A DNA stretch of 62,446 nucleotides, the filler included, from Stramenopiles sp. TOSAG23-6 (Eukaryota), in NCBI GenBank assembly GCA_900128565.1. It is 13 parts of 13 records of this genome, joined end to end, with 100 filler letters (N's around TTAATTAATTAA, not from the genome) between each part and the next. Parts side by side here need not be neighbours in the genome. Positions count along the whole stretch, not along the records: positions 1 to 4,729 come from LT637070.1; positions 4,830 to 9,558 come from LT637071.1; positions 9,659 to 14,380 come from LT637072.1; positions 14,481 to 19,202 come from LT637073.1; positions 19,303 to 24,019 come from LT637074.1; positions 24,120 to 28,836 come from LT637075.1; positions 28,937 to 33,650 come from LT637076.1; positions 33,751 to 38,456 come from LT637077.1; 5 more parts are not named here. The stretch is one strand, 5' to 3'. The position numbers and the translations under genes are program-made. Shown piece by piece: positions 1-62,446 of this stretch; the stretch's first letter is position 1, and each line of letters opens with the position of its first letter. Under the pieces are notes generated by a model. The model had not been told where the DNA came from and searched no databases. It saw nothing but the letters and a program-made list of their open reading frames with translations.

Positions 1-99
1 AAAAAAAATCTAAAAAAATTTGTTAGGTACAAAATTTCGTACGAAAAAAAAAAATTAATTCAATTTTTTTACCGAAAAAAAAAATAAATAAAAACATAC

Positions 100-571
100 A
101 TGGAAATTGTTCATCTTCAGTATCGACAACGGATCCATTTTTGCAATTCATGATATAAAGTGAATCAATATTGTCAGTAGACGATGATCGTACACATATA
201 TTGAAAAAAATATGTCAAATGTAAATATTATTATTGTTAGGTACAAAATTTCCTACAAAAAAAAAAAAAAAATTATAAAAATGTCCAAAAAAAATATAAA
301 ATATAAATTAGAAATTGAAATGATGAAAACGTACATTTGATACGTTGATTGCAATATGGTCCACCCCATCCAGACTCACACAAACATGAACATTGTTTAG
401 CATATCCTATAGGCTTTCCATGAATACCACAATTAATTACACCCGCATCAATTTCATTTTGATTGCCTGTAGAATTATCACCTGCATTTGGTTCTGTACA
501 TATTTTTGGGGAACAAATTTCTGCATCATTTAAAAATTGACCAATATCACATTTAATTGTTGTGGGTATAC
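100..571 (-). CDS. EGF-like cysteine-rich protein, internal exons 571-335 and 195-100 (partial)
   Basis: Hand translation gives CIPTTIKC...NCGIHGKPIGYAKQCSCLCESGWGGPYCNQRIK|CVRSS..., with an EGF CxCxxGWxGxxC motif. The frame is kept across intron 334-196 (GTACGT...AATATAT). Confidence 0.65.
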
Positions 572-673
572 ATGTATTTTGGAAAATATTTCAAAAAAAA
601 AAATCAAAAAAAAATTGTTAGGTACAAAATTTCGTATGAAAAAAAAAATTGAAATTCGAAATTGAAAACGTGC

Positions 674-1365
674 ATTTCCAATTTTTTTTCGAAATCATTT
701 AAACGGTTTTCTACTGAGTGTTGGATTTCATCGCGCGGTACAATTGTATTACGCAGTCTATCTTCGGATTTTTCCAACATACTTACAAAGGTGTTGTACT
801 TTTCATCATCTTTTTTATCCATTGTAAATATTAAATTTTTTTGGTTTTCAAGTAATTTCAGATTAGTTTCAGATAAATCTGTATGCAGTTTTTCGTCACG
901 TTCTTTACTTTCATTTATATTTGCACAATGTTGTCGATGAAGCTCATCAAGGCGAGAGTTAATTCCTCCAATATCGCGTTCAAGTGTTTTTCGTAGTTGT
1001 TGAGTAGAGCACTCTGTGTTTCGTACCTCTTCCTCGCTGTAACACTGAGTTAGCTTCACTGCACGAGCCAAGTTGTTGATACGACAGTCATTTGTTTTTT
1101 GCTCTGCTTCGATCTTTTTCAAAGTTTCCCCAAGATTAATTGTCTGCTTCGCATTCTCATCAGTTTTGATATTAATTTTATTTAAGTCAACGCCCAGTTC
1201 CTTCGAAGCTAATACTGCAGCTTTACTAACCTCTTCGAGTTTGTTTTCCAAAAAAGTTTGATACGAATCTCGATCAACTAACATATTTTTTCCATCACCA
1301 CGAGAACGATTGGTGAGTTTTGAGCGCTGATACTGTTCTACATATGTATTACTTACTGAGCGCAT
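674..1365 (-). CDS. Coiled-coil hypothetical protein, first exon
   Basis: ORF 604..1365 is heptad-rich. It runs into intron sequence at a GCACGTTTT donor (673), so the ORF tail (HVFNFEFQFFFSYEILYLT) is intronic. Confidence 0.6.
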
Positions 1366-1672
1366 GTCTCTATTTGTTACAAGAGAAATGGACGCGAATA
1401 ATAAGCAATAGACTTTTTAGTTTTTTTTTGATATTCTTCGATATTCTTCACTTCGGAGGAAAAAAAAAAAAACAACGTTTGAATTTATCACAAAAATCTC
1501 GTTTGGAATTTTTAGTGACGTCATCAATGATTTCACAAAAATCTCCGACAAACATCATCTCGAGTCAGTCAGCGCGCAGAAAGAGAGAGCAGAGAGACGC
1601 TTTTTTGTACGCTTTTGTTTGTTTGTTGAAATAGGTTAAAAATATAGTACAAAGCCAGTATTGAGTGTACAA

Positions 1673-3124
1673 ATGATGTACGCTTGTTTCTTTTTTGGAA
1701 CTTGTATTTGTACAGCGTTCAAATTAGTTCATGTTAGATACCTTAAAAGAAAGGAACGCTGTCGTTTGCGTTTCTTGAAACGCAAGAACAACCGCAAAAA
1801 CAATAGCGACGTTGTCTTTGTAAAATCACCTGTTGAAGCTCGAATAGCCCGAAGTCTGAGTCAATCCCCAACTTTACGACTTGTCATTGACTGTAGTTAC
1901 TCTGATATTATGCAGCCTACTCCACGTGAAGTGCGGAGTCTTTCGAGACAGATTGAGTATGCCTACGGAGACGTTAGAAGAGTTTCAACACCGTCAAAAC
2001 TTTTCGTGACTTCTAGACCTTTGAAAACCATAGCATCAAGTGTCCAAGACACTACACACTCATCAAAAGTTCGTAGACCTAGAAATAAAGTTCAATTTGG
2101 TGTTGATGCGCCAGGGAAGGATAGTATGAAGTACGATAAAACTGTCTTCGAGAGGACTTCACGTCCCGTTTGGGAATTGTTTCCTGCAAGTTGCAATGAA
2201 GTCGTGTATTTATCACCTGATTCTCCAAATATATTGAAAAAAGTTGATCCCTCAAAAGTGTACATTATTGGTGGTATTGTTGATAGGGAAGTAAAAAAAT
2301 CAGGATCTATGAATCGTGCTGCGTGTTCTGGTTACGAAACGGCACGTTTACCTATTAAGGAATGCATTCAAGGAAATGTTGATGAAGTACTAAACATAAA
2401 CACAGTTGTTCGAATTCTATTATTATGGCGTGAGTGTGGAGGGAATGCAACAAAAGCAATAAAAACAGCTCTGCCAAAAAGAATTATTCGTCGGGGTGGT
2501 ATAGCTCCTATTGAAAAACACAATGGTCAGGAAATTGAAAAACAAAATGAAATTGAAAAACAAAATGAAATTGACTTTTATGGGACAACAAAAAATACAA
2601 AAAATAGTACAAAAAAAATAATAAAACTTTCAAAAAAAGATAAAACAGTAAAGAGGATAAAAGCAACGAATAAAGCTCATCATATTGCTCAAACTACTGG
2701 TAAATTCCCTACGAATGAAGAGGAACTTCTGGCAATGACTTGCATTGATGTCCGAAGGCTTAATATTAAAGGGAAACTCTGCGCTGAAATTCATAAATTG
2801 AAAATTGTACCTCCAAAATTTTTAGATATTCAACTAGCTAGTGATGGCTCTCTTTGGAGAGTAGATATCTCCGTTCACTGTCCTATACCGATTAAATCTC
2901 AAGATTGGAGTCAACATATGTGTGATAAACATATAAAAAATAGTGAAAACGAAATGAAAAAACATAAAAAAAATAATGAAAACGAACTAGTAAAACATAT
3001 AAAAAATAGTGAAAACGAAATGAAGTGGAAGATTATTGCTACTGCTACATGTACAAATCGGAAAATGGCTCATGCAGTAGCTTCTTGGAGAGCTTTGCAG
3101 GTGATTAAAACTATAAAGAATTAA
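1673..3124 (+). CDS. TRMT10: tRNA m1G9/m1A9 methyltransferase (Trm10/SPOUT) with N-terminal hydrophobic segment and C-terminal extension
   Basis: Trm10 motifs LVIDCSY, SLSRQI..AYG, VVYLSPDS, VYIIGGIVDR, TARLPI and VLNINTV. Confidence 0.85.
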   Translation: MMYACFFFGTCICTAFKLVHVRYLKRKERCRLRFLKRKNNRKNNSDVVFVKSPVEARIARSLSQSPTLRLVIDCSYSDIMQPTPREVRSLSRQIEYAYGDVRRVSTPSKLFVTSRPLKTIASSVQDTTHSSKVRRPRNKVQFGVDAPGKDSMKYDKTVFERTSRPVWELFPASCNEVVYLSPDSPNILKKVDPSKVYIIGGIVDREVKKSGSMNRAACSGYETARLPIKECIQGNVDEVLNINTVVRILLLWRECGGNATKAIKTALPKRIIRRGGIAPIEKHNGQEIEKQNEIEKQNEIDFYGTTKNTKNSTKKIIKLSKKDKTVKRIKATNKAHHIAQTTGKFPTNEEELLAMTCIDVRRLNIKGKLCAEIHKLKIVPPKFLDIQLASDGSLWRVDISVHCPIPIKSQDWSQHMCDKHIKNSENEMKKHKKNNENELVKHIKNSENEMKWKIIATATCTNRKMAHAVASWRALQVIKTIKN

Positions 3125-3409
3125 TTTTAATTTTTTCATTTATTTTTTTTCTTTTCGGTTGCCGGGTAACTCTGAAACTCAACTCCGAACTGAACTCGCT
3201 CTCTCATCGACATCTAAAAAGAAGATCTTTTTTTTTCCTCCTCCTCTCTCTGAAAGTCTTTAATTCTTTATTTGTTTTGACTTTTGAAAGATTTGACACA
3301 CATACAATAAAATTCAGCTTTCTGTGTAGAGGTGCATTGCTTTGATAAAGAATATTTAAGCTTTTCTCAATCTGCGAGTGACACGAAACAGAGCTTATTT
3401 CAAAATTTG

Positions 3410-4729
3410 ATGAAAATGAAGTTGTCATCATTTCAAGTTTTCCTGACTATTGCGTTGTTTATATCTGTGAACGCTGAGCCTGAGAAAACGACAGACGTTA
3501 ATTCTGGGTCAAAAGATGAAGAAAACAAGAAACCTTCTGATTCTAGTTCTTCTACTTCGTGTTATTCGCTGTCCGAAACATCGTGTAATCAGAATTCTGC
3601 CTGTAGGTGGAATGCGAAGGGTATGACTCAAGAGGAGAAGAAAGCTTGGGAAGATAAGAACGATAAACGTCGTTTGGAAAAGTGTCCTGAGAAAACGACT
3701 GAAGAAATTATAAAAGAAATCGACCAAATGATGGAGGAAGATTGTGGAAAAGAAATAAAAACATGTCGCGAGGATGTGTCGTGTAAGGACCAGCTTTTTG
3801 CACAAGTGAAAAATTGTACACCTCCAGACTGTTCAAACGGATCTTGCAAACCTCTTATTCTAGCTGTTGTACAATGCTACCAGAAGTTAGCTAGTTCACC
3901 AGCAGGATCGGGAGCTTGTGAACAGGATAAATGTAAAAGCAAGACGTGTAACGTCAGTGATTGTTGGCCTTTTAATGAATTTGATTCAAATTGTGCCAGA
4001 GAAGGAAATATTATTCCTTGCCGAGATTGTGTATCCTCAGGTCAATCGTGTCATAACGTTTCTGCGTGTTCTGACTCAATGATGACTTGTAAAAATATAC
4101 CTTCTACTGAAAATTTAACGCATCCATGTAAAGAACCTGCTTGTGATGCAAATCGAAAAGGCCCCGTTTGTAAACAAAAAGTTTTTGATTTTTGTAAGAA
4201 GGGAAGCGGAACATCATGTACGTTGTCATCATGAATTTTAATTTTTTTTTTCGTACGCAATTTTGTACCTAACGATTTTTTTTACACCAAAAAAAATATA
4301 TATATTTTCTCACAATACATGTTCTCCAACTGGTTGTAATGCATTTATGAGCAAAAATACATTTGACTACAATAATGTTAAATGCCCATTCAAGGATGCA
4401 AGTCAAACATGTGAAAAAAAAGAGTGTCAAGCATACAAACATAATCTATTTGAATCTTTCGGGTCCAAAGAATGCCGAGGTGGTTCAGGATGTATTTATG
4501 ATATGGTACTTCAACTTGCTGATCAGACTCGAAGATCGCGGCGGTATTTAAGACGCCTTGTTGATTCGTCATCTGATCCGTCTATGACGAGTGGTGAGAA
4601 AGAAAGTAAACAAACTGGTGATGGTGATCCGTCTATGACTAGCGAGAAGGAACAACAATCTGATGATAACGGACCCCCCGAATGTATCAAGTCATGCTTC
4701 GTTGGCCTTCAAAAGGAACCTGACTGCGA
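3410..4729 (+). CDS. Secreted cysteine-rich protein (exons 3410-4217 and 4321->4729; truncated by contig end)
   Basis: Signal peptide MKMKLSSFQVFLTIALFISVNA and many Cys. Removing intron 4218-4320 (GTACGT...AATACAT) gives GTS|CSPTGCN in frame. Confidence 0.7.
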
Positions 4730-4829
4730 NNNNNNNNNNNNNNNNNNNNNNNNNNNNNNNNNNNNNNNNNNNNTTAATTAATTAANNNNNNNNNNNNNNN
4801 NNNNNNNNNNNNNNNNNNNNNNNNNNNNN
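4730..4829. other. Artificial contig spacer (N44-TTAATTAATTAA-N44); 12 such spacers in the window
   Basis: Identical 100-nt spacers carrying a six-frame stop motif. The intervening contigs fall steadily in length (4729 to 4694 nt). Confidence 0.97.
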
Positions 4830-5811
4830 TTTTTTTTTCCTTGGTTTTTTTTTTTTTTTTACAAAATTTTTTTTTTTTTTTTTTTTTTTTTGGTTTCGTA
4901 CGAAATTTTGTACCTAACAGAATGTAAAAAAAAAATGAATTTTGTTCTTGACAAAACATGACCTGCTGAAAATGATGAAAATGATGAAAATGATGAAAAT
5001 GATGAAAATGATGAAGAGGCAGAGCAATATAATAACAATAACAATAATAATAATAATAATAATAGATATAATACTGGTATTTCTGAATTTAATGATGATA
5101 ATAATGATAATAACGCTCCAAATTGGATGGCAACAGAGTAGGGTTAGTGTGAATAGAGTAGGGTTAGGGTTAGGTAAAGGGTATGTGGCCATCACAATTT
5201 GTGAAAAATGATATAGGATAATAGATAATATAGTCAATACATTGAATGAAAACAATAAATATAATCAGATTGTTGTCATATTGAATATATACAAACTTAG
5301 TAAACAAATAATTAGATAATTGTTTTTATTGGTTAAACTATAATTGATTTTTTCCCACACATTTGACTCAGTATTGTCTATCTATTACTATATAATAATA
5401 ATTATGGTTATTATATGTTGTCATACGATTTTTTTCTTTACGAAAACCCGAAAACCAAAAAAAAAAAAAAATCAATCGTAAAAAATGCTCTAATTTCTAA
5501 AGTAAGTGGGCTTCTCTGGTACACAGATTTAGATTGAAAGATTGTACTACAAAAGCTAACCCTAGAGGTCATCTACAAAGTTTCATAAAGAAAGTCCACG
5601 CCTAAGATTCTTTCTTTACACATTATCATTTAAAAAAAAATAACTACGAAAATTCGTGTACCAAAATAACAACGACGTCGGTTATTTGCAAATCCATTCC
5701 ATGTAGTAACGGCCGTATCCTTCTCCTTAGTGCATGCATTAGATGACCGTTTTTTTTTCACCATGGGCCAAGTTTACCAAACCATACCGTAAACAACTAA
5801 ATCACATCAAG

Positions 5812-7383
5812 ATGAAAGTTTTCGCCGGCATCATCGTACTTGTTACCTTTGTACATTATTCTGTTCTAGTCGGAGCAGCAATGGCAGCACTGCTTCCGGG
5901 AGAAAATAAAAACTTCAGAAGAGAAGCAGTCAGCGGACAACATGATGCTGCTACACTTATTCAAAGTCAAGCAACAGCTAAACTTGCCGAAATGCAACAA
6001 CAACAAGAAAAAGCAGCTACACTTATTCAAGCTATTGAACGTGGTCGTCAAGCAAGAGCAGAACAAGAAAAACAACGACAAGAAGCAACGGAAGTAACAC
6101 ATACTTATTTCTTGCATGATACTGAACCTGAAGATTTGTTTAAAGATGGAGAAAAAACAATGGAGTGTATTTTCAATGCTCTGTCATGTAAAGAAGAAGG
6201 ATTACACCATACATATGAACCACATTCTATCACAGATTGGGTAAGCCATCAACCGGAAAATACAATCAATGCAGCAGCAGTCATTATTTATATCAAGGCA
6301 CATGGTTTTGAGACGTGTGGTTCACTTCGTTGTAAAGGCGGAAGTTGTGATAAGATGACAGAATTTATTCAGTCGAATACAAAACATACCGATGATTTAA
6401 AAAGGACAAAATCATTGACTGATACTACTGCTAGTGCAATATACGGTGGAAAATATAGCCCACTTCGATTTCTTCGTTCACTTGAGCATCGCTTCACCAA
6501 ACAGACACCAATTTTGGTTGTATCTGGTTCATGTTATGGTAGTCACATTGTTGAAACTCTAAAAGAGAATAAAAAAACATATCCAAACATTGCTATGATT
6601 GGATCTTTTGGTAAGGCAGACGGTACATATATGGCTGGTCTGTTGGCAAAGGTAGCTTTTAGAAAGTCGTCACAACCAATGACAATAAATGGACTTTTGC
6701 ATGCTATTGAGTATTATAATGAACAATCAAAGGGCGATGAAGAGAATGAAATGTTGTACCGTGACAGAACATTTGTGTATGAACAATTGGAGACTGATTC
6801 AGGGAACGTCATCTACTCAGGTGATTATGCTACTTGTGAATTAGATGTAAAGCAAGATCTTCTTTTGATGGCTGTGCAAGATATTAATCAAGGAAATGAT
6901 GATTACGGATTCGGAATATTAAATGGCAATGGCATTAGGGATGATGAAATTGGCAGTATTGTCAACGAGCTAAATCAAAAAGGACATACACCTCTGGTTA
7001 GAGCTGTTCAGGAGAGTAATGTTAATATGGCAGCTATGTTAATTAAAGCAGGTGCAGATCCAAATACGGATGATGAAAAAGGAATTACACCTCTGATAAA
7101 GGCTATTTTAAGAAAAAATGCTGATATGATAGCTACGTTAATTAAATTAGGTGCAGATCCAAATATGGAAAGTAAAGGACTTACACCTCTGAAAAGAGCT
7201 ATTATAGATAATGATGCTGATATGATAGCTACGTTAATTAAATTAGGTGCAGATCCAAATATGGAAAGTGAAGGATTTACACCTCTGAAAAGAGCTATTA
7301 CAGATAATGATGTTGATATGGTAGCTTTGTTAATTAAATTAGGTGCAGATCCAGATAGGGTTAGGGTTTCAAAATATTTATAA
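5812..7383 (+). CDS. Signal/TM + IQ motifs + putative clan-CD-like domain + C-terminal ankyrin repeats
   Basis: Hydrophobic N-terminus, the IQ motif AATLIQAIERGRQAR, and four G.TPL..A.......LIK.GADPN repeats. The middle region contains IIYIKAHG and LVVSGSCYG. Confidence 0.7.
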   Translation: MKVFAGIIVLVTFVHYSVLVGAAMAALLPGENKNFRREAVSGQHDAATLIQSQATAKLAEMQQQQEKAATLIQAIERGRQARAEQEKQRQEATEVTHTYFLHDTEPEDLFKDGEKTMECIFNALSCKEEGLHHTYEPHSITDWVSHQPENTINAAAVIIYIKAHGFETCGSLRCKGGSCDKMTEFIQSNTKHTDDLKRTKSLTDTTASAIYGGKYSPLRFLRSLEHRFTKQTPILVVSGSCYGSHIVETLKENKKTYPNIAMIGSFGKADGTYMAGLLAKVAFRKSSQPMTINGLLHAIEYYNEQSKGDEENEMLYRDRTFVYEQLETDSGNVIYSGDYATCELDVKQDLLLMAVQDINQGNDDYGFGILNGNGIRDDEIGSIVNELNQKGHTPLVRAVQESNVNMAAMLIKAGADPNTDDEKGITPLIKAILRKNADMIATLIKLGADPNMESKGLTPLKRAIIDNDADMIATLIKLGADPNMESEGFTPLKRAITDNDVDMVALLIKLGADPDRVRVSKYL

Positions 7384-7578
7384 AATCATTGGTCTATTGA
7401 ATGGTAGCACAGTGTAGTAGGATGACATTATATTAGTGAGAACTTATATTAAAAAATTCACAAAAAAAAAAATCATATTTCTAAAAAATTTTATAAAAAA
7501 GATTTTTTTTTTAAATTATCCTGTGCATAATATATCACATTAACTTTTTCTTCTACTACATACTAATGTATTTAAGCA

Positions 7579-8245
7579 CTACGTACTATGTAATTCATTC
7601 AATTCATTGGAAATATAATCAAAAGCTTCCTCAACAGTCATTTCTCTATTTTTCATGTTTTTCGTGTTTTTCGTCTTTTTCGTCTTTTTCGTCTTTTTCG
7701 TCTTTTTTGTGTTAGGGTTAGGGTTTAAATCATAAAACACATCTAACCACCAGTGTCTTCCTATCAATGGATGTTTTTGAATATTAATCATATAATTATT
7801 TTCACTTAACCCACAAATAGTATTCCAAACATATACACTGTACAAAAATATTTTGAAAAAAAATTTGGTTAGGTACAAAATTTCGTATGAAAAAATATCT
7901 TGATGAAAAAAATATATTTTGAAAAAAAAAAAATCTTTTTTTTTGTTAGGTATACAATTTCGTACGAAACCAAAAAAAAAAAAAACATACATGATTCGCA
8001 ATACGACATGTTTTGAAATATACAATTTTCATTTGGTGTTTGAAGTTTTGCTCTTTGTAGCAAAGATGCTAATAAAATCCATAAATATTCGCATTCCAAT
8101 TTGTTTGTTGATGTGTTATAATTGTTATTTGTACTATATTTCATATTTGATACTCTTTGCATTGGATGAATAACCAGTTCAATACATGTTTTTGAAAAAA
8201 TATTTCAAAAAAAAAAAAAATTCGTTAGGTACAAAATTTACTATG

Positions 8246-8280
<35 letters not shown>

Positions 8281-8339
8281 AAATTTAAATTTAAATTTAA
8301 AAAATTGAAAAAAAAAAAAAATTTTTTAGGAAAAAAATT

Positions 8340-8377
<38 letters not shown>

Positions 8378-9470
8378 TAAAATGTTAATTTTTTTTTTTT
8401 TTAAATTCATAAAAAATTTCATACAAAATTCATACACAAAAAAAACGTACGATCGGCTACAATTGATATTCCTAAATGTATTGGAACGTCACCAGTGATA
8501 CTGAATTCAACTAATTGTTTGAATGGTTTAATAGCCAATGGATCAAATTGTAACCACGAAAAAAGACAAAAAATATTTCTATTTTTTTGGTATTTTTTTG
8601 TTAGGGTTAGGGTTTTCAAAATTGAATTTTTGTCAGACTTTTTATAATTTTCTCCATTTGTATTTTTCATATATACCTCAATATCATTTGCATACGAATC
8701 TAAATATGTATGAATTGTTTGGATACTAGAATTTTGTTCCGATGTTGTTTGAGATAAAATTGATATTTTGTGAAAAAATATTCAAAAAAAAATCTAAAAA
8801 AAATTGTTAGGTACAAAATTTCCTACAAAAAAATATTTAAAAAAAAAAAATTCTACATTTAAAAAAAAAACCTACATTCATCGCAGTTGTCAAGAAACCA
8901 ATCCAATATTTTCAATATTTTCAATTCTACTTGAATTTCATTTGTAGTCATTTTTGATTGATTTGTGACTTTAGTTGTATAACGATGAATAAATGTATGG
9001 AAAGAAATCATTTCAATATTATGTGATACAAAAATATATTTCAAAAATGTATAATTTTTGTTAGGTATGAAATTTTGTACGAAAAAAAAAAATTCAAAAA
9101 TATTTTAAAAATTTTTAAAATTCCTTCAATATAAAACATACCAAAATTGATACCAATTGGTTTTCATTGATATTTGATTGTTTCATTACTTCTGTTATTT
9201 CAGTGCAAATATTTTCATGTAATTGAGATAAAGATAGTTCCCGGTACTCTTGACTAGAAGAATTCATATTTTGAATAAAATCATTTTTTGATTTTTTTGA
9301 TTTTTTTGACTTTTTTATATTTGTAGGGTTTCTTTTAGGGTTAGGGTTATTTTGAATAGAATTATTTTTTAATTTTTTTATATTTTGATACATTTGATGA
9401 ATATTTTGAATAGATATTCTTTCATACAAGACATCACTGCATTGATCTTGGATGGTTGATACTATACTGT
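7579..9470 (-). CDS. Multi-exon hypothetical protein (3' part)
   Basis: ORF fragments 9115..9555, 8859..9044, 8419..8670, 7869..8162 and 7579..8025 join in frame if family introns are removed at AT acceptors (e.g. IL|NIEM, AD-R-IELVIHP). Confidence 0.5.
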
Positions 9471-9665
9471 GAGTTTTTTTTTTTTTTTTTTTTAAAAACT
9501 TTTTAGGTACGAAATTTCCTAAAAAAAAAAAAAAAAAAAAAATTGTTAGGTACAAAATNNNNNNNNNNNNNNNNNNNNNNNNNNNNNNNNNNNNNNNNNN
9601 NNTTAATTAATTAANNNNNNNNNNNNNNNNNNNNNNNNNNNNNNNNNNNNNNNNNNNNAAAATTT

Positions 9666-9702
<37 letters not shown>

Positions 9703-9920
9703 CATTTCTGGATTTGTTATGTTTCATATTTTTTTACTACACATATATTTCATTTTTGTTTTTTTATCAAAATATACAATTTCAAAATATATTACACTAC
9801 ATAGACATAAATTTATGATTCAAAATATTTTTACAAGACAAAATTATTTTAGAAAAAATAATAATCATTTAATGAAAATTATTGGAATTAAAGAATTTAA
9901 AAAAGTTAATGATACAGTTC

Positions 9921-12286
9921 AATCATATGTGCAACTGCACATCATGGAATATTTAGATGGAAATCTTTGTGATTTGAAAGGAGAAAAGTCACCACAGAGA
10001 GAAAATAGATCATTACAAGATCGACACGTCATGTACGTTGTTTTTTTAATTTTTTTTTCCAAATTTTTTTCATACGAAATTTTGTACCTAAGGATTTTTT
10101 TAAGATTTTTTTTTAGATTTTTTTTTCCAAATTTTTTTTCATACGAAATTTTGTACCTTACAAATTTTAAAACTTTTTTTTCAAATTTCAAATTTTTTTT
10201 TCAAATGTATATTCATTATTATTTCAAAGCCAAAGAAAGCCAAAGAAAGCCTGATAAAACCTGATAAAACCTGATAAAACCTACTAAAACAAATCAAATT
10301 TGATATATTTTCACAACAATACATTCGTATATTATTAGATATTTCAAAAGGTGTCTTTCAATTACACAAATTTGGATTAGTCCACTCTGATTTAAAACAA
10401 GTTAATATTCTGTATAAAAATTTGAATGTATATGATTTAGTCGAAAAAATACGAAAACAAACGAAACAAACACGAATAAAGAACAAAAGGAACAAAAGGA
10501 ACAAAAATAAGTCTAATTTTGACGATGCTCTAAATGATATTGATTTTTATTCAGATCTTGTGTCGAGTTCTAGACTCGCGAAAGATCGCGAAAACAATGA
10601 AAAGATTTTACAAAGGAAAAAAGCATATGTATGTTTTATTTTTTTTCAATTTTTTATCTAACAATTTTTTTTTTTCGTACGAAATTTTGTACCTAACAAA
10701 AATTTTTAGATTTTTTTTGAAATATTTTTCCAAAATACATGCTGTTGCAATGTATGAAGCCGAGATACGAAACGGTCATCCAGAAATTAAAGAAGCTGTA
10801 GGTTTCCATTTTTTTTCATAGTAAATTTTGTACCTAACATTTTTTTTTTTTTAAAAAAAATACTAAAATAATATATATATATATATATATATATTTGTAC
10901 AATATATGTCGACATTGCTGAATCTGTACGATTTCGTAGACAAGTGTTTGGAAAGGAAAGTCAAGAATTTGAAGAAGCTGAGGACGAAGCGATAAGTGCA
11001 TATAATAAATATAAATTTCCAATCATTGTTAAATTAGGAGATTTTGGATGTACTGCAGAAATTGGTCGACGAAGAAAATGTTATTCACCACGTGTATCTT
11101 TTCAAAATTCAACTTTTTTTATTTATTTCAATTATGAATTTTTTTTTTTTTCGAATTTTTTTAGTCATTTTTTTGGTAATATTGTAATATAGAGATTTCT
11201 ACTACTATATGAACTATGTGTTTCATTATATACCTAACAAACCTAACAAACCTAACAAACCTAACAAACCTAACAAACAACTATCAAATTTATACAATAT
11301 TGTAATACAAATTATACATTTCCACCAAAAGAAGTCCATTATAAAACATTTGGAACAAATATCAATCCAAAATTACATACAAAAGATGATGTTTTTTCAG
11401 TAGGTATACTCGCAATGATTTTGTCTCGTTGGGATATTGATTGTAGTAATAACAATGAAGAAATGATGAAAGCAGGAACATTTTTGAGAACACAATTTCG
11501 TAATGAAATCTTTCCATCTGCAGATAGAATTGTTAATTTTTATTTAGGTGATGAACCTACACGTTTTATGAGTCAGTCTTGTACGTTTTTATTTTATATG
11601 ATTTTTTTTTTCGTACGAAATTTTGTACCTAACGAATTTTTTTTTGAAATATTTTTATTATTTTTATTATTATTATTATTTTCATATCTAACAAAATAAA
11701 ACATTTAAATATTTTTATTAACAATACAGTACTTGCTTTACTAAAAACAAAAGTGTTAGTGCCAAGACAAGAAAGAGTTGAAATTGATGTTTTATACAAG
11801 TTATTCTCAAAGTATTTACAACAGCAAGATACTCAACTAATGGGGCTAAAACAACGTGGGTCGTCTCCTCCTATACCAATTGGAAAAAAGCTTCCAGGAG
11901 GAAACTCACATTGGAACAGATCAAGAAACAAATTGATAAACAAAAGAGGTGGAGGAAGACATTTTGATGACCGTCAAAATTATTTTCAACCAATACGAGA
12001 AAGAGAAGGACAACGTCCAAGAAGAGAAAGACAACAAGAAGTGAATCATTTTCAACCAATAAGAGAGAATGAAACTAAAAGCACTAAAAGCACTAAATAT
12101 CCTAAAAAACGTTCAAAATGGTTTCAAAATCCCGGACCACTTGACACTCAAAGTGATTATTCTGTAAATTCACCACATCCACGACAACAAGGGAGATATG
12201 CACGAATACCTAATGAAGCAGGACAACCACAAAATGATACAAATTCAATTGTGTCGACATTTTGTTCATTATTTGGAATTTGCTAA
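9921..12286 (+). CDS. Ser/Thr protein kinase, multi-exon (5' partial)
   Basis: IMEYLDGNL hinge, LVHSDLKQVNIL catalytic loop, VKLGDFG, PPKE (APE-like) and DVFSVG. Introns 10033-10324, 10629-10740, 10798-10907, ~11094-11315 (boundary uncertain) and 11581-11729. Confidence 0.85.
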
Positions 12287-12522
12287 TTTTTGAAATCATC
12301 AGTTATTTTATTTTTTACACAAAAACAAAAATAAAAAAACAAATTGTACATAAACATAAACCAAAAGAATTACATTTACATACACTTCATATGTTTTTTT
12401 CATACCAGGCAACCGATCTTTTACAAAAAGAATGAACACTGAAGCTCATCTAGCTAGTAGAAGGTAGTTAAAAGTATGAAAAGGTCGGAATTTTTTTGGT
12501 TACCTGTGGCCCCTCATCCCCT

Positions 12523-13314
12523 CTAAGCCCTGCCCATCTCACACTCATGTTCTTTAGCTTTCCCTTGACATTTATCACACATCCCCTTTTTGCACTCACA
12601 CTCATATTCTTTAGCTTTCCCTTGACATTTATGACACATCCCATTTTTGCACTTTGCTATATTTTTTGCTATATTTTTGCAATTTTTCACATCCGGACAA
12701 AGGAAACACCACTGTCCATTGCTGCACCTACGTTTTCTGTTTTCTTTTGCTGCTTCTGCTGCATTTCGTTCTTCGTCTGACATCTGGCGATATCCCAATG
12801 CTTTCAAATTCAATGCTTTTCCTTCCTTGCATATGTCCTTCAATTCTGTTGGACATTTGTCACAAGCGCGAAATTTTTCCTCTCCAGCGGGCGTAATAAT
12901 TTTGAGAGTTGTGCATTTTTGTATTACTTTGCACTCCTCTTCTTCTGGACAATCGGAACATTCTATTCCATTTTCGCAACTTTCTTTTGCCTCGTCTTTT
13001 TTTTGGTTGCATTCTTCCTTGAATTTTGGACATGTATCACAATTCCATTCTTTGTTTGGTTTTCCACCTTTGCATTTACGTAATTCTTCGCATTTTTCCT
13101 TCATTTTCTTCTTGTCTGGACAAGCCACACAATCGAAACCACGTTTGCAATTTCCCATGATTCTCCTCTTTTTTCTCCAATTTCTGTACTGTCTGTACTT
13201 CTTCTTACCCCAAGATATAATCCCGGAGTGCTTTGATTGCTCACTCGAAACCGCAGATGTTCCTGTCAAAGTAATCAAAAAGATTACGAGTAGTAGTACT
13301 TGTTTTAAATTCAT
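12523..13314 (-). CDS. Secreted Lys/Cys-rich protein with repeated CxxCP motifs
   Basis: Signal peptide; repeated CVACP/CDTCP/CSDCP/CDKCP/CFLCP motifs; C-terminal tandem GMCxKCQGKAKExEC. Confidence 0.65.
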   Translation of the reverse strand: MNLKQVLLLVIFLITLTGTSAVSSEQSKHSGIISWGKKKYRQYRNWRKKRRIMGNCKRGFDCVACPDKKKMKEKCEELRKCKGGKPNKEWNCDTCPKFKEECNQKKDEAKESCENGIECSDCPEEEECKVIQKCTTLKIITPAGEEKFRACDKCPTELKDICKEGKALNLKALGYRQMSDEERNAAEAAKENRKRRCSNGQWCFLCPDVKNCKNIAKNIAKCKNGMCHKCQGKAKEYECECKKGMCDKCQGKAKEHECEMGRA

Positions 13315-13865
13315 TATATAGTAATGTTTGTTTTAGTCTGGTTTTGGTGTACGTAAATTATTTGACAATGATTGGTCTGTAGAATACAAAACAAACGTAA
13401 ATACTTTAGTATACAACAGAAAAAGTATAAAAAAAAGATTCTTTTTAAGGAAAGACGAAAAAAAAACACAGGAACAACGAACTGACTTTTTCGTAGACTT
13501 TCTCATTTTTAACAGGTTTGTGCGAAAAACAATCGGAGGTTTTAAAAAATTTCAAAAATTTGAAAATTTGAAAAAAGGATTTTGAAAAATATAAACAGTG
13601 TGTGTGTTGTTGTTGGTGTGCTCCTCTTCCTCTCCTCGTCGTCCTCCCTTCAAGTTCAAAGTGTTCACACAGGTCTACACAATACAACCACACAAAGAGT
13701 ACTTAAATAACAACAACAACAATAATAACAACAACAGTAACATCATATACATTATTACTATACTATACTATATATATATAATAACGTTACACAGATTTCA
13801 ACAACAAAACGATTTAAAAACACTCAAAAACACGTCAAAAACGTCAAAAACATTTCCTCTAACAA

Positions 13866-14303
13866 ATGAATTCTGTCTATCTTTACGTGTCCCTTGTTTT
13901 TTTTATTATATGTAATATTTTAGGGATTTCAAGTTTCTATACATTTAAGTACTCTGGAACTTCAGATGGGAGACAAGGTTGTAAAGCTAAAGCATCCAAT
14001 AATAAAGGAATTATTGGTAACGAATGCGTATTTTGGAATGAATTTCTAATTTTTTTTTTTTTTTTTCGTACGAAATTTTGTACCTAACAAAATTTTTTCA
14101 AAATTTTTTTGAAATATTTCTTCACAATATGTGTCTTTTGGAATGAAGGCGTTTGTCGTAAAGGAATTGTTGTGGAATCAGATAAAAAAATGCCAATCTG
14201 TGAAAGTGCAGCAAATTATCTACTTGTTATTCTTATAAGTTTTATGTTAACAAGTATGATTTTATTTGTGTTTTTTTTAATCAGTGGAATTGTCTGTGGT
14301 GGT
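13866..14303 (+). CDS. Small membrane protein with Cys-containing loop (partial)
   Basis: Two hydrophobic segments. Intron ~14026-14130 joins NE|CVFWNEGVC; next donor GTATGT at ~14304. Confidence 0.5.
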
Positions 14304-14480
14304 GTATGTTTTTTTTTTTTTTTTTNACAAAAAAATCGATTTTTTTTTCGTACGAAATTTTGTACCTAACGAATTTTTTTNNNNNNNNNNNNNNNNNNNN
14401 NNNNNNNNNNNNNNNNNNNNNNNNTTAATTAATTAANNNNNNNNNNNNNNNNNNNNNNNNNNNNNNNNNNNNNNNNNNNN

Positions 14481-14513
<33 letters not shown>

Positions 14514-14578
14514 GTAAATTTAAAATTTTGTACCTAATACATTTTAAAAAAAAATTACGTGTGTTTTAGTAGTTGACC

Positions 14579-15094
14579 TCAGCTATTAGGGCAACTTGCG
14601 TGAGGTCGAAAATAGTTCAATGATGGCATTTGACTTCTATCCATAGCTCCCCGAGCAGCTGCTGTCGCAAATAATGCTGCCCAGTCGTTGTAAGACACCT
14701 GGTGATGACGATCTGAGTCATCAAACCCCATAAGTAATGCCAAAAGACAATATTCCTCATCGTCAAGTTCACTCCCAAGTTCATTACGAACTGTTTGCCA
14801 CGTATGTGGACCATTCGTATAGCTATATGCAAGGATTTCTTCTGCCTCACTTTCACAACCATGAAATACAGCGTAAGGAGAACAACCAAGTCTTGCTGAC
14901 TTTGACACAAGATCACTCAGACCTCCAGCAGTAATATTGACAAAGTCTCCCATTGGAGTGTATCTCCAGAGTTCATTTGCGCCTGAAGCAGCCCACGCTA
15001 CATCTTCTTCAAACTCACCATTTAATACATAATTAGCTAATTTCCCAGCAGGTGTGCAATCAAAAAGTTCAGAAGCAAGTGAAAAAAAACCCAT
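14579..15094 (-). CDS. Hypothetical protein
   Basis: Intronless 171-aa ORF with coding-like composition; family not recognised. Confidence 0.55.
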   Translation of the reverse strand: MGFFSLASELFDCTPAGKLANYVLNGEFEEDVAWAASGANELWRYTPMGDFVNITAGGLSDLVSKSARLGCSPYAVFHGCESEAEEILAYSYTNGPHTWQTVRNELGSELDDEEYCLLALLMGFDDSDRHHQVSYNDWAALFATAAARGAMDRSQMPSLNYFRPHASCPNS

Positions 15095-15318
15095 GTTGCT
15101 TTGAAGGAGCAGTTGTTTTGACTTTTGATCTCAAGAGAGAGAGAAAGAGCAAATTGAAGAGGAATTTTTTTTTTCTCGAATTTATTAATAAATTTAAATT
15201 TGAAAATTTGAAATTATGATATTTTATTATTTTTTCTTATTTCGTGTTTTTAGGCTCTACAATTTTTTTTCATTATTATCAAAAAAAAAAAATCAAATGT
15301 AAAATAATTCTTTATAAA

Positions 15319-16799
15319 TTATAATTGTAATGCTTCTTTCACTTGATCCATAGTCTCAGTAGCCATTCCTCTAGCTTCTAATGCACCTTTTTGAAGAATT
15401 TCATCAAGATGTGTTTGATCATTTATTTACTGTGAATTTTGTATGTAGTAAAAAAACTGTTAGGTACAAAATTTACTACGAAAAAAAAAACTTTAAAAAA
15501 TTTAAAAAAAAAATATTTTTTTTTGTTAGGTACAAAATTTACTACGAAAAAAAAAACTTTAAAAAAGTCAAAGAAACATTATGAAAACGGACAATCTTTT
15601 CTTAATTTCATTTCCAATAGGAACAATACGTTCAACAACAACTTCTGTCAATTCTTTTTTTAAACGCTGCATTCTATGTATTTTGGAAAAATATTTCAAA
15701 AAATTTTTTTACCAAAAAAAAAAAAAAATTTGTTAGGTACAAAATTTACTATGAAAAATCACCATTTTCTAGGTATTTAATGACAGATTGAACATCCATC
15801 CCAGTTAGACCAGCATAAATTCCTGTATTGTAAAAAAAAAAAAAAAAAAAAAAATGCTTTAGGTACAACATTTTCTATGAAAAAAAAAAAAATTTTAAAA
15901 AAAAAAAAAAAATACCTATTAAATTGGATACCAGGGCGTTGGATTGGATCCCATGTTAAAGGTCCTTGTATTGCATCTGTTTTTGCTTTTTTAATTTTTT
16001 TTTCTATTAAATCAGCCGAGTCTGTCAAATCAATACGACTAAATGTAGACAAGTCTGATTTTGACATTTTTTTTAGACCATCACGTAAAGAAGACACTCG
16101 ATGTGTCGTTGTATTTTCAACTATTTTGACTTTTTTATTTTTTTCTTCATTTTCATTTTCTTTGTTTGTATCATTTGAAATTTTTACATTTTTATTTTCC
16201 TCTTGTATTCCAACTAATGTTTGAGGTAACACAAATACTTCTTTATCAACATAATAGTTAAATCGACTGGCAATTTCTCTACATAGTTCAATATGTTGGC
16301 ATTGGTCATCTCCTACAGGGACAACAGTGGCTTGATATAATAAAATGTCAGCTGCTTGGAGTACTGGGTATGCATATAATCCTAATGGCGACATGGATCT
16401 ATCTTTCCCACTCTTTTGCTTAAACTGTGTCATTCGATTTAAGTGACTCATCTGTGTAAAACAACTGAGAATCCAAGATAATTCAGAGTGCTCTGGTACG
16501 TCAGACTGTACGAATAAAGTACTCTTTTCGGGATCTATACCACACGCAAGTAATGCTGCAGCAGTAGAACGAGACCGAGAACGTAAACCACCATCATTAT
16601 AAGTAGTACTTATAAATGATGTAATTGCATGAAGATCGACAACGCAGTATAATACACTGTCATACATGGGATCGTGCTGTCGAGATTCCCAATTGACTAA
16701 AGCTCCAAGATAATTTCCTAAATGAGGACAATGCCCCGTAGGTTGTATTCCGGAAAATATTCGTTGACGGGTTGCCATAGCTGTCGCACGTCCAATCAT
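15319..16799 (-). CDS. WARS2: Organellar (bacterial-type) tryptophanyl-tRNA synthetase, 4 exons
   Basis: IFSGIQPTG, HLGNYLGA (HIGH), DLHAIT, YPVLQAADILLY, VPVGDDQ, KMSKS. Downstream exons GIYAGLTG, AAFKKELTEVV and NDQTHLDEILQKGA...ALQL*. Apparent frameshift near 15930. Confidence 0.93.
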
Positions 16800-17190
16800 T
16801 TTACTAATATATAATACTTCAGTATATAATGAAGCTATACACACTACAACGAAATGCAAACAAAGTTGTAATCTTGCTTTTATACTTTATAGTACGTAGT
16901 ATTACTACAGGTAGTCTTTTTTTGGTCCTTTTTTTGTTCGTGACCGAAATTCTGCTGAATTTCTGGAACATCAAGTTACTTAGGGTTAGGATTTCGAAAT
17001 TAATATATTGGATATTATGAGTACATTTTCAATTTTTTTTATTTTTTTTATGTACAGGTATATTATATTATATTATATTAAAAATTAGTAATATTTATCT
17101 TACGATAATAATACAAATAACTACTTACTGTATATTACAGCGTCTTGGTTGTATTACAAGAATATAATACAACAAAAATATGTTACCGGG

Positions 17191-17742
17191 TTATCGTGTG
17201 GTATCGGTTTTTACAGTTTGGTTCATATCAACAGGTGGGCTCCAATTAATGCCCATATGAGTCATCATTTGATCAATTTTAGATTCTACATTACACAATC
17301 TAGCGCTAAGAGCTTCAGAACGTTGGATTTGACCAGTATCACCACGACTCTTCATTCTTGCTTTTAACTCTTCGACAAGCTCAAGAACCAAAGGAGTGTC
17401 ACATCCATTGCCTGGGCAAATTGGCATGCTCTTAGTTAAATTACTTGCGACACCAACACAGCATAAATAGGAACCTTTATCGACTGAACCCAACTCCCCA
17501 TATGGTCTGCGTGTAGTCTCATTACAACATATACAAGTCGTTTCAAGAACAGCTTCTTCAGCTTCAAGTCTTATAATTTTCTTTCCAATAACTCCTGGCA
17601 TTAATGCCATAAATGTGATTGGACAACATAAAATGTGACATATTTGACAACCCCAATCAGTGACTTCTCTCTCAATTTGTGGGAAAGGTTGAGTTTGTAC
17701 TGTTTGGACTGTCGATGGGACAATGGCAGATGAAACCTTCAT
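17191..17742 (-). CDS. Hypothetical Cys-containing membrane-associated protein
   Basis: 183-aa ORF with a Cys-rich hydrophobic segment and C-terminal coiled coil. Confidence 0.6.
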   Translation of the reverse strand: MKVSSAIVPSTVQTVQTQPFPQIEREVTDWGCQICHILCCPITFMALMPGVIGKKIIRLEAEEAVLETTCICCNETTRRPYGELGSVDKGSYLCCVGVASNLTKSMPICPGNGCDTPLVLELVEELKARMKSRGDTGQIQRSEALSARLCNVESKIDQMMTHMGINWSPPVDMNQTVKTDTTR

Positions 17743-18039
17743 CTGTACCGATCGAGTAACTGATGTTTGAGATTCGATTGATTGTGTGTGTAAAGATTTT
17801 GAAATTTGCTCAGCTCACGGGCTGCCAAATGGCAAAAAAAAAAAACCAAAAAAACGGCAGTTTCAATATATAATTTCGATTTCGGATTTCGTGTTCAATG
17901 CAAAGAATATTCTCTCAATAAATTTTCTAAATTTGATTTGGTTCATCTCAATCTCATTCAAACTATATTTCAATTTGTACCTGAAAGAAAAAAACAAAGG
18001 TATATCTACATGACTTTATCTCTACCGTATTAAAAAACC

Positions 18040-19125
18040 ATGACTGATACAACATGGGACTTTCTTGGTTTTCTTAGTGATAATGACGATAATGCTTTAC
18101 CTGGAGGTAAAGATGGTTCTTTGACTACAAATCGACAAAAAAAGGAAAAAAAACACCAAACACTTCCGTCTGAAATAGACACTACAAAACACTCCCATTA
18201 CGTAAAAGTTGGTAAATGCAAGCTAACTGCATCATATGTTGGTCGTGGTAATCATACTCATGATATCGGTTTAGTTCGTTCAAATTTTCCATGTCCTTCT
18301 GGTCGGTCACTATATTACTATGAAGTTAGTATTTTAGACTCAGGAATGTGGGGTCGACTTACAATTGGTTTTACCAACAGTAAAGCGTTTTCTTTAAATA
18401 CTTTACCTGGGTTATCAATAGGATCATATGGATATCGTTGCAATGATGGAAATATACTCCATGTCGACACATCCAATATTGAATCATCTAAAGCGTACGG
18501 GCCTCCTTATAAAAGTGGTGACATTGTTGGATGTGGTATTAATTTTTTTTCTCAAGAAATTTTCTATACAAAAAATGGAAAGAAATTAGGTACTGCGTTC
18601 AGAAATGTCGCAGGAATACCAATATTATTTCCTACAATTGGTTTACATAGTCCTCATGAAAAGATATTTATAAACTTTGGATCAAAACCTTTTATGTTTC
18701 CCATCGATGAACTTGAAAAACAATTTAAATCTGAAATTACAAAAAATATTCTGGAAACTGCAGTACCTGTTGGTGCCGCAACTGAACTAGTAAAATCATA
18801 TTTGCTCCATCACGGCTATGGTAACACACTAGCTGAACTCAATGCTGAAAGTCAATTTGGAAAATGTCATGAAATTTCAGTTGATAGCCTACCGATGAAT
18901 ACCAAGACTTTGCATTTGCAAGAAGATTGTAAGAATCAAATTGTACAACAAAATTTGAAAAGTGAAGATAATGAAAGATTTACGAATTCGACGGATCATT
19001 TGAATCAAACAACAATGACAAGTAAGAGTGGCAAACAACAAAAAAAACAAAAAAAATATGAAAAAATTCTTTCTCAAAGTTTACAAAATCGTACTATTAT
19101 CAGGCAACTTCTTTTAACAGGTAAA
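18040..19125 (+). CDS. RanBPM/RANBP9-10-like SPRY-LisH-CTLH protein (3' partial)
   Basis: SPRY motifs YYYEVSI, LPG...SYGY..NDG, YGPPYKSGDIVGCG, FYTKNG, LFPTIGL, NFGSKPF; LisH LVKSYLLHHGYGNT; CTLH start IRQLLLTGK. Confidence 0.88.
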
Positions 19126-19367
19126 ATACGTTTTCAATTGTTCAAATTTTACATTTTTTTTTTTTTTTTTTTTTAGGTAAAAAATTTCGTATTATTTTTT
19201 TTNNNNNNNNNNNNNNNNNNNNNNNNNNNNNNNNNNNNNNNNNNNNTTAATTAATTAANNNNNNNNNNNNNNNNNNNNNNNNNNNNNNNNNNNNNNNNNN
19301 NNCGTACGAAATTTTGTACCTAACGATTTTTTTTAGATTTTTTTTGAAATATTTTTCCAAAATACAT

Positions 19368-21113
19368 CTTCTACAGCAGCTAGTCTTGCTACATCCTAAT
19401 ATGCGTCATGTTGTCACTCGAGAAATTGATCAATTGTTAACTCGTCCTGGTCTTGCTGAACGTGCTCGTTATTTTGCTATTTTATTTCTAAATCAAATGA
19501 CATTCAGCCATGTAGACCAAGACTTGGCGCGTCATTTAGTCGTTCTCTATTTTTCCATGTTTAAGCGTTATGTGGCGAACAAAGAAGCTTCTTTGGCTAC
19601 ACGTTTGTTGTCTGCTTTGTTAACGGGTGTGAATCGAGCTTTCCCATTTGCTGGTTTAACATATAGTGAATTTGGAGAACATCTCGATACTCTGTTCCGA
19701 GTCGCACATGTTGGCTCTTTGAATACTGCTGTACAAGCGTTGACATTTATTTTTCAAATTGTGTCATCGCAACAGAAAATTGATTCTGAGACTACTTCTG
19801 TCGATCAAAATAAAACAGATCATTCCTCAAGTACTGATGGCACAAACGAATCTAAAAATGAATCTAAAAATGAATCTAATGACGATGAAGGACTGCTTAC
19901 AAAACTCACCGATCGATTTTATAGAACTTTGTATAACAAATTATTGTCACCTGCGGTACAGCAGTCTGGAAAGCACAAACTACTTTTAAATCTTTTATTT
20001 CGTTCCATCAAGTTTGATTCAAACACTGGTCGTAAAAATGCCTTAATCAAACGACTTCTTCAATCTTCATCTCATGGTAGCGCTCCTTTAGTATGTGGCT
20101 CCCTATATCTGCTTTCAGCAGTGATGGCTGCGCAGCCAGATGTAATTCGTCTTTTTGAGAATCCTACAATAATAAGTGAAGGTGATGGCGAAGATAATGA
20201 TACGTATGATCCCAAAAAGAGAGATCCCAAATGGGCCAATGCAGCAAATTCCAAGATTTGGGAAATGTCTTTATTACGTACACATTTTCATCCATCGGCT
20301 GTTGCGTTTAGTGAACAATTACTTGGTAGTAAGAGCGGCATTCGTTATAATGGCGATCCTCTGTTGGATTTCACCCTTGGTACATTTTTGGATCGCTTTG
20401 TCTATCGACAGCCGAAGAATATTGAAGCTAGGAGAGGTGATAGTGAAAGACAACAAATTCGAACACAGGCTCAACGCGAGATGACTGCAAGACCAGCTGT
20501 TAATTCCGAACGATTTTTAAGACAACGTGTTGGAGATGTTCGACCAGATGAAGCTTTCTTGTACCGCTATTTTTCCCAAAAAGAGAAACTTGATATCAAT
20601 AGTGGAAAGAAGAGTCGTACATGTAATGAGGAAGGAAATCTCAATGCGGATGCACTTACTGATCATGCTATTCCAGATGAGCAAGAAGAGGCATTTGCTA
20701 AAGAATTAGCTGAGAATCTCATGAAAGATGATATTGATAATGCTGATGATGATGCTGAATTTGACCTAGGTGGGCTATATAGTGATGATGATGATAATGA
20801 TGATACAAATGCAGATGCTGACTTCGATGATAATGTGTTTGATGATCTAGAGACTGAAGATTTTCAGGATGAAAGTGAAGATGACCAAATGGAAAATAAA
20901 GGTAGAAAAATGAAAAATTCATCAAAGGCATCCTTGTATGCTTCTGCGGAAGAATTTGCGTCCATCTTAAACGAGGAGGAGTCTAGTGGCCAGAAGAAAG
21001 AAAGAAAACATTTTGATAGTAAAACCATGACACACATTCCTGGTCAACATCGTGGTAGGAAAAGAAATAAACGACACAATGGTGGTGGTCGCAGTAAGCG
21101 TAGGAAGCGATGA
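19368..21113 (+). CDS. CEBPZ: Ribosome biogenesis factor Mak21/Noc1/CEBPZ, last exon
   Basis: HPNM, LLSALLTGVNRAFPF, DRFYRTLY, YDPKKRDP, HFHPSA, GDPLLDFTL..FLDRFVYR and an acidic tail. The exon follows acceptor AAAATACAT (19367). Confidence 0.92.
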   Translation, partial: LLQQLVLLHPNMRHVVTREIDQLLTRPGLAERARYFAILFLNQMTFSHVDQDLARHLVVLYFSMFKRYVANKEASLATRLLSALLTGVNRAFPFAGLTYSEFGEHLDTLFRVAHVGSLNTAVQALTFIFQIVSSQQKIDSETTSVDQNKTDHSSSTDGTNESKNESKNESNDDEGLLTKLTDRFYRTLYNKLLSPAVQQSGKHKLLLNLLFRSIKFDSNTGRKNALIKRLLQSSSHGSAPLVCGSLYLLSAVMAAQPDVIRLFENPTIISEGDGEDNDTYDPKKRDPKWANAANSKIWEMSLLRTHFHPSAVAFSEQLLGSKSGIRYNGDPLLDFTLGTFLDRFVYRQPKNIEARRGDSERQQIRTQAQREMTARPAVNSERFLRQRVGDVRPDEAFLYRYFSQKEKLDINSGKKSRTCNEEGNLNADALTDHAIPDEQEEAFAKELAENLMKDDIDNADDDAEFDLGGLYSDDDDNDDTNADADFDDNVFDDLETEDFQDESEDDQMENKGRKMKNSSKASLYASAEEFASILNEEESSGQKKERKHFDSKTMTHIPGQHRGRKRNKRHNGGGRSKRRKR

Positions 21114-21447
21114 ACTATTTTTTAACTCAAATTTAATTCATTTAAATTTGATTCAAAATTATAAATTTTATCACGATTTTATCACGATTACGAATTTTGC
21201 TTTATTTTTTCAAATTTGAATACAAAATTATTCTGTACACGAAATATGAAAAAAAAACCATCGGTCACCTCTTTTTTTTGTTCAAGTTGTCAACAACAAC
21301 AACAACGATGACATCATAGTCTTGACTCCGAAATACGAGATATAGTACAACGACACAAAGAAATTATTCACTCATTGTAGCCGATTCTTATATTTTATTG
21401 ATAGGAGATTACCACTTGCACCTAAATATAGTTGTGGGGGAATAATC

Positions 21448-21852
21448 ATGTCTTTATTGTATGCTAGAGCGTTACCTCCACTCTTAGCTGCGAATAATAC
21501 GGATGGAGTTAAACTATCACTGCTGATGACATCAAAAGGTGCTTTGTTGGGTTCTGCTGGGTCAGTAATTACAGATGTATCAGGAAAGGAAGTGTCATGG
21601 GAAGCAATAGCTGCAATCGTATCAAATATTTGGTGTGATTTTGGTGATAACGATAGCGCAGTCGGACAATCTTTGGAGGTCTTAGCTTTCGAATTGCAGG
21701 TTGGGAATGTCACTGTGCGTAAAATTTGTGGTGAATTTTTTGTATGCTGCATTGCAGAAATCGAAACCCCAACACATCTTATCAATGCTAAACTGGAAAA
21801 GCTCTGTAAAATTCTTGACAAGGAACTTTCTAAATTGGATGTATCGTCTTAG
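21448..21852 (+). CDS. LAMTOR2: Ragulator subunit LAMTOR2-like (Roadblock/LC7)
   Basis: NTDGV...LLMTSKGALL, AIAAIVSNIW and AKLEKLCKILDKEL match the Roadblock/LAMTOR2 pattern. Confidence 0.75.
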   Translation: MSLLYARALPPLLAANNTDGVKLSLLMTSKGALLGSAGSVITDVSGKEVSWEAIAAIVSNIWCDFGDNDSAVGQSLEVLAFELQVGNVTVRKICGEFFVCCIAEIETPTHLINAKLEKLCKILDKELSKLDVSS

Positions 21853-21987
21853 AGATAAACGTAAAATATTATAAAAAAATACTACAAAATATACCCTAAC
21901 CCTAGCGAAATTCGAAATTTTTCGAATTCAAGTTTCAACCCACTCCAAATATTGCATACCGTATCTTATTATTGACTCAAAGTTGTA

Positions 21988-22635
21988 ATGTTGAAAGCAA
22001 ACACTTTTCTTACAGTCTTGGTTTTAATCTTTTATTCCGCATACTCGCCAGCACCATCTAGTGATGCAAATGTGGTGCTTGAGTTTGAATCGCTTTCCCC
22101 AAGTAGACAGAGTGAAATAATGAAAGGTTTTTTTCTAAGGTTAGATTTGATGGATGAGCTCGGTGTTGCTAAAGACGTACAGCATCATATATTAGATATT
22201 TCTCGGTCATACTTTACAATACAATCATCAAACTCGAGTTTTTCTTCTAAAGATTTAAAACAAAAGCTTGAAGAATTAAAAGTAGTAGTTCAGCAAATTT
22301 CAGGAGCAGACGAACGCAACATTCGCTATGAAGGATACGTCGGTAACTATATCCGTGAACTTCTTTCAGTAGTGGTTTGTAAAAAAAATAAACGCATGAT
22401 GTGGAAGTTGAAGCGCTCTTATGATAAAGGTTTGACTACTCCAATGGATGTACTTAAAGCTATGGAAGATCGTATGAAATTACTCGGCTTGCAGTTCCAC
22501 GTCAAATGGCTATTCAGTTTTGAACACTCACGAGGGGCAGGGGAGGCAGTGAATAGTCTCTCAAATTTTAATTGGTGGACAGAGTATCAACAAACTATGA
22601 GTGAGCGTTCCCATGCGGATCATCGGGAGTTATGA
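21988..22635 (+). CDS. Secreted hypothetical protein
   Basis: 215-aa ORF with a signal peptide. Confidence 0.6.
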   Translation: MLKANTFLTVLVLIFYSAYSPAPSSDANVVLEFESLSPSRQSEIMKGFFLRLDLMDELGVAKDVQHHILDISRSYFTIQSSNSSFSSKDLKQKLEELKVVVQQISGADERNIRYEGYVGNYIRELLSVVVCKKNKRMMWKLKRSYDKGLTTPMDVLKAMEDRMKLLGLQFHVKWLFSFEHSRGAGEAVNSLSNFNWWTEYQQTMSERSHADHREL

Positions 22636-22737
22636 ATATCTAGTAAATATTCATGAACAGCATTATTCAAAAGAAGGGGATCTAACTAAAAGACTACACG
22701 AAAAAAAAAAACACTTTATTGATATCTTGCCTTTATT

Positions 22738-23376
22738 TTATTTCATAGAAATGACAGTATTATGAACCCTTCGGCGTTCTTTCATCTCTTTCATTACTGT
22801 TTCGTCAATAAAAGGTTGGAATCTACATGTATTTATAAGGTCTGTAATATAAACACTACCTTTAGAAGAAATAATAGCACTTAATATACGTTCCTTGAGG
22901 TGCCAATCACTTTCTATCATTGCTAATTCCATTTCCATAAACTTAATATCGTCAACAATCGAACATTCGCAACACGACGGTCCACGATTAGTAAGATTAA
23001 TAATATCATTTTTATCAATGGTATGTTTCTTATCGCTATTCATAGAACAAACTAGACTATTAAGGGCTTCTCGTTTCACGTGTCGCACCGCTGCATACAA
23101 ATCACCAAGAGCTTTATGGAGTGGAGTAAGCATTGAAAGTACTTCTGTTTGTTTATATCCCCATTCTATTATATTCTCATTCACTATACTTGGAGAATTC
23201 AAACTTGAAGCTTTGCTTCCAGTAAATAGGCCACGGAATAATGGGTGAATATCTGTGACTTGTTCATCGTCAAATTGGACATCAAAGGACTCCAACAACT
23301 TAATAAGTTTAACGTGCAATTCAGTCCATGCGTCACGCGCAACTTGAAAATCTCCTGTATTGATTGAATCTACCAT
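22738..23376 (-). CDS. Hypothetical helical protein (weak CINP-like C-terminus)
   Basis: 212-aa ORF; LKERI...QPFIDE loosely resembles the CINP C-terminus. Confidence 0.5.
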   Translation of the reverse strand: MVDSINTGDFQVARDAWTELHVKLIKLLESFDVQFDDEQVTDIHPLFRGLFTGSKASSLNSPSIVNENIIEWGYKQTEVLSMLTPLHKALGDLYAAVRHVKREALNSLVCSMNSDKKHTIDKNDIINLTNRGPSCCECSIVDDIKFMEMELAMIESDWHLKERILSAIISSKGSVYITDLINTCRFQPFIDETVMKEMKERRRVHNTVISMK

Positions 23377-23741
23377 ATAGTAAACACCATCACGCTAGAT
23401 TAGAGCTTTTCTTGATTTGAGACAATCTATAGTATATGACTCGGACCCGGTTAGTTGTAGTTAGTTAACAAAGTGCAAGAACTTGCTATGTACAAAGGAA
23501 ATTTAAGGCTCCAGGATACTCGAAATCACGAAAAATCAAAAAATTAGAAATTGGCTTAATCACCCAATAAATTCATTTATATTGTATCATTAGACATGTT
23601 TCCTAGAATAGTTTTACCCGTAGATCCAGAAAATGCTACTAAAAATATTGTATCTCTGCTCCATCAATGCGCAATTTTTGCGTCTCCACCACAGCAAAAT
23701 CGCATCATTGAAATTAAGACAACTTCACTTCCTGAATTTTC

Positions 23742-24019
23742 TGGGCTTCAATTTAGCACTTGGATCTAAAAGAGGCATTGATTCCTACATCTATATATAT
23801 TTGCCCCATTTTGGTCCAACGCTTTTCCTTAAGTGGTCCTCAATTTTTTTTTATTTGAATTGAAAGCCATTTTAATGGCATTTTCAAAAAACCTCTTAAA
23901 ATTAGTTTAATTCAAAAACAAAACCCACTTAAGGAAAAACGTTGGACCAAAATCCGCCAAATACATATAGATGTAGGAATCAATGCCTCTTTTAGATCCA
24001 AGTGCTAAATTGAAGCCCA
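23742..24019. repeat. Long imperfect inverted repeat (arms 23742-23836 and 23925-24019)
   Basis: The outer ~55 nt are perfectly complementary and the inner arm parts have diverged; the repeat reaches the contig end. Confidence 0.85.
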
Positions 24020-24119
24020 NNNNNNNNNNNNNNNNNNNNNNNNNNNNNNNNNNNNNNNNNNNNTTAATTAATTAANNNNNNNNNNNNNNNNNNNNNNNNN
24101 NNNNNNNNNNNNNNNNNNN

Positions 24120-25935
24120 TGTAGATAATGTTTCTGAAACAACTAAAGTATTGATTCGACTTGCAGATCCTGATGGGAAACATTTGGGTAGGCTTCCTTG
24201 GCACAAGATAGCAAAGTTATTAGCATCAAGCAGCAGATGGGTGCGCACTAGTGACATTGCATTCCGTAAACATCGAAAAGAATCTTATAAAAACGTTACA
24301 CGAAAACACAATAGGCGTCGACTCACAAATGAAAACACTGCTCCTGTAACACAAGAAGCATGGATGGCGAAGCAATCCGATTTATCAAGATTTGAACAAT
24401 ATAAATTGCGTAAAAAGAAAAAGCAAGAAGATAAATCACGAAGAAATAGAAGTGCTCGGAATGACTCAGCAGCTAAATCAATCCATCAAGTCTACGTAAA
24501 TAAAACTACTGATGCAGCTACGAAGTCTGCAAATATTTTAGGACATGGGCGTTCTATTGATTCACTTTCGTCGAGTGAAAGAAAATGTCTCGAGGAGATT
24601 CGAACAGAAATAGCAGAACGTTACGGATTAAATTCACTTCATAAAGTATTTCTGCGGTGCGATTGTGATCGTAATGGATTTGTTGACGGATCTGAATTGC
24701 AAGAACGTCTGCAAGAATGGAATCTAAACTGCAGATCAAATGCCATTGCCTTGCTTATAGATGTATGCGGTACGCATAAAGATCCAGTCAGTGGAAATAA
24801 GGGTGTTGCCTTCAATGATCTCACAAAAGTACTTTGTAATAGAGAAACATTCTTATCACAAAGCCATGTAACGCATCAAGCACCACCACCACAAGCATAC
24901 AGTATTCATAGGGCAAGTGCAGCATCACAAGGTTGGGAGCAGAAAGAAATCCAGGCTCTTGGTGGTCATCAATGGTGGAATGAAATCGAAAATACGGTTG
25001 CATTAAATTCTGATTTGTCTAAGCGTGTTGCTCAAACGGTGTATGAAGCAGACTATGATCTTCCACCAGAGGACGCCTATAAATCAGTCACGCGTTGTAA
25101 TGATCTCCATGATTTTCCAAATACGTTAAAACGAGACGCTAGAAGGTGGGACAGGCGCAACAGAGGAGATAAAATTAAAAAGTCAACTCTTGAAAAGCGC
25201 TTGAAAATAAAGTTAGAGCAACAAAAACGACGCATCGCTTCTTACCGCCAAAGATTACATCATAGACATGTAGTTACAGGGCAGTTGCGCTCTCACATGG
25301 ATCTTGATGGATCCTCTAAAATTACGTTTGATAATTTTGCGAGAGGTGTTTGTCTAGTGGGTATTCGACCAACTCCATCAAATGAGGATATGCAGGTTTT
25401 CTTTGAAACATTTCATACAGCTAAAGCAAATCACATAACATGGTCTCGTTTGAAGCGGTCACTTGAGAAACAGTACGGTAATCGTGAAGATATTGTCCGA
25501 AATCGTCGACAAAAATCTCAGGAACGACTTATTTCAACTACAAATACAAAATTAGCTTGGGGGCGACAGAGAAAAAAAGAAAAGAGACCAACAACTGCTG
25601 AGAATGCGAAGCGGCGTCGTGATGCAGCACGGGCCCCAACACCAGGGGGTACTGGTCTGAGATATTCTCTTCGTCATGTCATTTCATCAGACGAAACTTT
25701 CCGATGGAAGCGTAAGTCAATGAAGAAAAAGCAAAAGGAGGACGAGGAAAAAAATCTTACTTGTAAGGAAGCACAAAAGCAAATTGAAAAATTACAAGTG
25801 CCAAAGAGAAGATTAAGAACATCTCTCAAAGATTGGAATGGGAAAGATCTCACATCTACATTAAGTAGCGCCCGCAATAAAAGAGATCAGAAGAAGAAAT
25901 GGCAACCTACAGGAAGATGGAATTCCGTCTGGTGA
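24120..25935 (+). CDS. EF-hand-containing basic protein (5' partial)
   Basis: EF-hand loops DCDRNGFVDGSE and DLDGSSKITFDN. Confidence 0.7.
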
Positions 25936-26002
25936 TGATATTACGAATGAAAAATGAATTTTCCATGAAAGATGTGTGCTATATATTATCATGTGTTGCG
26001 GA

Positions 26003-26119
26003 TTTTATGTTTTGTTTATTTATTATTTCTCTAAAAACAAACGGTTTCAGTATTTACTTTTTTATGTTTTGTTTATTTATTATTTCTTTAAAAACAAACG
26101 GTTTCAGTATTTACTTTTT
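26003..26119. repeat. 57-bp tandem duplication overlapping the ankyrin gene stop codon
   Basis: TTTTATGTTTTGTTTATTTATTATTTCTYTAAAAACAAACGGTTTCAGTATTTACT occurs twice. Confidence 0.85.
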
Positions 26120-27937
26120 ACGCTTCAAACGAGCATCTTCCAGTCCTTGCTGAAATTTTCGATTCCATCGATCTTGTATTTCTGTAAAATTAGGAACTGG
26201 TTTAGGTTTTAATTTATTCCTGCCTCTTTCTATTTGTTCTTCTTTTACTCTTATAAGCTTCATAGCGAACTCATCACCCCTATCACGTTGTCTTATTATT
26301 TCTTTGTACCGTGGGCTTTCTGGATTTTCAAACTCAGGCACTCTATCAAATATAGTTTTTTTCTCTCTCACCTTCTCTAGTTTAGATTCAAATTTACTAC
26401 GGAATCTTGTAAAAGCAGCATCCAAGTCAGCCAATGGTGTCGCTCGAAATTGCACACAGGAAAACTCTTCTTGTGGCCAATTTCTGGACGATGCCGCAAA
26501 ATTCATATTTGGGTCTTTCTCTACCGCAACAGAAAGTCTTCGTGGAAGTTTTGAACTTTTTATAAGTATTTTCTCACGTTCTTTTCTTCTTTCTTCTCGT
26601 TCATCCTTACTTTGTTTTAGCCATTCATCCCACTCAACTTTGTGCCGTTGATGACCCCGCGGAGGTTTAATAGGTGGAATGATTATAAATTGGTGAAAAT
26701 ATTTTAAAAATCGAAATTCGTTAGGTATAAAATTTGGTATGAAATAAATACATTTGAAATTAATGATGAAAATGTACATATATTCAAGTGCTCCAAAGTT
26801 CAGAAGAATATCTGCACAGTCAAAAAACCCATATTTTCGCGCTATGAATAAAGGCGACTCTTTATTCGCATTTTTTATTTCAATATCAGCACCACGTTGA
26901 ATGAGACTTTGAAGCATTTCTGTGTGCCCGAGTCGAGCACACAAGTGAATTGGCGCTTCTGCTAAAGTCATCTTTTTTTTTTCTTTCTCTTCACATTTGT
27001 AATTTGTTTTGCTTTTTTTTATTATTCCTCTGAGGTTCGGGTCAGAATTATTGACAGAGAGTAGCATATCAAAAAGTTCATGATCCCCTGCCGATATTGC
27101 AATATGCAGGGCACTTTCCCCAATATTATTTGTACTATTAATTTGTTCGGCAATGATAGGAACATCAAGCAACATAGATGCGATTTCTTTACGTTGGTGT
27201 CTTACGGAAGCATGTAATATAGAATCTCCATACGAGTCGATAATTCTCAGGTCAGTTGTAGACATTAAGAATTTTACCATTTCCATATGACCAGCTACAC
27301 AAGCAGTATACAAAGGAGTCTGATCTCGTTTATTCAGTTCATCAACAACTGCACCATGCTGCATCAATACTTTTGCTGCAGTAAGTTGGCCTTTTTGCGC
27401 AGCAAAATGCATCGCTGAGTTTCCTTCTTTATCGGTGACAAATACATCAGCACCATTGTGAAATAACATACTTATTGCGAAGGAAAAACCTCCTGCCACT
27501 GCATAATGTAAAGCTCGGCGACCTCGGCTATCAGATGAGTTAATATTTACTCCTTTTTTAATAAATTCTTGTAGAATACCAATAGACCCAATCTTAGCTG
27601 CCTCATGAAGCGGGTATCTATGGTTTGATGCAGCAATGTCATCAGCATTCAAATGTAACATATAGCGTACCGTTGTTCGTTTCCCAGTTTGACTGGAAAT
27701 CAGTAGCTGTGACATTTTGTTAAACTTTCCAAATTGTTGTGCAAGTTTTAACTTGGATTTTTCGCCGGTTGGATTCTTTTCTGTAGTATTTAATTTCCAT
27801 CTCGACGCAACCTTTTTGCGACGCAAAGGCAGAGGTCGCGTATATTGTGACTCCCGAGATATTCCTGAACGAGCTATGGCTTCTCTGTGCTTCTTTTCTT
27901 GGAGCAAGATTTTTGCTATAGAATTGTTTGCTTCCAT
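26111..27937 (-). CDS. Ankyrin-repeat protein (in-frame 93-nt intron 26777-26685)
   Basis: About 8 ankyrin repeats (YPLHEAA, ALHYAV, SAMHFAA, TPLYTAC, SALHIAI, PIHLCA). Confidence 0.85.
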   Translation of the reverse strand: MEANNSIAKILLQEKKHREAIARSGISRESQYTRPLPLRRKKVASRWKLNTTEKNPTGEKSKLKLAQQFGKFNKMSQLLISSQTGKRTTVRYMLHLNADDIAASNHRYPLHEAAKIGSIGILQEFIKKGVNINSSDSRGRRALHYAVAGGFSFAISMLFHNGADVFVTDKEGNSAMHFAAQKGQLTAAKVLMQHGAVVDELNKRDQTPLYTACVAGHMEMVKFLMSTTDLRIIDSYGDSILHASVRHQRKEIASMLLDVPIIAEQINSTNNIGESALHIAISAGDHELFDMLLSVNNSDPNLRGIIKKSKTNYKCEEKEKKKMTLAEAPIHLCARLGHTEMLQSLIQRGADIEIKNANKESPLFIARKYGFFDCADILLNFGALEYMYIFIINFKCIYFIPNFIPNEFRFLKYFHQFIIIPPIKPPRGHQRHKVEWDEWLKQSKDEREERRKEREKILIKSSKLPRRLSVAVEKDPNMNFAASSRNWPQEEFSCVQFRATPLADLDAAFTRFRSKFESKLEKVREKKTIFDRVPEFENPESPRYKEIIRQRDRGDEFAMKLIRVKEEQIERGRNKLKPKPVPNFTEIQDRWNRKFQQGLEDARLKRKK

Positions 27938-28282
27938 AAGGGATAGAATGCAAAACGCTCAGAGTTTAGAAGGAACTTTCTATACGCATATTTGCGTATT
28001 ATTATAATGCTATCATTGCGTATGGTAAAATATATCTGATATTATACAATGTACGAGATACTCTCATGGATATACCAAACATACCTTGATGTTTTTTTTC
28101 ACAGTCAAGGTAGTATGCTGCCATGGTCATCTTCTTTTTACATAACAATGTAACTGTCACATATCGGATATAGGAGCCTCTTTCGCTTTTAAGTATAGAA
28201 TTTTCATACAAAACGAGTAGGGTATTTTTTGACTGCTATGCCGTAAGGCAAACGTGTGTTCCTTCCTCTTTCATTCTTCAGT

Positions 28283-28836
28283 ATGGTGAGAGACAGTATT
28301 AAAAATGTTAAAATAAATGAACCAATGACTACGAAAAGTAGACCATTTCGCTACTGCCGAATTGTTGAACAAAATGGCAGTATTTTGCTTTCAAAGATTG
28401 CGTATTCAAGTGCAAAGAGTCCTCGCAAAGCAATAACTCTAACTTTCATCTTTACACTGGTCTGTTGTTGCGGCTTCGGTCTAATCAAGGTAAAAAGTCG
28501 TGGAGACGAGTTATNNNNNNNNNNNNNNNNNNNNNNNNNNNNNNNNNNNNNNNNNNNNNNNNNNNNNNNNNNNNNNNNNNNNNNNNNNNNNNNNNNNNNN
28601 AAACCCTAAAATAGAAAAGAATATATTCACAGTTGATTCAATTTCGGAAGTTCTAAACGTTTGGGATAAAATAAAAGCTGTAAAAACAAGCAAAGAGTTC
28701 ACAATCGGGGGATTAACAAAACAATGGACATATGCAGACTTGTGTGCAAAACATTCGAATGGCTCTTGTTGGAGTGAAGGGGTTCATCGCTTATTTGGCG
28801 GTTCTTTTGAGGCCTATTCCAAAAGTAGTTTTTCTT
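28283..28836 (+). CDS. Patched/NPC1-related protein N-terminus (partial, gapped)
   Basis: A.SP...ITL TM helix, then GDEL, NIFT..S..EV, and WTYADLCAK...C, resembling the first luminal loop of Patched-family proteins. Confidence 0.55.
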
Positions 28837-28936
28837 NNNNNNNNNNNNNNNNNNNNNNNNNNNNNNNNNNNNNNNNNNNNTTAATTAATTAANNNNNNNN
28901 NNNNNNNNNNNNNNNNNNNNNNNNNNNNNNNNNNNN

Positions 28937-31900
28937 TACTTGACGGCTAACTCTCCAATATGCCTTGATATTCTTTCTCTGATAGCTACATTCGACAATG
29001 ATGATAAGAGCACCATCTCTCGAAACACCCGTATTACTCAAACTCGCGTAATCAACGCGCTTCTCACCCTTAATGACAGCGACACAAAAAACGTGATTAA
29101 GCTATATGCGAAACCAAAAAGCACAGAATACAAAATGCGCAATGGAATGATGCGGCAATGTTCTTCTAATTGGCGAATTCTTGAGGATGAAAAATACGTA
29201 TCGGATGCGCTTGCATATCATGTTTCCTTACTGTATCTTCTGGGTACATGTTGTAACGCTCTTCCAAACACCCCAGAAGTGCAACTACGAACACTGTTAC
29301 CATTAGATTATGCAATTACAGCATTTCGATACCATTTGGAATGTCAGACTAGCATTGATCCACTTTATATATCATTGTTATTTTTGCACTAACGCAACAT
29401 TGCCAAATCTTGATCGATTATATCGATCAGAAGTAATTTTGCTGCTTCAGCATTTCATTGATATATTACAGAAATGTCATGAACATGGGAACATCGAATC
29501 TTTTGTATTATTGAAGCGAAAGAATAAACTAAACATAGAAAATATCAGATGGCTTTGCGGAAGAGAAACGGTTCGAAAATTAAAAAAGTCGGAAGATGTA
29601 GTGCTGTATGTATACCACTATGTCCTTCCGTGTTTATTACAACTATTTGAGCGGTATCATGAAAGTTGTATAGATATGTGCTGGGAGACACACACGCGCT
29701 CAGCGGTGATAAGTAACAAAAACATGCCGCGTAGAGATACAGATAATGTCAGTTGCTTCACTTCTGTTGTGCAGAAAGCTAACTGCTTTTCTTTCAAGCA
29801 TATGCTCGAAACGCTTCTTCAACTACGTTGCGATGCATCACAATTTCCACAGCTTGAATTTCTCATCACTGCAGTCAGTAATACAGGATTAAGTGTAATG
29901 ATGAGAGCAGGTATCAACGTAGGAATCGCATCTCCAAAAACATCTAGACCAAATAACAATACCGGGAAACAAACATTAAAGTCAAAGTATGATGAAAAAA
30001 AGCATGCTACTACGGAGCAGTCTTTCTTGAAAGAATCGAAATTGCTCGAACAAAAGTTGACCGACAAGTCTTTAATTCGCCCTATTCATATTATCCAAGT
30101 AATTAAGAAATCTTTAGATGTAAAGAAATTACACGAAAAGGAATTTATAAGACTCGTGGCAAAGATTTGGTCATTTGAGACCAATCATACATCTTCAATG
30201 AGTCGACAACAAATATTAAAAAGTATTGTTACACACGCTCTGCGCGAAGTTTCTGTGATTGATACATTTATATCTTCATTTAATCTTTGCGACCGTGTAT
30301 GCAAAAATGAAATGAAAATCAATAGGATAGATGACGTAGGAGAAGAACGGGTAGTCCGTGTTCTACGAATTCTAAAACTATTTGTGCTTTTTGCTAAGGA
30401 GGGACGCTGTAAAGTTGAAAATGAAAGTACAAACTTAGAAAACTTAGAAATATCTGAATATATTGTACAGAATGCACAATACCAACTTTTATACGTTCAA
30501 GTAATGGATTTGATATTGAAGCTTGTAAGTCATAACATATCTGGTGCTACATTATTAGCGACACTTAAACTCGGTATAGTTATCATCGAAGGATTGAATG
30601 GACATCCTAATATAAAGTCTCAGGCGTATGCATTTCATATATTGAATAAGAAAGATTCCGATGTTATATTTACGGGATTTCAATTTCATTTACGTGAATG
30701 TTGTGAATTGATTATACATAAGTCAAGTCGAGCAAATCAGTCTAGGTTATTTATCAAGGATTCAAAATTATCCAGTGTGAAGGATATGTATATAGTGAAA
30801 GAGAAGGCTTCATTTAGCCACGAAGTATTGCACTCAATTCTACACTTTTTGCATCTACTTTGTGCAGAGCAGTATCGACCAAACCAAACTCTTATGTGTG
30901 ATCAAGTTAGCAACAATGGAGAGAAATATAATTTAATTTCTTCACTTGTTAGCGTGTACAATGTTTTTACATTGCAGTTCCAAGAGGATGACGAGCTCGA
31001 CGTAAAGTTAATTGGTAATTTGGCTGATATTTCTCGGGCTATATGCTCAATTTGCGAAGGATCTTTTGCAAAAAATCAAAGGGTTTTGCTGTTAGAAACA
31101 AACTTCATTGGAATTTGCAACAGACTAAATAAAAAATGTCGAGCTTATCGAACAGGAATGATGAAAAGATTACAATTAAAACTTAAAATGACAAATGTGG
31201 TAGGACTCTCAACACTTGAAAAAATGGAAAAAGAAAGGACATGGGAAGATGACGAGATTTTATTGGGTCTAGAACACATTGGTGTGAAAATAATGCTTGT
31301 AATTACCAATGAAAATAAAGATGCCGCTATACAAGGAAGGATTGCATCTCAATATAAATTTCGTGTATTATTGTCACGCTTGTGTGACATACTTCAACAA
31401 ACTAGCAATGATATTAATTGCATACATTCGAGAAATTAAATCGAAGTCATGGTTTGAAGAGTTATTAAACGACACAAATACAGCAGATGGATTAACGCAT
31501 TCCAGAAGAGAACTTTTGGATTCTGTTGATTGGTTTGAAAATCGAATATCTAATGTCGAAGTTCTTTGGAATGGTAAGATTATACGAATATTTTTTCGCA
31601 CACCTCCACTGTATTCCTTCGTGATGCAATCTTCACTAGAACAATTTATTATTGATGTAAATCGAGTGAGCACAGAGACTAAACTTACGGCTCTAACAAA
31701 AGAGTTTAAGCATTTGTTATTTGAGATGAAACACCAACTGTGGCTTACAGAAGTACGGTTGAATTTACTATTTTCGGATTCTTATATACATTGGGCTCGT
31801 AATTTGTCTCTGCTGACATCCTTATGCGTTACGATGCTTCTGATTACATTCTATACTAGCGAGGAAACAACATTATCATCAGAATCTCCAACACTAAAAG

Positions 31901-32931
31901 CTAAGAAGATATCAAATGATTTTATGCAATTGTGTTTCGCTATATTTGCGAGTTATCAAACAATTGCAGCTATATATATATTTACAGCATATTTGATTGT
32001 CAAAGTTCCTCCTTTATTACAAAGAAATGATTATAGTGGATCATACCTATCTATGTTTTTAACTACTCGTTTAGGGTTTTACTTCGCGTATGGAATGTTT
32101 GCTATTGTTGGGATAACTACGAAAAAATATTGGATGTTTAGCTTCCACCTCTTAGATGTAATCTTTATGTCGGAATCAATCCGAGACGTTCTTCGCGCAG
32201 TGTATCTACCACGATGGCAGCTTTTTGCAACAACAATGCTTAGTGGCATTATTACCTATATATTCTCCATATTTCAATTTACCTATTTAAGAACAGATTA
32301 CACAAAAGGCCACTGTCGCAATCTTGCACACTGTTTTATCACAACAATTTACTATGGTTGGCGATTAGGCGGTGGAATTGGCGAGATAGACTGGCTCATT
32401 CAGTGGGATGCTCATGGTGCAGGTGATGTAGAATATAGTTGGATTATTCGATCTGTGTATTATCTTTTGTTTTTTATTGCTGTCAAAATTGTGTTGATAA
32501 ACATTATCTTTGGTATCATTATTGATTCTTTTGCAAATATGAGATCCATTGCGTATAATAAACGTGTTGATGCAGCAAACGTTTGCTTCATTTGTGGAAT
32601 TCGCCGAGAAGTATTTGATAAAAATACTGCTAATGGATTTCGAGAACATATCACAAAGAATCATAAAATTTGGAATTATATAAAGTTTATGGTATATGTA
32701 TATGAAAAAAATGAGTCAAAATACACGGCATTGGAAAGACATGTCAAAGTTTGTATCAATGAGGAAATGATAAATTGGTTTCCGGTGGGACGCACATTAT
32801 CTTTATCACGCGATGAAGATCAAAATATACAAGAACAATCTGAAGTTATAGCTAATTTTAAAGCAACGTATCAAAAGAATTGCTTAGGTGCAATTTCAAT
32901 CATGAGACAAAAATACACCAAAAATAAATGA
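28937..32931 (+). CDS. ITPR: IP3 receptor/RyR-superfamily Ca2+-release channel, C-terminal part
   Basis: ILHFLHLLCAE..RPNQ..M..Q...YNLI (RIH-associated), TM helices, pore GWRLGGGIGE, IIFGIIIDSFANMR, CFICGI and H...HKIWNY. Two frame changes near 29370 and 31400. Confidence 0.88.
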
Positions 32932-33125
32932 CTCAATCTTGAGTTTATAATTTAATAAAGCAATGTAATGTAATGTCACAAGAATCAAATTCATAATATT
33001 ATATAGAGTTTCTACATTATTTATGCACAATTTTATTTTTTAATGTTTTTTCGTTAGGCATGAAATTTTTAGGAAAATAAATAAATTCCAAATCAATGAA
33101 GAAAAAGAATTCTATTTGCCCCGAC

Positions 33126-33650
33126 TTAAGATCTTAAAAAGTCCATAAATGCATCCTTGTTCTGAACAGGAGTAGTCTTAGGTCTACCAAGATCAGGTCG
33201 AGCACCAGTAAGTACTCGAGCTTCAAGAAGGGCTGGTCCTTCGCAGTCTCTGAGTCTGTGAACGGCTTCTTTCACCTCCGCTTCAGTCGTTGCTGTGAAA
33301 ACATTTTTGTATTTGCAAGCTGTAGCTAATCCAGAAATGTCAACATTTCCCATTTCGGATATTTGCCCACCAACACTTTCGTGGCATCCATTATTAATGA
33401 TGACATGTTTGAAATTCTTCGGTTGGCGGGAGCCAACTGTAACTAATGATCCCATGTATTGTGAAAAAACACAAAATCACAAAAAAACATTGTTAGGTAC
33501 GAAATTTCGTATGAAAAAAAAATTAAATTTGAAATTGAAAAGAAACATACATGTGCATCTGAAGTGCACCGTCACCTTCTAGAACATAAACGTCTCGGCT
33601 TGGTTTAGCCATTGCAATACCAAGACCTATAGCCGAAGAATGCCCCATAG
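33126..33650 (-). CDS. aepY: Phosphonopyruvate decarboxylase (TPP enzyme), 3' exons
   Basis: MGHSSAIGLGIA, EGDGALQMH|MGSL, NNGCHESVGGQ and DLGRPKTTP..NK..FM.FL are characteristic of Ppd. Intron 33550-33454. Confidence 0.88.
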
Positions 33651-33820
33651 NNNNNNNNNNNNNNNNNNNNNNNNNNNNNNNNNNNNNNNNNNNNTTAATT
33701 AATTAANNNNNNNNNNNNNNNNNNNNNNNNNNNNNNNNNNNNNNNNNNNNTCGAAATTTGTTAGGTACAAAATTTCGTACGAAAAAATAAATAAATTTGA
33801 AATTCATAATGAAAACGTAC

Positions 33821-34283
33821 AGCCAATGCGACTCCATAGAACGCAGTCTTTCGAGTCATCATTCGTTGCTTCAACAAAGTATTCCATAGCTTTTACTAAA
33901 TTATTTTCAGATTCTTCAATCAATCCAAGATTCTTTAAAGAAAGAAATCGGATTCGAACAAGCTTAGGTTTCAGCGGCTTATTTATTTTCCGTTGTTTTT
34001 TCAATGGTTTACCATTCTGTCGACGTTGTAAGCCACTAAGTATTTCTTCATATAAATTGCGTGCTTTCTGCCATTGCCCCGAAAAAGCATCACCTTTATG
34101 CTGTAAGTGTAGCGCTTCTTTGTAATATTGCGTCATGCGAGCTCCCCACATTTCTCGTGTTTCTGAAAAGTGGCGCCCATCACAACCAAGTCCTGGCAAC
34201 TCAGAAGACGGGTTTGTTTCATCTTCTTTCAGTGACGCAGAGTCAAAATCTCGCTTTTTATTTAACTGAGCCCATTTAGGCAT
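33821..34283 (-). CDS. CABIN1: CABIN1/Hir3-like TPR protein, first exon
   Basis: W..LN...TRE......Y.EAL.LQ, FLSLKNLG and AMEYFVEA...D..D..LW.RIG match the CABIN1 N-terminus. Confidence 0.75.
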
Positions 34284-34403
34284 ATTCTGTAACTTACCCC
34301 TATATATATATATATATATATGTTGTTGTCATTAAAAAACAACCAGATTTGAAGTCTATAGCTAGAACGATAATTTCTACCCCGTTATAGATAGAAAAAT
34401 TAA

Positions 34404-37301
34404 CCCTTTGGGAGGCAGGTTTATTCCCTTGGGAGGAATCGAGTCAGTCCTCCCAAATTATAAATACGTCTGTAGCGTAGCCACTATAAGGATAACCTTG
34501 GCCACTACGTGTAGCTCGAGTGAGAGAGAGACACTATCACAGTCTTCCGATAGTATTTTCCGACATAGTATTTCCTCTCACGATGCCAAATGATAATGCT
34601 AATCAGATTGCCGGACACGGAAATACTTCTTCCACTCAAGCTTCTAAAGCGGCAGCGGAAAGGATTTTTGCGAAATATTGTAATACAGTACCTAACTTAC
34701 AGAACAAAACGTACGACACAATTACGGAGGATGTAGTTTGCGCCACTACATTTTGGGAGAAGGTAGCGACATATTTGGCAATGGTCTACGTAATTTCTAT
34801 TGGACGATGCGCTGGCAAGCATCTAGCGTATAGTAGCGCAAGGAATAACTTAGGGTATATGATGAACTATTTTAGATTGAGGTTCATAAACAGTACTAGT
34901 GAATATAAGACTTTTTTCAAATGTTTGACGAAAGATTATGATGAGACAGAGCCAACGCATAAATGGATATTTTGGGTTCGACTGAATATGCAACGAAAAA
35001 GTATGGAGCGTGATTTAGCAAATGGCATAGCCATCGATAAATCAGCTGTTGCTTTATATTTGAATCACGTTGCGTCGGTAAATCAAGCCCTTTTTAAAAT
35101 TGGTACAGCAGATGCGGCGAATAAAGCTTTGATGAACACAGTCTTGTGGNGGGGGGGGGGCTCGAGGTTCTGAACCTGCCTGGCTTCCGTTGCAGTCGTT
35201 AGAGTGGGATTCGCTATTTCAGCAGGTTTTTGGTTCAATTTATCAGTCAAAGTCAAAAAAATTTAAGACGTGTGGTTTTGGAACCGGTAAAAATAGATTT
35301 ATTACGTGCTGGATTCCCTTTGGAGACAAGATGATTCTTCATCCGTATGACCATCATGAAGATATAAATGGTGAGCTAGAGCCAGTCTTTATACTACACA
35401 ATTGTCAGACAAAAAATCCATCCACCAAATTTGGTGCGATTTTAAAGAAACTAACGCGTTCGTCACGAGACACTACATATGGAAATTGTAACGTAGATCT
35501 GCCATGTGGAGCCACTGCAGCTAGCTATCGTGTTGGTGTTGCGAATTGGCTCGCCACTTTAATGCCTCTCGAATACGCTATTTGGATCACTGGCCATGCT
35601 GCTACTAGCATCTCAGCATTTTATGAATATATTCTTGCAAAAAGTGCGATTTTGATTCCTGGTATGCTTGCTCTTGGTAGTTGGCGTACTCCGCGATGGG
35701 GTGAAATTGGGAAGGCTGCTGCTGCTCCCTCAATTGACGCAGTTGTAAATGCCTATCGGGATAAGGGGATAGAGTCACGTATACACAACGTTATAAAAAC
35801 TCTGTTTCAATTAAATAATTGTCGCCCAAAGGAGTTGCGCCGAGATGGAAAGCTTTACAAAATGGTAGAGACTTGTTTTGCGTCAGAAGTAATGCATGTT
35901 TTCATTATGAATTTAAAATTTATTTTTCGTTATTTTTCGTATGAAATTCCATACCTAACTATTTTTCATGTGACATATTTTCTCACCAACATGCATTTTC
36001 CTGATCGTGTTGTTGCTAATGAAGCGGAAATTGTACGAGCACATATTTTTACTGCTTTTGGCTATGAATTTCGCAAAGATTGCCCTGAAGGTGTAAACGT
36101 GGAATGTTATATTCGAGATATAATTTACGATTTTTCGGTGAAAATAAAAAAAGCCTTTGACGAAGACAATGTTCACTTGACTAAACTGCCTACAGATTAT
36201 TCAGAGTTGATTAGAACAATACAGTTGCAGAATATCAAATTGAATAGTGACAACCAAAGATTGGAGCAACAATTAGATCAAATGAAGTTAAATCAGTTAC
36301 AGTTATCTAACCAAATGAAAGCGAATAAAACGTTACTAGAGACTCTTTTACAGAAAATAGATTTTCTCCAAATTGGTCCAAGAATTGCTGCAGTTAACAA
36401 TAATGCTAGTGTACCTGGTCCCCAACAGAGATTAGCCCCATTAGATCAAAATCAAGATATTACTCGTCCACCATCTCCTACTCCAAAGGAAAATTCGAAT
36501 GTTTTTGCAAGAATGAATAGTGCAAGCCGTGCAATGCTAATAGCATCTGAACTTCCGGAATTAGCAACAGACCTCTTTATGTTGTGTGTGAAGGCTGGTG
36601 GTTCAGGAAATCCAAAAGCACCTGATATATGGGTATTAAAGAAGAAGAATAACGGTACTAAATATGTGAAAGCTCCAGGAAAGAAAGGGAAATTGAAGTT
36701 TATTGCAACTTATTTTCATATGGTTGCTTCAAAAACCGAAATGAAACTGTTGCGAGAAAAGTCTTCAGATGAGAGACTGCTTCGTGATACGTTGATTGCT
36801 TTGGAAACTAGAGTTTGTAATATATTTTCTACGTTTTCCAATGGACTAGTTGCGAATGGAAATATTAGTAAAGTAGCAGATGCATTTAAAAAGCTCACAA
36901 AACAAGTAAAAGGGAGGATATATAAGCCACTATCTTTATCAACTTTAGAGACACAGTGTAACAAACTTAAAAAATTTGACGCTAACTTTGTAGAGACCAT
37001 GAAGGACTATGCTGCGGCTGTAGTACCTGATGATGATGATGTTGTAGATGGACGAAGTTTGAAGAGAAGGAAAACTTGTGATAAAAGTGGAGATTAACAT
37101 TTTATATACAAAAATCTTACAATAAAGATATATTACTTCATATAAAGATATGTATTATAAAGATATTACTTCGTACTACTACTTCGGTTTTTTTTTGTTA
37201 GTCGAGTCATCTCGAAGAGATGACACGTGTGATCCGGGTAACACTCTTTTCTTCTATATTTCGTGTTTATGTACCTTGGGATATTCTAATCTCCCAAGGA
37301 A
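34404..37301 (+). mobile_element. Crypton-like tyrosine-recombinase DNA element (CDS 34583-37097)
   Basis: YR catalytic pattern GARGSE (R, across an N/poly-G assembly break at ~35150), SKSK (K), ASYRVG (HxxR-like), TGH and FYEY. Flanked by TTGGGA...TCCCAA palindromic sites. Confidence 0.7.
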
Positions 37302-37659
37302 ACAACCGACCTAGATAGATAGAGGACGACGCGACCTGACGACTGTGTTTTTTTNGATANTTTNGATTGACAGCAGCGACACGTGTCAGTTTTTGACCAC
37401 TGCAAGCACTGCTTGCCTTGCTTTCGTTTGCTTTGCTGAAAAGAAGAAGCTATTGTTAGTTACTATTACATTATATTCTCCCACTTGGCCAACACTGCCA
37501 GTACTATGTTATAAAGAATACCTAACACAATAAAAAAGAATAAAATAAAAATAGAACGACAACTACTATTTATTAAACTTTATTTCGCTAATTCTAAATT
37601 ATTTGTACGACAAAAAAAATGTTACGATTTTATCAAAATTCACTACAAGAAAACTATAG

Positions 37660-38373
37660 TTACCCAAGACCTGCACAGTCGTCAGAATCATCAGAGGAAA
37701 AATCAAATGTTTTTTTAGTACCAGTAACATTATTGACCTGTTCCGGTGGCTTCGGAGGAGAGACAATATCTGTTTTTTCAGACAATTTAGGGTTAGGGTT
37801 CGAGAATGACTTTGAAGAAGCGTTAACAATACTACTACTACTACTACTACTACTATTTGTTTTACCAGCTGATGATATGGACGAAATACTTGACACATTC
37901 ATTTTCATTTTCAGAGCTAGTCGAGTAATTTGTGGATCTAAACGATGAAATTTTCTTGAATTCTGCAATTCTTCCAGCAGTGACACATTATTATCAAGAA
38001 ATGCTTGGACGAGAGTCTCTTCTGTTGCACACATTTCATCATGAATATACGTTGGGTGTTGAAAGTGGACATTGTCAAGCGCAGCTTTAGCAGCCACTGC
38101 ATCTCCACATGTATTGTGAAAAAATATGCCTACAGTTCGAAATTCGTTAGGTATGAAATTTTCTTAACAAAAAAATAAATTCGAAATTCATGATGAAAAA
38201 CATACAGGCACAGTATAAAATCGCTATAGATAGAAAATTTCGAAAGCGTTGTGTTTCAAGTCCCCTAGTGAAGTGCAACTGATCGAGTTGAAGCAAAAGA
38301 TTCAATGCATCTCTATAGCGTTCAGATTTGACTAACGCTTCAATACATTGGCGAAAGGCCGACTCACCACTGG
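37660..38373 (-). CDS. NAPG: Gamma-SNAP-like protein, 3' exons (38373-38206 and 38108-37660)
   Basis: FLSIAILYCA|CGDAVAAKAAL, LVQAFLDNN, F.RLDPQITRLA and an acidic C-terminus. Confidence 0.65.
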
Positions 38374-38627
38374 ATGTATTTTGGAAAAATATTTCACAAA
38401 AAAATCGTTAGGTACAAAATTTCGTATGAAAAATAAATTCGAAATTGAAAAAAAAANNNNNNNNNNNNNNNNNNNNNNNNNNNNNNNNNNNNNNNNNNNN
38501 TTAATTAATTAANNNNNNNNNNNNNNNNNNNNNNNNNNNNNNNNNNNNNNNNNNNNTTTTTTCGTACGAAATTTTGTACCTAACAAATTTTTTTAGATTT
38601 TTTTTGAAATATTTTTACAAAATACAT

Positions 38628-40719
38628 CATTTACGTACCATTGAACCGGAGAGGGAAGCCAATGGAAGACTTTTGATAAATACAGAAAGAGAGAAAAAAC
38701 TCATGTAGTTTGCATCATTCATTTTTTTTTTTTTTTTTTTTTAAATTTTGTACCTAAAAAAAATCAAACTTTTGCATCATTCATTATTTTTTTTTTTTGA
38801 AAATTTTGTACCTAAAAAAAATCAAACTTGATATATCGTCCAAAAATACATGTATGTAATAGGTTCAGCAACAGATTTCCCCTCTCAATTTAAAAATAAT
38901 GACAGATTATCAACACTTTCAATACAAAGTAATACAAAAAATATACAAAGTGTGGAAGACACGAAAATCAATAGATTAGCTAGAATTAAAACAAAATTAG
39001 GAAAAAATATTACAAATAAGGAACAAACTCGAAATTTGTTAGGTATGAAATTTGGTACGAATACTTCGAAATCGAACCCTAACCCTAATCATGGTGAAAC
39101 AGATTTTGTTTCAATGCAATATCAAAGTCAAACTCCATTTAGTTTCACTCGATTTCAGTATATGTATATTTTTTTTCTTAGAAATTTTTATATATGATTT
39201 TTTCATACGAAATTTTGTACCTAATAAATATTTTTTTGATATTTTTTCACAATAAATGTTGGACTCAAAAGTACCTGAAGGCTTGGTACGTATGAAAGGA
39301 ATAATATGGATTGAATCAATTTCAGATACGGAGGAACTTTTTAAGAAAAAAATGTTACCTACGACATTTGGTACGAAATTTGCTACAAAATTTGGTAGTA
39401 AACACAAAAGTGACAATCTCAATAAAAAACTGACATTTCGTGGTCAAAGGTACATATTTCAAAGTAATGGTAGTGGTAGCAGGCGACGATTTGAGATAGT
39501 AGAAGATGGAAGTTGGGTAACGACACCAGAAACAAAATTAATGTACTTTTTCATCATTAATATTTTACTTACATTTTGTTTTGTATGAAATTCTGTACCT
39601 AACGATTTTTTTTATTAATTTCAAAAAAAAAAAAACAATATTTTTTCTCATTACATTTGTATTGGACATCGCACTGGATTGGGTTGTCTTGATTGTCAAG
39701 AAATGACACGAAATCTTCAGCGTTGCTGTTATGAAACATTTGATGACTTAGACTGTGTTCAAAAAGTAAAAAAAATACAAAAAATAGAAAAAGTACAAAA
39801 AGTAAAAAAAATAGAAAAAGTAAAAAAAGTAAAAAAAATAGAAAAAGTACAGAAAAACTGTGACGTAGATTGCTTGGCATCTACTTGCGATCATAATCAC
39901 AATCATAACCACAATCATAACCACAATCATAATCACAATCATAACCACAATCATATCCACAATCATAACCACAATCATAACCACAATGAAAAGCAAGTCA
40001 CTCGAAATCATGAGACTCAATATAATAATAATGAAAAAAAAACTCATCAAAAATTGAATGAAAATTTAAATAATATTCAAAAATCTTTATTTTATGATTT
40101 CACGGAGTGGATGAAATATGATGGTAAATTTTCTGTTTTATATTATGCAAGAAATGTAAAGGATGATGATCACGTATTTCGTTTTCGAATATCAGCATAT
40201 CAAAAAACAGGTTTGTCTGTGAGTGATCTCTATGTTAAATATGGAATTAATATGAATAGAGCTCAACTCGAATTTGCAAGACGAGTACGTTTTCAATTTC
40301 GAATTTCGATTTTTTTTTGGTACGAAATTTTGTACCTAACAATTTTTTTTTGAAAATATTTTCCAAAATACATGTGAACAGTTCAAAATCTCCATTACTC
40401 ATTATCACTGTACAATCAGATATTATAGATCCTGTTGAAAAAAATCATTTCTCTACATTTCAATCTAAAAATGAAAATTTTATTGACTGCGCTTTTGTAC
40501 CATGTATGTTTTAATTTTTTTAAAATTCGAATATTTTTTTCGTACGAAATTTTGTACCTAACAAATGTAAGTTTTTTTTTTGAAATATTTTTCCAAAATA
40601 CATTGATATTGGAAAAAGTAAGAAGCATTCAAAAAGTTCAAGAATGTCTTTCATACCATGCTAATATAGTGCTGAAAGAAATTCTTCGCAAAATTCCTGA
40701 TTGCGTGTGTGGACAATAG
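38628..40719 (+). CDS. CobW/COG0523-type metallochaperone C-terminal region with (HN)n tract, multi-exon (5' partial)
   Basis: CobW_C motifs FVSM.Y....PFS, LVRMKGIIWI, RYIFQ, W...PETKL|ICIG and a His-rich tract at 39891-39987. Introns 39164-39257, 39543-39656, 40285-40373 and 40504-40603 all end in AT. Confidence 0.78.
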
Positions 40720-41281
40720 TGATTTTTTTTGGTAAAAAAAATCGTTAGGTACAAAATTTTGTATGAAAATTATAAATTTAGATTTTTTTGATTACTTTTA
40801 TTGCAAGTGATATAAAAAGTTCAATTGTCTTGTGTTGAATAAAGTAAATGTCTTGAATGATTGCACTAAGTTTTGCTCTACTTTCAATATTTACTATGAA
40901 ATTTTATTTCAAAGCATTCACTCGGAGTTCCTTTTTACACATAATAATAATAATTTTCAAGCCAAACACATGCACTAACATCAAGATGGTTTGTTGGCTC
41001 ATCCAATAAAAGTAGTTTTGGTTCAACGAGTCCTCTTTTTATAAATTTCAAATTGACGTCTTTTTCACCTGCAACCACAAGCAAAACACGAAATATACCA
41101 GTGTTTACTGCAGGTGATCTTTTTTGCTATTAGAATAGTAGCAAATAAATATAGCCAGCCAGCACACTAATCACAATTAATTGAATTAATTAAAAAAAAT
41201 GTTCCTTGCAGATTCCTCGACCTAGTATACCGTCAAATAAACAATAAAAGAAAATATTCTTAAGACGTCAACTTGCTTACA

Positions 41282-42250
41282 ATGAAAATTCTACACATTT
41301 TTCTTCTTGCAGCATTCAGTGCTTCTGCTTCAGCTTTCCTGATTGGCGTTGAACTTTCTCGAAGCATGAACCGTATAGTGAATGCTGCAATCGATGAGTT
41401 ATTTCCAAGTCAGATGAAATGTACCAAAAAAGTAATGCAGGCTTTGTTTGATGAACAAGTGGAAACGTGTGTCAACAAAGCACAGAATAAGTTTAGAAAT
41501 AAGTTTTTATCATCTTATCCAGATTTCGTTGGTTTTCAACAAAGTGATCTGCGTGAAATGTTTCACTGTCATGAATATTGCAAGAAGGATAATGTCACAC
41601 TGTGGAAAAAGTTTCTCAAAACATTAAACAACAACAAAAAAGATTTGGATCAAGAAACTCAAACATATGTTGACTTCCTGACAAAAGTTAATTATGACGA
41701 TCCGTCTTTTATCGCTACAGGCACGTCAGGACCAACGCCACCACAACCGCCAGCAGGAAAGACGTTTTCTGCTCCAGCTTTTGGCGTTGAAATTCCTGAA
41801 AGCTTGAAGGATAAATTGGTTGCTGCATATGTACAATTATATCCAAGTCAGATGACTTGTACCCAAGAACAATGGGCTGCTACGAGTAAGTTAATGATAA
41901 TGAATGAAGAGTGCTACACCAGACCAGCGCTTAACTTAATAAATAAGCTTAAAGTGAATCCAAATGGTTCTATAAAAAATGAACTGCGTGAATTGTTTCA
42001 CTGTTTTAAATATTGCTCGAAGGATGCTGTCAAAATTCTTCAAACGTGTAACGAAACATTAAACGACAACAGAGAGTATTTGAATAAAGACACTCTAGCA
42101 GTTCTTGACTCCATGAGAAAAGTTAATTTGGACGATCCGTCTCTTATCGCTCCAGGCACGTCAGGACCACCTACTGGTGCCGGTACCAGAAGTGTTGTCA
42201 CTGTGTCAGTCCTATTGGTTTCGTTTGGTTTAAGCTGGATAACCATGTGA
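41282..42250 (+). CDS. Secreted, probably GPI-anchored protein with two ~145-aa internal repeats
   Basis: Signal peptide; duplicated GVE...PSQM.CT...LRE.FHC..YC.KD...KVN.DDPS.IA.GTSGP; hydrophobic C-terminus. Confidence 0.75.
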   Translation: MKILHIFLLAAFSASASAFLIGVELSRSMNRIVNAAIDELFPSQMKCTKKVMQALFDEQVETCVNKAQNKFRNKFLSSYPDFVGFQQSDLREMFHCHEYCKKDNVTLWKKFLKTLNNNKKDLDQETQTYVDFLTKVNYDDPSFIATGTSGPTPPQPPAGKTFSAPAFGVEIPESLKDKLVAAYVQLYPSQMTCTQEQWAATSKLMIMNEECYTRPALNLINKLKVNPNGSIKNELRELFHCFKYCSKDAVKILQTCNETLNDNREYLNKDTLAVLDSMRKVNLDDPSLIAPGTSGPPTGAGTRSVVTVSVLLVSFGLSWITM

Positions 42251-42460
42251 TTATGATTGTATTTACATTACTTTCTTTCATAATGACGACTAAAGATGAG
42301 TAATAAAAAGAATAAATTTTAGTAACATTTTGAATACCCGCTACTGTATATAACTAGTGTTTTGTCGAGCATAGATACAAAGACGCAAAATTTCCGTCTT
42401 GCCCCGTTCGTATATACATGCTAATTACATTCAAATTGATTTTATAATTGTTTTATGATT

Positions 42461-43066
42461 ACTCTCTAGGAATTCCGTGATGACCACTCCAAGTACTACC
42501 CTCTGTACGTCCTATTCGTTTTCCTTCCCGTTCTGGAATATTTCCACCTTCATGAATTATGAAAAAATATTTCAAAAAAAATCGTTAGGTACAAAATTTC
42601 GTATGAAAAAAAATAAATTCGAAATATAAAAAAAAGTAAAACATACTGCCTTCCAAATTCGTTCTTTTGTCATATTTTCATCATTAAAATCGGTAACTGG
42701 TGTCCAACAGAATTGATTATCCTTTAAATCTCTTAATTCACTACAAACTGCTTGCTCAGGACAAGGCTGGATGAGTTCCATGGCACCGTAGGATTCAGAT
42801 GTGTTTTGGAAAAGTATTTCAAAAAAAACTCGTTAGGTGCAAACTTTCGTACGAAAAAAAAAACAAATTTGAAAAAAAATCAAACATACATTTATAACAA
42901 CCCAGTTTTGTCCAATTTGTAATTTCTGGACCCGATTGACTCATAGAATGAATTGCCATATTACACCACTCATAATCTAAAATATGTTCTTTTGTAGAAA
43001 ACCAAACGGAATTGCAGATTTCATTTCTATCTGAAATACCACTTCGAATCTTTTTCAACACAAAGA
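42461..43066 (-). CDS. Hypothetical protein, last three exons
   Basis: Exons join in frame via GT-AT introns: GCYK|SESYGAM and IWKA|EGGNIPER...*. Confidence 0.55.
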
Positions 43067-43359
43067 TGTATTACAAAAAAATATTTAAAAAAAATTCAAA
43101 ACATTTGTTAGGTACAAAATTCCCCATTAAAAAAAAATTGAAAATTTGAAATTCATGATGAAAACGTCAATGAATAAAAACTCAAAAAAAAATATTTTTT
43201 TTCTTAGGTACAAAATTTCGTATGAAAAAAAATAAATTTGAAATTCATGATGAAAACGTNNNNNNNNNNNNNNNNNNNNNNNNNNNNNNNNNNNNNNNNN
43301 NNNTTAATTAATTAANNNNNNNNNNNNNNNNNNNNNNNNNNNNNNNNNNNNNNNNNNNN

Positions 43360-46300
43360 CACAGCAATGAAATTTCTTCATTGGTTCATTACTTCCATAT
43401 TTATATCAATGTTGATTTAATTTTCCTAATTTTTGCGTTGTTTTTTTATTTTTCCCAATTTTGCATGCATTATTTTTTTATTTTTCCCAATTTTTATATT
43501 GTTTTTTTATTTTTCCCAATTTTTGTATTGTTTTTTTATTTTTCCCAATTTTTATATTGTTTTTTTATTAGTAGTAGTAGTATCATTATTATTATTATTA
43601 TTAATAGTAGTATTATCATTATTATTATTATTATTATTAGTAGTAGTATTTATAATATCATTATGTTTTCTCGTTACAGTTGAATCATTCTTACTATAAT
43701 ATTCTTTTGTTGTCGGAGGTTTTGGAAGTAATAATTGTAATGAGTTAATTGTAATAATATCATTTTTACTATTTTCGATATTATCCTTTTTTAACCCTAA
43801 CCCTATCGTAGATGATGAAGAAATAGTATTGTTTTTTGACCCTATTATAGAAGAACAAGATAATGTATTTACTTTCGGAACTAATGGAGGTTTTTTAAAG
43901 TTTGGAGATGTCGGAGATGTCGGAGATGTTCCAAAAAAAATATTTTCAAAATTTTTTTCTTCTGTTGATGCTGAACACTCAATATTATTCTGTACACACC
44001 CTAACCCTAATCTTTTTGGTTTGGACGAGTTTTGTGTATGTATGGTAGATGTATTGTCTGTCGTATCAAGATTTGAAATATTTAAAATTTCATTTTCATT
44101 TTCATCACTAGGGTTAGGGTTAGGGTTAGGGTTCTCTTCCCCATCATTTTCATCATTTGTGAACCATTTAGAAGGTAATCTATTCCGAGATACTTGACTT
44201 TTTGTTTTTTCAGGTTTTCGTGTCATTGAAAGTATGTTATCTGTATGCACAGGCCATATGTGTAGTAATTGTTGACTAGCTTCGGTAATAGTAATCCATA
44301 ATAAATGCCATAATTTGTTAATAGAAAACACATTAATACTGTTTCGTATTTTTTCTATATTTCGTGTTTTTTCTATATTGGTGTTTGTTGTCGTTTGATC
44401 TACAAATGTATTATTATTAGTATTATTATTATTATTAGTAGTAGTAGTATTATTATTAGTATTATTATTAGTATTATTAGTAGTAGTATTAGTAGTATTT
44501 CGTGTAGTCATACTATTTGGAAGAGTCACAACAGAAACAGAATGAGACATACTATTTGGAAGAGTCACAACAGAAACAGAATGAGATGTCTTCATAGATT
44601 GCTCAAATGGATTATTTTGGCTAGGGTTAGGGTTATTCGTCCATTTTGTTTTTTTCTCATCATTTTTTGAATGTTGTAATAAAATGGTACAGTTTTTTTT
44701 CATTTCATTAATTTCAAACAATATTTGAGATTGTTTTGTCTCTATTTCTAATTGTAACATTGATAAGTTCTTTTCAATAAAAATTGTTTGTCGACGCTTG
44801 AAAATATTTCGTGTTTTTTGATTTTTTCGTGTTTTTTGTTTTTTTTGATTTTTTTGTTTTTTTTGATTTTTTTGTTTTTTATTCTCATTTTCATTTTGTA
44901 TGCACTCATTTTGTACTATAACATTTGTGAAACTCATTAATTCATCATCAATACTACCATTACTCAGATCACTGATATCATCCTCGATACTACTTTTACT
45001 TGAAAATGACCTTTCACATGTATTGTAAAAAAAAATATTTTTGAAAATTTTGTTAGGTACAAAATTTTTATAAAAAAAAACCAAAAAAAAAAAAAAAAAA
45101 AAATTTGAAATTCATAATGAAAACATACTACTTTCTCTACTTAGTGATGAATTCTCAAAAAAGGTAGGGTTAGGGTTGACGTCACCATCACTGGTAGACA
45201 AAATAGATCCTTCACTATTTTCTCGAGATAATAACATAGGGTTAGGGTTGACGTCATCATGACTTGTAGTAGGGTTAGGGCGTGCAATAGATAGATCATT
45301 ATTTGTTCCATTAGGGTTATTAGGGTTAGGGCTAGGATGATGTTTTGGTGACGTCATAATTGTGAGAGACGACGATATTGATCGCGCTGTATTCTTGACT
45401 GTATCTACAGTTTTTTGTATACGATGTTTCATATTTTTCACATTTTTATGTTTTTCGTGTTTTTTTCGAGATTGGACTCGTTCAGTGCCATATAATGGCA
45501 TTGATTTACACAATTCAATGGCTTGATTGATTTTATATAATAATCGAGATGTTGTTGTATTTAATCTTGATTCAATAGTATCTAATTCAAAACAGATCCA
45601 TGTACATAAATTTGTTGATTCGTGATTGTACCACATATATTTCAAAAAAATATTTCAAAAAAAAAAAAAAAAAAATCGTTAGGTAAAAAATTTCCTATAA
45701 AAAACAAAAAAAAAAAAAATCGTTTTTTTTTTTTTTTTTTTTTTGTTTAAAAAAAATTTATAGGAAATTTTTTACCTAACGATTTTTTTTTTTTTTTTTT
45801 TGAAATATTTTTTTGAAATATATGTGGTACAATCACGAATCAACAAATTTATGTACATGGATCTGTTTTGAATTAGATACTATTGAATCAAGATTAAATA
45901 CAACAACATCTCGATTATTATATAAAATCAATCAAGCCATTGAATTGTGTAAATCAATGCCATTATATGGCACTGAACGAGTCCAATCTCGAAAAAAACA
46001 CGAAAAACATAAAAATGTGAAAAATATGAAACATCGTATACAAAAAACTGTAGATACAGTCAAGAATACAGCGCGATCAATATCGTCGTCTCTCACAATT
46101 ATGACGTCACCAAAACATCATCCTAGCCCTAACCCTAATAACCCTAATGGAACAAATAATGATCTATCTATTGCACGCCCTAACCCTACTACAAGTCATG
46201 ATGACGTCAACCCTAACCCTATGTTATTATCTCGAGAAAATAGTGAAGGATCTATTTTGTCTACCAGTGATGGTGACGTCAACCCTAACCCTACCTTTTT

Positions 46301-48059
46301 TGAGAATTCATCACTAAGTAGAGAAAGTAGTATGTTTTCATTATGAATTTCAAATTTTTTTTTTTTTTTTTTTTTGGTTTTTTTTTATAAAAATTTTGTA
46401 CCTAACAAAATTTTCAAAAATATTTTTTTTTACAATACATGTGAAAGGTCATTTTCAAGTAAAAGTAGTATCGAGGATGATATCAGTGATCTGAGTAATG
46501 GTAGTATTGATGATGAATTAATGAGTTTCACAAATGTTATAGTACAAAATGAGTGCATACAAAATGAAAATGAGAATAAAAAACAAAAAAATCAAAAAAA
46601 ACAAAAAAATCAAAAAAAACAAAAAACACGAAAAAATCAAAAAACACGAAATATTTTCAAGCGTCGACAAACAATTTTTATTGAAAAGAACTTATCAATG
46701 TTACAATTAGAAATAGAGACAAAACAATCTCAAATATTGTTTGAAATTAATGAAATGAAAAAAAACTGTACCATTTTATTACAACATTCAAAAAATGATG
46801 AGAAAAAAACAAAATGGACGAATAACCCTAACCCTAGCCAAAATAATCCATTTGAGCAATCTATGAAGACATCTCATTCTGTTTCTGTTGTGACTCTTCC
46901 AAATAGTATGACTACACGAAATACTACTAATACTACTACTAATAATACTAATAATAATACTAATAATAATACTACTACTACTAATAATAATAATAATACT
47001 AATAATAATACATTTGTAGATCAAACGACAACAAACACCAATATAGAAAAAACACGAAATATAGAAAAAATACGAAACAGTATTAATGTGTTTTCTATTA
47101 ACAAATTATGGCATTTATTATGGATTACTATTACCGAAGCTAGTCAACAATTACTACACATATGGCCTGTGCATACAGATAACATACTTTCAATGACACG
47201 AAAACCTGAAAAAACAAAAAGTCAAGTATCTCGGAATAGATTACCTTCTAAATGGTTCACAAATGATGAAAATGATGGGGAAGAGAACCCTAACCCTAAC
47301 CCTAACCCTAGTGATGAAAATGAAAATGAAATTTTAAATATTTCAAATCTTGATACGACAGACAATACATCTACCATACATACACAAAACTCGTCCAAAC
47401 CAAAAAGATTAGGGTTAGGGTGTGTACAGAATAATATTGAGTGTTCAGCATCAACAGAAGAAAAAAATTTTGAAAATATTTTTTTTGGAACATCTCCGAC
47501 ATCTCCGACATCTCCAAACTTTAAAAAACCTCCATTAGTTCCGAAAGTAAATACATTATCTTGTTCTTCTATAATAGGGTCAAAAAACAATACTATTTCT
47601 TCATCATCTACGATAGGGTTAGGGTTAAAAAAGGATAATATCGAAAATAGTAAAAATGATATTATTACAATTAACTCATTACAATTATTACTTCCAAAAC
47701 CTCCGACAACAAAAGAATATTATAGTAAGAATGATTCAACTGTAACGAGAAAACATAATGATATTATAAATACTACTACTAATAATAATAATAATAATAA
47801 TGATAATACTACTATTAATAATAATAATAATAATGATACTACTACTACTAATAAAAAAACAATATAAAAATTGGGAAAAATAAAAAAACAATACAAAAAT
47901 TGGGAAAAATAAAAAAACAATATAAAAATTGGGAAAAATAAAAAAATAATGCATGCAAAATTGGGAAAAATAAAAAAACAACGCAAAAATTAGGAAAATT
48001 AAATCAACATTGATATAAATATGGAAGTAATGAACCAATGAAGAAATTTCATTGCTGTG
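43360..48059. repeat. Whole-contig inverted duplication (centre ~45720) of an Asn/Thr-rich gene fragment
   Basis: ORFs 43552..45084/45112..45645 (-) mirror 46374..47867/45813..46346 (+); the arms differ by one 39-nt tandem unit and by homopolymer lengths. Confidence 0.95.
45824..47867 (+). CDS. Low-complexity Asn/Thr/Ser-rich protein, 3' exons (mirrored at 43552-45634)
   Basis: Two exons separated by a family intron (GTATGT ~46329 to AATACAT 46440). Confidence 0.55.
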
Positions 48060-48196
48060 NNNNNNNNNNNNNNNNNNNNNNNNNNNNNNNNNNNNNNNNN
48101 NNNTTAATTAATTAANNNNNNNNNNNNNNNNNNNNNNNNNNNNNNNNNNNNNNNNNNNNAAAAAAAAAAAAAAAAAAAAATCATGATAAAAATGTA

Positions 48197-49400
48197 CATC
48201 TTCTTTCAAAATGTCTAGTGTAAAATTGACAGCATAATTAGCTACTGATTGTTTTCCATAATATAATGCATTAAATTGTGGAAGACCAATTTGAAGGGCC
48301 ACAGCCCAAAATGGAACATATCCAAGATATAATCCATTTTTAACACCAATATACATAAATGATGCAGCAACAATAATGCCAGGAGCTCTACATTTATTTT
48401 TAAAAAATATTTCAAAATGTTGAAATTTGTTAGTCATTTCGTATAAAAAAAAATTGAAAAAAAAATTGAAAAAAAAAATGAAAAAAAAAATTGAAAAAAA
48501 AAATTGAAAAAAAAAATGAAAAAAAAAAATGAAAAAAAAAAAATGAAAAAAAACAATGATTTTAAAAACATACACCAAGTATTAAGATTTGCAGACCATC
48601 TTTTTTCTTGACGTCGACCAAATAATTCACATTTGACTAAACCTAAAAGAAAATAATCCAAACCACCTGGTAATCCACTAATAAAAAATGCTTGCCAATT
48701 CCCAAGAGCTCCAAAATGAAATATTTGTCCAGGTAAGCCAAGGGTTGGAATAAATAAAAAATGATGAAAATAATCTGCTGAATTTAAACCAAAACCTCAT
48801 AAAAAGTAAATTATATATTGTAATACTAAATAGAAACAAATAAATACATTTGGTTGATATAATAATATATATAGTATTGAGATACATGTAATATATTCAA
48901 AATACCAACCATATGATACAGATGAACACTATTTACAATAGTCAGTGGCCAAATTGATTTTTTGAGTACAATATATTACATTCGAAATTGGTTAAAAAAA
49001 TATTGTTAGGTTAGGTACGAAATTTTGTAGGAAAAATAAACACACAATGCATAGATAAAATATAATAGTTTTCTTTCAAATAAACATGTAAAATACATCC
49101 ATTGCCAAACATTGATCGGTCTGAATTAACACTTCCACTCAAAGCATTCACTGGGTCATTTAATATACTACTCATTGAACTCATGGCAGTGAGACAGACA
49201 AGAAGATTTGCAAAAGCATGAACGAAAAACCATCTTCCATTTGACTGATCACGGCTCTTTTTTACGTGACGTTTCACGAATGGTTTTACAATGATGTGGT
49301 CTACAAATAAAAGCAACGCAATCACAGCAATGTTATTTCTTAAATGTTGTAAAAGATAAGTGACTGTCATTGGTTGCTTGAGTGATGCATTCCACGACAT
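48197..49400 (-). CDS. TLC (TRAM/LAG1/CLN8)-like multi-pass membrane protein, multi-exon
   Basis: RWFFVHAFAN, HLYHM, GLPGGLDYFLLGLVK and LNTW|CRAPG (intron 48573-48392 ends in AAT). Confidence 0.7.
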
Positions 49401-49798
49401 CTTTATATATTATTCAAATCAAAGATAATGTTTCACTATTATAATCACCACACAATCCAACTACAAATAAATATTGATTGGATTAGAATATTTATTAGAA
49501 TATTGTGCGAATAATAATAGTATAGATAGTTGCTACTAGCCGCACAATGCGTATATAATACAAGTAAATAGACCTGGGTTGGGTTGGTTGTTGGGTAGCG
49601 GCGGCATCAAGGTCTCAAACTTTGAAACTTGTGTGGCCATGAAAGCGCGGTCAAATGACATCAAGCCCTAACCCTAATTGAACGACTTGATGATAAAAAA
49701 TAATAGTTTTAAAATGGTATAATTATTGTTTATTTATTTGGTTTGAGTCATTTTATTTAATTATTCTTGGTAAATATCGTGTATATTTTATAACTTTT

Positions 49799-50408
49799 TT
49801 ACTTTTTAGATAAATCTGTAAAAGTAATAATTGAACCATTCGATAGCCCAGATTCACTCAATGACGTCATACATGCTTCAGGTGAATCACCAAGAATCTG
49901 TTTATTATTTTCATTAGAATTTGTTGATGTTTCTTCCAAAACAGTTTTATCAGTGATATTGACTTTACTATAACATTGTGGTACAAAAGATGCGATAATA
50001 TTTGTAGTTTGGCCGTTTTTCGTGTTGGGGACAATTCCTAAATTGACTGCACAATTTCTCAACACTTCACCAATTGTACAAGAATTATTGTATGACATGT
50101 TTAATAGTATTTTACTATTTTCTTTTTTTACAATAAGTTGAATCTCATTATTATTATTATTATCAATAGTATTATCAATAGTATTATTAATATTATCAAT
50201 AGTATTATTAATATTATCAATAGTATTATTATCAATAGTATCATTATTATTATCAATAGTATCATTATTATTATCAGTATTATCATTACTATCATTATTA
50301 TTATCAATATTATCATCAATATTATCATTATTATTATCAATAGTATCATTCAAAGTGTTTTTAGTATTACCGAGAGGTTTTCTAAAAACAGCACGAACAA
50401 AAACTCTA
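49799..50408 (-). CDS. Terminal exon with Asn/Asp-rich repeats and ubiquitin-like C-terminus
   Basis: (DNN)n tract; TIGEVL...SLSESGLSNGSII resembles the end of a Ubl/UBX fold. Confidence 0.45.
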
Positions 50409-50486
50409 TTTGCAGTTTTTTTTGTTAGGTACAAAATTTCGTATGAAAAAATTAATAAATTTGAAATTCATGATGAAACAACATAC

Positions 50487-51001
50487 ATTGTTGTTTCTGC
50501 AGCATTTTCTAATGTTTCAGGAGTGATATTAAATGTAATTGGATCAGCACCAGGTTCAGGTCCTTTTCTTTGTTTTGTTTGTACTACGAATTCAACGTCA
50601 CGTTCCAAATTACTTTTAAACGTTCCACGAATACATTCAACTTTGATACCATAACATACAGAAATGTAGACTCCATGGTACGTAGCAAATATATTTTGTC
50701 CTTCAGTTGGTGTTATTGGAAACTCAAATGGAATTTCTGTTTTCCCCCGACCAACTGACCCACTTTCAGCAATCTTTATTTCAAATTTGAGCATTTCTGT
50801 TGGTTTTAACGTTGTATAGAATGACTCTAAGAGACCGACACTTCGAGCACTTAGCTGTAATTTGACCAAACCCCAAACAGAGAGAGTGATTCCACTGTGT
50901 CTGAATCCTTTTGGGCTTTCAATTACAACAGCACCCTTACAATTGTCACCTTCATTATAAATACGATCTGCCCTATCAAGGGAAATATCAATGGTAGACA
51001 T
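50487..51001 (-). CDS. VPS26C: VPS26C/DSCR3 (Retriever subunit), first exon
   Basis: L.R.DRIY..G, H.GI.L, LQLSARSVGLLESFY, TEIPFEFP, TYHGVYISV.Y and F.ITPETLEN. Confidence 0.9.
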
Positions 51002-51269
51002 TATAATCTATTTAGTTGGACTATGCTTGTTTGCTTTATCGATGATCAAAAAAGTATCGAAATCGTTTTCTGAATTTCTGAGTCGGTCAGAATCTGTCAG
51101 TCAGTCAATTTGATTGAGAGATTTTTTTTTTNTGTATGAAAAATTCGTAACAAAAAAACTAGTCAACGATTGCGATGATGTTTTCGAAATTCGAATAGCT
51201 TTTTTGCTTGCAGTCTTTTGTTATTCGGATTTGATTAGATTGAAGACTGTATAAGTGAATTTGTCAATA

Positions 51270-52856
51270 ATGCCAGAAGATAACGCACCGAACGATTTAT
51301 GTTGTCCTCTTACATTACTTTTATTTAAAGATCCAGTTTTTGCAGCGGATGGTAATACGTACGAAAGAGCTGCAATTTTGCAACACTTTTGTACAAAAAA
51401 TACGTCGCCTTTAACAAATGACGTATTGCCTCACACAAATCTTGTGACAAATTTTCACTGTAAATCACTATGTATTCAATGGAAACAAAAGCAAGCTAGA
51501 AAAATAAGTGATATTGAAGCGTTGTTATGGAAATGTTTCCAAGCCAATTTACCAAAAGATATTATTGACCCCATTACAAGAATGATTGAGTTGGTCACAC
51601 AGTCTGATGTTTGCATCCTTCAACCATCACGCCTCAATAAGTTAAAAACAATTATTACTCATACAGAAAGCTTTGGCAATGATGTTGAATCTGTATTTCA
51701 AACACTGACTGAACTATGTAAAGAGAAACATGATCTGGGATTTCAAGAGTTTACAAAGACAAAACAAATGAGAGAGGTAATGGAAGAGTCAATTGCTATT
51801 TTCATTCAACAAGATGAAAAATTAAATGCATTAAAGGAAGCAAAAGATGAAGTTGAAAAGATGAAAAAGCAATTACCAGACGCAACAAAACGACTGCAAG
51901 CTGCTACAGTCAATATGAAAAATATAAAAAGAGCTATTGCAGATGCTGAGAAAAAATATGAAGAAGCTGTGAGAGCTGGAGAAAAAGAGACGGATCGTTT
52001 GAATCAATATAAAATGATTGCAAAATCATTTAAAGAAGAGGAGACAAAACTGTTTGCTGTATTGGAACCACTTGATGATATTATTGATGATGATATTATT
52101 GATGAAAATGAACCACCAGAAGTATCAAATGATAGTAATAGTNAAAAAAAACGAAAATCAAGTTCATCAATGTCTAATAGTGCAGTAAAACGTCAAAAGA
52201 TAGATAATAAAGGTGCACAGAATTTATTTGAACGTGGTCATGCAAAATACTGGGGTACTGAATTTCAGAAAAAGGATAAAGAGAATGGACAACTAATGAT
52301 TGAATCTGCAGCTATTGACGGTTTCCCAATGGCTATTGCAGAATGTACATATGCTGGTTGGAATGGTTATAAAAAGGATGATGAAAAAGCATTTAAAATG
52401 TTTATGGATATTAGTGATTATAGTTATGCTCAAAATAGTCTTGGTTATTGCTATGAAAATGGTCATGGTGTTGCTATAGACAAAAACGAAGCTTTCAAGT
52501 GGTATTCTAAATCTGCAAATGCTGGTAATAGCACTGGACAATTATATATTGGTAATTGCTATTTTCATGGTGATGGTGTTGAAGAAGACAAAATCAAAGC
52601 TTTCGATTGGTTTGATAAATCTGCAAATGCTGGTAATAGTAGTGGACAATTATATATTGGTATTTGTTATTTTAATGGTTGGGGTGTTGATGAAGACAAA
52701 GAAGAAGCTCTCAAGTGTTATTCTACATCTGCGAAAGCTGGTAATAGTCATGCACAAAATCAACTTGGTCTTTGCTATGATAAGGGTCATGGTGTTCCTG
52801 AAGACCAAAAAAAAGCTTTCAAGTGGTTTACTAAATCTGCGAATGCTGGTAATAGT
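51270..52856 (+). CDS. U-box + coiled-coil + Sel1-repeat protein (3' partial)
   Basis: U-box CPLT..LFKDPVFAADGNTYERAAI...SPLTN; Sel1 repeats AQ..LG.CY..G.GV..D...AF.W..KSA.AGN. Confidence 0.88.
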
Positions 52857-53052
52857 NNNNNNNNNNNNNNNNNNNNNNNNNNNNNNNNNNNNNNNNNNNN
52901 TTAATTAATTAANNNNNNNNNNNNNNNNNNNNNNNNNNNNNNNNNNNNNNNNNNNNTTTGGAAAAATATTTCAAAAAATCTAAAAAAAATTGTTAGGTAC
53001 AAAATTTCGTATGAAAAAAAAATTTGAAATTGAAAACAAAAATAAAACATAC

Positions 53053-53964
53053 ATGACCTCCAGATCTGTGTAAAAACGTTAAACTGAAAGCTGTAGTACC
53101 TCTACGGCTCACAGCATCTGCATTTGCACCAGCAGTTAGAAGAATTGTTATAATCTGCTTTTTCTGTGCATTTTCGCAAAGTGACGACGCAGCATGCATT
53201 AACAGTGTCATCTCTGCTGTATCCATCGCATTTACATCAGCACCTTTGTTTAACAAGTATTTGAGTACTTTTGGACTTTCTTCGGAATCACTACTCACTA
53301 CGTCCATAAGAAGTGTCTTCTCTCTGTTATAACGGCTACTTTTCCAGTTGACATTTCCTCCATTTTCGACCAATACTTTAATCATTGGTAAATTGAGTTT
53401 TGTGACAGCTGAGTGCAATGGTATTGTTTTTGAAAAGTTATCAATCGGGTTAATAAAGTTAATTTTCGCGTCTACACCGATATCTCGAGTATTGTTTATG
53501 CGTATCAGCTCCTTTACAAGTTCCAGATTATTATTTATAACAGCATAGAATAATGCAGTCTTCCCCCTTTGGTCAGTCTCTTTGGTATCCAGCCAGTCAG
53601 AATTTCGACCCTGTAGAGTGGCCGCGGCCGCGTTCACTGGAAAGACATCATCTTTAACAGCTTTGAGAAATTCTGCCGCAGTTGACGGTAATTGTTTTTC
53701 TGAACGATGTTTTTTACGCGGTTTTTCTTCAGCTTGTAACATATCAGCAAAAAGAAAATCATGGAGGCTTTCATCATCACTGTCATCATCACTTTCATCA
53801 TTGACGCCTGCACTGTCGTCTTCGTTGGCTTCTTCGCTTGAGTCCCCTGTGAGATCGACTACTTTGGCGTCACCTCGCTTTCGCTTTTCTGCTGCACGTA
53901 ACGAATGGGGCACTGAAGCAGTTGTACATATTAATAATGTGAGAATGATTAGACGTTTCATCAT
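53053..53964 (-). CDS. Secreted ankyrin-repeat protein, first exon (mirror copy 56645-57556 +)
   Basis: Signal peptide, acidic tract, and ankyrin repeats GKTALFYAV, PLHSAV, TLLM and GADVNA. Confidence 0.8.
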
Positions 53965-54277
53965 GTTTTAGTTTGTTTTTCAAAGCGCAAGAACTTTTCT
54001 GCAAGTTTTCTTTCTTTAAAGTTTAAGCGAAAAGAACTGACTACTACGGTGACTTTTGGTCAGCTGCGATGACGCGCAGCAGGACTTAAGTACAAATATT
54101 CGTACTTAAAAAATTAATCAGGAATTAGTCAGGCTGATTTTTTCGTCAGCTTGACACGTAGTGACGACATTTTTGGAAGATTGAAATTTTGAAATTCCTT
54201 GCTGAGCTACCTTTTGGGAAACTTGCGTGCTACAGTAGTAGTAATAAAGTACTCTTTATTACGCTATATACGTGATA

Positions 54278-55208
54278 ATGTCATGGATAAATAAGATGAA
54301 GAGCATGATTCATTATCTGCCATTATCTAAAAGAAAGGTTGGATTTCTTCTTTTTGTCTTACTTATTATATTCATTCTTCGATGGCAAGAGAAAGCTGCA
54401 GCATTGAGAGGAACACGACGTAAGCCTTTATCGAAGTTTAGTGACAAATCTCTCCGCTTACTTTATCTACTCATAATCGCTTCCCCTGCATTATCATTTG
54501 CTCCCAAAATTACTCTTCTTTTTCTTATACCGTATGCGTTTACATTTATTGATGGTTCCGAGAAAAAACTCGGCCGCACAAAATCATGGTACAGCAAGTG
54601 GCAAAGAAATATGCCATTTTTTGCATGGCTATCACGAAGACTCAATTTAAAATTAGTTAGTACGTCAAAGATAGACAAATCAAAGTCTCATATTTTGTGT
54701 CTCCATCCTCATGGAATTTTACCACTTGGTGGAATGGGTAATTTGTTTACTGACTTTTCAAATGTAAAGGAAGTTCTTCAAGGTTTGGAATACCATGCTT
54801 TAGCTGCGTCATTTTGCTTTTACATGCCTGGAATTCGTGATATATATTTGGCTGGTGGAGTTGTTGATGCGTCCCGATATGTTGCTCAGGGTGTATTAGC
54901 TTCTGGGAAATCGCTTGTTCTTGTTCCTGGTGGAGCTTCAGAAGCTCTTTATTCAAAACCAGGTGTACGTTTTTATCATCAATTTTTAATTGTTTTTTGT
55001 ATGAAATTCCGTATTAATATCAAACATTTGTTTTAACAAATTTCAAAAAAAAAAAAAAATATTTTTAACAATATATGCTTCTACTTTAGTATTAAAGAAA
55101 CGATTTGGATTTATTACGTTGGCCATGGAAACGGGCGCTTCACTTGTCCCAGTGTATTCCTTTGGTGAGACGGATACGTATGATACCATTTCTGATACGG
55201 GTGCTTAT
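54278..55208 (+). CDS. DGAT2: Diacylglycerol acyltransferase 2 family (3' partial; mirror copy 55401-56331 -)
   Basis: HPHG, F..PG.RD, VPGGASEAL..KPG|ASTLVLKKRFGF and GASLVPVYSFGE. Intron 54965-55076. Confidence 0.92.
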
Positions 55209-57817
55209 GTACGTTTTCATTTTAAAAAAAAAAAATTCATTTTTTTTTTGTAGTAAATTTTGTACCTAACGATTTTTTTTACAAAAAAAAAAAAAAAAAA
55301 AAAATTTTTTTTTTTTTTTTTTTTTTGTAAAAAAAATCGTTAGGTACAAAATTTACTACAAAAAAAAAATGAATTTTTTTTTTTTAAAATGAAAACGTAC
55401 ATAAGCACCCGTATCAGAAATGGTATCATACGTATCCGTCTCACCAAAGGAATACACTGGGACAAGTGAAGCGCCCGTTTCCATGGCCAACGTAATAAAT
55501 CCAAATCGTTTCTTTAATACTAAAGTAGAAGCATATATTGTTAAAAATATTTTTTTTTTTTTTTGAAATTTGTTAAAACAAATGTTTGATATTAATACGG
55601 AATTTCATACAAAAAACAATTAAAAATTGATGATAAAAACGTACACCTGGTTTTGAATAAAGAGCTTCTGAAGCTCCACCAGGAACAAGAACAAGCGATT
55701 TCCCAGAAGCTAATACACCCTGAGCAACATATCGGGACGCATCAACAACTCCACCAGCCAAATATATATCACGAATTCCAGGCATGTAAAAGCAAAATGA
55801 CGCAGCTAAAGCATGGTATTCCAAACCTTGAAGAACTTCCTTTACATTTGAAAAGTCAGTAAACAAATTACCCATTCCACCAAGTGGTAAAATTCCATGA
55901 GGATGGAGACACAAAATATGAGACTTTGATTTGTCTATCTTTGACGTACTAACTAATTTTAAATTGAGTCTTCGTGATAGCCATGCAAAAAATGGCATAT
56001 TTCTTTGCCACTTGCTGTACCATGATTTTGTGCGGCCGAGTTTTTTCTCGGAACCATCAATAAATGTAAACGCATACGGTATAAGAAAAAGAAGAGTAAT
56101 TTTGGGAGCAAATGATAATGCAGGGGAAGCGATTATGAGTAGATAAAGTAAGCGGAGAGATTTGTCACTAAACTTCGATAAAGGCTTACGTCGTGTTCCT
56201 CTCAATGCTGCAGCTTTCTCTTGCCATCGAAGAATGAATATAATAAGTAAGACAAAAAGAAGAAATCCAACCTTTCTTTTAGATAATGGCAGATAATGAA
56301 TCATGCTCTTCATCTTATTTATCCATGACATTATCACGTATATAGCGTAATAAAGAGTACTTTATTACTACTACTGTAGCACGCAAGTTTCCCAAAAGGT
56401 AGCTCAGCAAGGAATTTCAAAATTTCAATCTTCCAAAAATGTCGTCACTACGTGTCAAGCTGACGAAAAAATCAGCCTGACTAATTCCTGATTAATTTTT
56501 TAAGTACGAATATTTGTACTTAAGTCCTGCTGCGCGTCATCGCAGCTGACCAAAAGTCACCGTAGTAGTCAGTTCTTTTCGCTTAAACTTTAAAGAAAGA
56601 AAACTTGCAGAAAAGTTCTTGCGCTTTGAAAAACAAACTAAAACATGATGAAACGTCTAATCATTCTCACATTATTAATATGTACAACTGCTTCAGTGCC
56701 CCATTCGTTACGTGCAGCAGAAAAGCGAAAGCGAGGTGACGCCAAAGTAGTCGATCTCACAGGGGACTCAAGCGAAGAAGCCAACGAAGACGACAGTGCA
56801 GGCGTCAATGATGAAAGTGATGATGACAGTGATGATGAAAGCCTCCATGATTTTCTTTTTGCTGATATGTTACAAGCTGAAGAAAAACCGCGTAAAAAAC
56901 ATCGTTCAGAAAAACAATTACCGTCAACTGCGGCAGAATTTCTCAAAGCTGTTAAAGATGATGTCTTTCCAGTGAACGCGGCCGCGGCCACTCTACAGGG
57001 TCGAAATTCTGACTGGCTGGATACCAAAGAGACTGACCAAAGGGGGAAGACTGCATTATTCTATGCTGTTATAAATAATAATCTGGAACTTGTAAAGGAG
57101 CTGATACGCATAAACAATACTCGAGATATCGGTGTAGACGCGAAAATTAACTTTATTAACCCGATTGATAACTTTTCAAAAACAATACCATTGCACTCAG
57201 CTGTCACAAAACTCAATTTACCAATGATTAAAGTATTGGTCGAAAATGGAGGAAATGTCAACTGGAAAAGTAGCCGTTATAACAGAGAGAAGACACTTCT
57301 TATGGACGTAGTGAGTAGTGATTCCGAAGAAAGTCCAAAAGTACTCAAATACTTGTTAAACAAAGGTGCTGATGTAAATGCGATGGATACAGCAGAGATG
57401 ACACTGTTAATGCATGCTGCGTCGTCACTTTGCGAAAATGCACAGAAAAAGCAGATTATAACAATTCTTCTAACTGCTGGTGCAAATGCAGATGCTGTGA
57501 GCCGTAGAGGTACTACAGCTTTCAGTTTAACGTTTTTACACAGATCTGGAGGTCATGTATGTTTTATTTTTGTTTTCAATTTCAAATTTTTTTTTCATAC
57601 GAAATTTTGTACCTAACAATTTTTTTTAGATTTTTTGAAATATTTTTCCAAANNNNNNNNNNNNNNNNNNNNNNNNNNNNNNNNNNNNNNNNNNNNTTAA
57701 TTAATTAANNNNNNNNNNNNNNNNNNNNNNNNNNNNNNNNNNNNNNNNNNNNTCATACGAAATTTCGTACCTAACATTTTTTTTTAGATTTTTGTTGAAA
57801 TATTTTTCCACAATACT

Positions 57818-58543
57818 TTAACGTTATTTCAGATTTTGGTATCAAATGGCGAAGTTGATAAATATCAAGCAAATCAAATGCTTTCTCATTATTGCACTAA
57901 TCTCGGTGATTCCATTTCTTTCATGAAAAAATATTGTACTTCAATAAGGGATATACCAAATTCTGAAACATTTTCAATATTTATTGGCTTTGCATCAATA
58001 TATGGTCATATTAAAAATACTAAAAATACTAAAAATACTAAAACTGATAATAATAATTTGTGTGTGGGTAATAATAGCATTGAAGAAATATACAAAATCG
58101 CATCGAAATATTCACAAAGTAATAGTTTAAAAAATACACTTAAAATTGTAAATAAAGAAGAATCTATTCGGATGTCTGTATCAAAATTAAGACAATTTTG
58201 TAAATGGGGCATTGAAGGAGAAGAAGCAGCACAAAAACTGTATGATAGCCTAGTTGAATTCAATATGGTGACAAGTCGCCACCATGAATTGATGATGTTT
58301 CATGATGCATTGAAGCGAGGTCCAGATGGTTTGAAGATCTTATTAAACACTCTCAATCGAAACAATGAAAATGAGCATAGTACGAAGCCTAGAATCTCTT
58401 CAAAGCATAAAATAGATGATGATAAAATAGAAATCTCTTCAAAGCATAAAATAGATGATAAAAAAATAGAAATCTCTCCAGGAGATGATGTAAGAAAAAT
58501 TGACCAAATACCAAATTGGATCTTGGAATGGAATAAAAAATAA
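57818..58543 (+). CDS. Hypothetical protein, last exon
   Basis: Open frame following a family-intron 3' end at the contig start; acceptor position approximate. Confidence 0.45.
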   Translation, partial: LTLFQILVSNGEVDKYQANQMLSHYCTNLGDSISFMKKYCTSIRDIPNSETFSIFIGFASIYGHIKNTKNTKNTKTDNNNLCVGNNSIEEIYKIASKYSQSNSLKNTLKIVNKEESIRMSVSKLRQFCKWGIEGEEAAQKLYDSLVEFNMVTSRHHELMMFHDALKRGPDGLKILLNTLNRNNENEHSTKPRISSKHKIDDDKIEISSKHKIDDKKIEISPGDDVRKIDQIPNWILEWNKK

Positions 58544-58602
58544 ACAGTAAATTTTAAATTTGACAAAATGGTTTTAATTTCTACTCATAAACACCTTTAA
58601 AA

Positions 58603-59667
58603 CTAGTCTTCTTGTAGATTTACCCATCTCAATACTCGCATTAACTCTTGAATACGATCGACATTGTCAACCATTTGTTGACATACACGTATTATGAAAA
58701 AATATTTCAAAAAAAAATTCGTTAGGTACAAAATTTCGTATGAAAACAAAATTAAATTAGAAATTCATATAAAACATACACTATCAAGAACTGTGGCTTT
58801 ATGCCATGGACAAGGTGGATTTTGACCTCTTAACCATTGTAATATTTCTAAATGACCATGCATAGCTGCCATACTACACAGAGCGCCATTCCATGGGCAT
58901 GGAGGATTTTGGCTTCTTAACCATTGTAACATAAGAAGATTGCCTTTCATCACAGATACAAAGCAGGTATTTCGATCCCATGGACAAGGTGGATTTTGAT
59001 TTCTTAACCATTGTAATACTTCTAAATTACCACTACGAGCTGCATTGGTACACACTCTTTCACTCCAGGGGCACGGTGGATTTTGAGTTCTTAACCATCG
59101 TAACATTTCTAAGTTACCACTCAGAGCGGCATAATTACATGCATCTTCATCCCATGGGCAAGGCGGATTTTGACTTCTTAACCATCGTAATGTTTCAAAT
59201 TTGTTATCCAATGCTGCTATACGACATGCATCTGCATTCCATGGACAAGGTGGATCTTGGCTTCTTAACCACAGTAATATTTCAAAGTTACCACTCCCAA
59301 TTGCTTCGGTACACACACTCTCATCCCACGGACATGGCGGTGTTTGACTTCTTACCCATTTTAATACTTCTAACTGACCCTTTTCAGCTGCATACGTACA
59401 TGATTCACCCCACGGGCAAGGTGGTTTCCGACTTCTTAACCATTTTAAAAAGTCCAAGTCACCTTCCTCAGATGCTTTACAACACGTCACTCTACCCCAA
59501 TCAGCACCCACCAACCAAGGCCGTTGCGAATCATTTGAAACAACTCTACCTGAGAGTCTGTCTTTTAGACATAAATAGCTGGTAATTATAACTGCTGGAC
59601 CTAGCCCACTTAGTACCAGTTGTAGAACCTCTTCTTCGTGCTTTGTTCGCTTTCGTTGTAAAGACAT
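58603..59667 (-). CDS. Ankyrin-like 'WLRSQNPPCPW' repeat protein, 2 exons
   Basis: About 9 repeats of C..AA..G.LE.L.WLR.QNPPCPW. Intron 58779-58687 extends the CDS to a stop at 58603. Confidence 0.85.
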
Positions 59668-59919
59668 TATAATTGCAGACTTATGAAGTCACTTGTTACA
59701 AGAAAGGAGGAGAAACAACTGTGTCCAATCAATTCTCTTTTTAGCAGAATAGCAGAATTGCAAAAATCAAATCTGACTGACAAAACCCTAACCCTTATAT
59801 ATAAATCCCAATCTAAATCAATCGTACGTATTATTTGATTATTTTTTTTTATTATTATTCAGAAACATGAATGTATGGCTAATCTGGGCATAAAATGAAA
59901 AAGATGCTTTGAATCATGA

Positions 59920-60705
59920 TTACTTTTTTTGTTTTCTATTTTCTTTACAGTATGGTTTATGTCTTTGCCAATCATTTCTCTGACAGATTTCGGAGCAGTA
60001 CAAAGCACCCCGACATTTTGAACACATTTTAAATTTTTTGTGTGTATCTTCTTTGTAGCACACTTTGCAATGATAAACTTTAAATTGAGACAAACATAAC
60101 CGCGTTTCAAAATCTGTTTCTTCAGTGACTTGCTTTCGACATTTTTTTATAAGTTTTCTATTTTCTTCGAAATCTCGAGAAACACCATAACCATTTGAAT
60201 AACAAACGCCAAGATTTAACTGAGCATTCATATTGCCTTGTTTTGCAGATAATTTATACCATTTTATAGCTTTTTTGTAACTTTGAAGTACACCAAAACC
60301 AGTTTCGTAACAACTGCCGATGCTAAATTGGGCCCGGTCAAAGCCTTGTTTGGCAGATTTTCCCCACCAGTATGCTGCCTTTTCTGCACATTTCGTTACT
60401 CCATGAGCATTTTCATAGCAACTACCTAAATTATATTGTGCTTTCATGTGACCTTGAACCGCAGCCTTTTCCCACAACATAGCTGCAAGCACATAGTTCC
60501 TTTCAACGCCTTGACTTTGATGATATGCTGTACCAAGAAAATATTGTGCATACATATCATTTTTCTTTACCTGAGACTTCAACTGTCTTATATCGGCAAG
60601 GTCATAGACCTGTTGTTTCCCAATTAGCCGTTGTTGGTCTTTAATGGACACATGGTAGTCTTCATTGTCATATTTAATGACCATTTGGAAGTCTTTATTG
60701 TCCAC
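59920..60705 (-). CDS. Sel1-repeat + MYND zinc-finger protein
   Basis: Four Sel1 repeats followed by CKVC...CSKC....YCS..CQ..DW..HK..C; start codon uncertain. Confidence 0.85.
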   Translation of the reverse strand: MDNKDFQMVIKYDNEDYHVSIKDQQRLIGKQQVYDLADIRQLKSQVKKNDMYAQYFLGTAYHQSQGVERNYVLAAMLWEKAAVQGHMKAQYNLGSCYENAHGVTKCAEKAAYWWGKSAKQGFDRAQFSIGSCYETGFGVLQSYKKAIKWYKLSAKQGNMNAQLNLGVCYSNGYGVSRDFEENRKLIKKCRKQVTEETDFETRLCLSQFKVYHCKVCYKEDTHKKFKMCSKCRGALYCSEICQRNDWQRHKPYCKENRKQKK

Positions 60706-60951
60706 TTATTTGTCTTTTTTTTCTATCCTTTGCGCGCAGAGGAACCACTTGGAGTTGTGACGAGGGAACGAGCGTATTGAGCGTATTTTTCGAAACCAAA
60801 ACGAACTAAATTCGAAATTGGTCAAAATATAACAGTTCTAGCTAAAACACGTGTTCAAAGTGCTCTCTAATCCACTCGATCTGGATTAAGTGCCTCCTTA
60901 ACTCGCCAAGCAACACGCCGAATACACTTCGATATAATCTTTACTTTTAGA

Positions 60952-61854
60952 ATGCCCGACGGAATCGCACCAATATTAAAACCATATATATGTGGTGGAT
61001 CTTCTGCTATGTTTGCCTCTGCTTGTATTCATCCAATTGATTTAACAAAGGTGAGGTTGCAACTCATTGGAGAGGGTACCAAAGGCGTTCCCCGTCCTTC
61101 GGCAATCGCTGTCATGAAAATGGTTGCTGAGAAGGAAGGTGTCCGGGCTCTTTATTCTGGATTAAGTGCCTCCTTAACTCGCCAAGCAACATATGGTACT
61201 GCGCGTATTGGATTACACACTGCTTTTTCAGAAAAGTTGAAGGAACGGAACGGTGGTGGTCCTATTCCACTCATCCAGAAGTTTGGTTCCAGTTTTGTTT
61301 CTGGTGCTATAGCTTCTATGATTGGAAATCCTTTTGATGTAGCATTAGTTCGCATGCAGTCTGATGGCTTGAAAGTTGCATCTGAACGCAGAGGTTACAG
61401 TGGTGTTTTTAATGCTGTATTCCGTATTATAAAAGAAGAAGGGTTTTTTTCGCTGTATCACGGCTATCCCCCAACTTTACTACGTGCAATTGCGATGAAT
61501 GTAGGTATGATGATGACTTATGATCAAGTGAAAGAAACTGTCACGGATTTAAATGGAGATGGACTTTCAACACAACTTATTTCTTCCGCAGGTGCTGGAT
61601 TCGCGTGTGCTTTTTTATCTCTTCCCTTTGATTTGATGAAAACACGGTTACAGAATATGAAGATGGACCCTGTCACAAAGAAGATGCCTTACACAGGTTT
61701 AGCAAACTGTTTTACCACTATTTTAAGGAAAGAAGGAGTTTTTTCTTTCTGGCGCGGTTTCGGAGCTTTTTATAGTCGATGTGCTCCTCATGCAATGATT
61801 ATACTTATGATCCGAGAAAGATTGACTAATTTGTATGAGCAAACTTTATGCTAG
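60952..61854 (+). CDS. SLC25A11: Mitochondrial 2-oxoglutarate/malate (dicarboxylate) carrier
   Basis: Three PxDxxKxR signatures (PIDLTKVR, PFDVALVR, PFDLMKTR); GLSA.L.RQATY.TAR.G; R..PH. Confidence 0.88.
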   Translation: MPDGIAPILKPYICGGSSAMFASACIHPIDLTKVRLQLIGEGTKGVPRPSAIAVMKMVAEKEGVRALYSGLSASLTRQATYGTARIGLHTAFSEKLKERNGGGPIPLIQKFGSSFVSGAIASMIGNPFDVALVRMQSDGLKVASERRGYSGVFNAVFRIIKEEGFFSLYHGYPPTLLRAIAMNVGMMMTYDQVKETVTDLNGDGLSTQLISSAGAGFACAFLSLPFDLMKTRLQNMKMDPVTKKMPYTGLANCFTTILRKEGVFSFWRGFGAFYSRCAPHAMIILMIRERLTNLYEQTLC

Positions 61855-62379
61855 AGACTTTAGTCAGAATTTTTGAAGAATGAAATATGAATGAAATATG
61901 AATAAACTTTATGCCACATCCCGAACCGTAATGAACTTCATACCACAACTTATTTCATTTAAATATTTTTAAAAATATGTAGCGCGTTTTTTACGTTTTT
62001 TTGTATCAATAAAATTCAGTAGACATTTATTTATCATAAAATATTTAGAAAAAAAACACAAGCACCTAATCATGATTTCTAATAAAATATTCAAATATCA
62101 AACACAAGCATTTAATCATGCATTTATTGCTTGTATAGGTTATATGTAACACATCACGTGGGTGACCAAGCACCTAATCTAGTATCAAACACAAGCCGTA
62201 GTTCATTCATATATCGTTTGTAGTTTTTTGCTTCTATATGTTTTAATATCTCACAAATGATCAAAACAAAAAAGGGACAAATGTAATGTAAAGACATATT
62301 CTAAGAAATATATTCGTTTGTTATAGAATTTGGTATGAAAAAGTAATTAGGGTTTCAAAAGTACATTTAAAAATTAAAA

Positions 62380-62446
62380 ATTGAAATGAATATTGAAATG
62401 AATATTGAAATGAATATTGAAATGAATATTGAAATGAATATTGAAA
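62380..62446 (+). repeat. 12-bp minisatellite (ATTGAAATGAAT)n
   Basis: About 5.5 tandem copies running to the window end. Confidence 0.9.

Follow-up and report, generated by a model that had tools for sequence, protein, structure and literature searches.

Huff et al. (2016) reportedly described introners of Micromonas and Aureococcus. In the accounts cited here, introners occur in these genera and in many other, mostly aquatic, eukaryotes (PMC9860276, PMC12130899), and TSDs/TIRs (target site duplications and terminal inverted repeats) are given for 49/130 and 72/177 families, the TSDs being 3-9 bp (PMC9860276). Published introner surveys begin from annotated introns and drop families with odd splice sites that have no transcript support; thus, an AT-ending family would have been missed. 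Introns of Amoebophrya are described as having no fixed terminal dinucleotides and inverted repeats of 8-20 nt that form hairpins (PMC7789003). The nonconventional introns of euglenids and diplonemids are characterized as having no conserved borders, no U1-complementary 5' end, and a reliance on stable structure to link their two ends (PMC6221363, PMC12621601).

Here, we analysed a window of 62,446 nucleotides from Stramenopiles sp. TOSAG23-6. As in the introner accounts, many near-identical short introns are found in unrelated genes of a marine protist, copies are strongly enriched in genes, and each carries its own splice signals. Unlike the introners of those accounts, they end in AT rather than AG or AC, have neither a 3-9 bp TSD nor a clear TIR, and one family seems to supply all introns seen rather than a subset. 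With the introns described from Amoebophrya, also a marine protist, they share a genomic-scale departure from GT-AG, repetition, short direct repeats across the boundaries, complementary ends, and the failure of standard gene predictors (PMC7789003). Unlike in Amoebophrya, these introns have a strongly canonical 5' site and branch point, their ends are fixed as GT...AT, and only one of 14 predicted folds beats shuffles (z below -2; the other z values range from -1.4 to +1.2). The GTAYGT donor, CTAAC branch point and constrained 3' part resemble the strong, uniform splice signals described for intron-poor eukaryotes (PMC2483917), from which these introns differ by a conserved span several times longer, an unused AG and a density that is not low. 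Non-AG ends are also common in the euglenid and diplonemid introns as reported; the near-invariant GTAYGT, the conserved borders and the lack of a general fold (only 1/14 with z below -2) do not fit a euglenozoan nonconventional intron. U12-type introns have the 5' site ATATCCTT or GTATCCTT and the branch site TCCTTAAC. The AT-AC introns among them likewise have non-AG acceptors and a long, highly conserved branch box near the 3' end. Here, the 5' site is GTAYGT instead of ATATCCTT, the branch box is GTACCTAAC instead of TCCTTAAC, and the class is the only one seen rather than a rare minority. Neither this branch box nor the donors fit the U12 type (GTATGT in nine introns, GTACGT in six, and others in the rest of 26). 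We found no published description of such an AT-ending, three-box intron family.

Data and methods

The window consists of 13 contigs of 4694-4729 nt each, with N-TTAATTAATTAA-N spacers between them; the DNA is AT-rich and eukaryotic. The assembly contains amplification chimeras (two palindromic contigs) and also apparent frameshifts. All intron boundaries were set from reading frames and protein profiles (Pfam/HMM continuity), and the 26 introns with both ends placed are the sample for the end statistics. Copies were identified with an nhmmer profile made from 23 curated introns (cut-off E<=1e-4), and the count of distinct copies leaves out four second arms found in the two palindromic contigs. 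In 42 cases sense orientation was called from flanking open frames, taking the longer one with a minimum of 50 codons, and in two TrpRS introns from homology; one further sense call is the leading member of two tandem units.

A uniform intron class in unrelated genes

The profile matches 49 distinct copies (49 per ~61 kb) on 13/13 contigs (Table 1), and the sequence common to them lies in many introns of unrelated genes. The copies can be aligned, as expected from the original prediction of one intron repeat family across unrelated genes, and this boxed class comprises all introns recognisable in the window. The 16-mer GTACGAAATTTTGTAC, with at most two mismatches, has 57 strand matches at 43 distinct sites, vs 0.17 expected, a number equalled in 0/100 shuffles. 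Likewise, a 22-nt 3' box has 12 matches vs 0.01 expected (5/12 perfect), and a 22-nt 5' box has 10 vs 0.02 expected (2/10 are second arms of palindromic contigs). The count of copies and orientations that had been proposed was made on the window: 45/49 copies are in sense orientation in host genes that are unrelated by Pfam, and the remainder includes two antisense copies and one decayed non-coding copy. Intron length is 81-292 nt (median 100). Density is uneven across genes, with 0-1 introns in ORFs of 500-700 codons vs 5-6 per ~2 kb elsewhere.

As in U2-type introns, we identified a GT/GC donor with an extended consensus, a CTAAC branch motif, and frames or profiles that are continuous after removal; AG is at the 3' end in just 2/26. 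Judged from sequence, the introns of these unrelated genes are real spliceosomal introns and form one very uniform class. The original observation is confirmed, and its interpretation is partly supported.

Table 1. Copies of the intron family and their positions in the window.
Positions	Strand	Feature	Remarks
1..99	-	Intron copy, 3' part past window start	nhmmer match 12-55, E 1.3e-9; donor GTATGTTTT 62 nt 5' of core
196..334	-	Intron GTACGT...ATATAT	
574..673	-	Intron GCACGT...AAATAC	Frame fits AC end, not next AT
4218..4320	+	Intron GTACGT...ATACAT	
4886..4963	+	Copy at contig start, 5' end unseen	Coding strand ambiguous; profile match
7833..7990	-	Intron with two core + 3'-box units	Profile matches 7912-7977, 7833-7898
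8185..8253	-	Core + 3' box of long T-rich intron	Profile match
8763..8875	-	Intron GTAGGT...AAATAT	
9021..9099	-	Intron copy, flipped core variant GTACAAAATTTCATAC + CTAAC	Profile match
9497..9533	-	Core unit, contig end	Second core at 9545
10033..10324	+	Long intron GTACGT...ATACAT	Core units 10060-10111, 10129-10183, branch points altered; internal tandem repeats
10629..10740	+	Intron GTATGT...ATACAT	Sole one with strongly stable predicted fold
10798..10907	+	Intron GTAGGT...ATATAT	
11581..11729	+	Intron GTACGT...ATACAG	AG end, two bases past ATAC
14026..14130	+	Intron GCGTAT...CAATAT	Exon 2 start is 17-nt near-repeat of intron start
14334..14380	+	Intron 5' part + core, cut by contig end	Profile match
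15425..15592	-	TrpRS intron GTCCGT...GTAAAT	Perfect 66-nt internal duplication of core unit
15678..15762	-	TrpRS intron GTGATT...AAATAC	AC end
15825..15915	-	TrpRS intron GTATTT...CAATAC	AC end; next AG out of frame
19303..19367	+	Intron 3' half, contig start	61-62/65 identical to 10676-10740, 38563-38627
26679..26777	-	Intron GTACAT...AATCAT, ankyrin-repeat gene	Readable in frame
33050..33102	-	Weak degenerate copy, sense, just 3' of TPP-enzyme gene stop codon	E 0.005
33454..33550	-	Intron GTATGT...ATACAT, TPP-binding domain	No AG from branch point to exon
33756..33820	-	Intron 5' part + core, cut by contig end	Profile match
35894..35992	+	Intron GCATGT...CAACAT	Core variant GTATGAAATTCCATAC
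38109..38205	-	Intron GTATGT...ATACAT	
38371..38452	-	Intron copy, cut by contig end	Profile match
38555..38630	+	Intron 3' half, contig start	Profile match
38728..38849	+	Intron, two tandem core units, 58-nt period	Ends CCAAAAATACAT
38996..39061	-	Antisense copy (core, CTAAC, 3' box)	Within open + strand frame 38832-39194; E 8e-7
39164..39257	+	Intron GTATAT...ATAAAT	
39543..39656	+	Intron GTACTT...TTACAT	
40285..40373	+	Intron GTACGT...ATACAT, GA before it	
40504..40603	+	Intron GTATGT...ATACAT	
40734..40769	-	Core copy, antisense to + strand gene	~25 nt 3' of that gene's stop codon
42552..42646	-	Intron GTATGT...ATTCAT	
42799..42889	-	Intron GTATGT...ACACAT	
43065..43259	-	Two whole tandem units: 43182-43259, then 43065-43167	Profile matches
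45018..45128	-	Intron GTATGT...ATACAT	Mirror copy 46330-46443, palindromic contig
45631..45706	-	Intron copy	Mirror copy 45758-45827
48385..48462	-	Weak copy, 5-nt core deletion	E 0.005
48997..49042	-	Core copy CTACAAAATTTCGTAC + CTAAC	Profile match
50406..50486	-	Intron GTATGT...AAATAG, Vps26-like gene	Without 3' box; AG in frame
52956..53052	-	Intron, cut by contig end	Mirror copy 57557-57653
54965..55076	+	DGAT2-like intron GTACGT...ATATAT, degenerate core	Mirror copy on other arm
55209..55280	+	Second DGAT2-like intron, 5' part + core	Centre of palindromic contig
57753..57821	+	Intron 3' half, contig start, ends ATACTT	Profile match
58687..58779	-	Intron GTATGT...ATACGT	GT|GTATGT flanks both sides
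62280..62360	-	Full-length decayed copy, branch box ATACCAAATTCTATAACAAAC	Stretch without long open frame

Three boxes and the core

The introns share three boxes. The 5' box, GTAYGTTTT (also written G(T/C)AYGTTTT), is yeast-like (the yeast intron motifs are GTATGT / TACTAAC) and often has CATCATGAATTTC or CAATTTCGAATTTC after it. The branch box, AAATTTTGTACCTAAC, follows a T-run and can be written as the 16-nt AAATTTTGTAC-CTAAC. A second T-run leads to the 3' box, ATATTTTTCCAAAATAC, of ~20 nt (ATATTTTT(T)C(C/A)AAAATAC), and then two bases. CTAAC is located 18-96 nt upstream of the 3' end.

The original prediction placed the conservation in a 16-nt palindromic core that runs into CTAAC and is better kept than the flanking T-runs. 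The core does run into CTAAC, and conservation is highest in the block formed by the right arm and the branch point (AAATTTTGTACCTAAC), which is nearly invariant and exact at 31 places (three of them second arms), while the T-runs vary. The motif is in large excess (57 vs 0.17), but only 10/53 cores contain the G needed for a full palindrome and just 21/53 have the form [AG]TACGAAATTTTGTAC. The left arm is variable, without compensation: pair 4-13 is G-G in 12/53 cores and pair 1-16 is A-C in 22/53. Pairing occurs in 70.1% of alignment cells vs 70.7% in shuffles, and the covariation score is 0.094 vs 0.105 (395/500 shuffles at or above the observed value). No compensatory changes above shuffles, as a conserved RNA hairpin would leave, were found in the 53-core alignment, and the notion of a selected palindrome or hairpin is not upheld. 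The palindrome is a property of the consensus alone; the conserved part is the right arm plus CTAAC.

Intron ends

The donors are GT in 23/26 introns and GC in 3/26, and the introns end in AT (20), AC (3), AG (2) or GT (1). AT also precedes the donor in 15/26, and 13 introns have AT on both sides, in agreement with the frequent flanking AT noted originally. Exon 2 begins with GT in 9/26, where both junctions look alike (AT|GT).

Of the introns for which the donor is known and the box is A/C/T-ACAT, 11/13 are in frame only if they end directly after AT (chance 1/3 each; binomial estimate about 2e-4). In the gene with the TPP-binding domain, the exon restarts right after ACAT and the stretch from branch point to exon contains no AG. 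In the DGAT gene, the Pfam DAGAT profile is continuous over the intron at 54965-55076 (profile positions 8-160, then 161-211), which ends in ATATAT, and the first downstream AG would shift the frame. In TrpRS, removal of exactly GT..ATAC gives top HMM scores; other frame-preserving shifts, including 3 nt fewer, tie with it, and only removal of 3 nt more scores worse, by 3-4 bits. Because frames and Pfam/HMM continuity place the ends mostly at AT, AG is, on these predicted boundaries, not the acceptor of these introns, as originally claimed. Three introns (574-673, 15678-15762 and 15825-15915) do not fit an AT end and fit AC. For these, a donor one base upstream is a conceivable alternative; scoring, which covered just the two TrpRS introns, puts it 3-4 bits lower there. 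An error in a homopolymer of the upstream exon might also explain 574-673. Since the cut lies mostly two bases past the box-final AC, with few AC, AG or GT ends, AG would not be needed to define the acceptor.

Signs of copying and transposon marks

Three 65-nt 3' halves on separate contigs (19303-19367, 10676-10740 and 38563-38627) are identical at 61-62/65 positions, with no gaps. They share features with no evident signal role, namely TAGAT within a T-run and T-runs of equal length. Mean identity of the 3' halves is 86% among 13/49 copies picked for a GAAATATTTTTCC-type box. At 43065-43259 there are two whole tandem units, mutually diverged, of which the first is damaged at the branch point (CTAAG) and the second at the 5' splice site (TGACG). 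Similarity of the 5' body is not correlated with that of the 3' body (Mantel r 0.007, p 0.50, n 23), and thus no discrete full-length subfamilies are seen.

The flank dinucleotide equals the last dinucleotide of the intron in 14/26, of which 13 are AT/AT consensus matches. Of the 11 introns with a non-AT flank, one ends in the same dinucleotide as its flank and seven still end in AT. Covariation of flank and intron end was not seen in the 26 introns, nor was a 3-9 bp duplication, and the proposed origin of AT as a 2-nt target duplication is not sustained. The consensus ends GTAT(G)TTTT / AAAATAC are complementary with one bulge and amount to GTAT/ATAC plus A/T runs. The ends do not covary, because the six GTACGT donors still face ATAC, which lends no support to GTA(YG)TTTT/AAAATAC as meaningful terminal inverted repeats. 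A search for an autonomous transposase, suggested as a check, or a reverse transcriptase found none within the window (Pfam/HMM).

Scans of the collection found no related genomic loci, and the protein collection contained no close orthologues of the host genes. A profile of in-frame read-through peptides identified six proteins among 1.84 billion: three gene models labelled GSMAST32, a label suggestive of a MAST-3 stramenopile, and three single proteins whose sources are an ENA contig, a GOS scaffold and a Logan contig, respectively.

Origin of the family

With slightly better than even confidence, we take these introns to be an introner-like family in which the boxes act as the splicing signals. 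Each intron would bring a complete set of signals (5' site, branch box and 3' box), of which the 3' box may set where the 3' splice site falls, while additional U2 or protein contacts could come from the extended branch box. The family would have arisen by introner-like copying of one source intron; purifying selection for splicing would then have held the boxes while the T-runs drifted. The introner-like origin put forward in the original prediction is plausible given the near-identical copies, the tandem units, and the antisense and decayed copies. The choice that it offered, either an element or an extended splicing signal, is too strict: the alternatives are not exclusive, and the evidence fits both at once. 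A wider version, possible and held more tentatively, is that the major spliceosome of this marine stramenopile lineage has given up reading AG at the 3' splice site, the ~20-nt 3' box and the 16-nt branch box define the acceptor, and GT-AT introns (some GT-AC), all derived from one self-copying intron, occur genome-wide.

Block-wise conservation is also expected from selection alone, and the introns could be ordinary vertical ones, selected to one long consensus by a spliceosome that depends on branch box and 3' box instead of AG, with no mobility. We consider this rather unlikely. It agrees with a nearly invariant right arm plus CTAAC amid free T-runs and inserts, and with the strong uniform 5' and branch signals described for intron-poor eukaryotes (PMC2483917). 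The presence of the boxes in all recognisable introns, the nearly constant sense orientation, and the lack of full-length subfamilies, of TSDs and of a transposase in the window point the same way. However, ~60 conserved positions per intron are, to our knowledge, far beyond any splicing code, and the shared TAGAT and equal T-run lengths argue for copying, as does the very uneven density among genes. An antisense copy in an open frame, a decayed non-coding copy and a whole-unit tandem would also be hard to obtain without it. The original model of a MITE-like, non-autonomous DNA transposon with ends GTAYGTTTT/AAAATAC, whose duplicated AT target became the acceptor, is improbable. The frequent AT at both junctions and their AT|GT likeness, the 6-nt inverted repeat in the consensus ATGTAT...ATACAT, and the element that directly abuts another at 43065-43259 would suit it, and introners with TSDs and TIRs are known, although the TSDs reported are 3-9 bp and not 2 (PMC9860276). 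Against it are the single match among 11 non-AT flanks, the GTAC donors without GTAC at the 3' end, the predominance of sense copies (45/49), and the absence of a transposase from the window.

A shift of the boundaries by two bases would make most of these AT-AC introns (ATGTAYG...ATAC). AT-AC is a terminal pair that spliceosomes are known to tolerate, the mRNA is identical under the GT...AT and AT...AC readings for the 13 AT/AT introns, and three introns fit an AC end. Yet the invariant 5' feature is G(T/C)AYG, the preceding AT is absent in 11/26, and the three AC-ending introns begin with GT or GC, not AT. In DGAT, where frame and profile fit both ways, the junction codon would become Asp instead of Gly at a site that we take to be Pro-Gly in animal DGAT2/MOGAT relatives. 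This shift seems marginally less probable still than the MITE-like transposon. It is very improbable that the segments are not introns, either as artefacts of assembly or amplification or as segments removed from DNA rather than RNA. The chimeric palindromic contigs and apparent frameshifts would allow for that, but three further data sources contain read-through ORFs with the same element. Hallmarks of spliceosomal introns are also present, namely the GTAYGT 5' end, the CTAAC located 18-96 nt from the 3' end, and the sense orientation.

Implications

A textbook 5' site and branch point combined with an AT end would provide a natural experiment on 3' splice-site choice without AG. Few cases of intron spread by copying would be as clear as one uniform family filling the genes of a free-living marine protist; the usual transposon marks are absent, which makes the mechanism of intron gain a testable question. 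If AG is no longer read, the U2AF small subunit and similar AG-recognising factors should be lost or rewired, and unspliced introns would systematically corrupt the gene catalogues published for these organisms. Gene models labelled GSMAST32 (P0001, P0121, P0122, P0125) read straight through these introns; thus, gene counts, apparent pseudogenes and functional inventories of such single-cell genomes may be distorted. For such gene models, the three boxes could serve as a simple re-annotation rule.

An intron family shared by unrelated genes

Introns of a single family interrupt unrelated genes throughout the window, as the original prediction of an introner-like family had proposed. With up to two mismatches allowed, 43 distinct sites (57 strand matches) carry the core, a 16-nt palindrome-like branch box running into CTAAC, where 0.17 are expected. 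The 22-nt 3' motif put forward in that prediction has 12 matches (0.01 expected), five of them perfect and in different genes, and the 22-nt 5' motif has 10 (0.02 expected). An nhmmer profile built from 23 curated complete introns (E<=1e-4) recovered 49 distinct copies on 13 of 13 contigs, once four mirror copies on the second arms of palindromic contigs had been taken out. The excess of all three motifs, together with the profile copies, establishes the family as real. The accompanying interpretation is supported in part; neither the AT duplication nor a selected palindrome was upheld. When donor-like and acceptor-like motifs lacking a core nearby were sought, all that came up were members of the family whose core is degenerate or distant (54965, 48573 and 10324), and thus no other kind of intron was seen in the sequence, although others may be present.

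The donor, G(T/C)AYGTTTT, is followed in many copies by CATCATGAATTTCAAATTT or CAATTTCGAATTTC, and a T-run with a terminal C lies upstream of the core. The core consensus is RTACG-AAATTTTGTAC, with CTAAC directly after it, then R-A, a second T-run commonly interrupted by AGA, and the 3' box, ATATTTTT(T)C(C/A)AAAATAC plus two bases. Introns are 81-292 nt long (median 100), with 18-96 nt between the end of CTAAC and the intron 3' end. Single introns often contain the core unit duplicated in tandem (periods of 58-69 nt), and one 66-nt duplication is perfect.

Contigs and host genes

The 13 contigs (4694-4729 nt each, 32% G+C) are separated by artificial N-TTAATTAATTAA-N spacers. Their near-equal, descending sizes suggest adjacent places in an assembly sorted by size, in which case they would be a sample picked by length, not content. 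Contigs 10 and 12 are self-inverted duplicates with the same ORFs on each arm, typical of whole-genome amplification chimeras, and their features were therefore counted once. Based on Pfam, the host genes are ordinary eukaryotic genes, mutually unrelated: tRNA m1G methyltransferase, ankyrin proteins, CBF/Mak21, an IP3/ryanodine-receptor-like channel, U-box with Sel1 repeats, SPRY, a TPP enzyme, Vps26, a DGAT2-like acyltransferase, a mitochondrial carrier, a kinase and MYND with Sel1. Pfam identified no transposase, integrase or reverse transcriptase in the window, and Rfam no family at gathering score; tRNAs were also absent. The IP3/ryanodine-receptor-like gene twice changes frame without an intron motif, through single-base assembly errors or for some other reason, a caution that reading frames here can contain errors.

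Coordinates of introns and other features along the joined stretch
Position	Strand	Feature
574-673		AC-ending intron
7833-7990		Intron with tandem core units
10033-10324		Intron with tandem core units
15425-15592		Intron with tandem core units
38728-38849		Intron with tandem core units
9060, 19172, 38146, 39038, 49010		Minority cores
11228-11280	+	Fivefold AAACCTAAC tandem at the branch region of an intron in a kinase gene; core there degenerate only
14026-14150		Intron and start of exon 2, the latter a near-copy of the intron start (17 nt, 2 differences)
15780-16886	-	Intron read-through in public GSMAST32-labelled gene models, at this locus and in proteins P0001, P0121, P0122 and P0125 (inner peptides like FFSYEILYLT...)
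29307-29389		Frame change, IP3/ryanodine-receptor-like gene
31303-31436		Frame change, IP3/ryanodine-receptor-like gene
33454		Intron end ...CACAATACAT, TPP enzyme gene
35894-36005		Intron and start of exon 2, the latter a near-copy of the intron start (GCATGTTTTC vs GCATTTTCC)
38996-39061		Antisense copy (E 8e-7)
39085-39105	+	Telomere-like CCCTAA repeats in the open frame adjoining the antisense copy
43065-43259		Head-to-tail pair of whole units
43360-48059		Contig 10, centre ~45730
52957-57652		Contig 12, centre ~55305
54085-54105 (mirror 56504-56524)		Core-like 16-mer GTACGAATATTTGTAC, then TTAAG; between divergent genes, without other intron box
54965-55076		Intron of the DGAT2-like gene
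58687-58779		Intron whose end copies its flank (GT/GT); octamer GTGTATGT on both sides
62280-62360		Full-length copy with decayed branch box
62386-62446	-	12-nt tandem repeat (TTTCAATATTCA) at the window end, adjoining the decayed copy

Predicted boundaries and an acceptor lacking AG

Intron boundaries were predicted from reading frames and domain profiles. G(T/C)AYG served as donor anchor and ATAC as acceptor anchor, and the offset joining long flanking open frames was sought. Of 13 introns that have an ACAT-type box and whose donor is known, 11 are in frame only when two further bases, AT, are removed (chance 1/3 each; binomial estimate ~2e-4). Domain profiles support this independently. In the DGAT2-like gene, DAGAT profile positions 8-160 fall in the exon before the intron and 161-211 in the exon after it; the intron ends in ATATAT, and the next AG downstream would shift the frame. 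The TPP-binding domain likewise picks up immediately after its intron, which has no AG past the branch point. Across the 26 introns with assigned boundaries, donors are GT (23) or GC (3), and the terminal dinucleotides are AT (20), AC (3), AG (2) and GT (1). AG as a hidden acceptor was rejected: the TAG within many T-runs is out of frame, and several introns have no AG at all from branch point to exon.

The AC-ending introns are the one listed in the table and two in the TrpRS gene. With an HMM built on 118 TrpRS homologues, exact GT...ATAC removal scores 3-4 bits above removal of three bases more. Other shifts that preserve the frame, such as taking out three bases fewer, reach the same score as exact removal, and the predicted ends have modest support from this. 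A donor one base upstream is possible for all three AC-type introns, as is an A-run length error in the exon upstream of 574-673. For the 13 introns with AT at both flanks, GT...AT and AT...AC yield identical mRNA; GT...AT is preferred because G(T/C)AYG is invariant, whereas the preceding AT is missing in 11 of 26 introns. Seawater metatranscriptome runs contained 0.07-0.09 of contig 9's sampled words, small shares that carry no weight for splicing.

The core as a putative extended branch-point box

Cores of the form [AG]TACGAAATTTTGTAC make up only 21 of 53, and the outer palindrome pair is broken in half of the cores because their first base is A. G-G fills pair 4-13 in 12 of 53 cores, and T-T fills pair 5-12 in 9 of 53. 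The conserved block AAATTTTGTACCTAAC has 31 exact copies, 3 of them mirror copies. A hairpin kept by covariation was not supported (70.1% of cells paired vs 70.7% when shuffled; 395 of 500 shuffles scored at least as high as observed), and neither was a stable whole-intron fold, with z = -4.4 in one of 14 introns and -1.4 to +1.2 in the others. With no covariation, a left arm that drifts (TAGT, TAGG, TATG) beside a fixed right arm, and unremarkable folding, the palindrome does not hold up as a structure, and the core reads as a putative extended branch-point box, neither hairpin nor dimer-binding palindrome.

A minority of cores have the form ...AAAATTTC(G/A)TAC, with CTAAC after as usual. They are near the reverse complement of the usual palindrome, which amounts to changes at paired positions 5 and 12.

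Flanks and termini

Fifteen of 26 introns have AT directly before the donor, and this AT had been taken for a 2-nt target duplication. This was not borne out: among the 11 informative introns, those without a preceding AT, the end copies the flank once, and seven still end in AT. Because the AT end is kept where the flank differs, it belongs to the intron and is not a copied target. The junctions are alike (AT|GT): a G opens exon 2 in 13 of 26 introns, and GT does so in 9 of the 26. The likeness could stem from what the spliceosome prefers in exons or from a preference in insertion. The supposed inverted ends consist only of GTAT/ATAC and A/T runs, and GTAC donors have no compensating 3' end; we see no clear terminal inverted repeat. 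The near-copies of intron starts that open exon 2, and the octamer bracketing one intron, could be traces of an insertion mechanism or of recombination.

Copying and selection

Several observations count for copying. Three 3' halves of 65 nt on three contigs are identical at 61-62 of 65 positions without gaps, and agree also in the length of their T-runs and in an internal TAGAT; copies with the GAAATATTTTTCC-type box average 86% identity (13 chosen from 49 for that box). The head-to-tail units are mutually as diverged as any copy pair, the first with a spoiled branch point and the second with a spoiled donor, and look like one element inserted next to another. The antisense copy lies within a 121-codon open frame with sense introns on both sides, the decayed copy lies in a region without a long frame, and intron density is very uneven between genes.

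Selection alone, with splicing signals shaping introns without copying, would be consistent with the block-wise conservation, the sense orientation of 45 of 49 copies and the absence of transposon hallmarks. It also fits the finding that 5'-body similarity does not predict 3'-body similarity (Mantel r 0.007, p 0.50), so that linked 5'/3' subfamilies were not supported. In our reading of the sequence both probably hold: the family would have spread via copying, and the boxes would have been retained because they are splicing signals.

Occurrence beyond the window

Exact-pattern scans for the 21-mer RTACGAAATTTTGTACCTAAC gave no match in metagenome_contigs, genome_contigs or viral_contigs. One exon of the contig-9 gene had no protein match, and one intron read-through peptide no candidate among proteins of 52-167 residues. 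Of 1.84 billion proteins, six matched a profile of peptides translated across the core in one frame (alignment A2; 20 window sequences). Three of the six are gene models labelled GSMAST32, and an ENA contig, a GOS scaffold and a Logan contig contribute one each. The genes differ from one another, one resembles an ABC transporter on visual inspection, and every one is translated through a typical copy. Independent data sets thus carry the element too, and it stays unspliced in present gene models.

The best match of the bacterial-type TrpRS gene is a GSMAST32-labelled EukProt gene model (89% identity), and no close relatives were found except one gene model, apparently the same gene. The label suggests a MAST-3 marine stramenopile, which is a lead, not proof. 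As GSMAST32 models read through introns, published protein sets for this organism are affected.

Relation to known intron systems

The family works like an introner family, but lacks a target-site duplication and a clear terminal inverted repeat. It also differs from introners in its ends: every family described in the accessible parts of PMC9860276 and PMC12130899 ends in AG or AC. Judging from the portions available of PMC7789003, the non-canonical introns of Amoebophrya are alike in scale and in breaking gene predictors; unlike them, this family keeps its canonical 5' and branch signals fixed and shows no hairpin. Membership tests rejected U12-type and euglenozoan-type introns. A literature search covering main texts found no published description of such introns in MAST-3/Nanomonadea; nor are they described in the accessible text of the MAST genome reports PMC5778133, PMC12614181, PMC8163842 and preprint 10.64898/2026.04.17.719054.

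What the first reader, a model, noticed from the sequence alone, without database searches (positions are those of the whole stretch)
33454..33550. Non-canonical GT-AT introns appear to be the dominant intron class (clearest case: Ppd gene)
Seen: the conserved Ppd motif GDGALQMHMGSL is restored exactly by removing the 97-nt segment GTATGT...CACAATACAT. This segment contains no AG, and the next two AGs give the wrong frame. The same holds for CobW (TKL|ICIG, 39543-39656), kinase (HV|IRILLDISKG, 10033-10324), TLC (NTW|CRAPG, where the nearby AG gives a stop), gamma-SNAP (38205-38109) and DGAT2 (KPG|ASTLVLKKR). About 20 reconstructable introns end in CAT/TAT/AAT, and only two clearly end in CAG. 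Upstream exons mostly end in AT or T, so the junction consensus is AT|GT...CAT|G rather than AG|GT...CAG|G. Established: U2 introns nearly invariably end in AG (recognised by U2AF35 and by the G+1/G-1 pairing in the Prp8 active site). Inference: this lineage has a U2-type spliceosome (GTAYGT donor, CTAAC branch, U-rich tract) re-tuned to accept AU 3' ends. Junction repeats also permit an AT-AC register for many introns, but cases where the exon ends in GA, CT or GT favour GT-AT.
Basis: partly seen in the sequence, partly recalled or inferred. Interest (0 to 1): 0.95.

Follow-up and report, generated by a model that had tools for sequence, protein, structure and literature searches.

The report
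Mobile-element introns spliced at GT...AT
In this marine protist most introns are near-identical copies of one small repeated element that is cut out of messenger RNA at GT...AT instead of the almost universal GT...AG, which is unusual for splicing and has misled published gene models.

Summary
The 97-nt segment 33454-33550 (minus strand, GTATGT...ATACAT) has no AG. Removing it joins the two Ppd exons without a gap on the phosphonopyruvate decarboxylase profile (253|254|255). One polyA metatranscriptome contig skips exactly these 97 nt, while an independent DNA metagenome keeps both intron ends.

Its core occurs 40 times in 62 kb, against 0 expected. The element carries GTAYGT, a TACCTAAC branch-like motif, U-tracts and a YAT 3' end, so it is an introner-like family.

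Of 29 candidate introns with both ends in the window:
- 22 keep the reading frame as GT..AT.
- 3 keep it as GT..AG, with the G in the same element position in two of them.
- 4 are unresolved.

AT..AC fits only 7 of the 22.

Which spliceosome acts was not tested. The used site is never the first AT after the branch motif (0 of 21), so how the 3' site is specified is open.

Gene models named GSMAST32 that are identical to window ORFs suggest a MAST-3-like stramenopile, and they force wrong GT-AG introns. I found no description of this in print. Verdict: new variant of a known kind.

The parts
33454..33550 (-). Focal intron in the phosphonopyruvate decarboxylase (Ppd) gene, 97 nt, GTATGT...ATACAT, one copy of the repeated element
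   Evidence: Sequence. No AG. RNA contig of X13 skips 97 nt here and the DNA run X1 does not. Profile continuity.
33545..33550 (-). 5' splice-site hexamer GTATGT
   Evidence: GTATGT occurs in 10 and GTACGT in 6 of the 22 GT..AT introns.
33498..33511 (-). 14-nt palindrome TACGAAATTTCGTA in the element core; predicted small hairpin
   Evidence: The hairpin appears in the MFE structure of 4 of the 6 introns folded.
33492..33496 (-). CTAAC within TACCTAACA, the putative branch motif, 40 nt from the 3' end
   Evidence: A CTRAY motif is present in 21 of 22 introns, 34-71 nt from the 3' end. Its use as branch point is inferred.
33454..33463 (-). 3' terminal box CACAATACAT ending in AT
   Evidence: 3' tetramers are ACAT 12, ATAT 4, AAAT 3, GTAT 2, TCAT 1. 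The -3 base is C 13, T 6, A 3, G 0.
33551..33650 (-). Ppd upstream exon, cut by the contig end
   Evidence: TIGR03297 positions 222-253.
33126..33453 (-). Ppd last exon with stop codon
   Evidence: TIGR03297 positions 255-360. RNA contigs of X13 and X8 lie on it.
54965..55076 (+). DGAT2 intron, GT..AT, no AT..AC register; mirror copy at 55533-55644 (-) in a palindromic contig
   Evidence: Pfam DAGAT 159|160. Gapless against 7 homologues, whereas the GT-AG gene model P0121 loses 3 residues.
40285..40373 (+). GT..AT intron with no AG and no AT..AC register (cga|GTACGT..ATACAT|gtg)
   Evidence: Phase 0 on both sides (222 and 46 codons).
9021..9141 (-). GT..AT intron without any junction repeat, so GT..AT is the only register; acceptor chosen post hoc
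10033..10324 (+). Kinase-gene intron, 292 nt, two element cores, GT..AT
   Evidence: The downstream exon matches Pkinase 103-133, E 3e-4, below the Pfam cut-off.
39543..39656 (+).
38109..38205 (-).
   Evidence: In phase, but in-phase AG alternatives exist.
48392..48573 (-).
4218..4320 (+). GT..AT intron, element copy
10629..10740 (+). GT..AT intron, element copy
10798..10907 (+). GT..AT intron (GTAGGT donor)
39164..39257 (+). GT..AT intron (GTATAT...ATAAAT)
40504..40603 (+). GT..AT intron, element copy
46330..46440 (+). GT..AT intron; mirror copy at 45018-45128 (-) in a palindromic contig
42799..42889 (-). GT..AT intron
42552..42646 (-). GT..AT intron; only the GT..AT or TA..TG registers are possible
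8763..8875 (-). GT..AT intron (GTAGGT donor)
8186..8450 (-). GT..AT intron, 265 nt
7833..7990 (-). GT..AT intron with two cores
196..334 (-). GT..AT intron
15421..15588 (-). Last intron of the TrpRS gene, GTTTTC...ATAAAT; the upstream in-frame AG would give a TAA stop
   Evidence: Spacing matches homologue P0004.
58683..58775 (-). Intron with a long junction repeat; GT..AT is one of 9 possible registers
11581..11729 (+). Element-derived intron ending ATACAG (GT..AG); the G aligns with the T of ACAT in the other copies
50382..50486 (-). Element copy with a replaced 3' part, ending TTTTAG (GT..AG)
15823..15915 (-). First intron of the TrpRS gene, ending ACAATACAG (GT..AG); in phase only with the short homologue-supported VSNLIG frame

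Best explanation
The segment is a genuine intron, and one copy of a family of ~90-120-nt repeated elements (introner-like, possibly MITE-derived). These elements make up nearly all recognisable introns in these contigs.

Each copy brings its own splicing signals:
- a 5' end GTAYGT;
- a small palindrome followed by TACCTAAC, the likely branch site;
- U-rich tracts;
- a conserved 3' box ...CAMAATACAT.

The RNA is cut at |GT...AT|. This removes exactly the inserted unit and restores the reading frame.

Shown: exact removal of the focal copy from polyA RNA; frame and homology continuity at the element ends in other genes; and the multi-copy nature of the element.

Inferred:
- A spliceosome does the cutting. 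The motifs fit the major, U2-type better than the minor type.
- The last intron base is U instead of G.
- The 3' site is picked through an extended motif, distance or exon context, not as the first AU after the branch.

The host appears to be a MAST-3-like marine stramenopile.
For: -: the core motif occurs 40 times with at most 3 mismatches, against 0.00 expected.
- 19 copies align to one consensus, ATGTATGTTTT...CGTACGAAATTTTGTACCTAACA...GAAATATTTTTTCACAATACATG.
- an RNA contig of X13 skips 33453-33549 (+5 places of ambiguity, which includes 33454-33550). DNA run X1 keeps both intron ends and has no joint. Depth over the element is 16646 against about 6.5 in the flanks.
- gapless profile or homologue continuity at Ppd and DGAT2.
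- of 29 candidate introns, 22 are in phase as GT..AT, 3 as GT..AG and 4 are unresolved. AT..AC is possible in 7 of the 22.
- 9 of 22 contain no AG at all, and 15 of 22 have none after the last CTRAY.
- for 14 of the 19 tested, no in-phase open AG lies within +45 nt.
- the -3 base is C 13, T 6, A 3, G 0, the same order of preference as in YAG.
- in the AG copy 11581-11729 the G sits in the column of the T.
- gene models that force GT-AG delete conserved residues or read through an intron.
Against: - RNA support rests on one contig of depth 3.3 from one metatranscriptome, for one intron. That junction is ambiguous over 5 places, so RNA does not fix the register.
- The RNA and DNA runs are different samples, so an allele without the insertion is not formally excluded.
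- The register argument rests on reading frames. The assembly has indels (8 nt and about 68 nt against X1; a frame shift in TrpRS).
- 4 of 29 candidates do not fit (673-572, 14026-14132, 49045-48813, 15762-15676).
- One acceptor (9141-9021) was chosen post hoc.
- 5 of the 19 tested have in-phase open AG alternatives.
- TIR and foldback signals are weak. The score exceeded shuffles (at most 10 of 200 reaching it) in 6 of 20.
- Junction repeats have no constant register, so the transposon mechanism is not established.
- The kind of spliceosome was not tested.
- The used site is never the first AT after the branch motif, so a key step of the mechanism is unexplained.
Confidence: 0.72

Rival explanations
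1. Same introns and the same GT..AT ends, but removed by a minor (U12-type-like) spliceosome. That machinery is known to tolerate non-AG 3' ends, and here it would have co-evolved snRNAs, as with the transposon-linked U12 expansion in Physarum.
For: - Passages of PMC1557818: the U12 machinery can splice GT-AT, and 7 U12-type GT-AT introns are listed.
- Here the 5' and branch motifs are long and highly conserved, and a TTTGA box lies about 20 nt from the 3' end in many copies.
Against: - The 5' end is GTAYGT, not RTATCCTT.
- TACCTAAC lies 34-71 nt from the 3' end, not the 10-20 nt typical of U12-type introns (a figure I recall).
- Strong U-tracts are present.
- Motif conservation is explained by the recent copying of one element.
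Confidence: 0.13
2. The true termini are AT..AC (intron ATGTAYGT...ATAC), as in AT-AC introns. GT..AT would then be an artefact of the junction repeat.
For: The focal intron and 6 others allow this register. The upstream exon ends in AT in 12 of 22. A...C terminal pairs are a known functional combination (recalled).
Against: - AT..AC is impossible in 15 of the 22 in-frame introns.
- G of GT is invariant in the alignment, while the preceding AT is not.
- AG-ending copies cut at the GT..AT position.
- ATGTAY is not an AT-AC type 5' consensus.
Confidence: 0.05
3. There is no RNA splicing. The elements are plain MITE insertions (polymorphic, or removed at the DNA level as in ciliate IES), and the RNA contig comes from an allele or nucleus without the insertion. 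Interrupted genes would be pseudogenes or assembly artefacts.
For: The RNA and DNA runs are different samples. The assembly has indels and palindromic chimeras.
Against: - DNA run X1 (0.86 of the words) carries the intron ends and shows no empty site.
- The RNA contig shares the G>A variant at 33384 with X1.
- 25 of 29 copies keep the frame when cut at the element ends, where chance would give about one third.
- Copies next to ORFs lie in the sense orientation, with only a few unassigned (39037, 40743, 19171).
- Standard stop codons are in use, shown by long ORFs under table 11.
Confidence: 0.04
4. Excision is independent of the spliceosome and guided by pairing of the intron ends, as proposed for euglenid and hemistasiid diplonemid non-conventional introns.
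For: GUAU at the 5' end can pair with AUAC at -6..-3, leaving a 2-nt AU overhang; this pairing appears in the MFE of 2 of the 6 introns folded. The abstract of PMC12621601 and passages of PMC11282704 describe such introns.
Against: - Folding z-scores are -0.27, -1.36, -0.01, -1.16, -4.38 and -0.39, so only 1 of 6 is clearly below its shuffles.
- The end pairing is 3-4 bp and is lost in copies ending ATAAAT or ATATAT.
- Strong GTAYGT, CTAAC and U-tract signals are present.
Confidence: 0.04

Closest known systems
Non-canonical, MITE-derived introns of the tunicate Fritillaria borealis (Henriet et al. 2019). I saw this only through passages of the review PMC11282704; the paper itself was not read.
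   Same: Most introns are non-canonical, lineage-specific and linked to a repeated element with TIR/TSD-like features. They are thought to be removed by an adapted major spliceosome.
   Different: The termini there are mainly AG-AC and AG-AT with very diverse pairs. Here a single GT..AT rule applies, with a yeast-like GTAYGT donor and a CTAAC motif. The host is a stramenopile, not an animal.
Introners of Micromonas, Aureococcus, Polarella and others. I saw passages of PMC11282704 and PMC12130899.
   Same: Near-identical short elements inserted in many unrelated genes. They carry or create their own splice signals and number hundreds to thousands of copies.
   Different: Those families splice at canonical sites. 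The curators of PMC12130899 accepted only AG or AC 3' ends as familiar. This family ends in AT.
Amoebophrya intronic elements. I saw the search listing for PMC7789003 and passages of PMC11282704.
   Same: More than 60% of introns are non-canonical, multi-copy, and carry TSD/TIR.
   Different: Boundaries there vary and U1 snRNA is apparently absent. Here the GTAYGT donor is strongly conserved.
Physarum polycephalum U12-type intron expansion (10.1101/2020.10.12.336362, passages)
   Same: Mass intron gain with transposon-like ends. GT-AT occurs among the boundaries.
   Different: GT-AT is a small minority there: 17% of the 0.8% of introns that are non-canonical. The motifs are RTATCTT with TTTGA 10-12 nt from the 3' end.
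Rare GT-AT introns of mammals (PMC1557818, passages)
   Same: Same terminal dinucleotides. Both U2-type (DGCR2) and U12-type examples are reported.
   Different: Single cases among hundreds of thousands of introns, against 22 of 29 here.

Membership tests
U2-type (major) spliceosomal intron | GT (or GC) at the 5' end within an extended donor consensus | tested here: met
   All 22 begin with GT. GTATGT occurs in 10, GTACGT in 6 and GTAGGT in 2.
U2-type (major) spliceosomal intron | Branch motif CTRAY upstream of a pyrimidine-rich tract | tested here: met
   CTRAY is present in 21 of 22, 34-71 nt from the 3' end, followed by T-runs. Its use as branch point was not tested.
U2-type (major) spliceosomal intron | AG at the 3' end, usually the first AG after the branch | tested here: not met
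   22 of 29 end in AT. 9 of the 22 have no AG at all.
U2-type (major) spliceosomal intron | Dependence on U1, U2, U4, U5 and U6 snRNPs; lariat formation | not testable with these tools
   No genome is held. No Rfam family matched in the window.
U12-type (minor) intron | 5' consensus RTATCCTT | tested here: not met
   GTAYGT; positions +5 and +6 are GT, not CC.
U12-type (minor) intron | TCCTTRAY branch motif close to the 3' end | tested here: not met
   The motif is TACCTAAC, at 34-71 nt.
Introner / MITE-derived intron family | Many near-identical copies serving as introns in unrelated genes | tested here: met
   40 core hits against 0 expected. Copies lie in Ppd, DGAT2, TrpRS, a kinase-like gene and others.
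Introner / MITE-derived intron family | Terminal inverted repeats | tested here: inconclusive
   The ends ATGTAT.../...ATACAT and the central palindrome are visible. The foldback score exceeded shuffles (at most 10 of 200 reaching it) in only 6 of 20.
Introner / MITE-derived intron family | Target-site duplication | tested here: inconclusive
   Junction repeats of 2 nt or more occur in 19 of 22, against 0.18 by chance, but their register varies.
Introner / MITE-derived intron family | Presence/absence polymorphism or an autonomous partner element | not tested
   The core pattern gave no hit in metagenome contigs or viral contigs.
Euglenid/diplonemid-type non-conventional intron | Extensive pairing that brings the intron ends together; no polypyrimidine tract | tested here: not met
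   Only 1 of 6 folds is clearly more stable than its shuffles. U-tracts are present.
Ciliate-type internal eliminated sequence | A DNA form without the segment dominates somatic DNA | tested here: not met
   X1 DNA contigs carry the intron ends and show no joint.

The most novel reading that the evidence does not exclude
A free-living marine stramenopile lineage (MAST-3-like) has replaced almost its whole intron complement with thousands of copies of one ~100-nt mobile element. Its major spliceosome performs the second step at YAU instead of YAG. It picks the site through an extended 3' box or through distance, not by first-site scanning. That would imply a re-engineered 3' splice-site recognition (U2AF35, Prp8, Slu7, Prp18 or snRNA changes) that co-evolved with the element.
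Probability: 0.5. Interest if true: 0.9.

Novelty: new variant of a known kind. Interest (0 to 1): 0.8.

Why it matters
The 3' AG is among the most invariant signals in eukaryotic gene expression. A lineage in which about three quarters of the recognisable introns end in AU, while keeping a textbook donor and branch motif, would be a natural experiment on how the second catalytic step reads the 3' splice site. It would also be a clean case of a mobile element and a spliceosome adapting to each other.

There is a practical consequence too. Gene finders that allow only GT-AG produce wrong proteins here:
- P0001 deletes 19 and 17 residues and translates an intron.
- P0121 loses 3 residues at a junction.

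A paper on single-cell genomes of MAST lineages (PMC5778133, passages) reports very low gene counts for its MAST-3 assemblies. It also reports too few complete protein matches to train a gene finder, and apparent pseudogenisation of dynein genes. Unrecognised introns of this kind could, by inference only, contribute to such results in this group. I did not examine whether the window belongs to any of those assemblies.

Tried and rejected
RNA support therefore exists for one intron only.
- In that call the RNA runs left most of the contig without cover. The many short X8 and X9 contigs at 33473-33549 lie inside the multi-copy element and say nothing about retention at this locus.
- The Rfam scan of the window found no family, so no snRNA could be inspected.
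- Exact core patterns found nothing in metagenome contigs or viral contigs, so there are no extra copies or empty sites.
- The protein atlas gave the CBF family but no usable taxonomy.
- The search with the 209-aa exon 39658-40284 found nothing.
- Pfam and NCBIfam gave no significant match for the 'TLC' and 'gamma-SNAP' exons, and only E 0.049 for CobW_C.
- RNA folding and foldback tests gave weak or mixed signals.
- A scan of ORF pairs for non-element introns was too noisy to annotate. The gaps I looked at were intergenic or one more AG-less intron near 11100-11300.
- Literature searches for this phenomenon found no description of GT-AT-dominated introns or of non-canonical introns in MAST-3.
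- Supplements are closed. Those of PMC5778133 (gene prediction tables, dynein figure) may bear on the annotation point.
- The Fritillaria paper is not in the library and was seen only through a review.

Full report
**What the window is.** The 62,446 bases are 13 pieces of 4,729 down to 4,694 nt, joined by N44-TTAATTAATTAA-N44 linkers. The pieces are in descending length, so they are probably whole contigs of a fragmented assembly (inference). No whole genome is held. GC content is about 27-40%. Thirteen of the 26 contig ends lie within about 70 nt of the repeat described below. Two contigs are perfect palindromes.

**The focal observation.** The Ppd gene lies on the minus strand and is cut by a contig end. 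It reads ...GAA GGT GAC GGT GCA CTT CAG ATG CAC AT|GTATGTTTC...CACAATACAT|G GGA TCA TTA....
- The 97-nt segment 33550..33454 has no AG. The next AGs, at +11, +17 and +37, are out of phase.
- On Pfam TPP_enzyme_C, exon A covers positions 30-61 and exon B residue 3 starts at position 65.
- On NCBIfam TIGR03297 (phosphonopyruvate decarboxylase), exon A covers 222-253 and exon B covers 255-360. The split Met codon is therefore position 254.
- Removing exactly 97 nt gives a gapless enzyme.

**RNA and DNA evidence.** Runs that hold this contig are marine metagenomes and metatranscriptomes. I laid contig 28937-33650 on three RNA runs and one DNA run.
- One contig of polyA metatranscriptome X13 (174 nt, depth 3.3) joins 33356-33452 to 33550-33626. 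It skips 97 nt and has 77 letters on the shorter side. Five letters fit either side of the joint, so the cut can be placed at six positions, which include GT..AT and AT..AC.
- DNA run X1 (0.86 of the words) has no such joint. Its contigs 32972-33482 and 33525-33650 run into both intron ends, with no difference listed at the AT end.
- The RNA contig carries the same G>A variant at 33384 as X1.
- Depth over the intron core is 16,646 in X1, against about 6.5 in the flanks, so the core is highly repeated in that sample.
- This is one contig, one intron and one study. It shows removal but not the register.

**The introns are one repeated element.** The core TACGAAATTTYGTACCTAACA occurs 40 times with at most 3 mismatches, against 0.00 expected. 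Nineteen copies align to the consensus ATGTATGTTTT..AATTTCnAATTT..TTTTCGTACGAAATTTTGTACCTAACAAATTTTTTTTTGAAATATTTTTTCACAATACATG. It changes the reading: the AT end is part of a propagated unit.

**Census.** I collected 29 candidate introns with both ends in the window. Mirror copies in the palindromic contigs were counted once.
- 22 keep the longest upstream and downstream frames in phase when cut as GT..AT.
- 3 do so as GT..AG (11581-11729, 50486-50382, 15915-15823). The last of these is in phase only with the short frame that the homologue supports.
- 4 are unresolved (673-572, 14026-14132, 49045-48813, 15762-15676).
- One acceptor (9141-9021) was moved post hoc.

About one third would be in phase by chance.

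Evidence on the register:
- Junction repeats allow AT..AC in only 7 of the 22, while GT..AT fits all 22.
- In the copy 11581-11729, which ends ATACAG, the G aligns with the T of ATACAT. Canonical and AT-ending copies are therefore cut at the same element position.

Evidence against AG use:
- Nine of the 22 have no AG anywhere, and 15 have none after the last CTRAY.
- For 14 of the 19 tested, no in-phase open AG exists within +45 nt. Five do have such alternatives, among them the 'TLC' and 'gamma-SNAP' cases.

**Homology at a junction without an AT..AC register.** For DGAT2 (54965-55076), the upstream exon ends at Pfam DAGAT position 159 and downstream residue 2 is at position 161. The GT..AT product aligns without a gap to 7 homologues. 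The database gene model P0121, which is otherwise identical, lacks 3 residues at the junction.

**Signals.**
- 5' hexamers: GTATGT 10, GTACGT 6, GTAGGT 2, others 4.
- 3' tetramers: ACAT 12, ATAT 4, AAAT 3, GTAT 2, TCAT 1.
- The -3 base is C 13, T 6, A 3, G 0, the same order of preference as in YAG.
- Exon position -1 is T in 16 of 22, and exon position +1 is G in 15 of 22.
- A CTRAY motif, mostly TACCTAAC, lies 34-71 nt from the 3' end in 21 of 22.

The exon/intron pattern (C)AT|GT...CAT|G mirrors the canonical (C)AG|GT...CAG|G, with T in place of G.

**What is not explained.**
- The used 3' site is the first AT after the branch motif in 0 of 21 introns and the first YAT in 2 of 21. Between 1 and 17 AT decoys lie in between. 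A simple swap of AG for AU with first-site scanning cannot work. The extended 3' box, the distance or the exon context must contribute.
- Junction repeats of 2 nt or more occur in 19 of 22, against 0.18 by chance, but their register is not constant. They could be a short target-site duplication or a protosplice-site preference.
- RNA folds are not clearly more stable than shuffles, except for one of six.
- Foldback scores exceed shuffles in 6 of 20. The transposon mechanism is therefore plausible but not shown.

**Which machinery.** No snRNA is in the window. The motifs fit the major spliceosome better than the minor one: GTAYGT rather than RTATCCTT, a distant CTAAC and U-tracts. However, the minor spliceosome is reported to tolerate GT-AT (PMC1557818, passages). 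Physarum also shows a transposon-linked U12 expansion in which GT-AT is a minority boundary (10.1101/2020.10.12.336362, passages). I keep that as the main rival for the machinery. It does not change the termini.

**Organism and annotation.** The TrpRS ORF 15780-16886 (minus strand) is identical, apart from two gaps, to P0001, whose source name begins GSMAST32. DGAT2 matches P0121 of the same series. The name suggests a MAST-3 marine stramenopile, and I did not pursue which record. P0001 lacks 19 and 17 residues of a continuous conserved ORF and ends in a translated T-rich intron. tblastn with homologues places the real downstream exons behind element introns. The window also differs from X1 by an 8-nt indel and one of about 68 nt, both of which break the IP3R/RyR-like ORF. 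Frame breaks here are therefore not always introns.

**Literature.** Known relatives of the phenomenon:
- Fritillaria (AG-AC, AG-AT), Amoebophrya, Polarella and euglenids (review PMC11282704, passages);
- diplonemids (PMC12621601, abstract);
- canonical introners (PMC12130899, passages).

Searches for GT-AT-dominated introns or for non-canonical introns in MAST lineages found none. Passages of PMC5778133 and of 10.64898/2026.04.17.719054 do not mention them. Supplements could not be read.

**Verdict.** The thing is an introner-like element family spliced at GT..AT, a new variant of the known kind 'transposon-derived non-canonical introns'. Open questions remain about the machinery and about how the 3' site is chosen.

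Noticed in passing
whole window; linkers at 4730, 9559, 14381, 19203, 24020, 28837, 33651, 38457, 43260, 48060, 52857, 57653: The window is 13 contigs in descending length joined by N44-TTAATTAATTAA-N44. Thirteen of the 26 contig ends lie within about 70 nt of an element core, so the assembly breaks at this repeat.
   Followed up: partly
43360-48059 and 52957-57652: Both contigs are perfect palindromes: the same sequence appears on both strands (for example +46330/-45128, +54965/-55644 and +57557/-53052). They look like amplification chimeras.
   Followed up: no
29327 and about 31406-31407: Metagenome X1 has 8 extra nt (behind 29327) and about 68 extra nt (at 31407) relative to the window. Both would restore one long IP3R/RyR-like ORF (RIH_assoc and Ion_trans domains). 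The frame breaks here are therefore indels of this assembly or strain, not introns.
   Followed up: partly
15780-16886 (-) and 54248-55250 (+): The database gene models P0001 (TrpRS) and P0121 (DGAT2) are identical to the window ORFs but force GT-AG introns. They delete conserved residues, and P0001 translates a T-rich intron.
   Followed up: yes
about 15920-15940 (-): The TrpRS reading frame shifts between ...DPIQRPG and VSNLIGI, although homologues read straight through. This is either a 1-nt indel in the assembly or something unexplained.
   Followed up: no
about 44100, 39000-39120, 8650, 7650, 49600, 59800; about 11230-11270: Short telomere-like runs (TTAGGG/CCCTAA, 2-4 units) lie inside contigs, some next to genes. 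A run of five ACCTAACA units lies inside an intron of the kinase-like gene.
   Followed up: no
58768-59688 (-): An ankyrin-like protein with a repeated PPCPW(D/N) motif. Just upstream (59923-60705, -) is a MYND-type zinc-finger-like ORF. I recall this repeat type from stramenopile, haptophyte and giant-virus proteins; this was not tested.
   Followed up: no
about 11100-11300 (+): One more intron in the kinase-like gene has no AG in the 65 nt before the downstream ORF. Two GT..AT pairings (11176-11298 or 11184-11300) both keep the frame. It was not counted in the census.
   Followed up: partly
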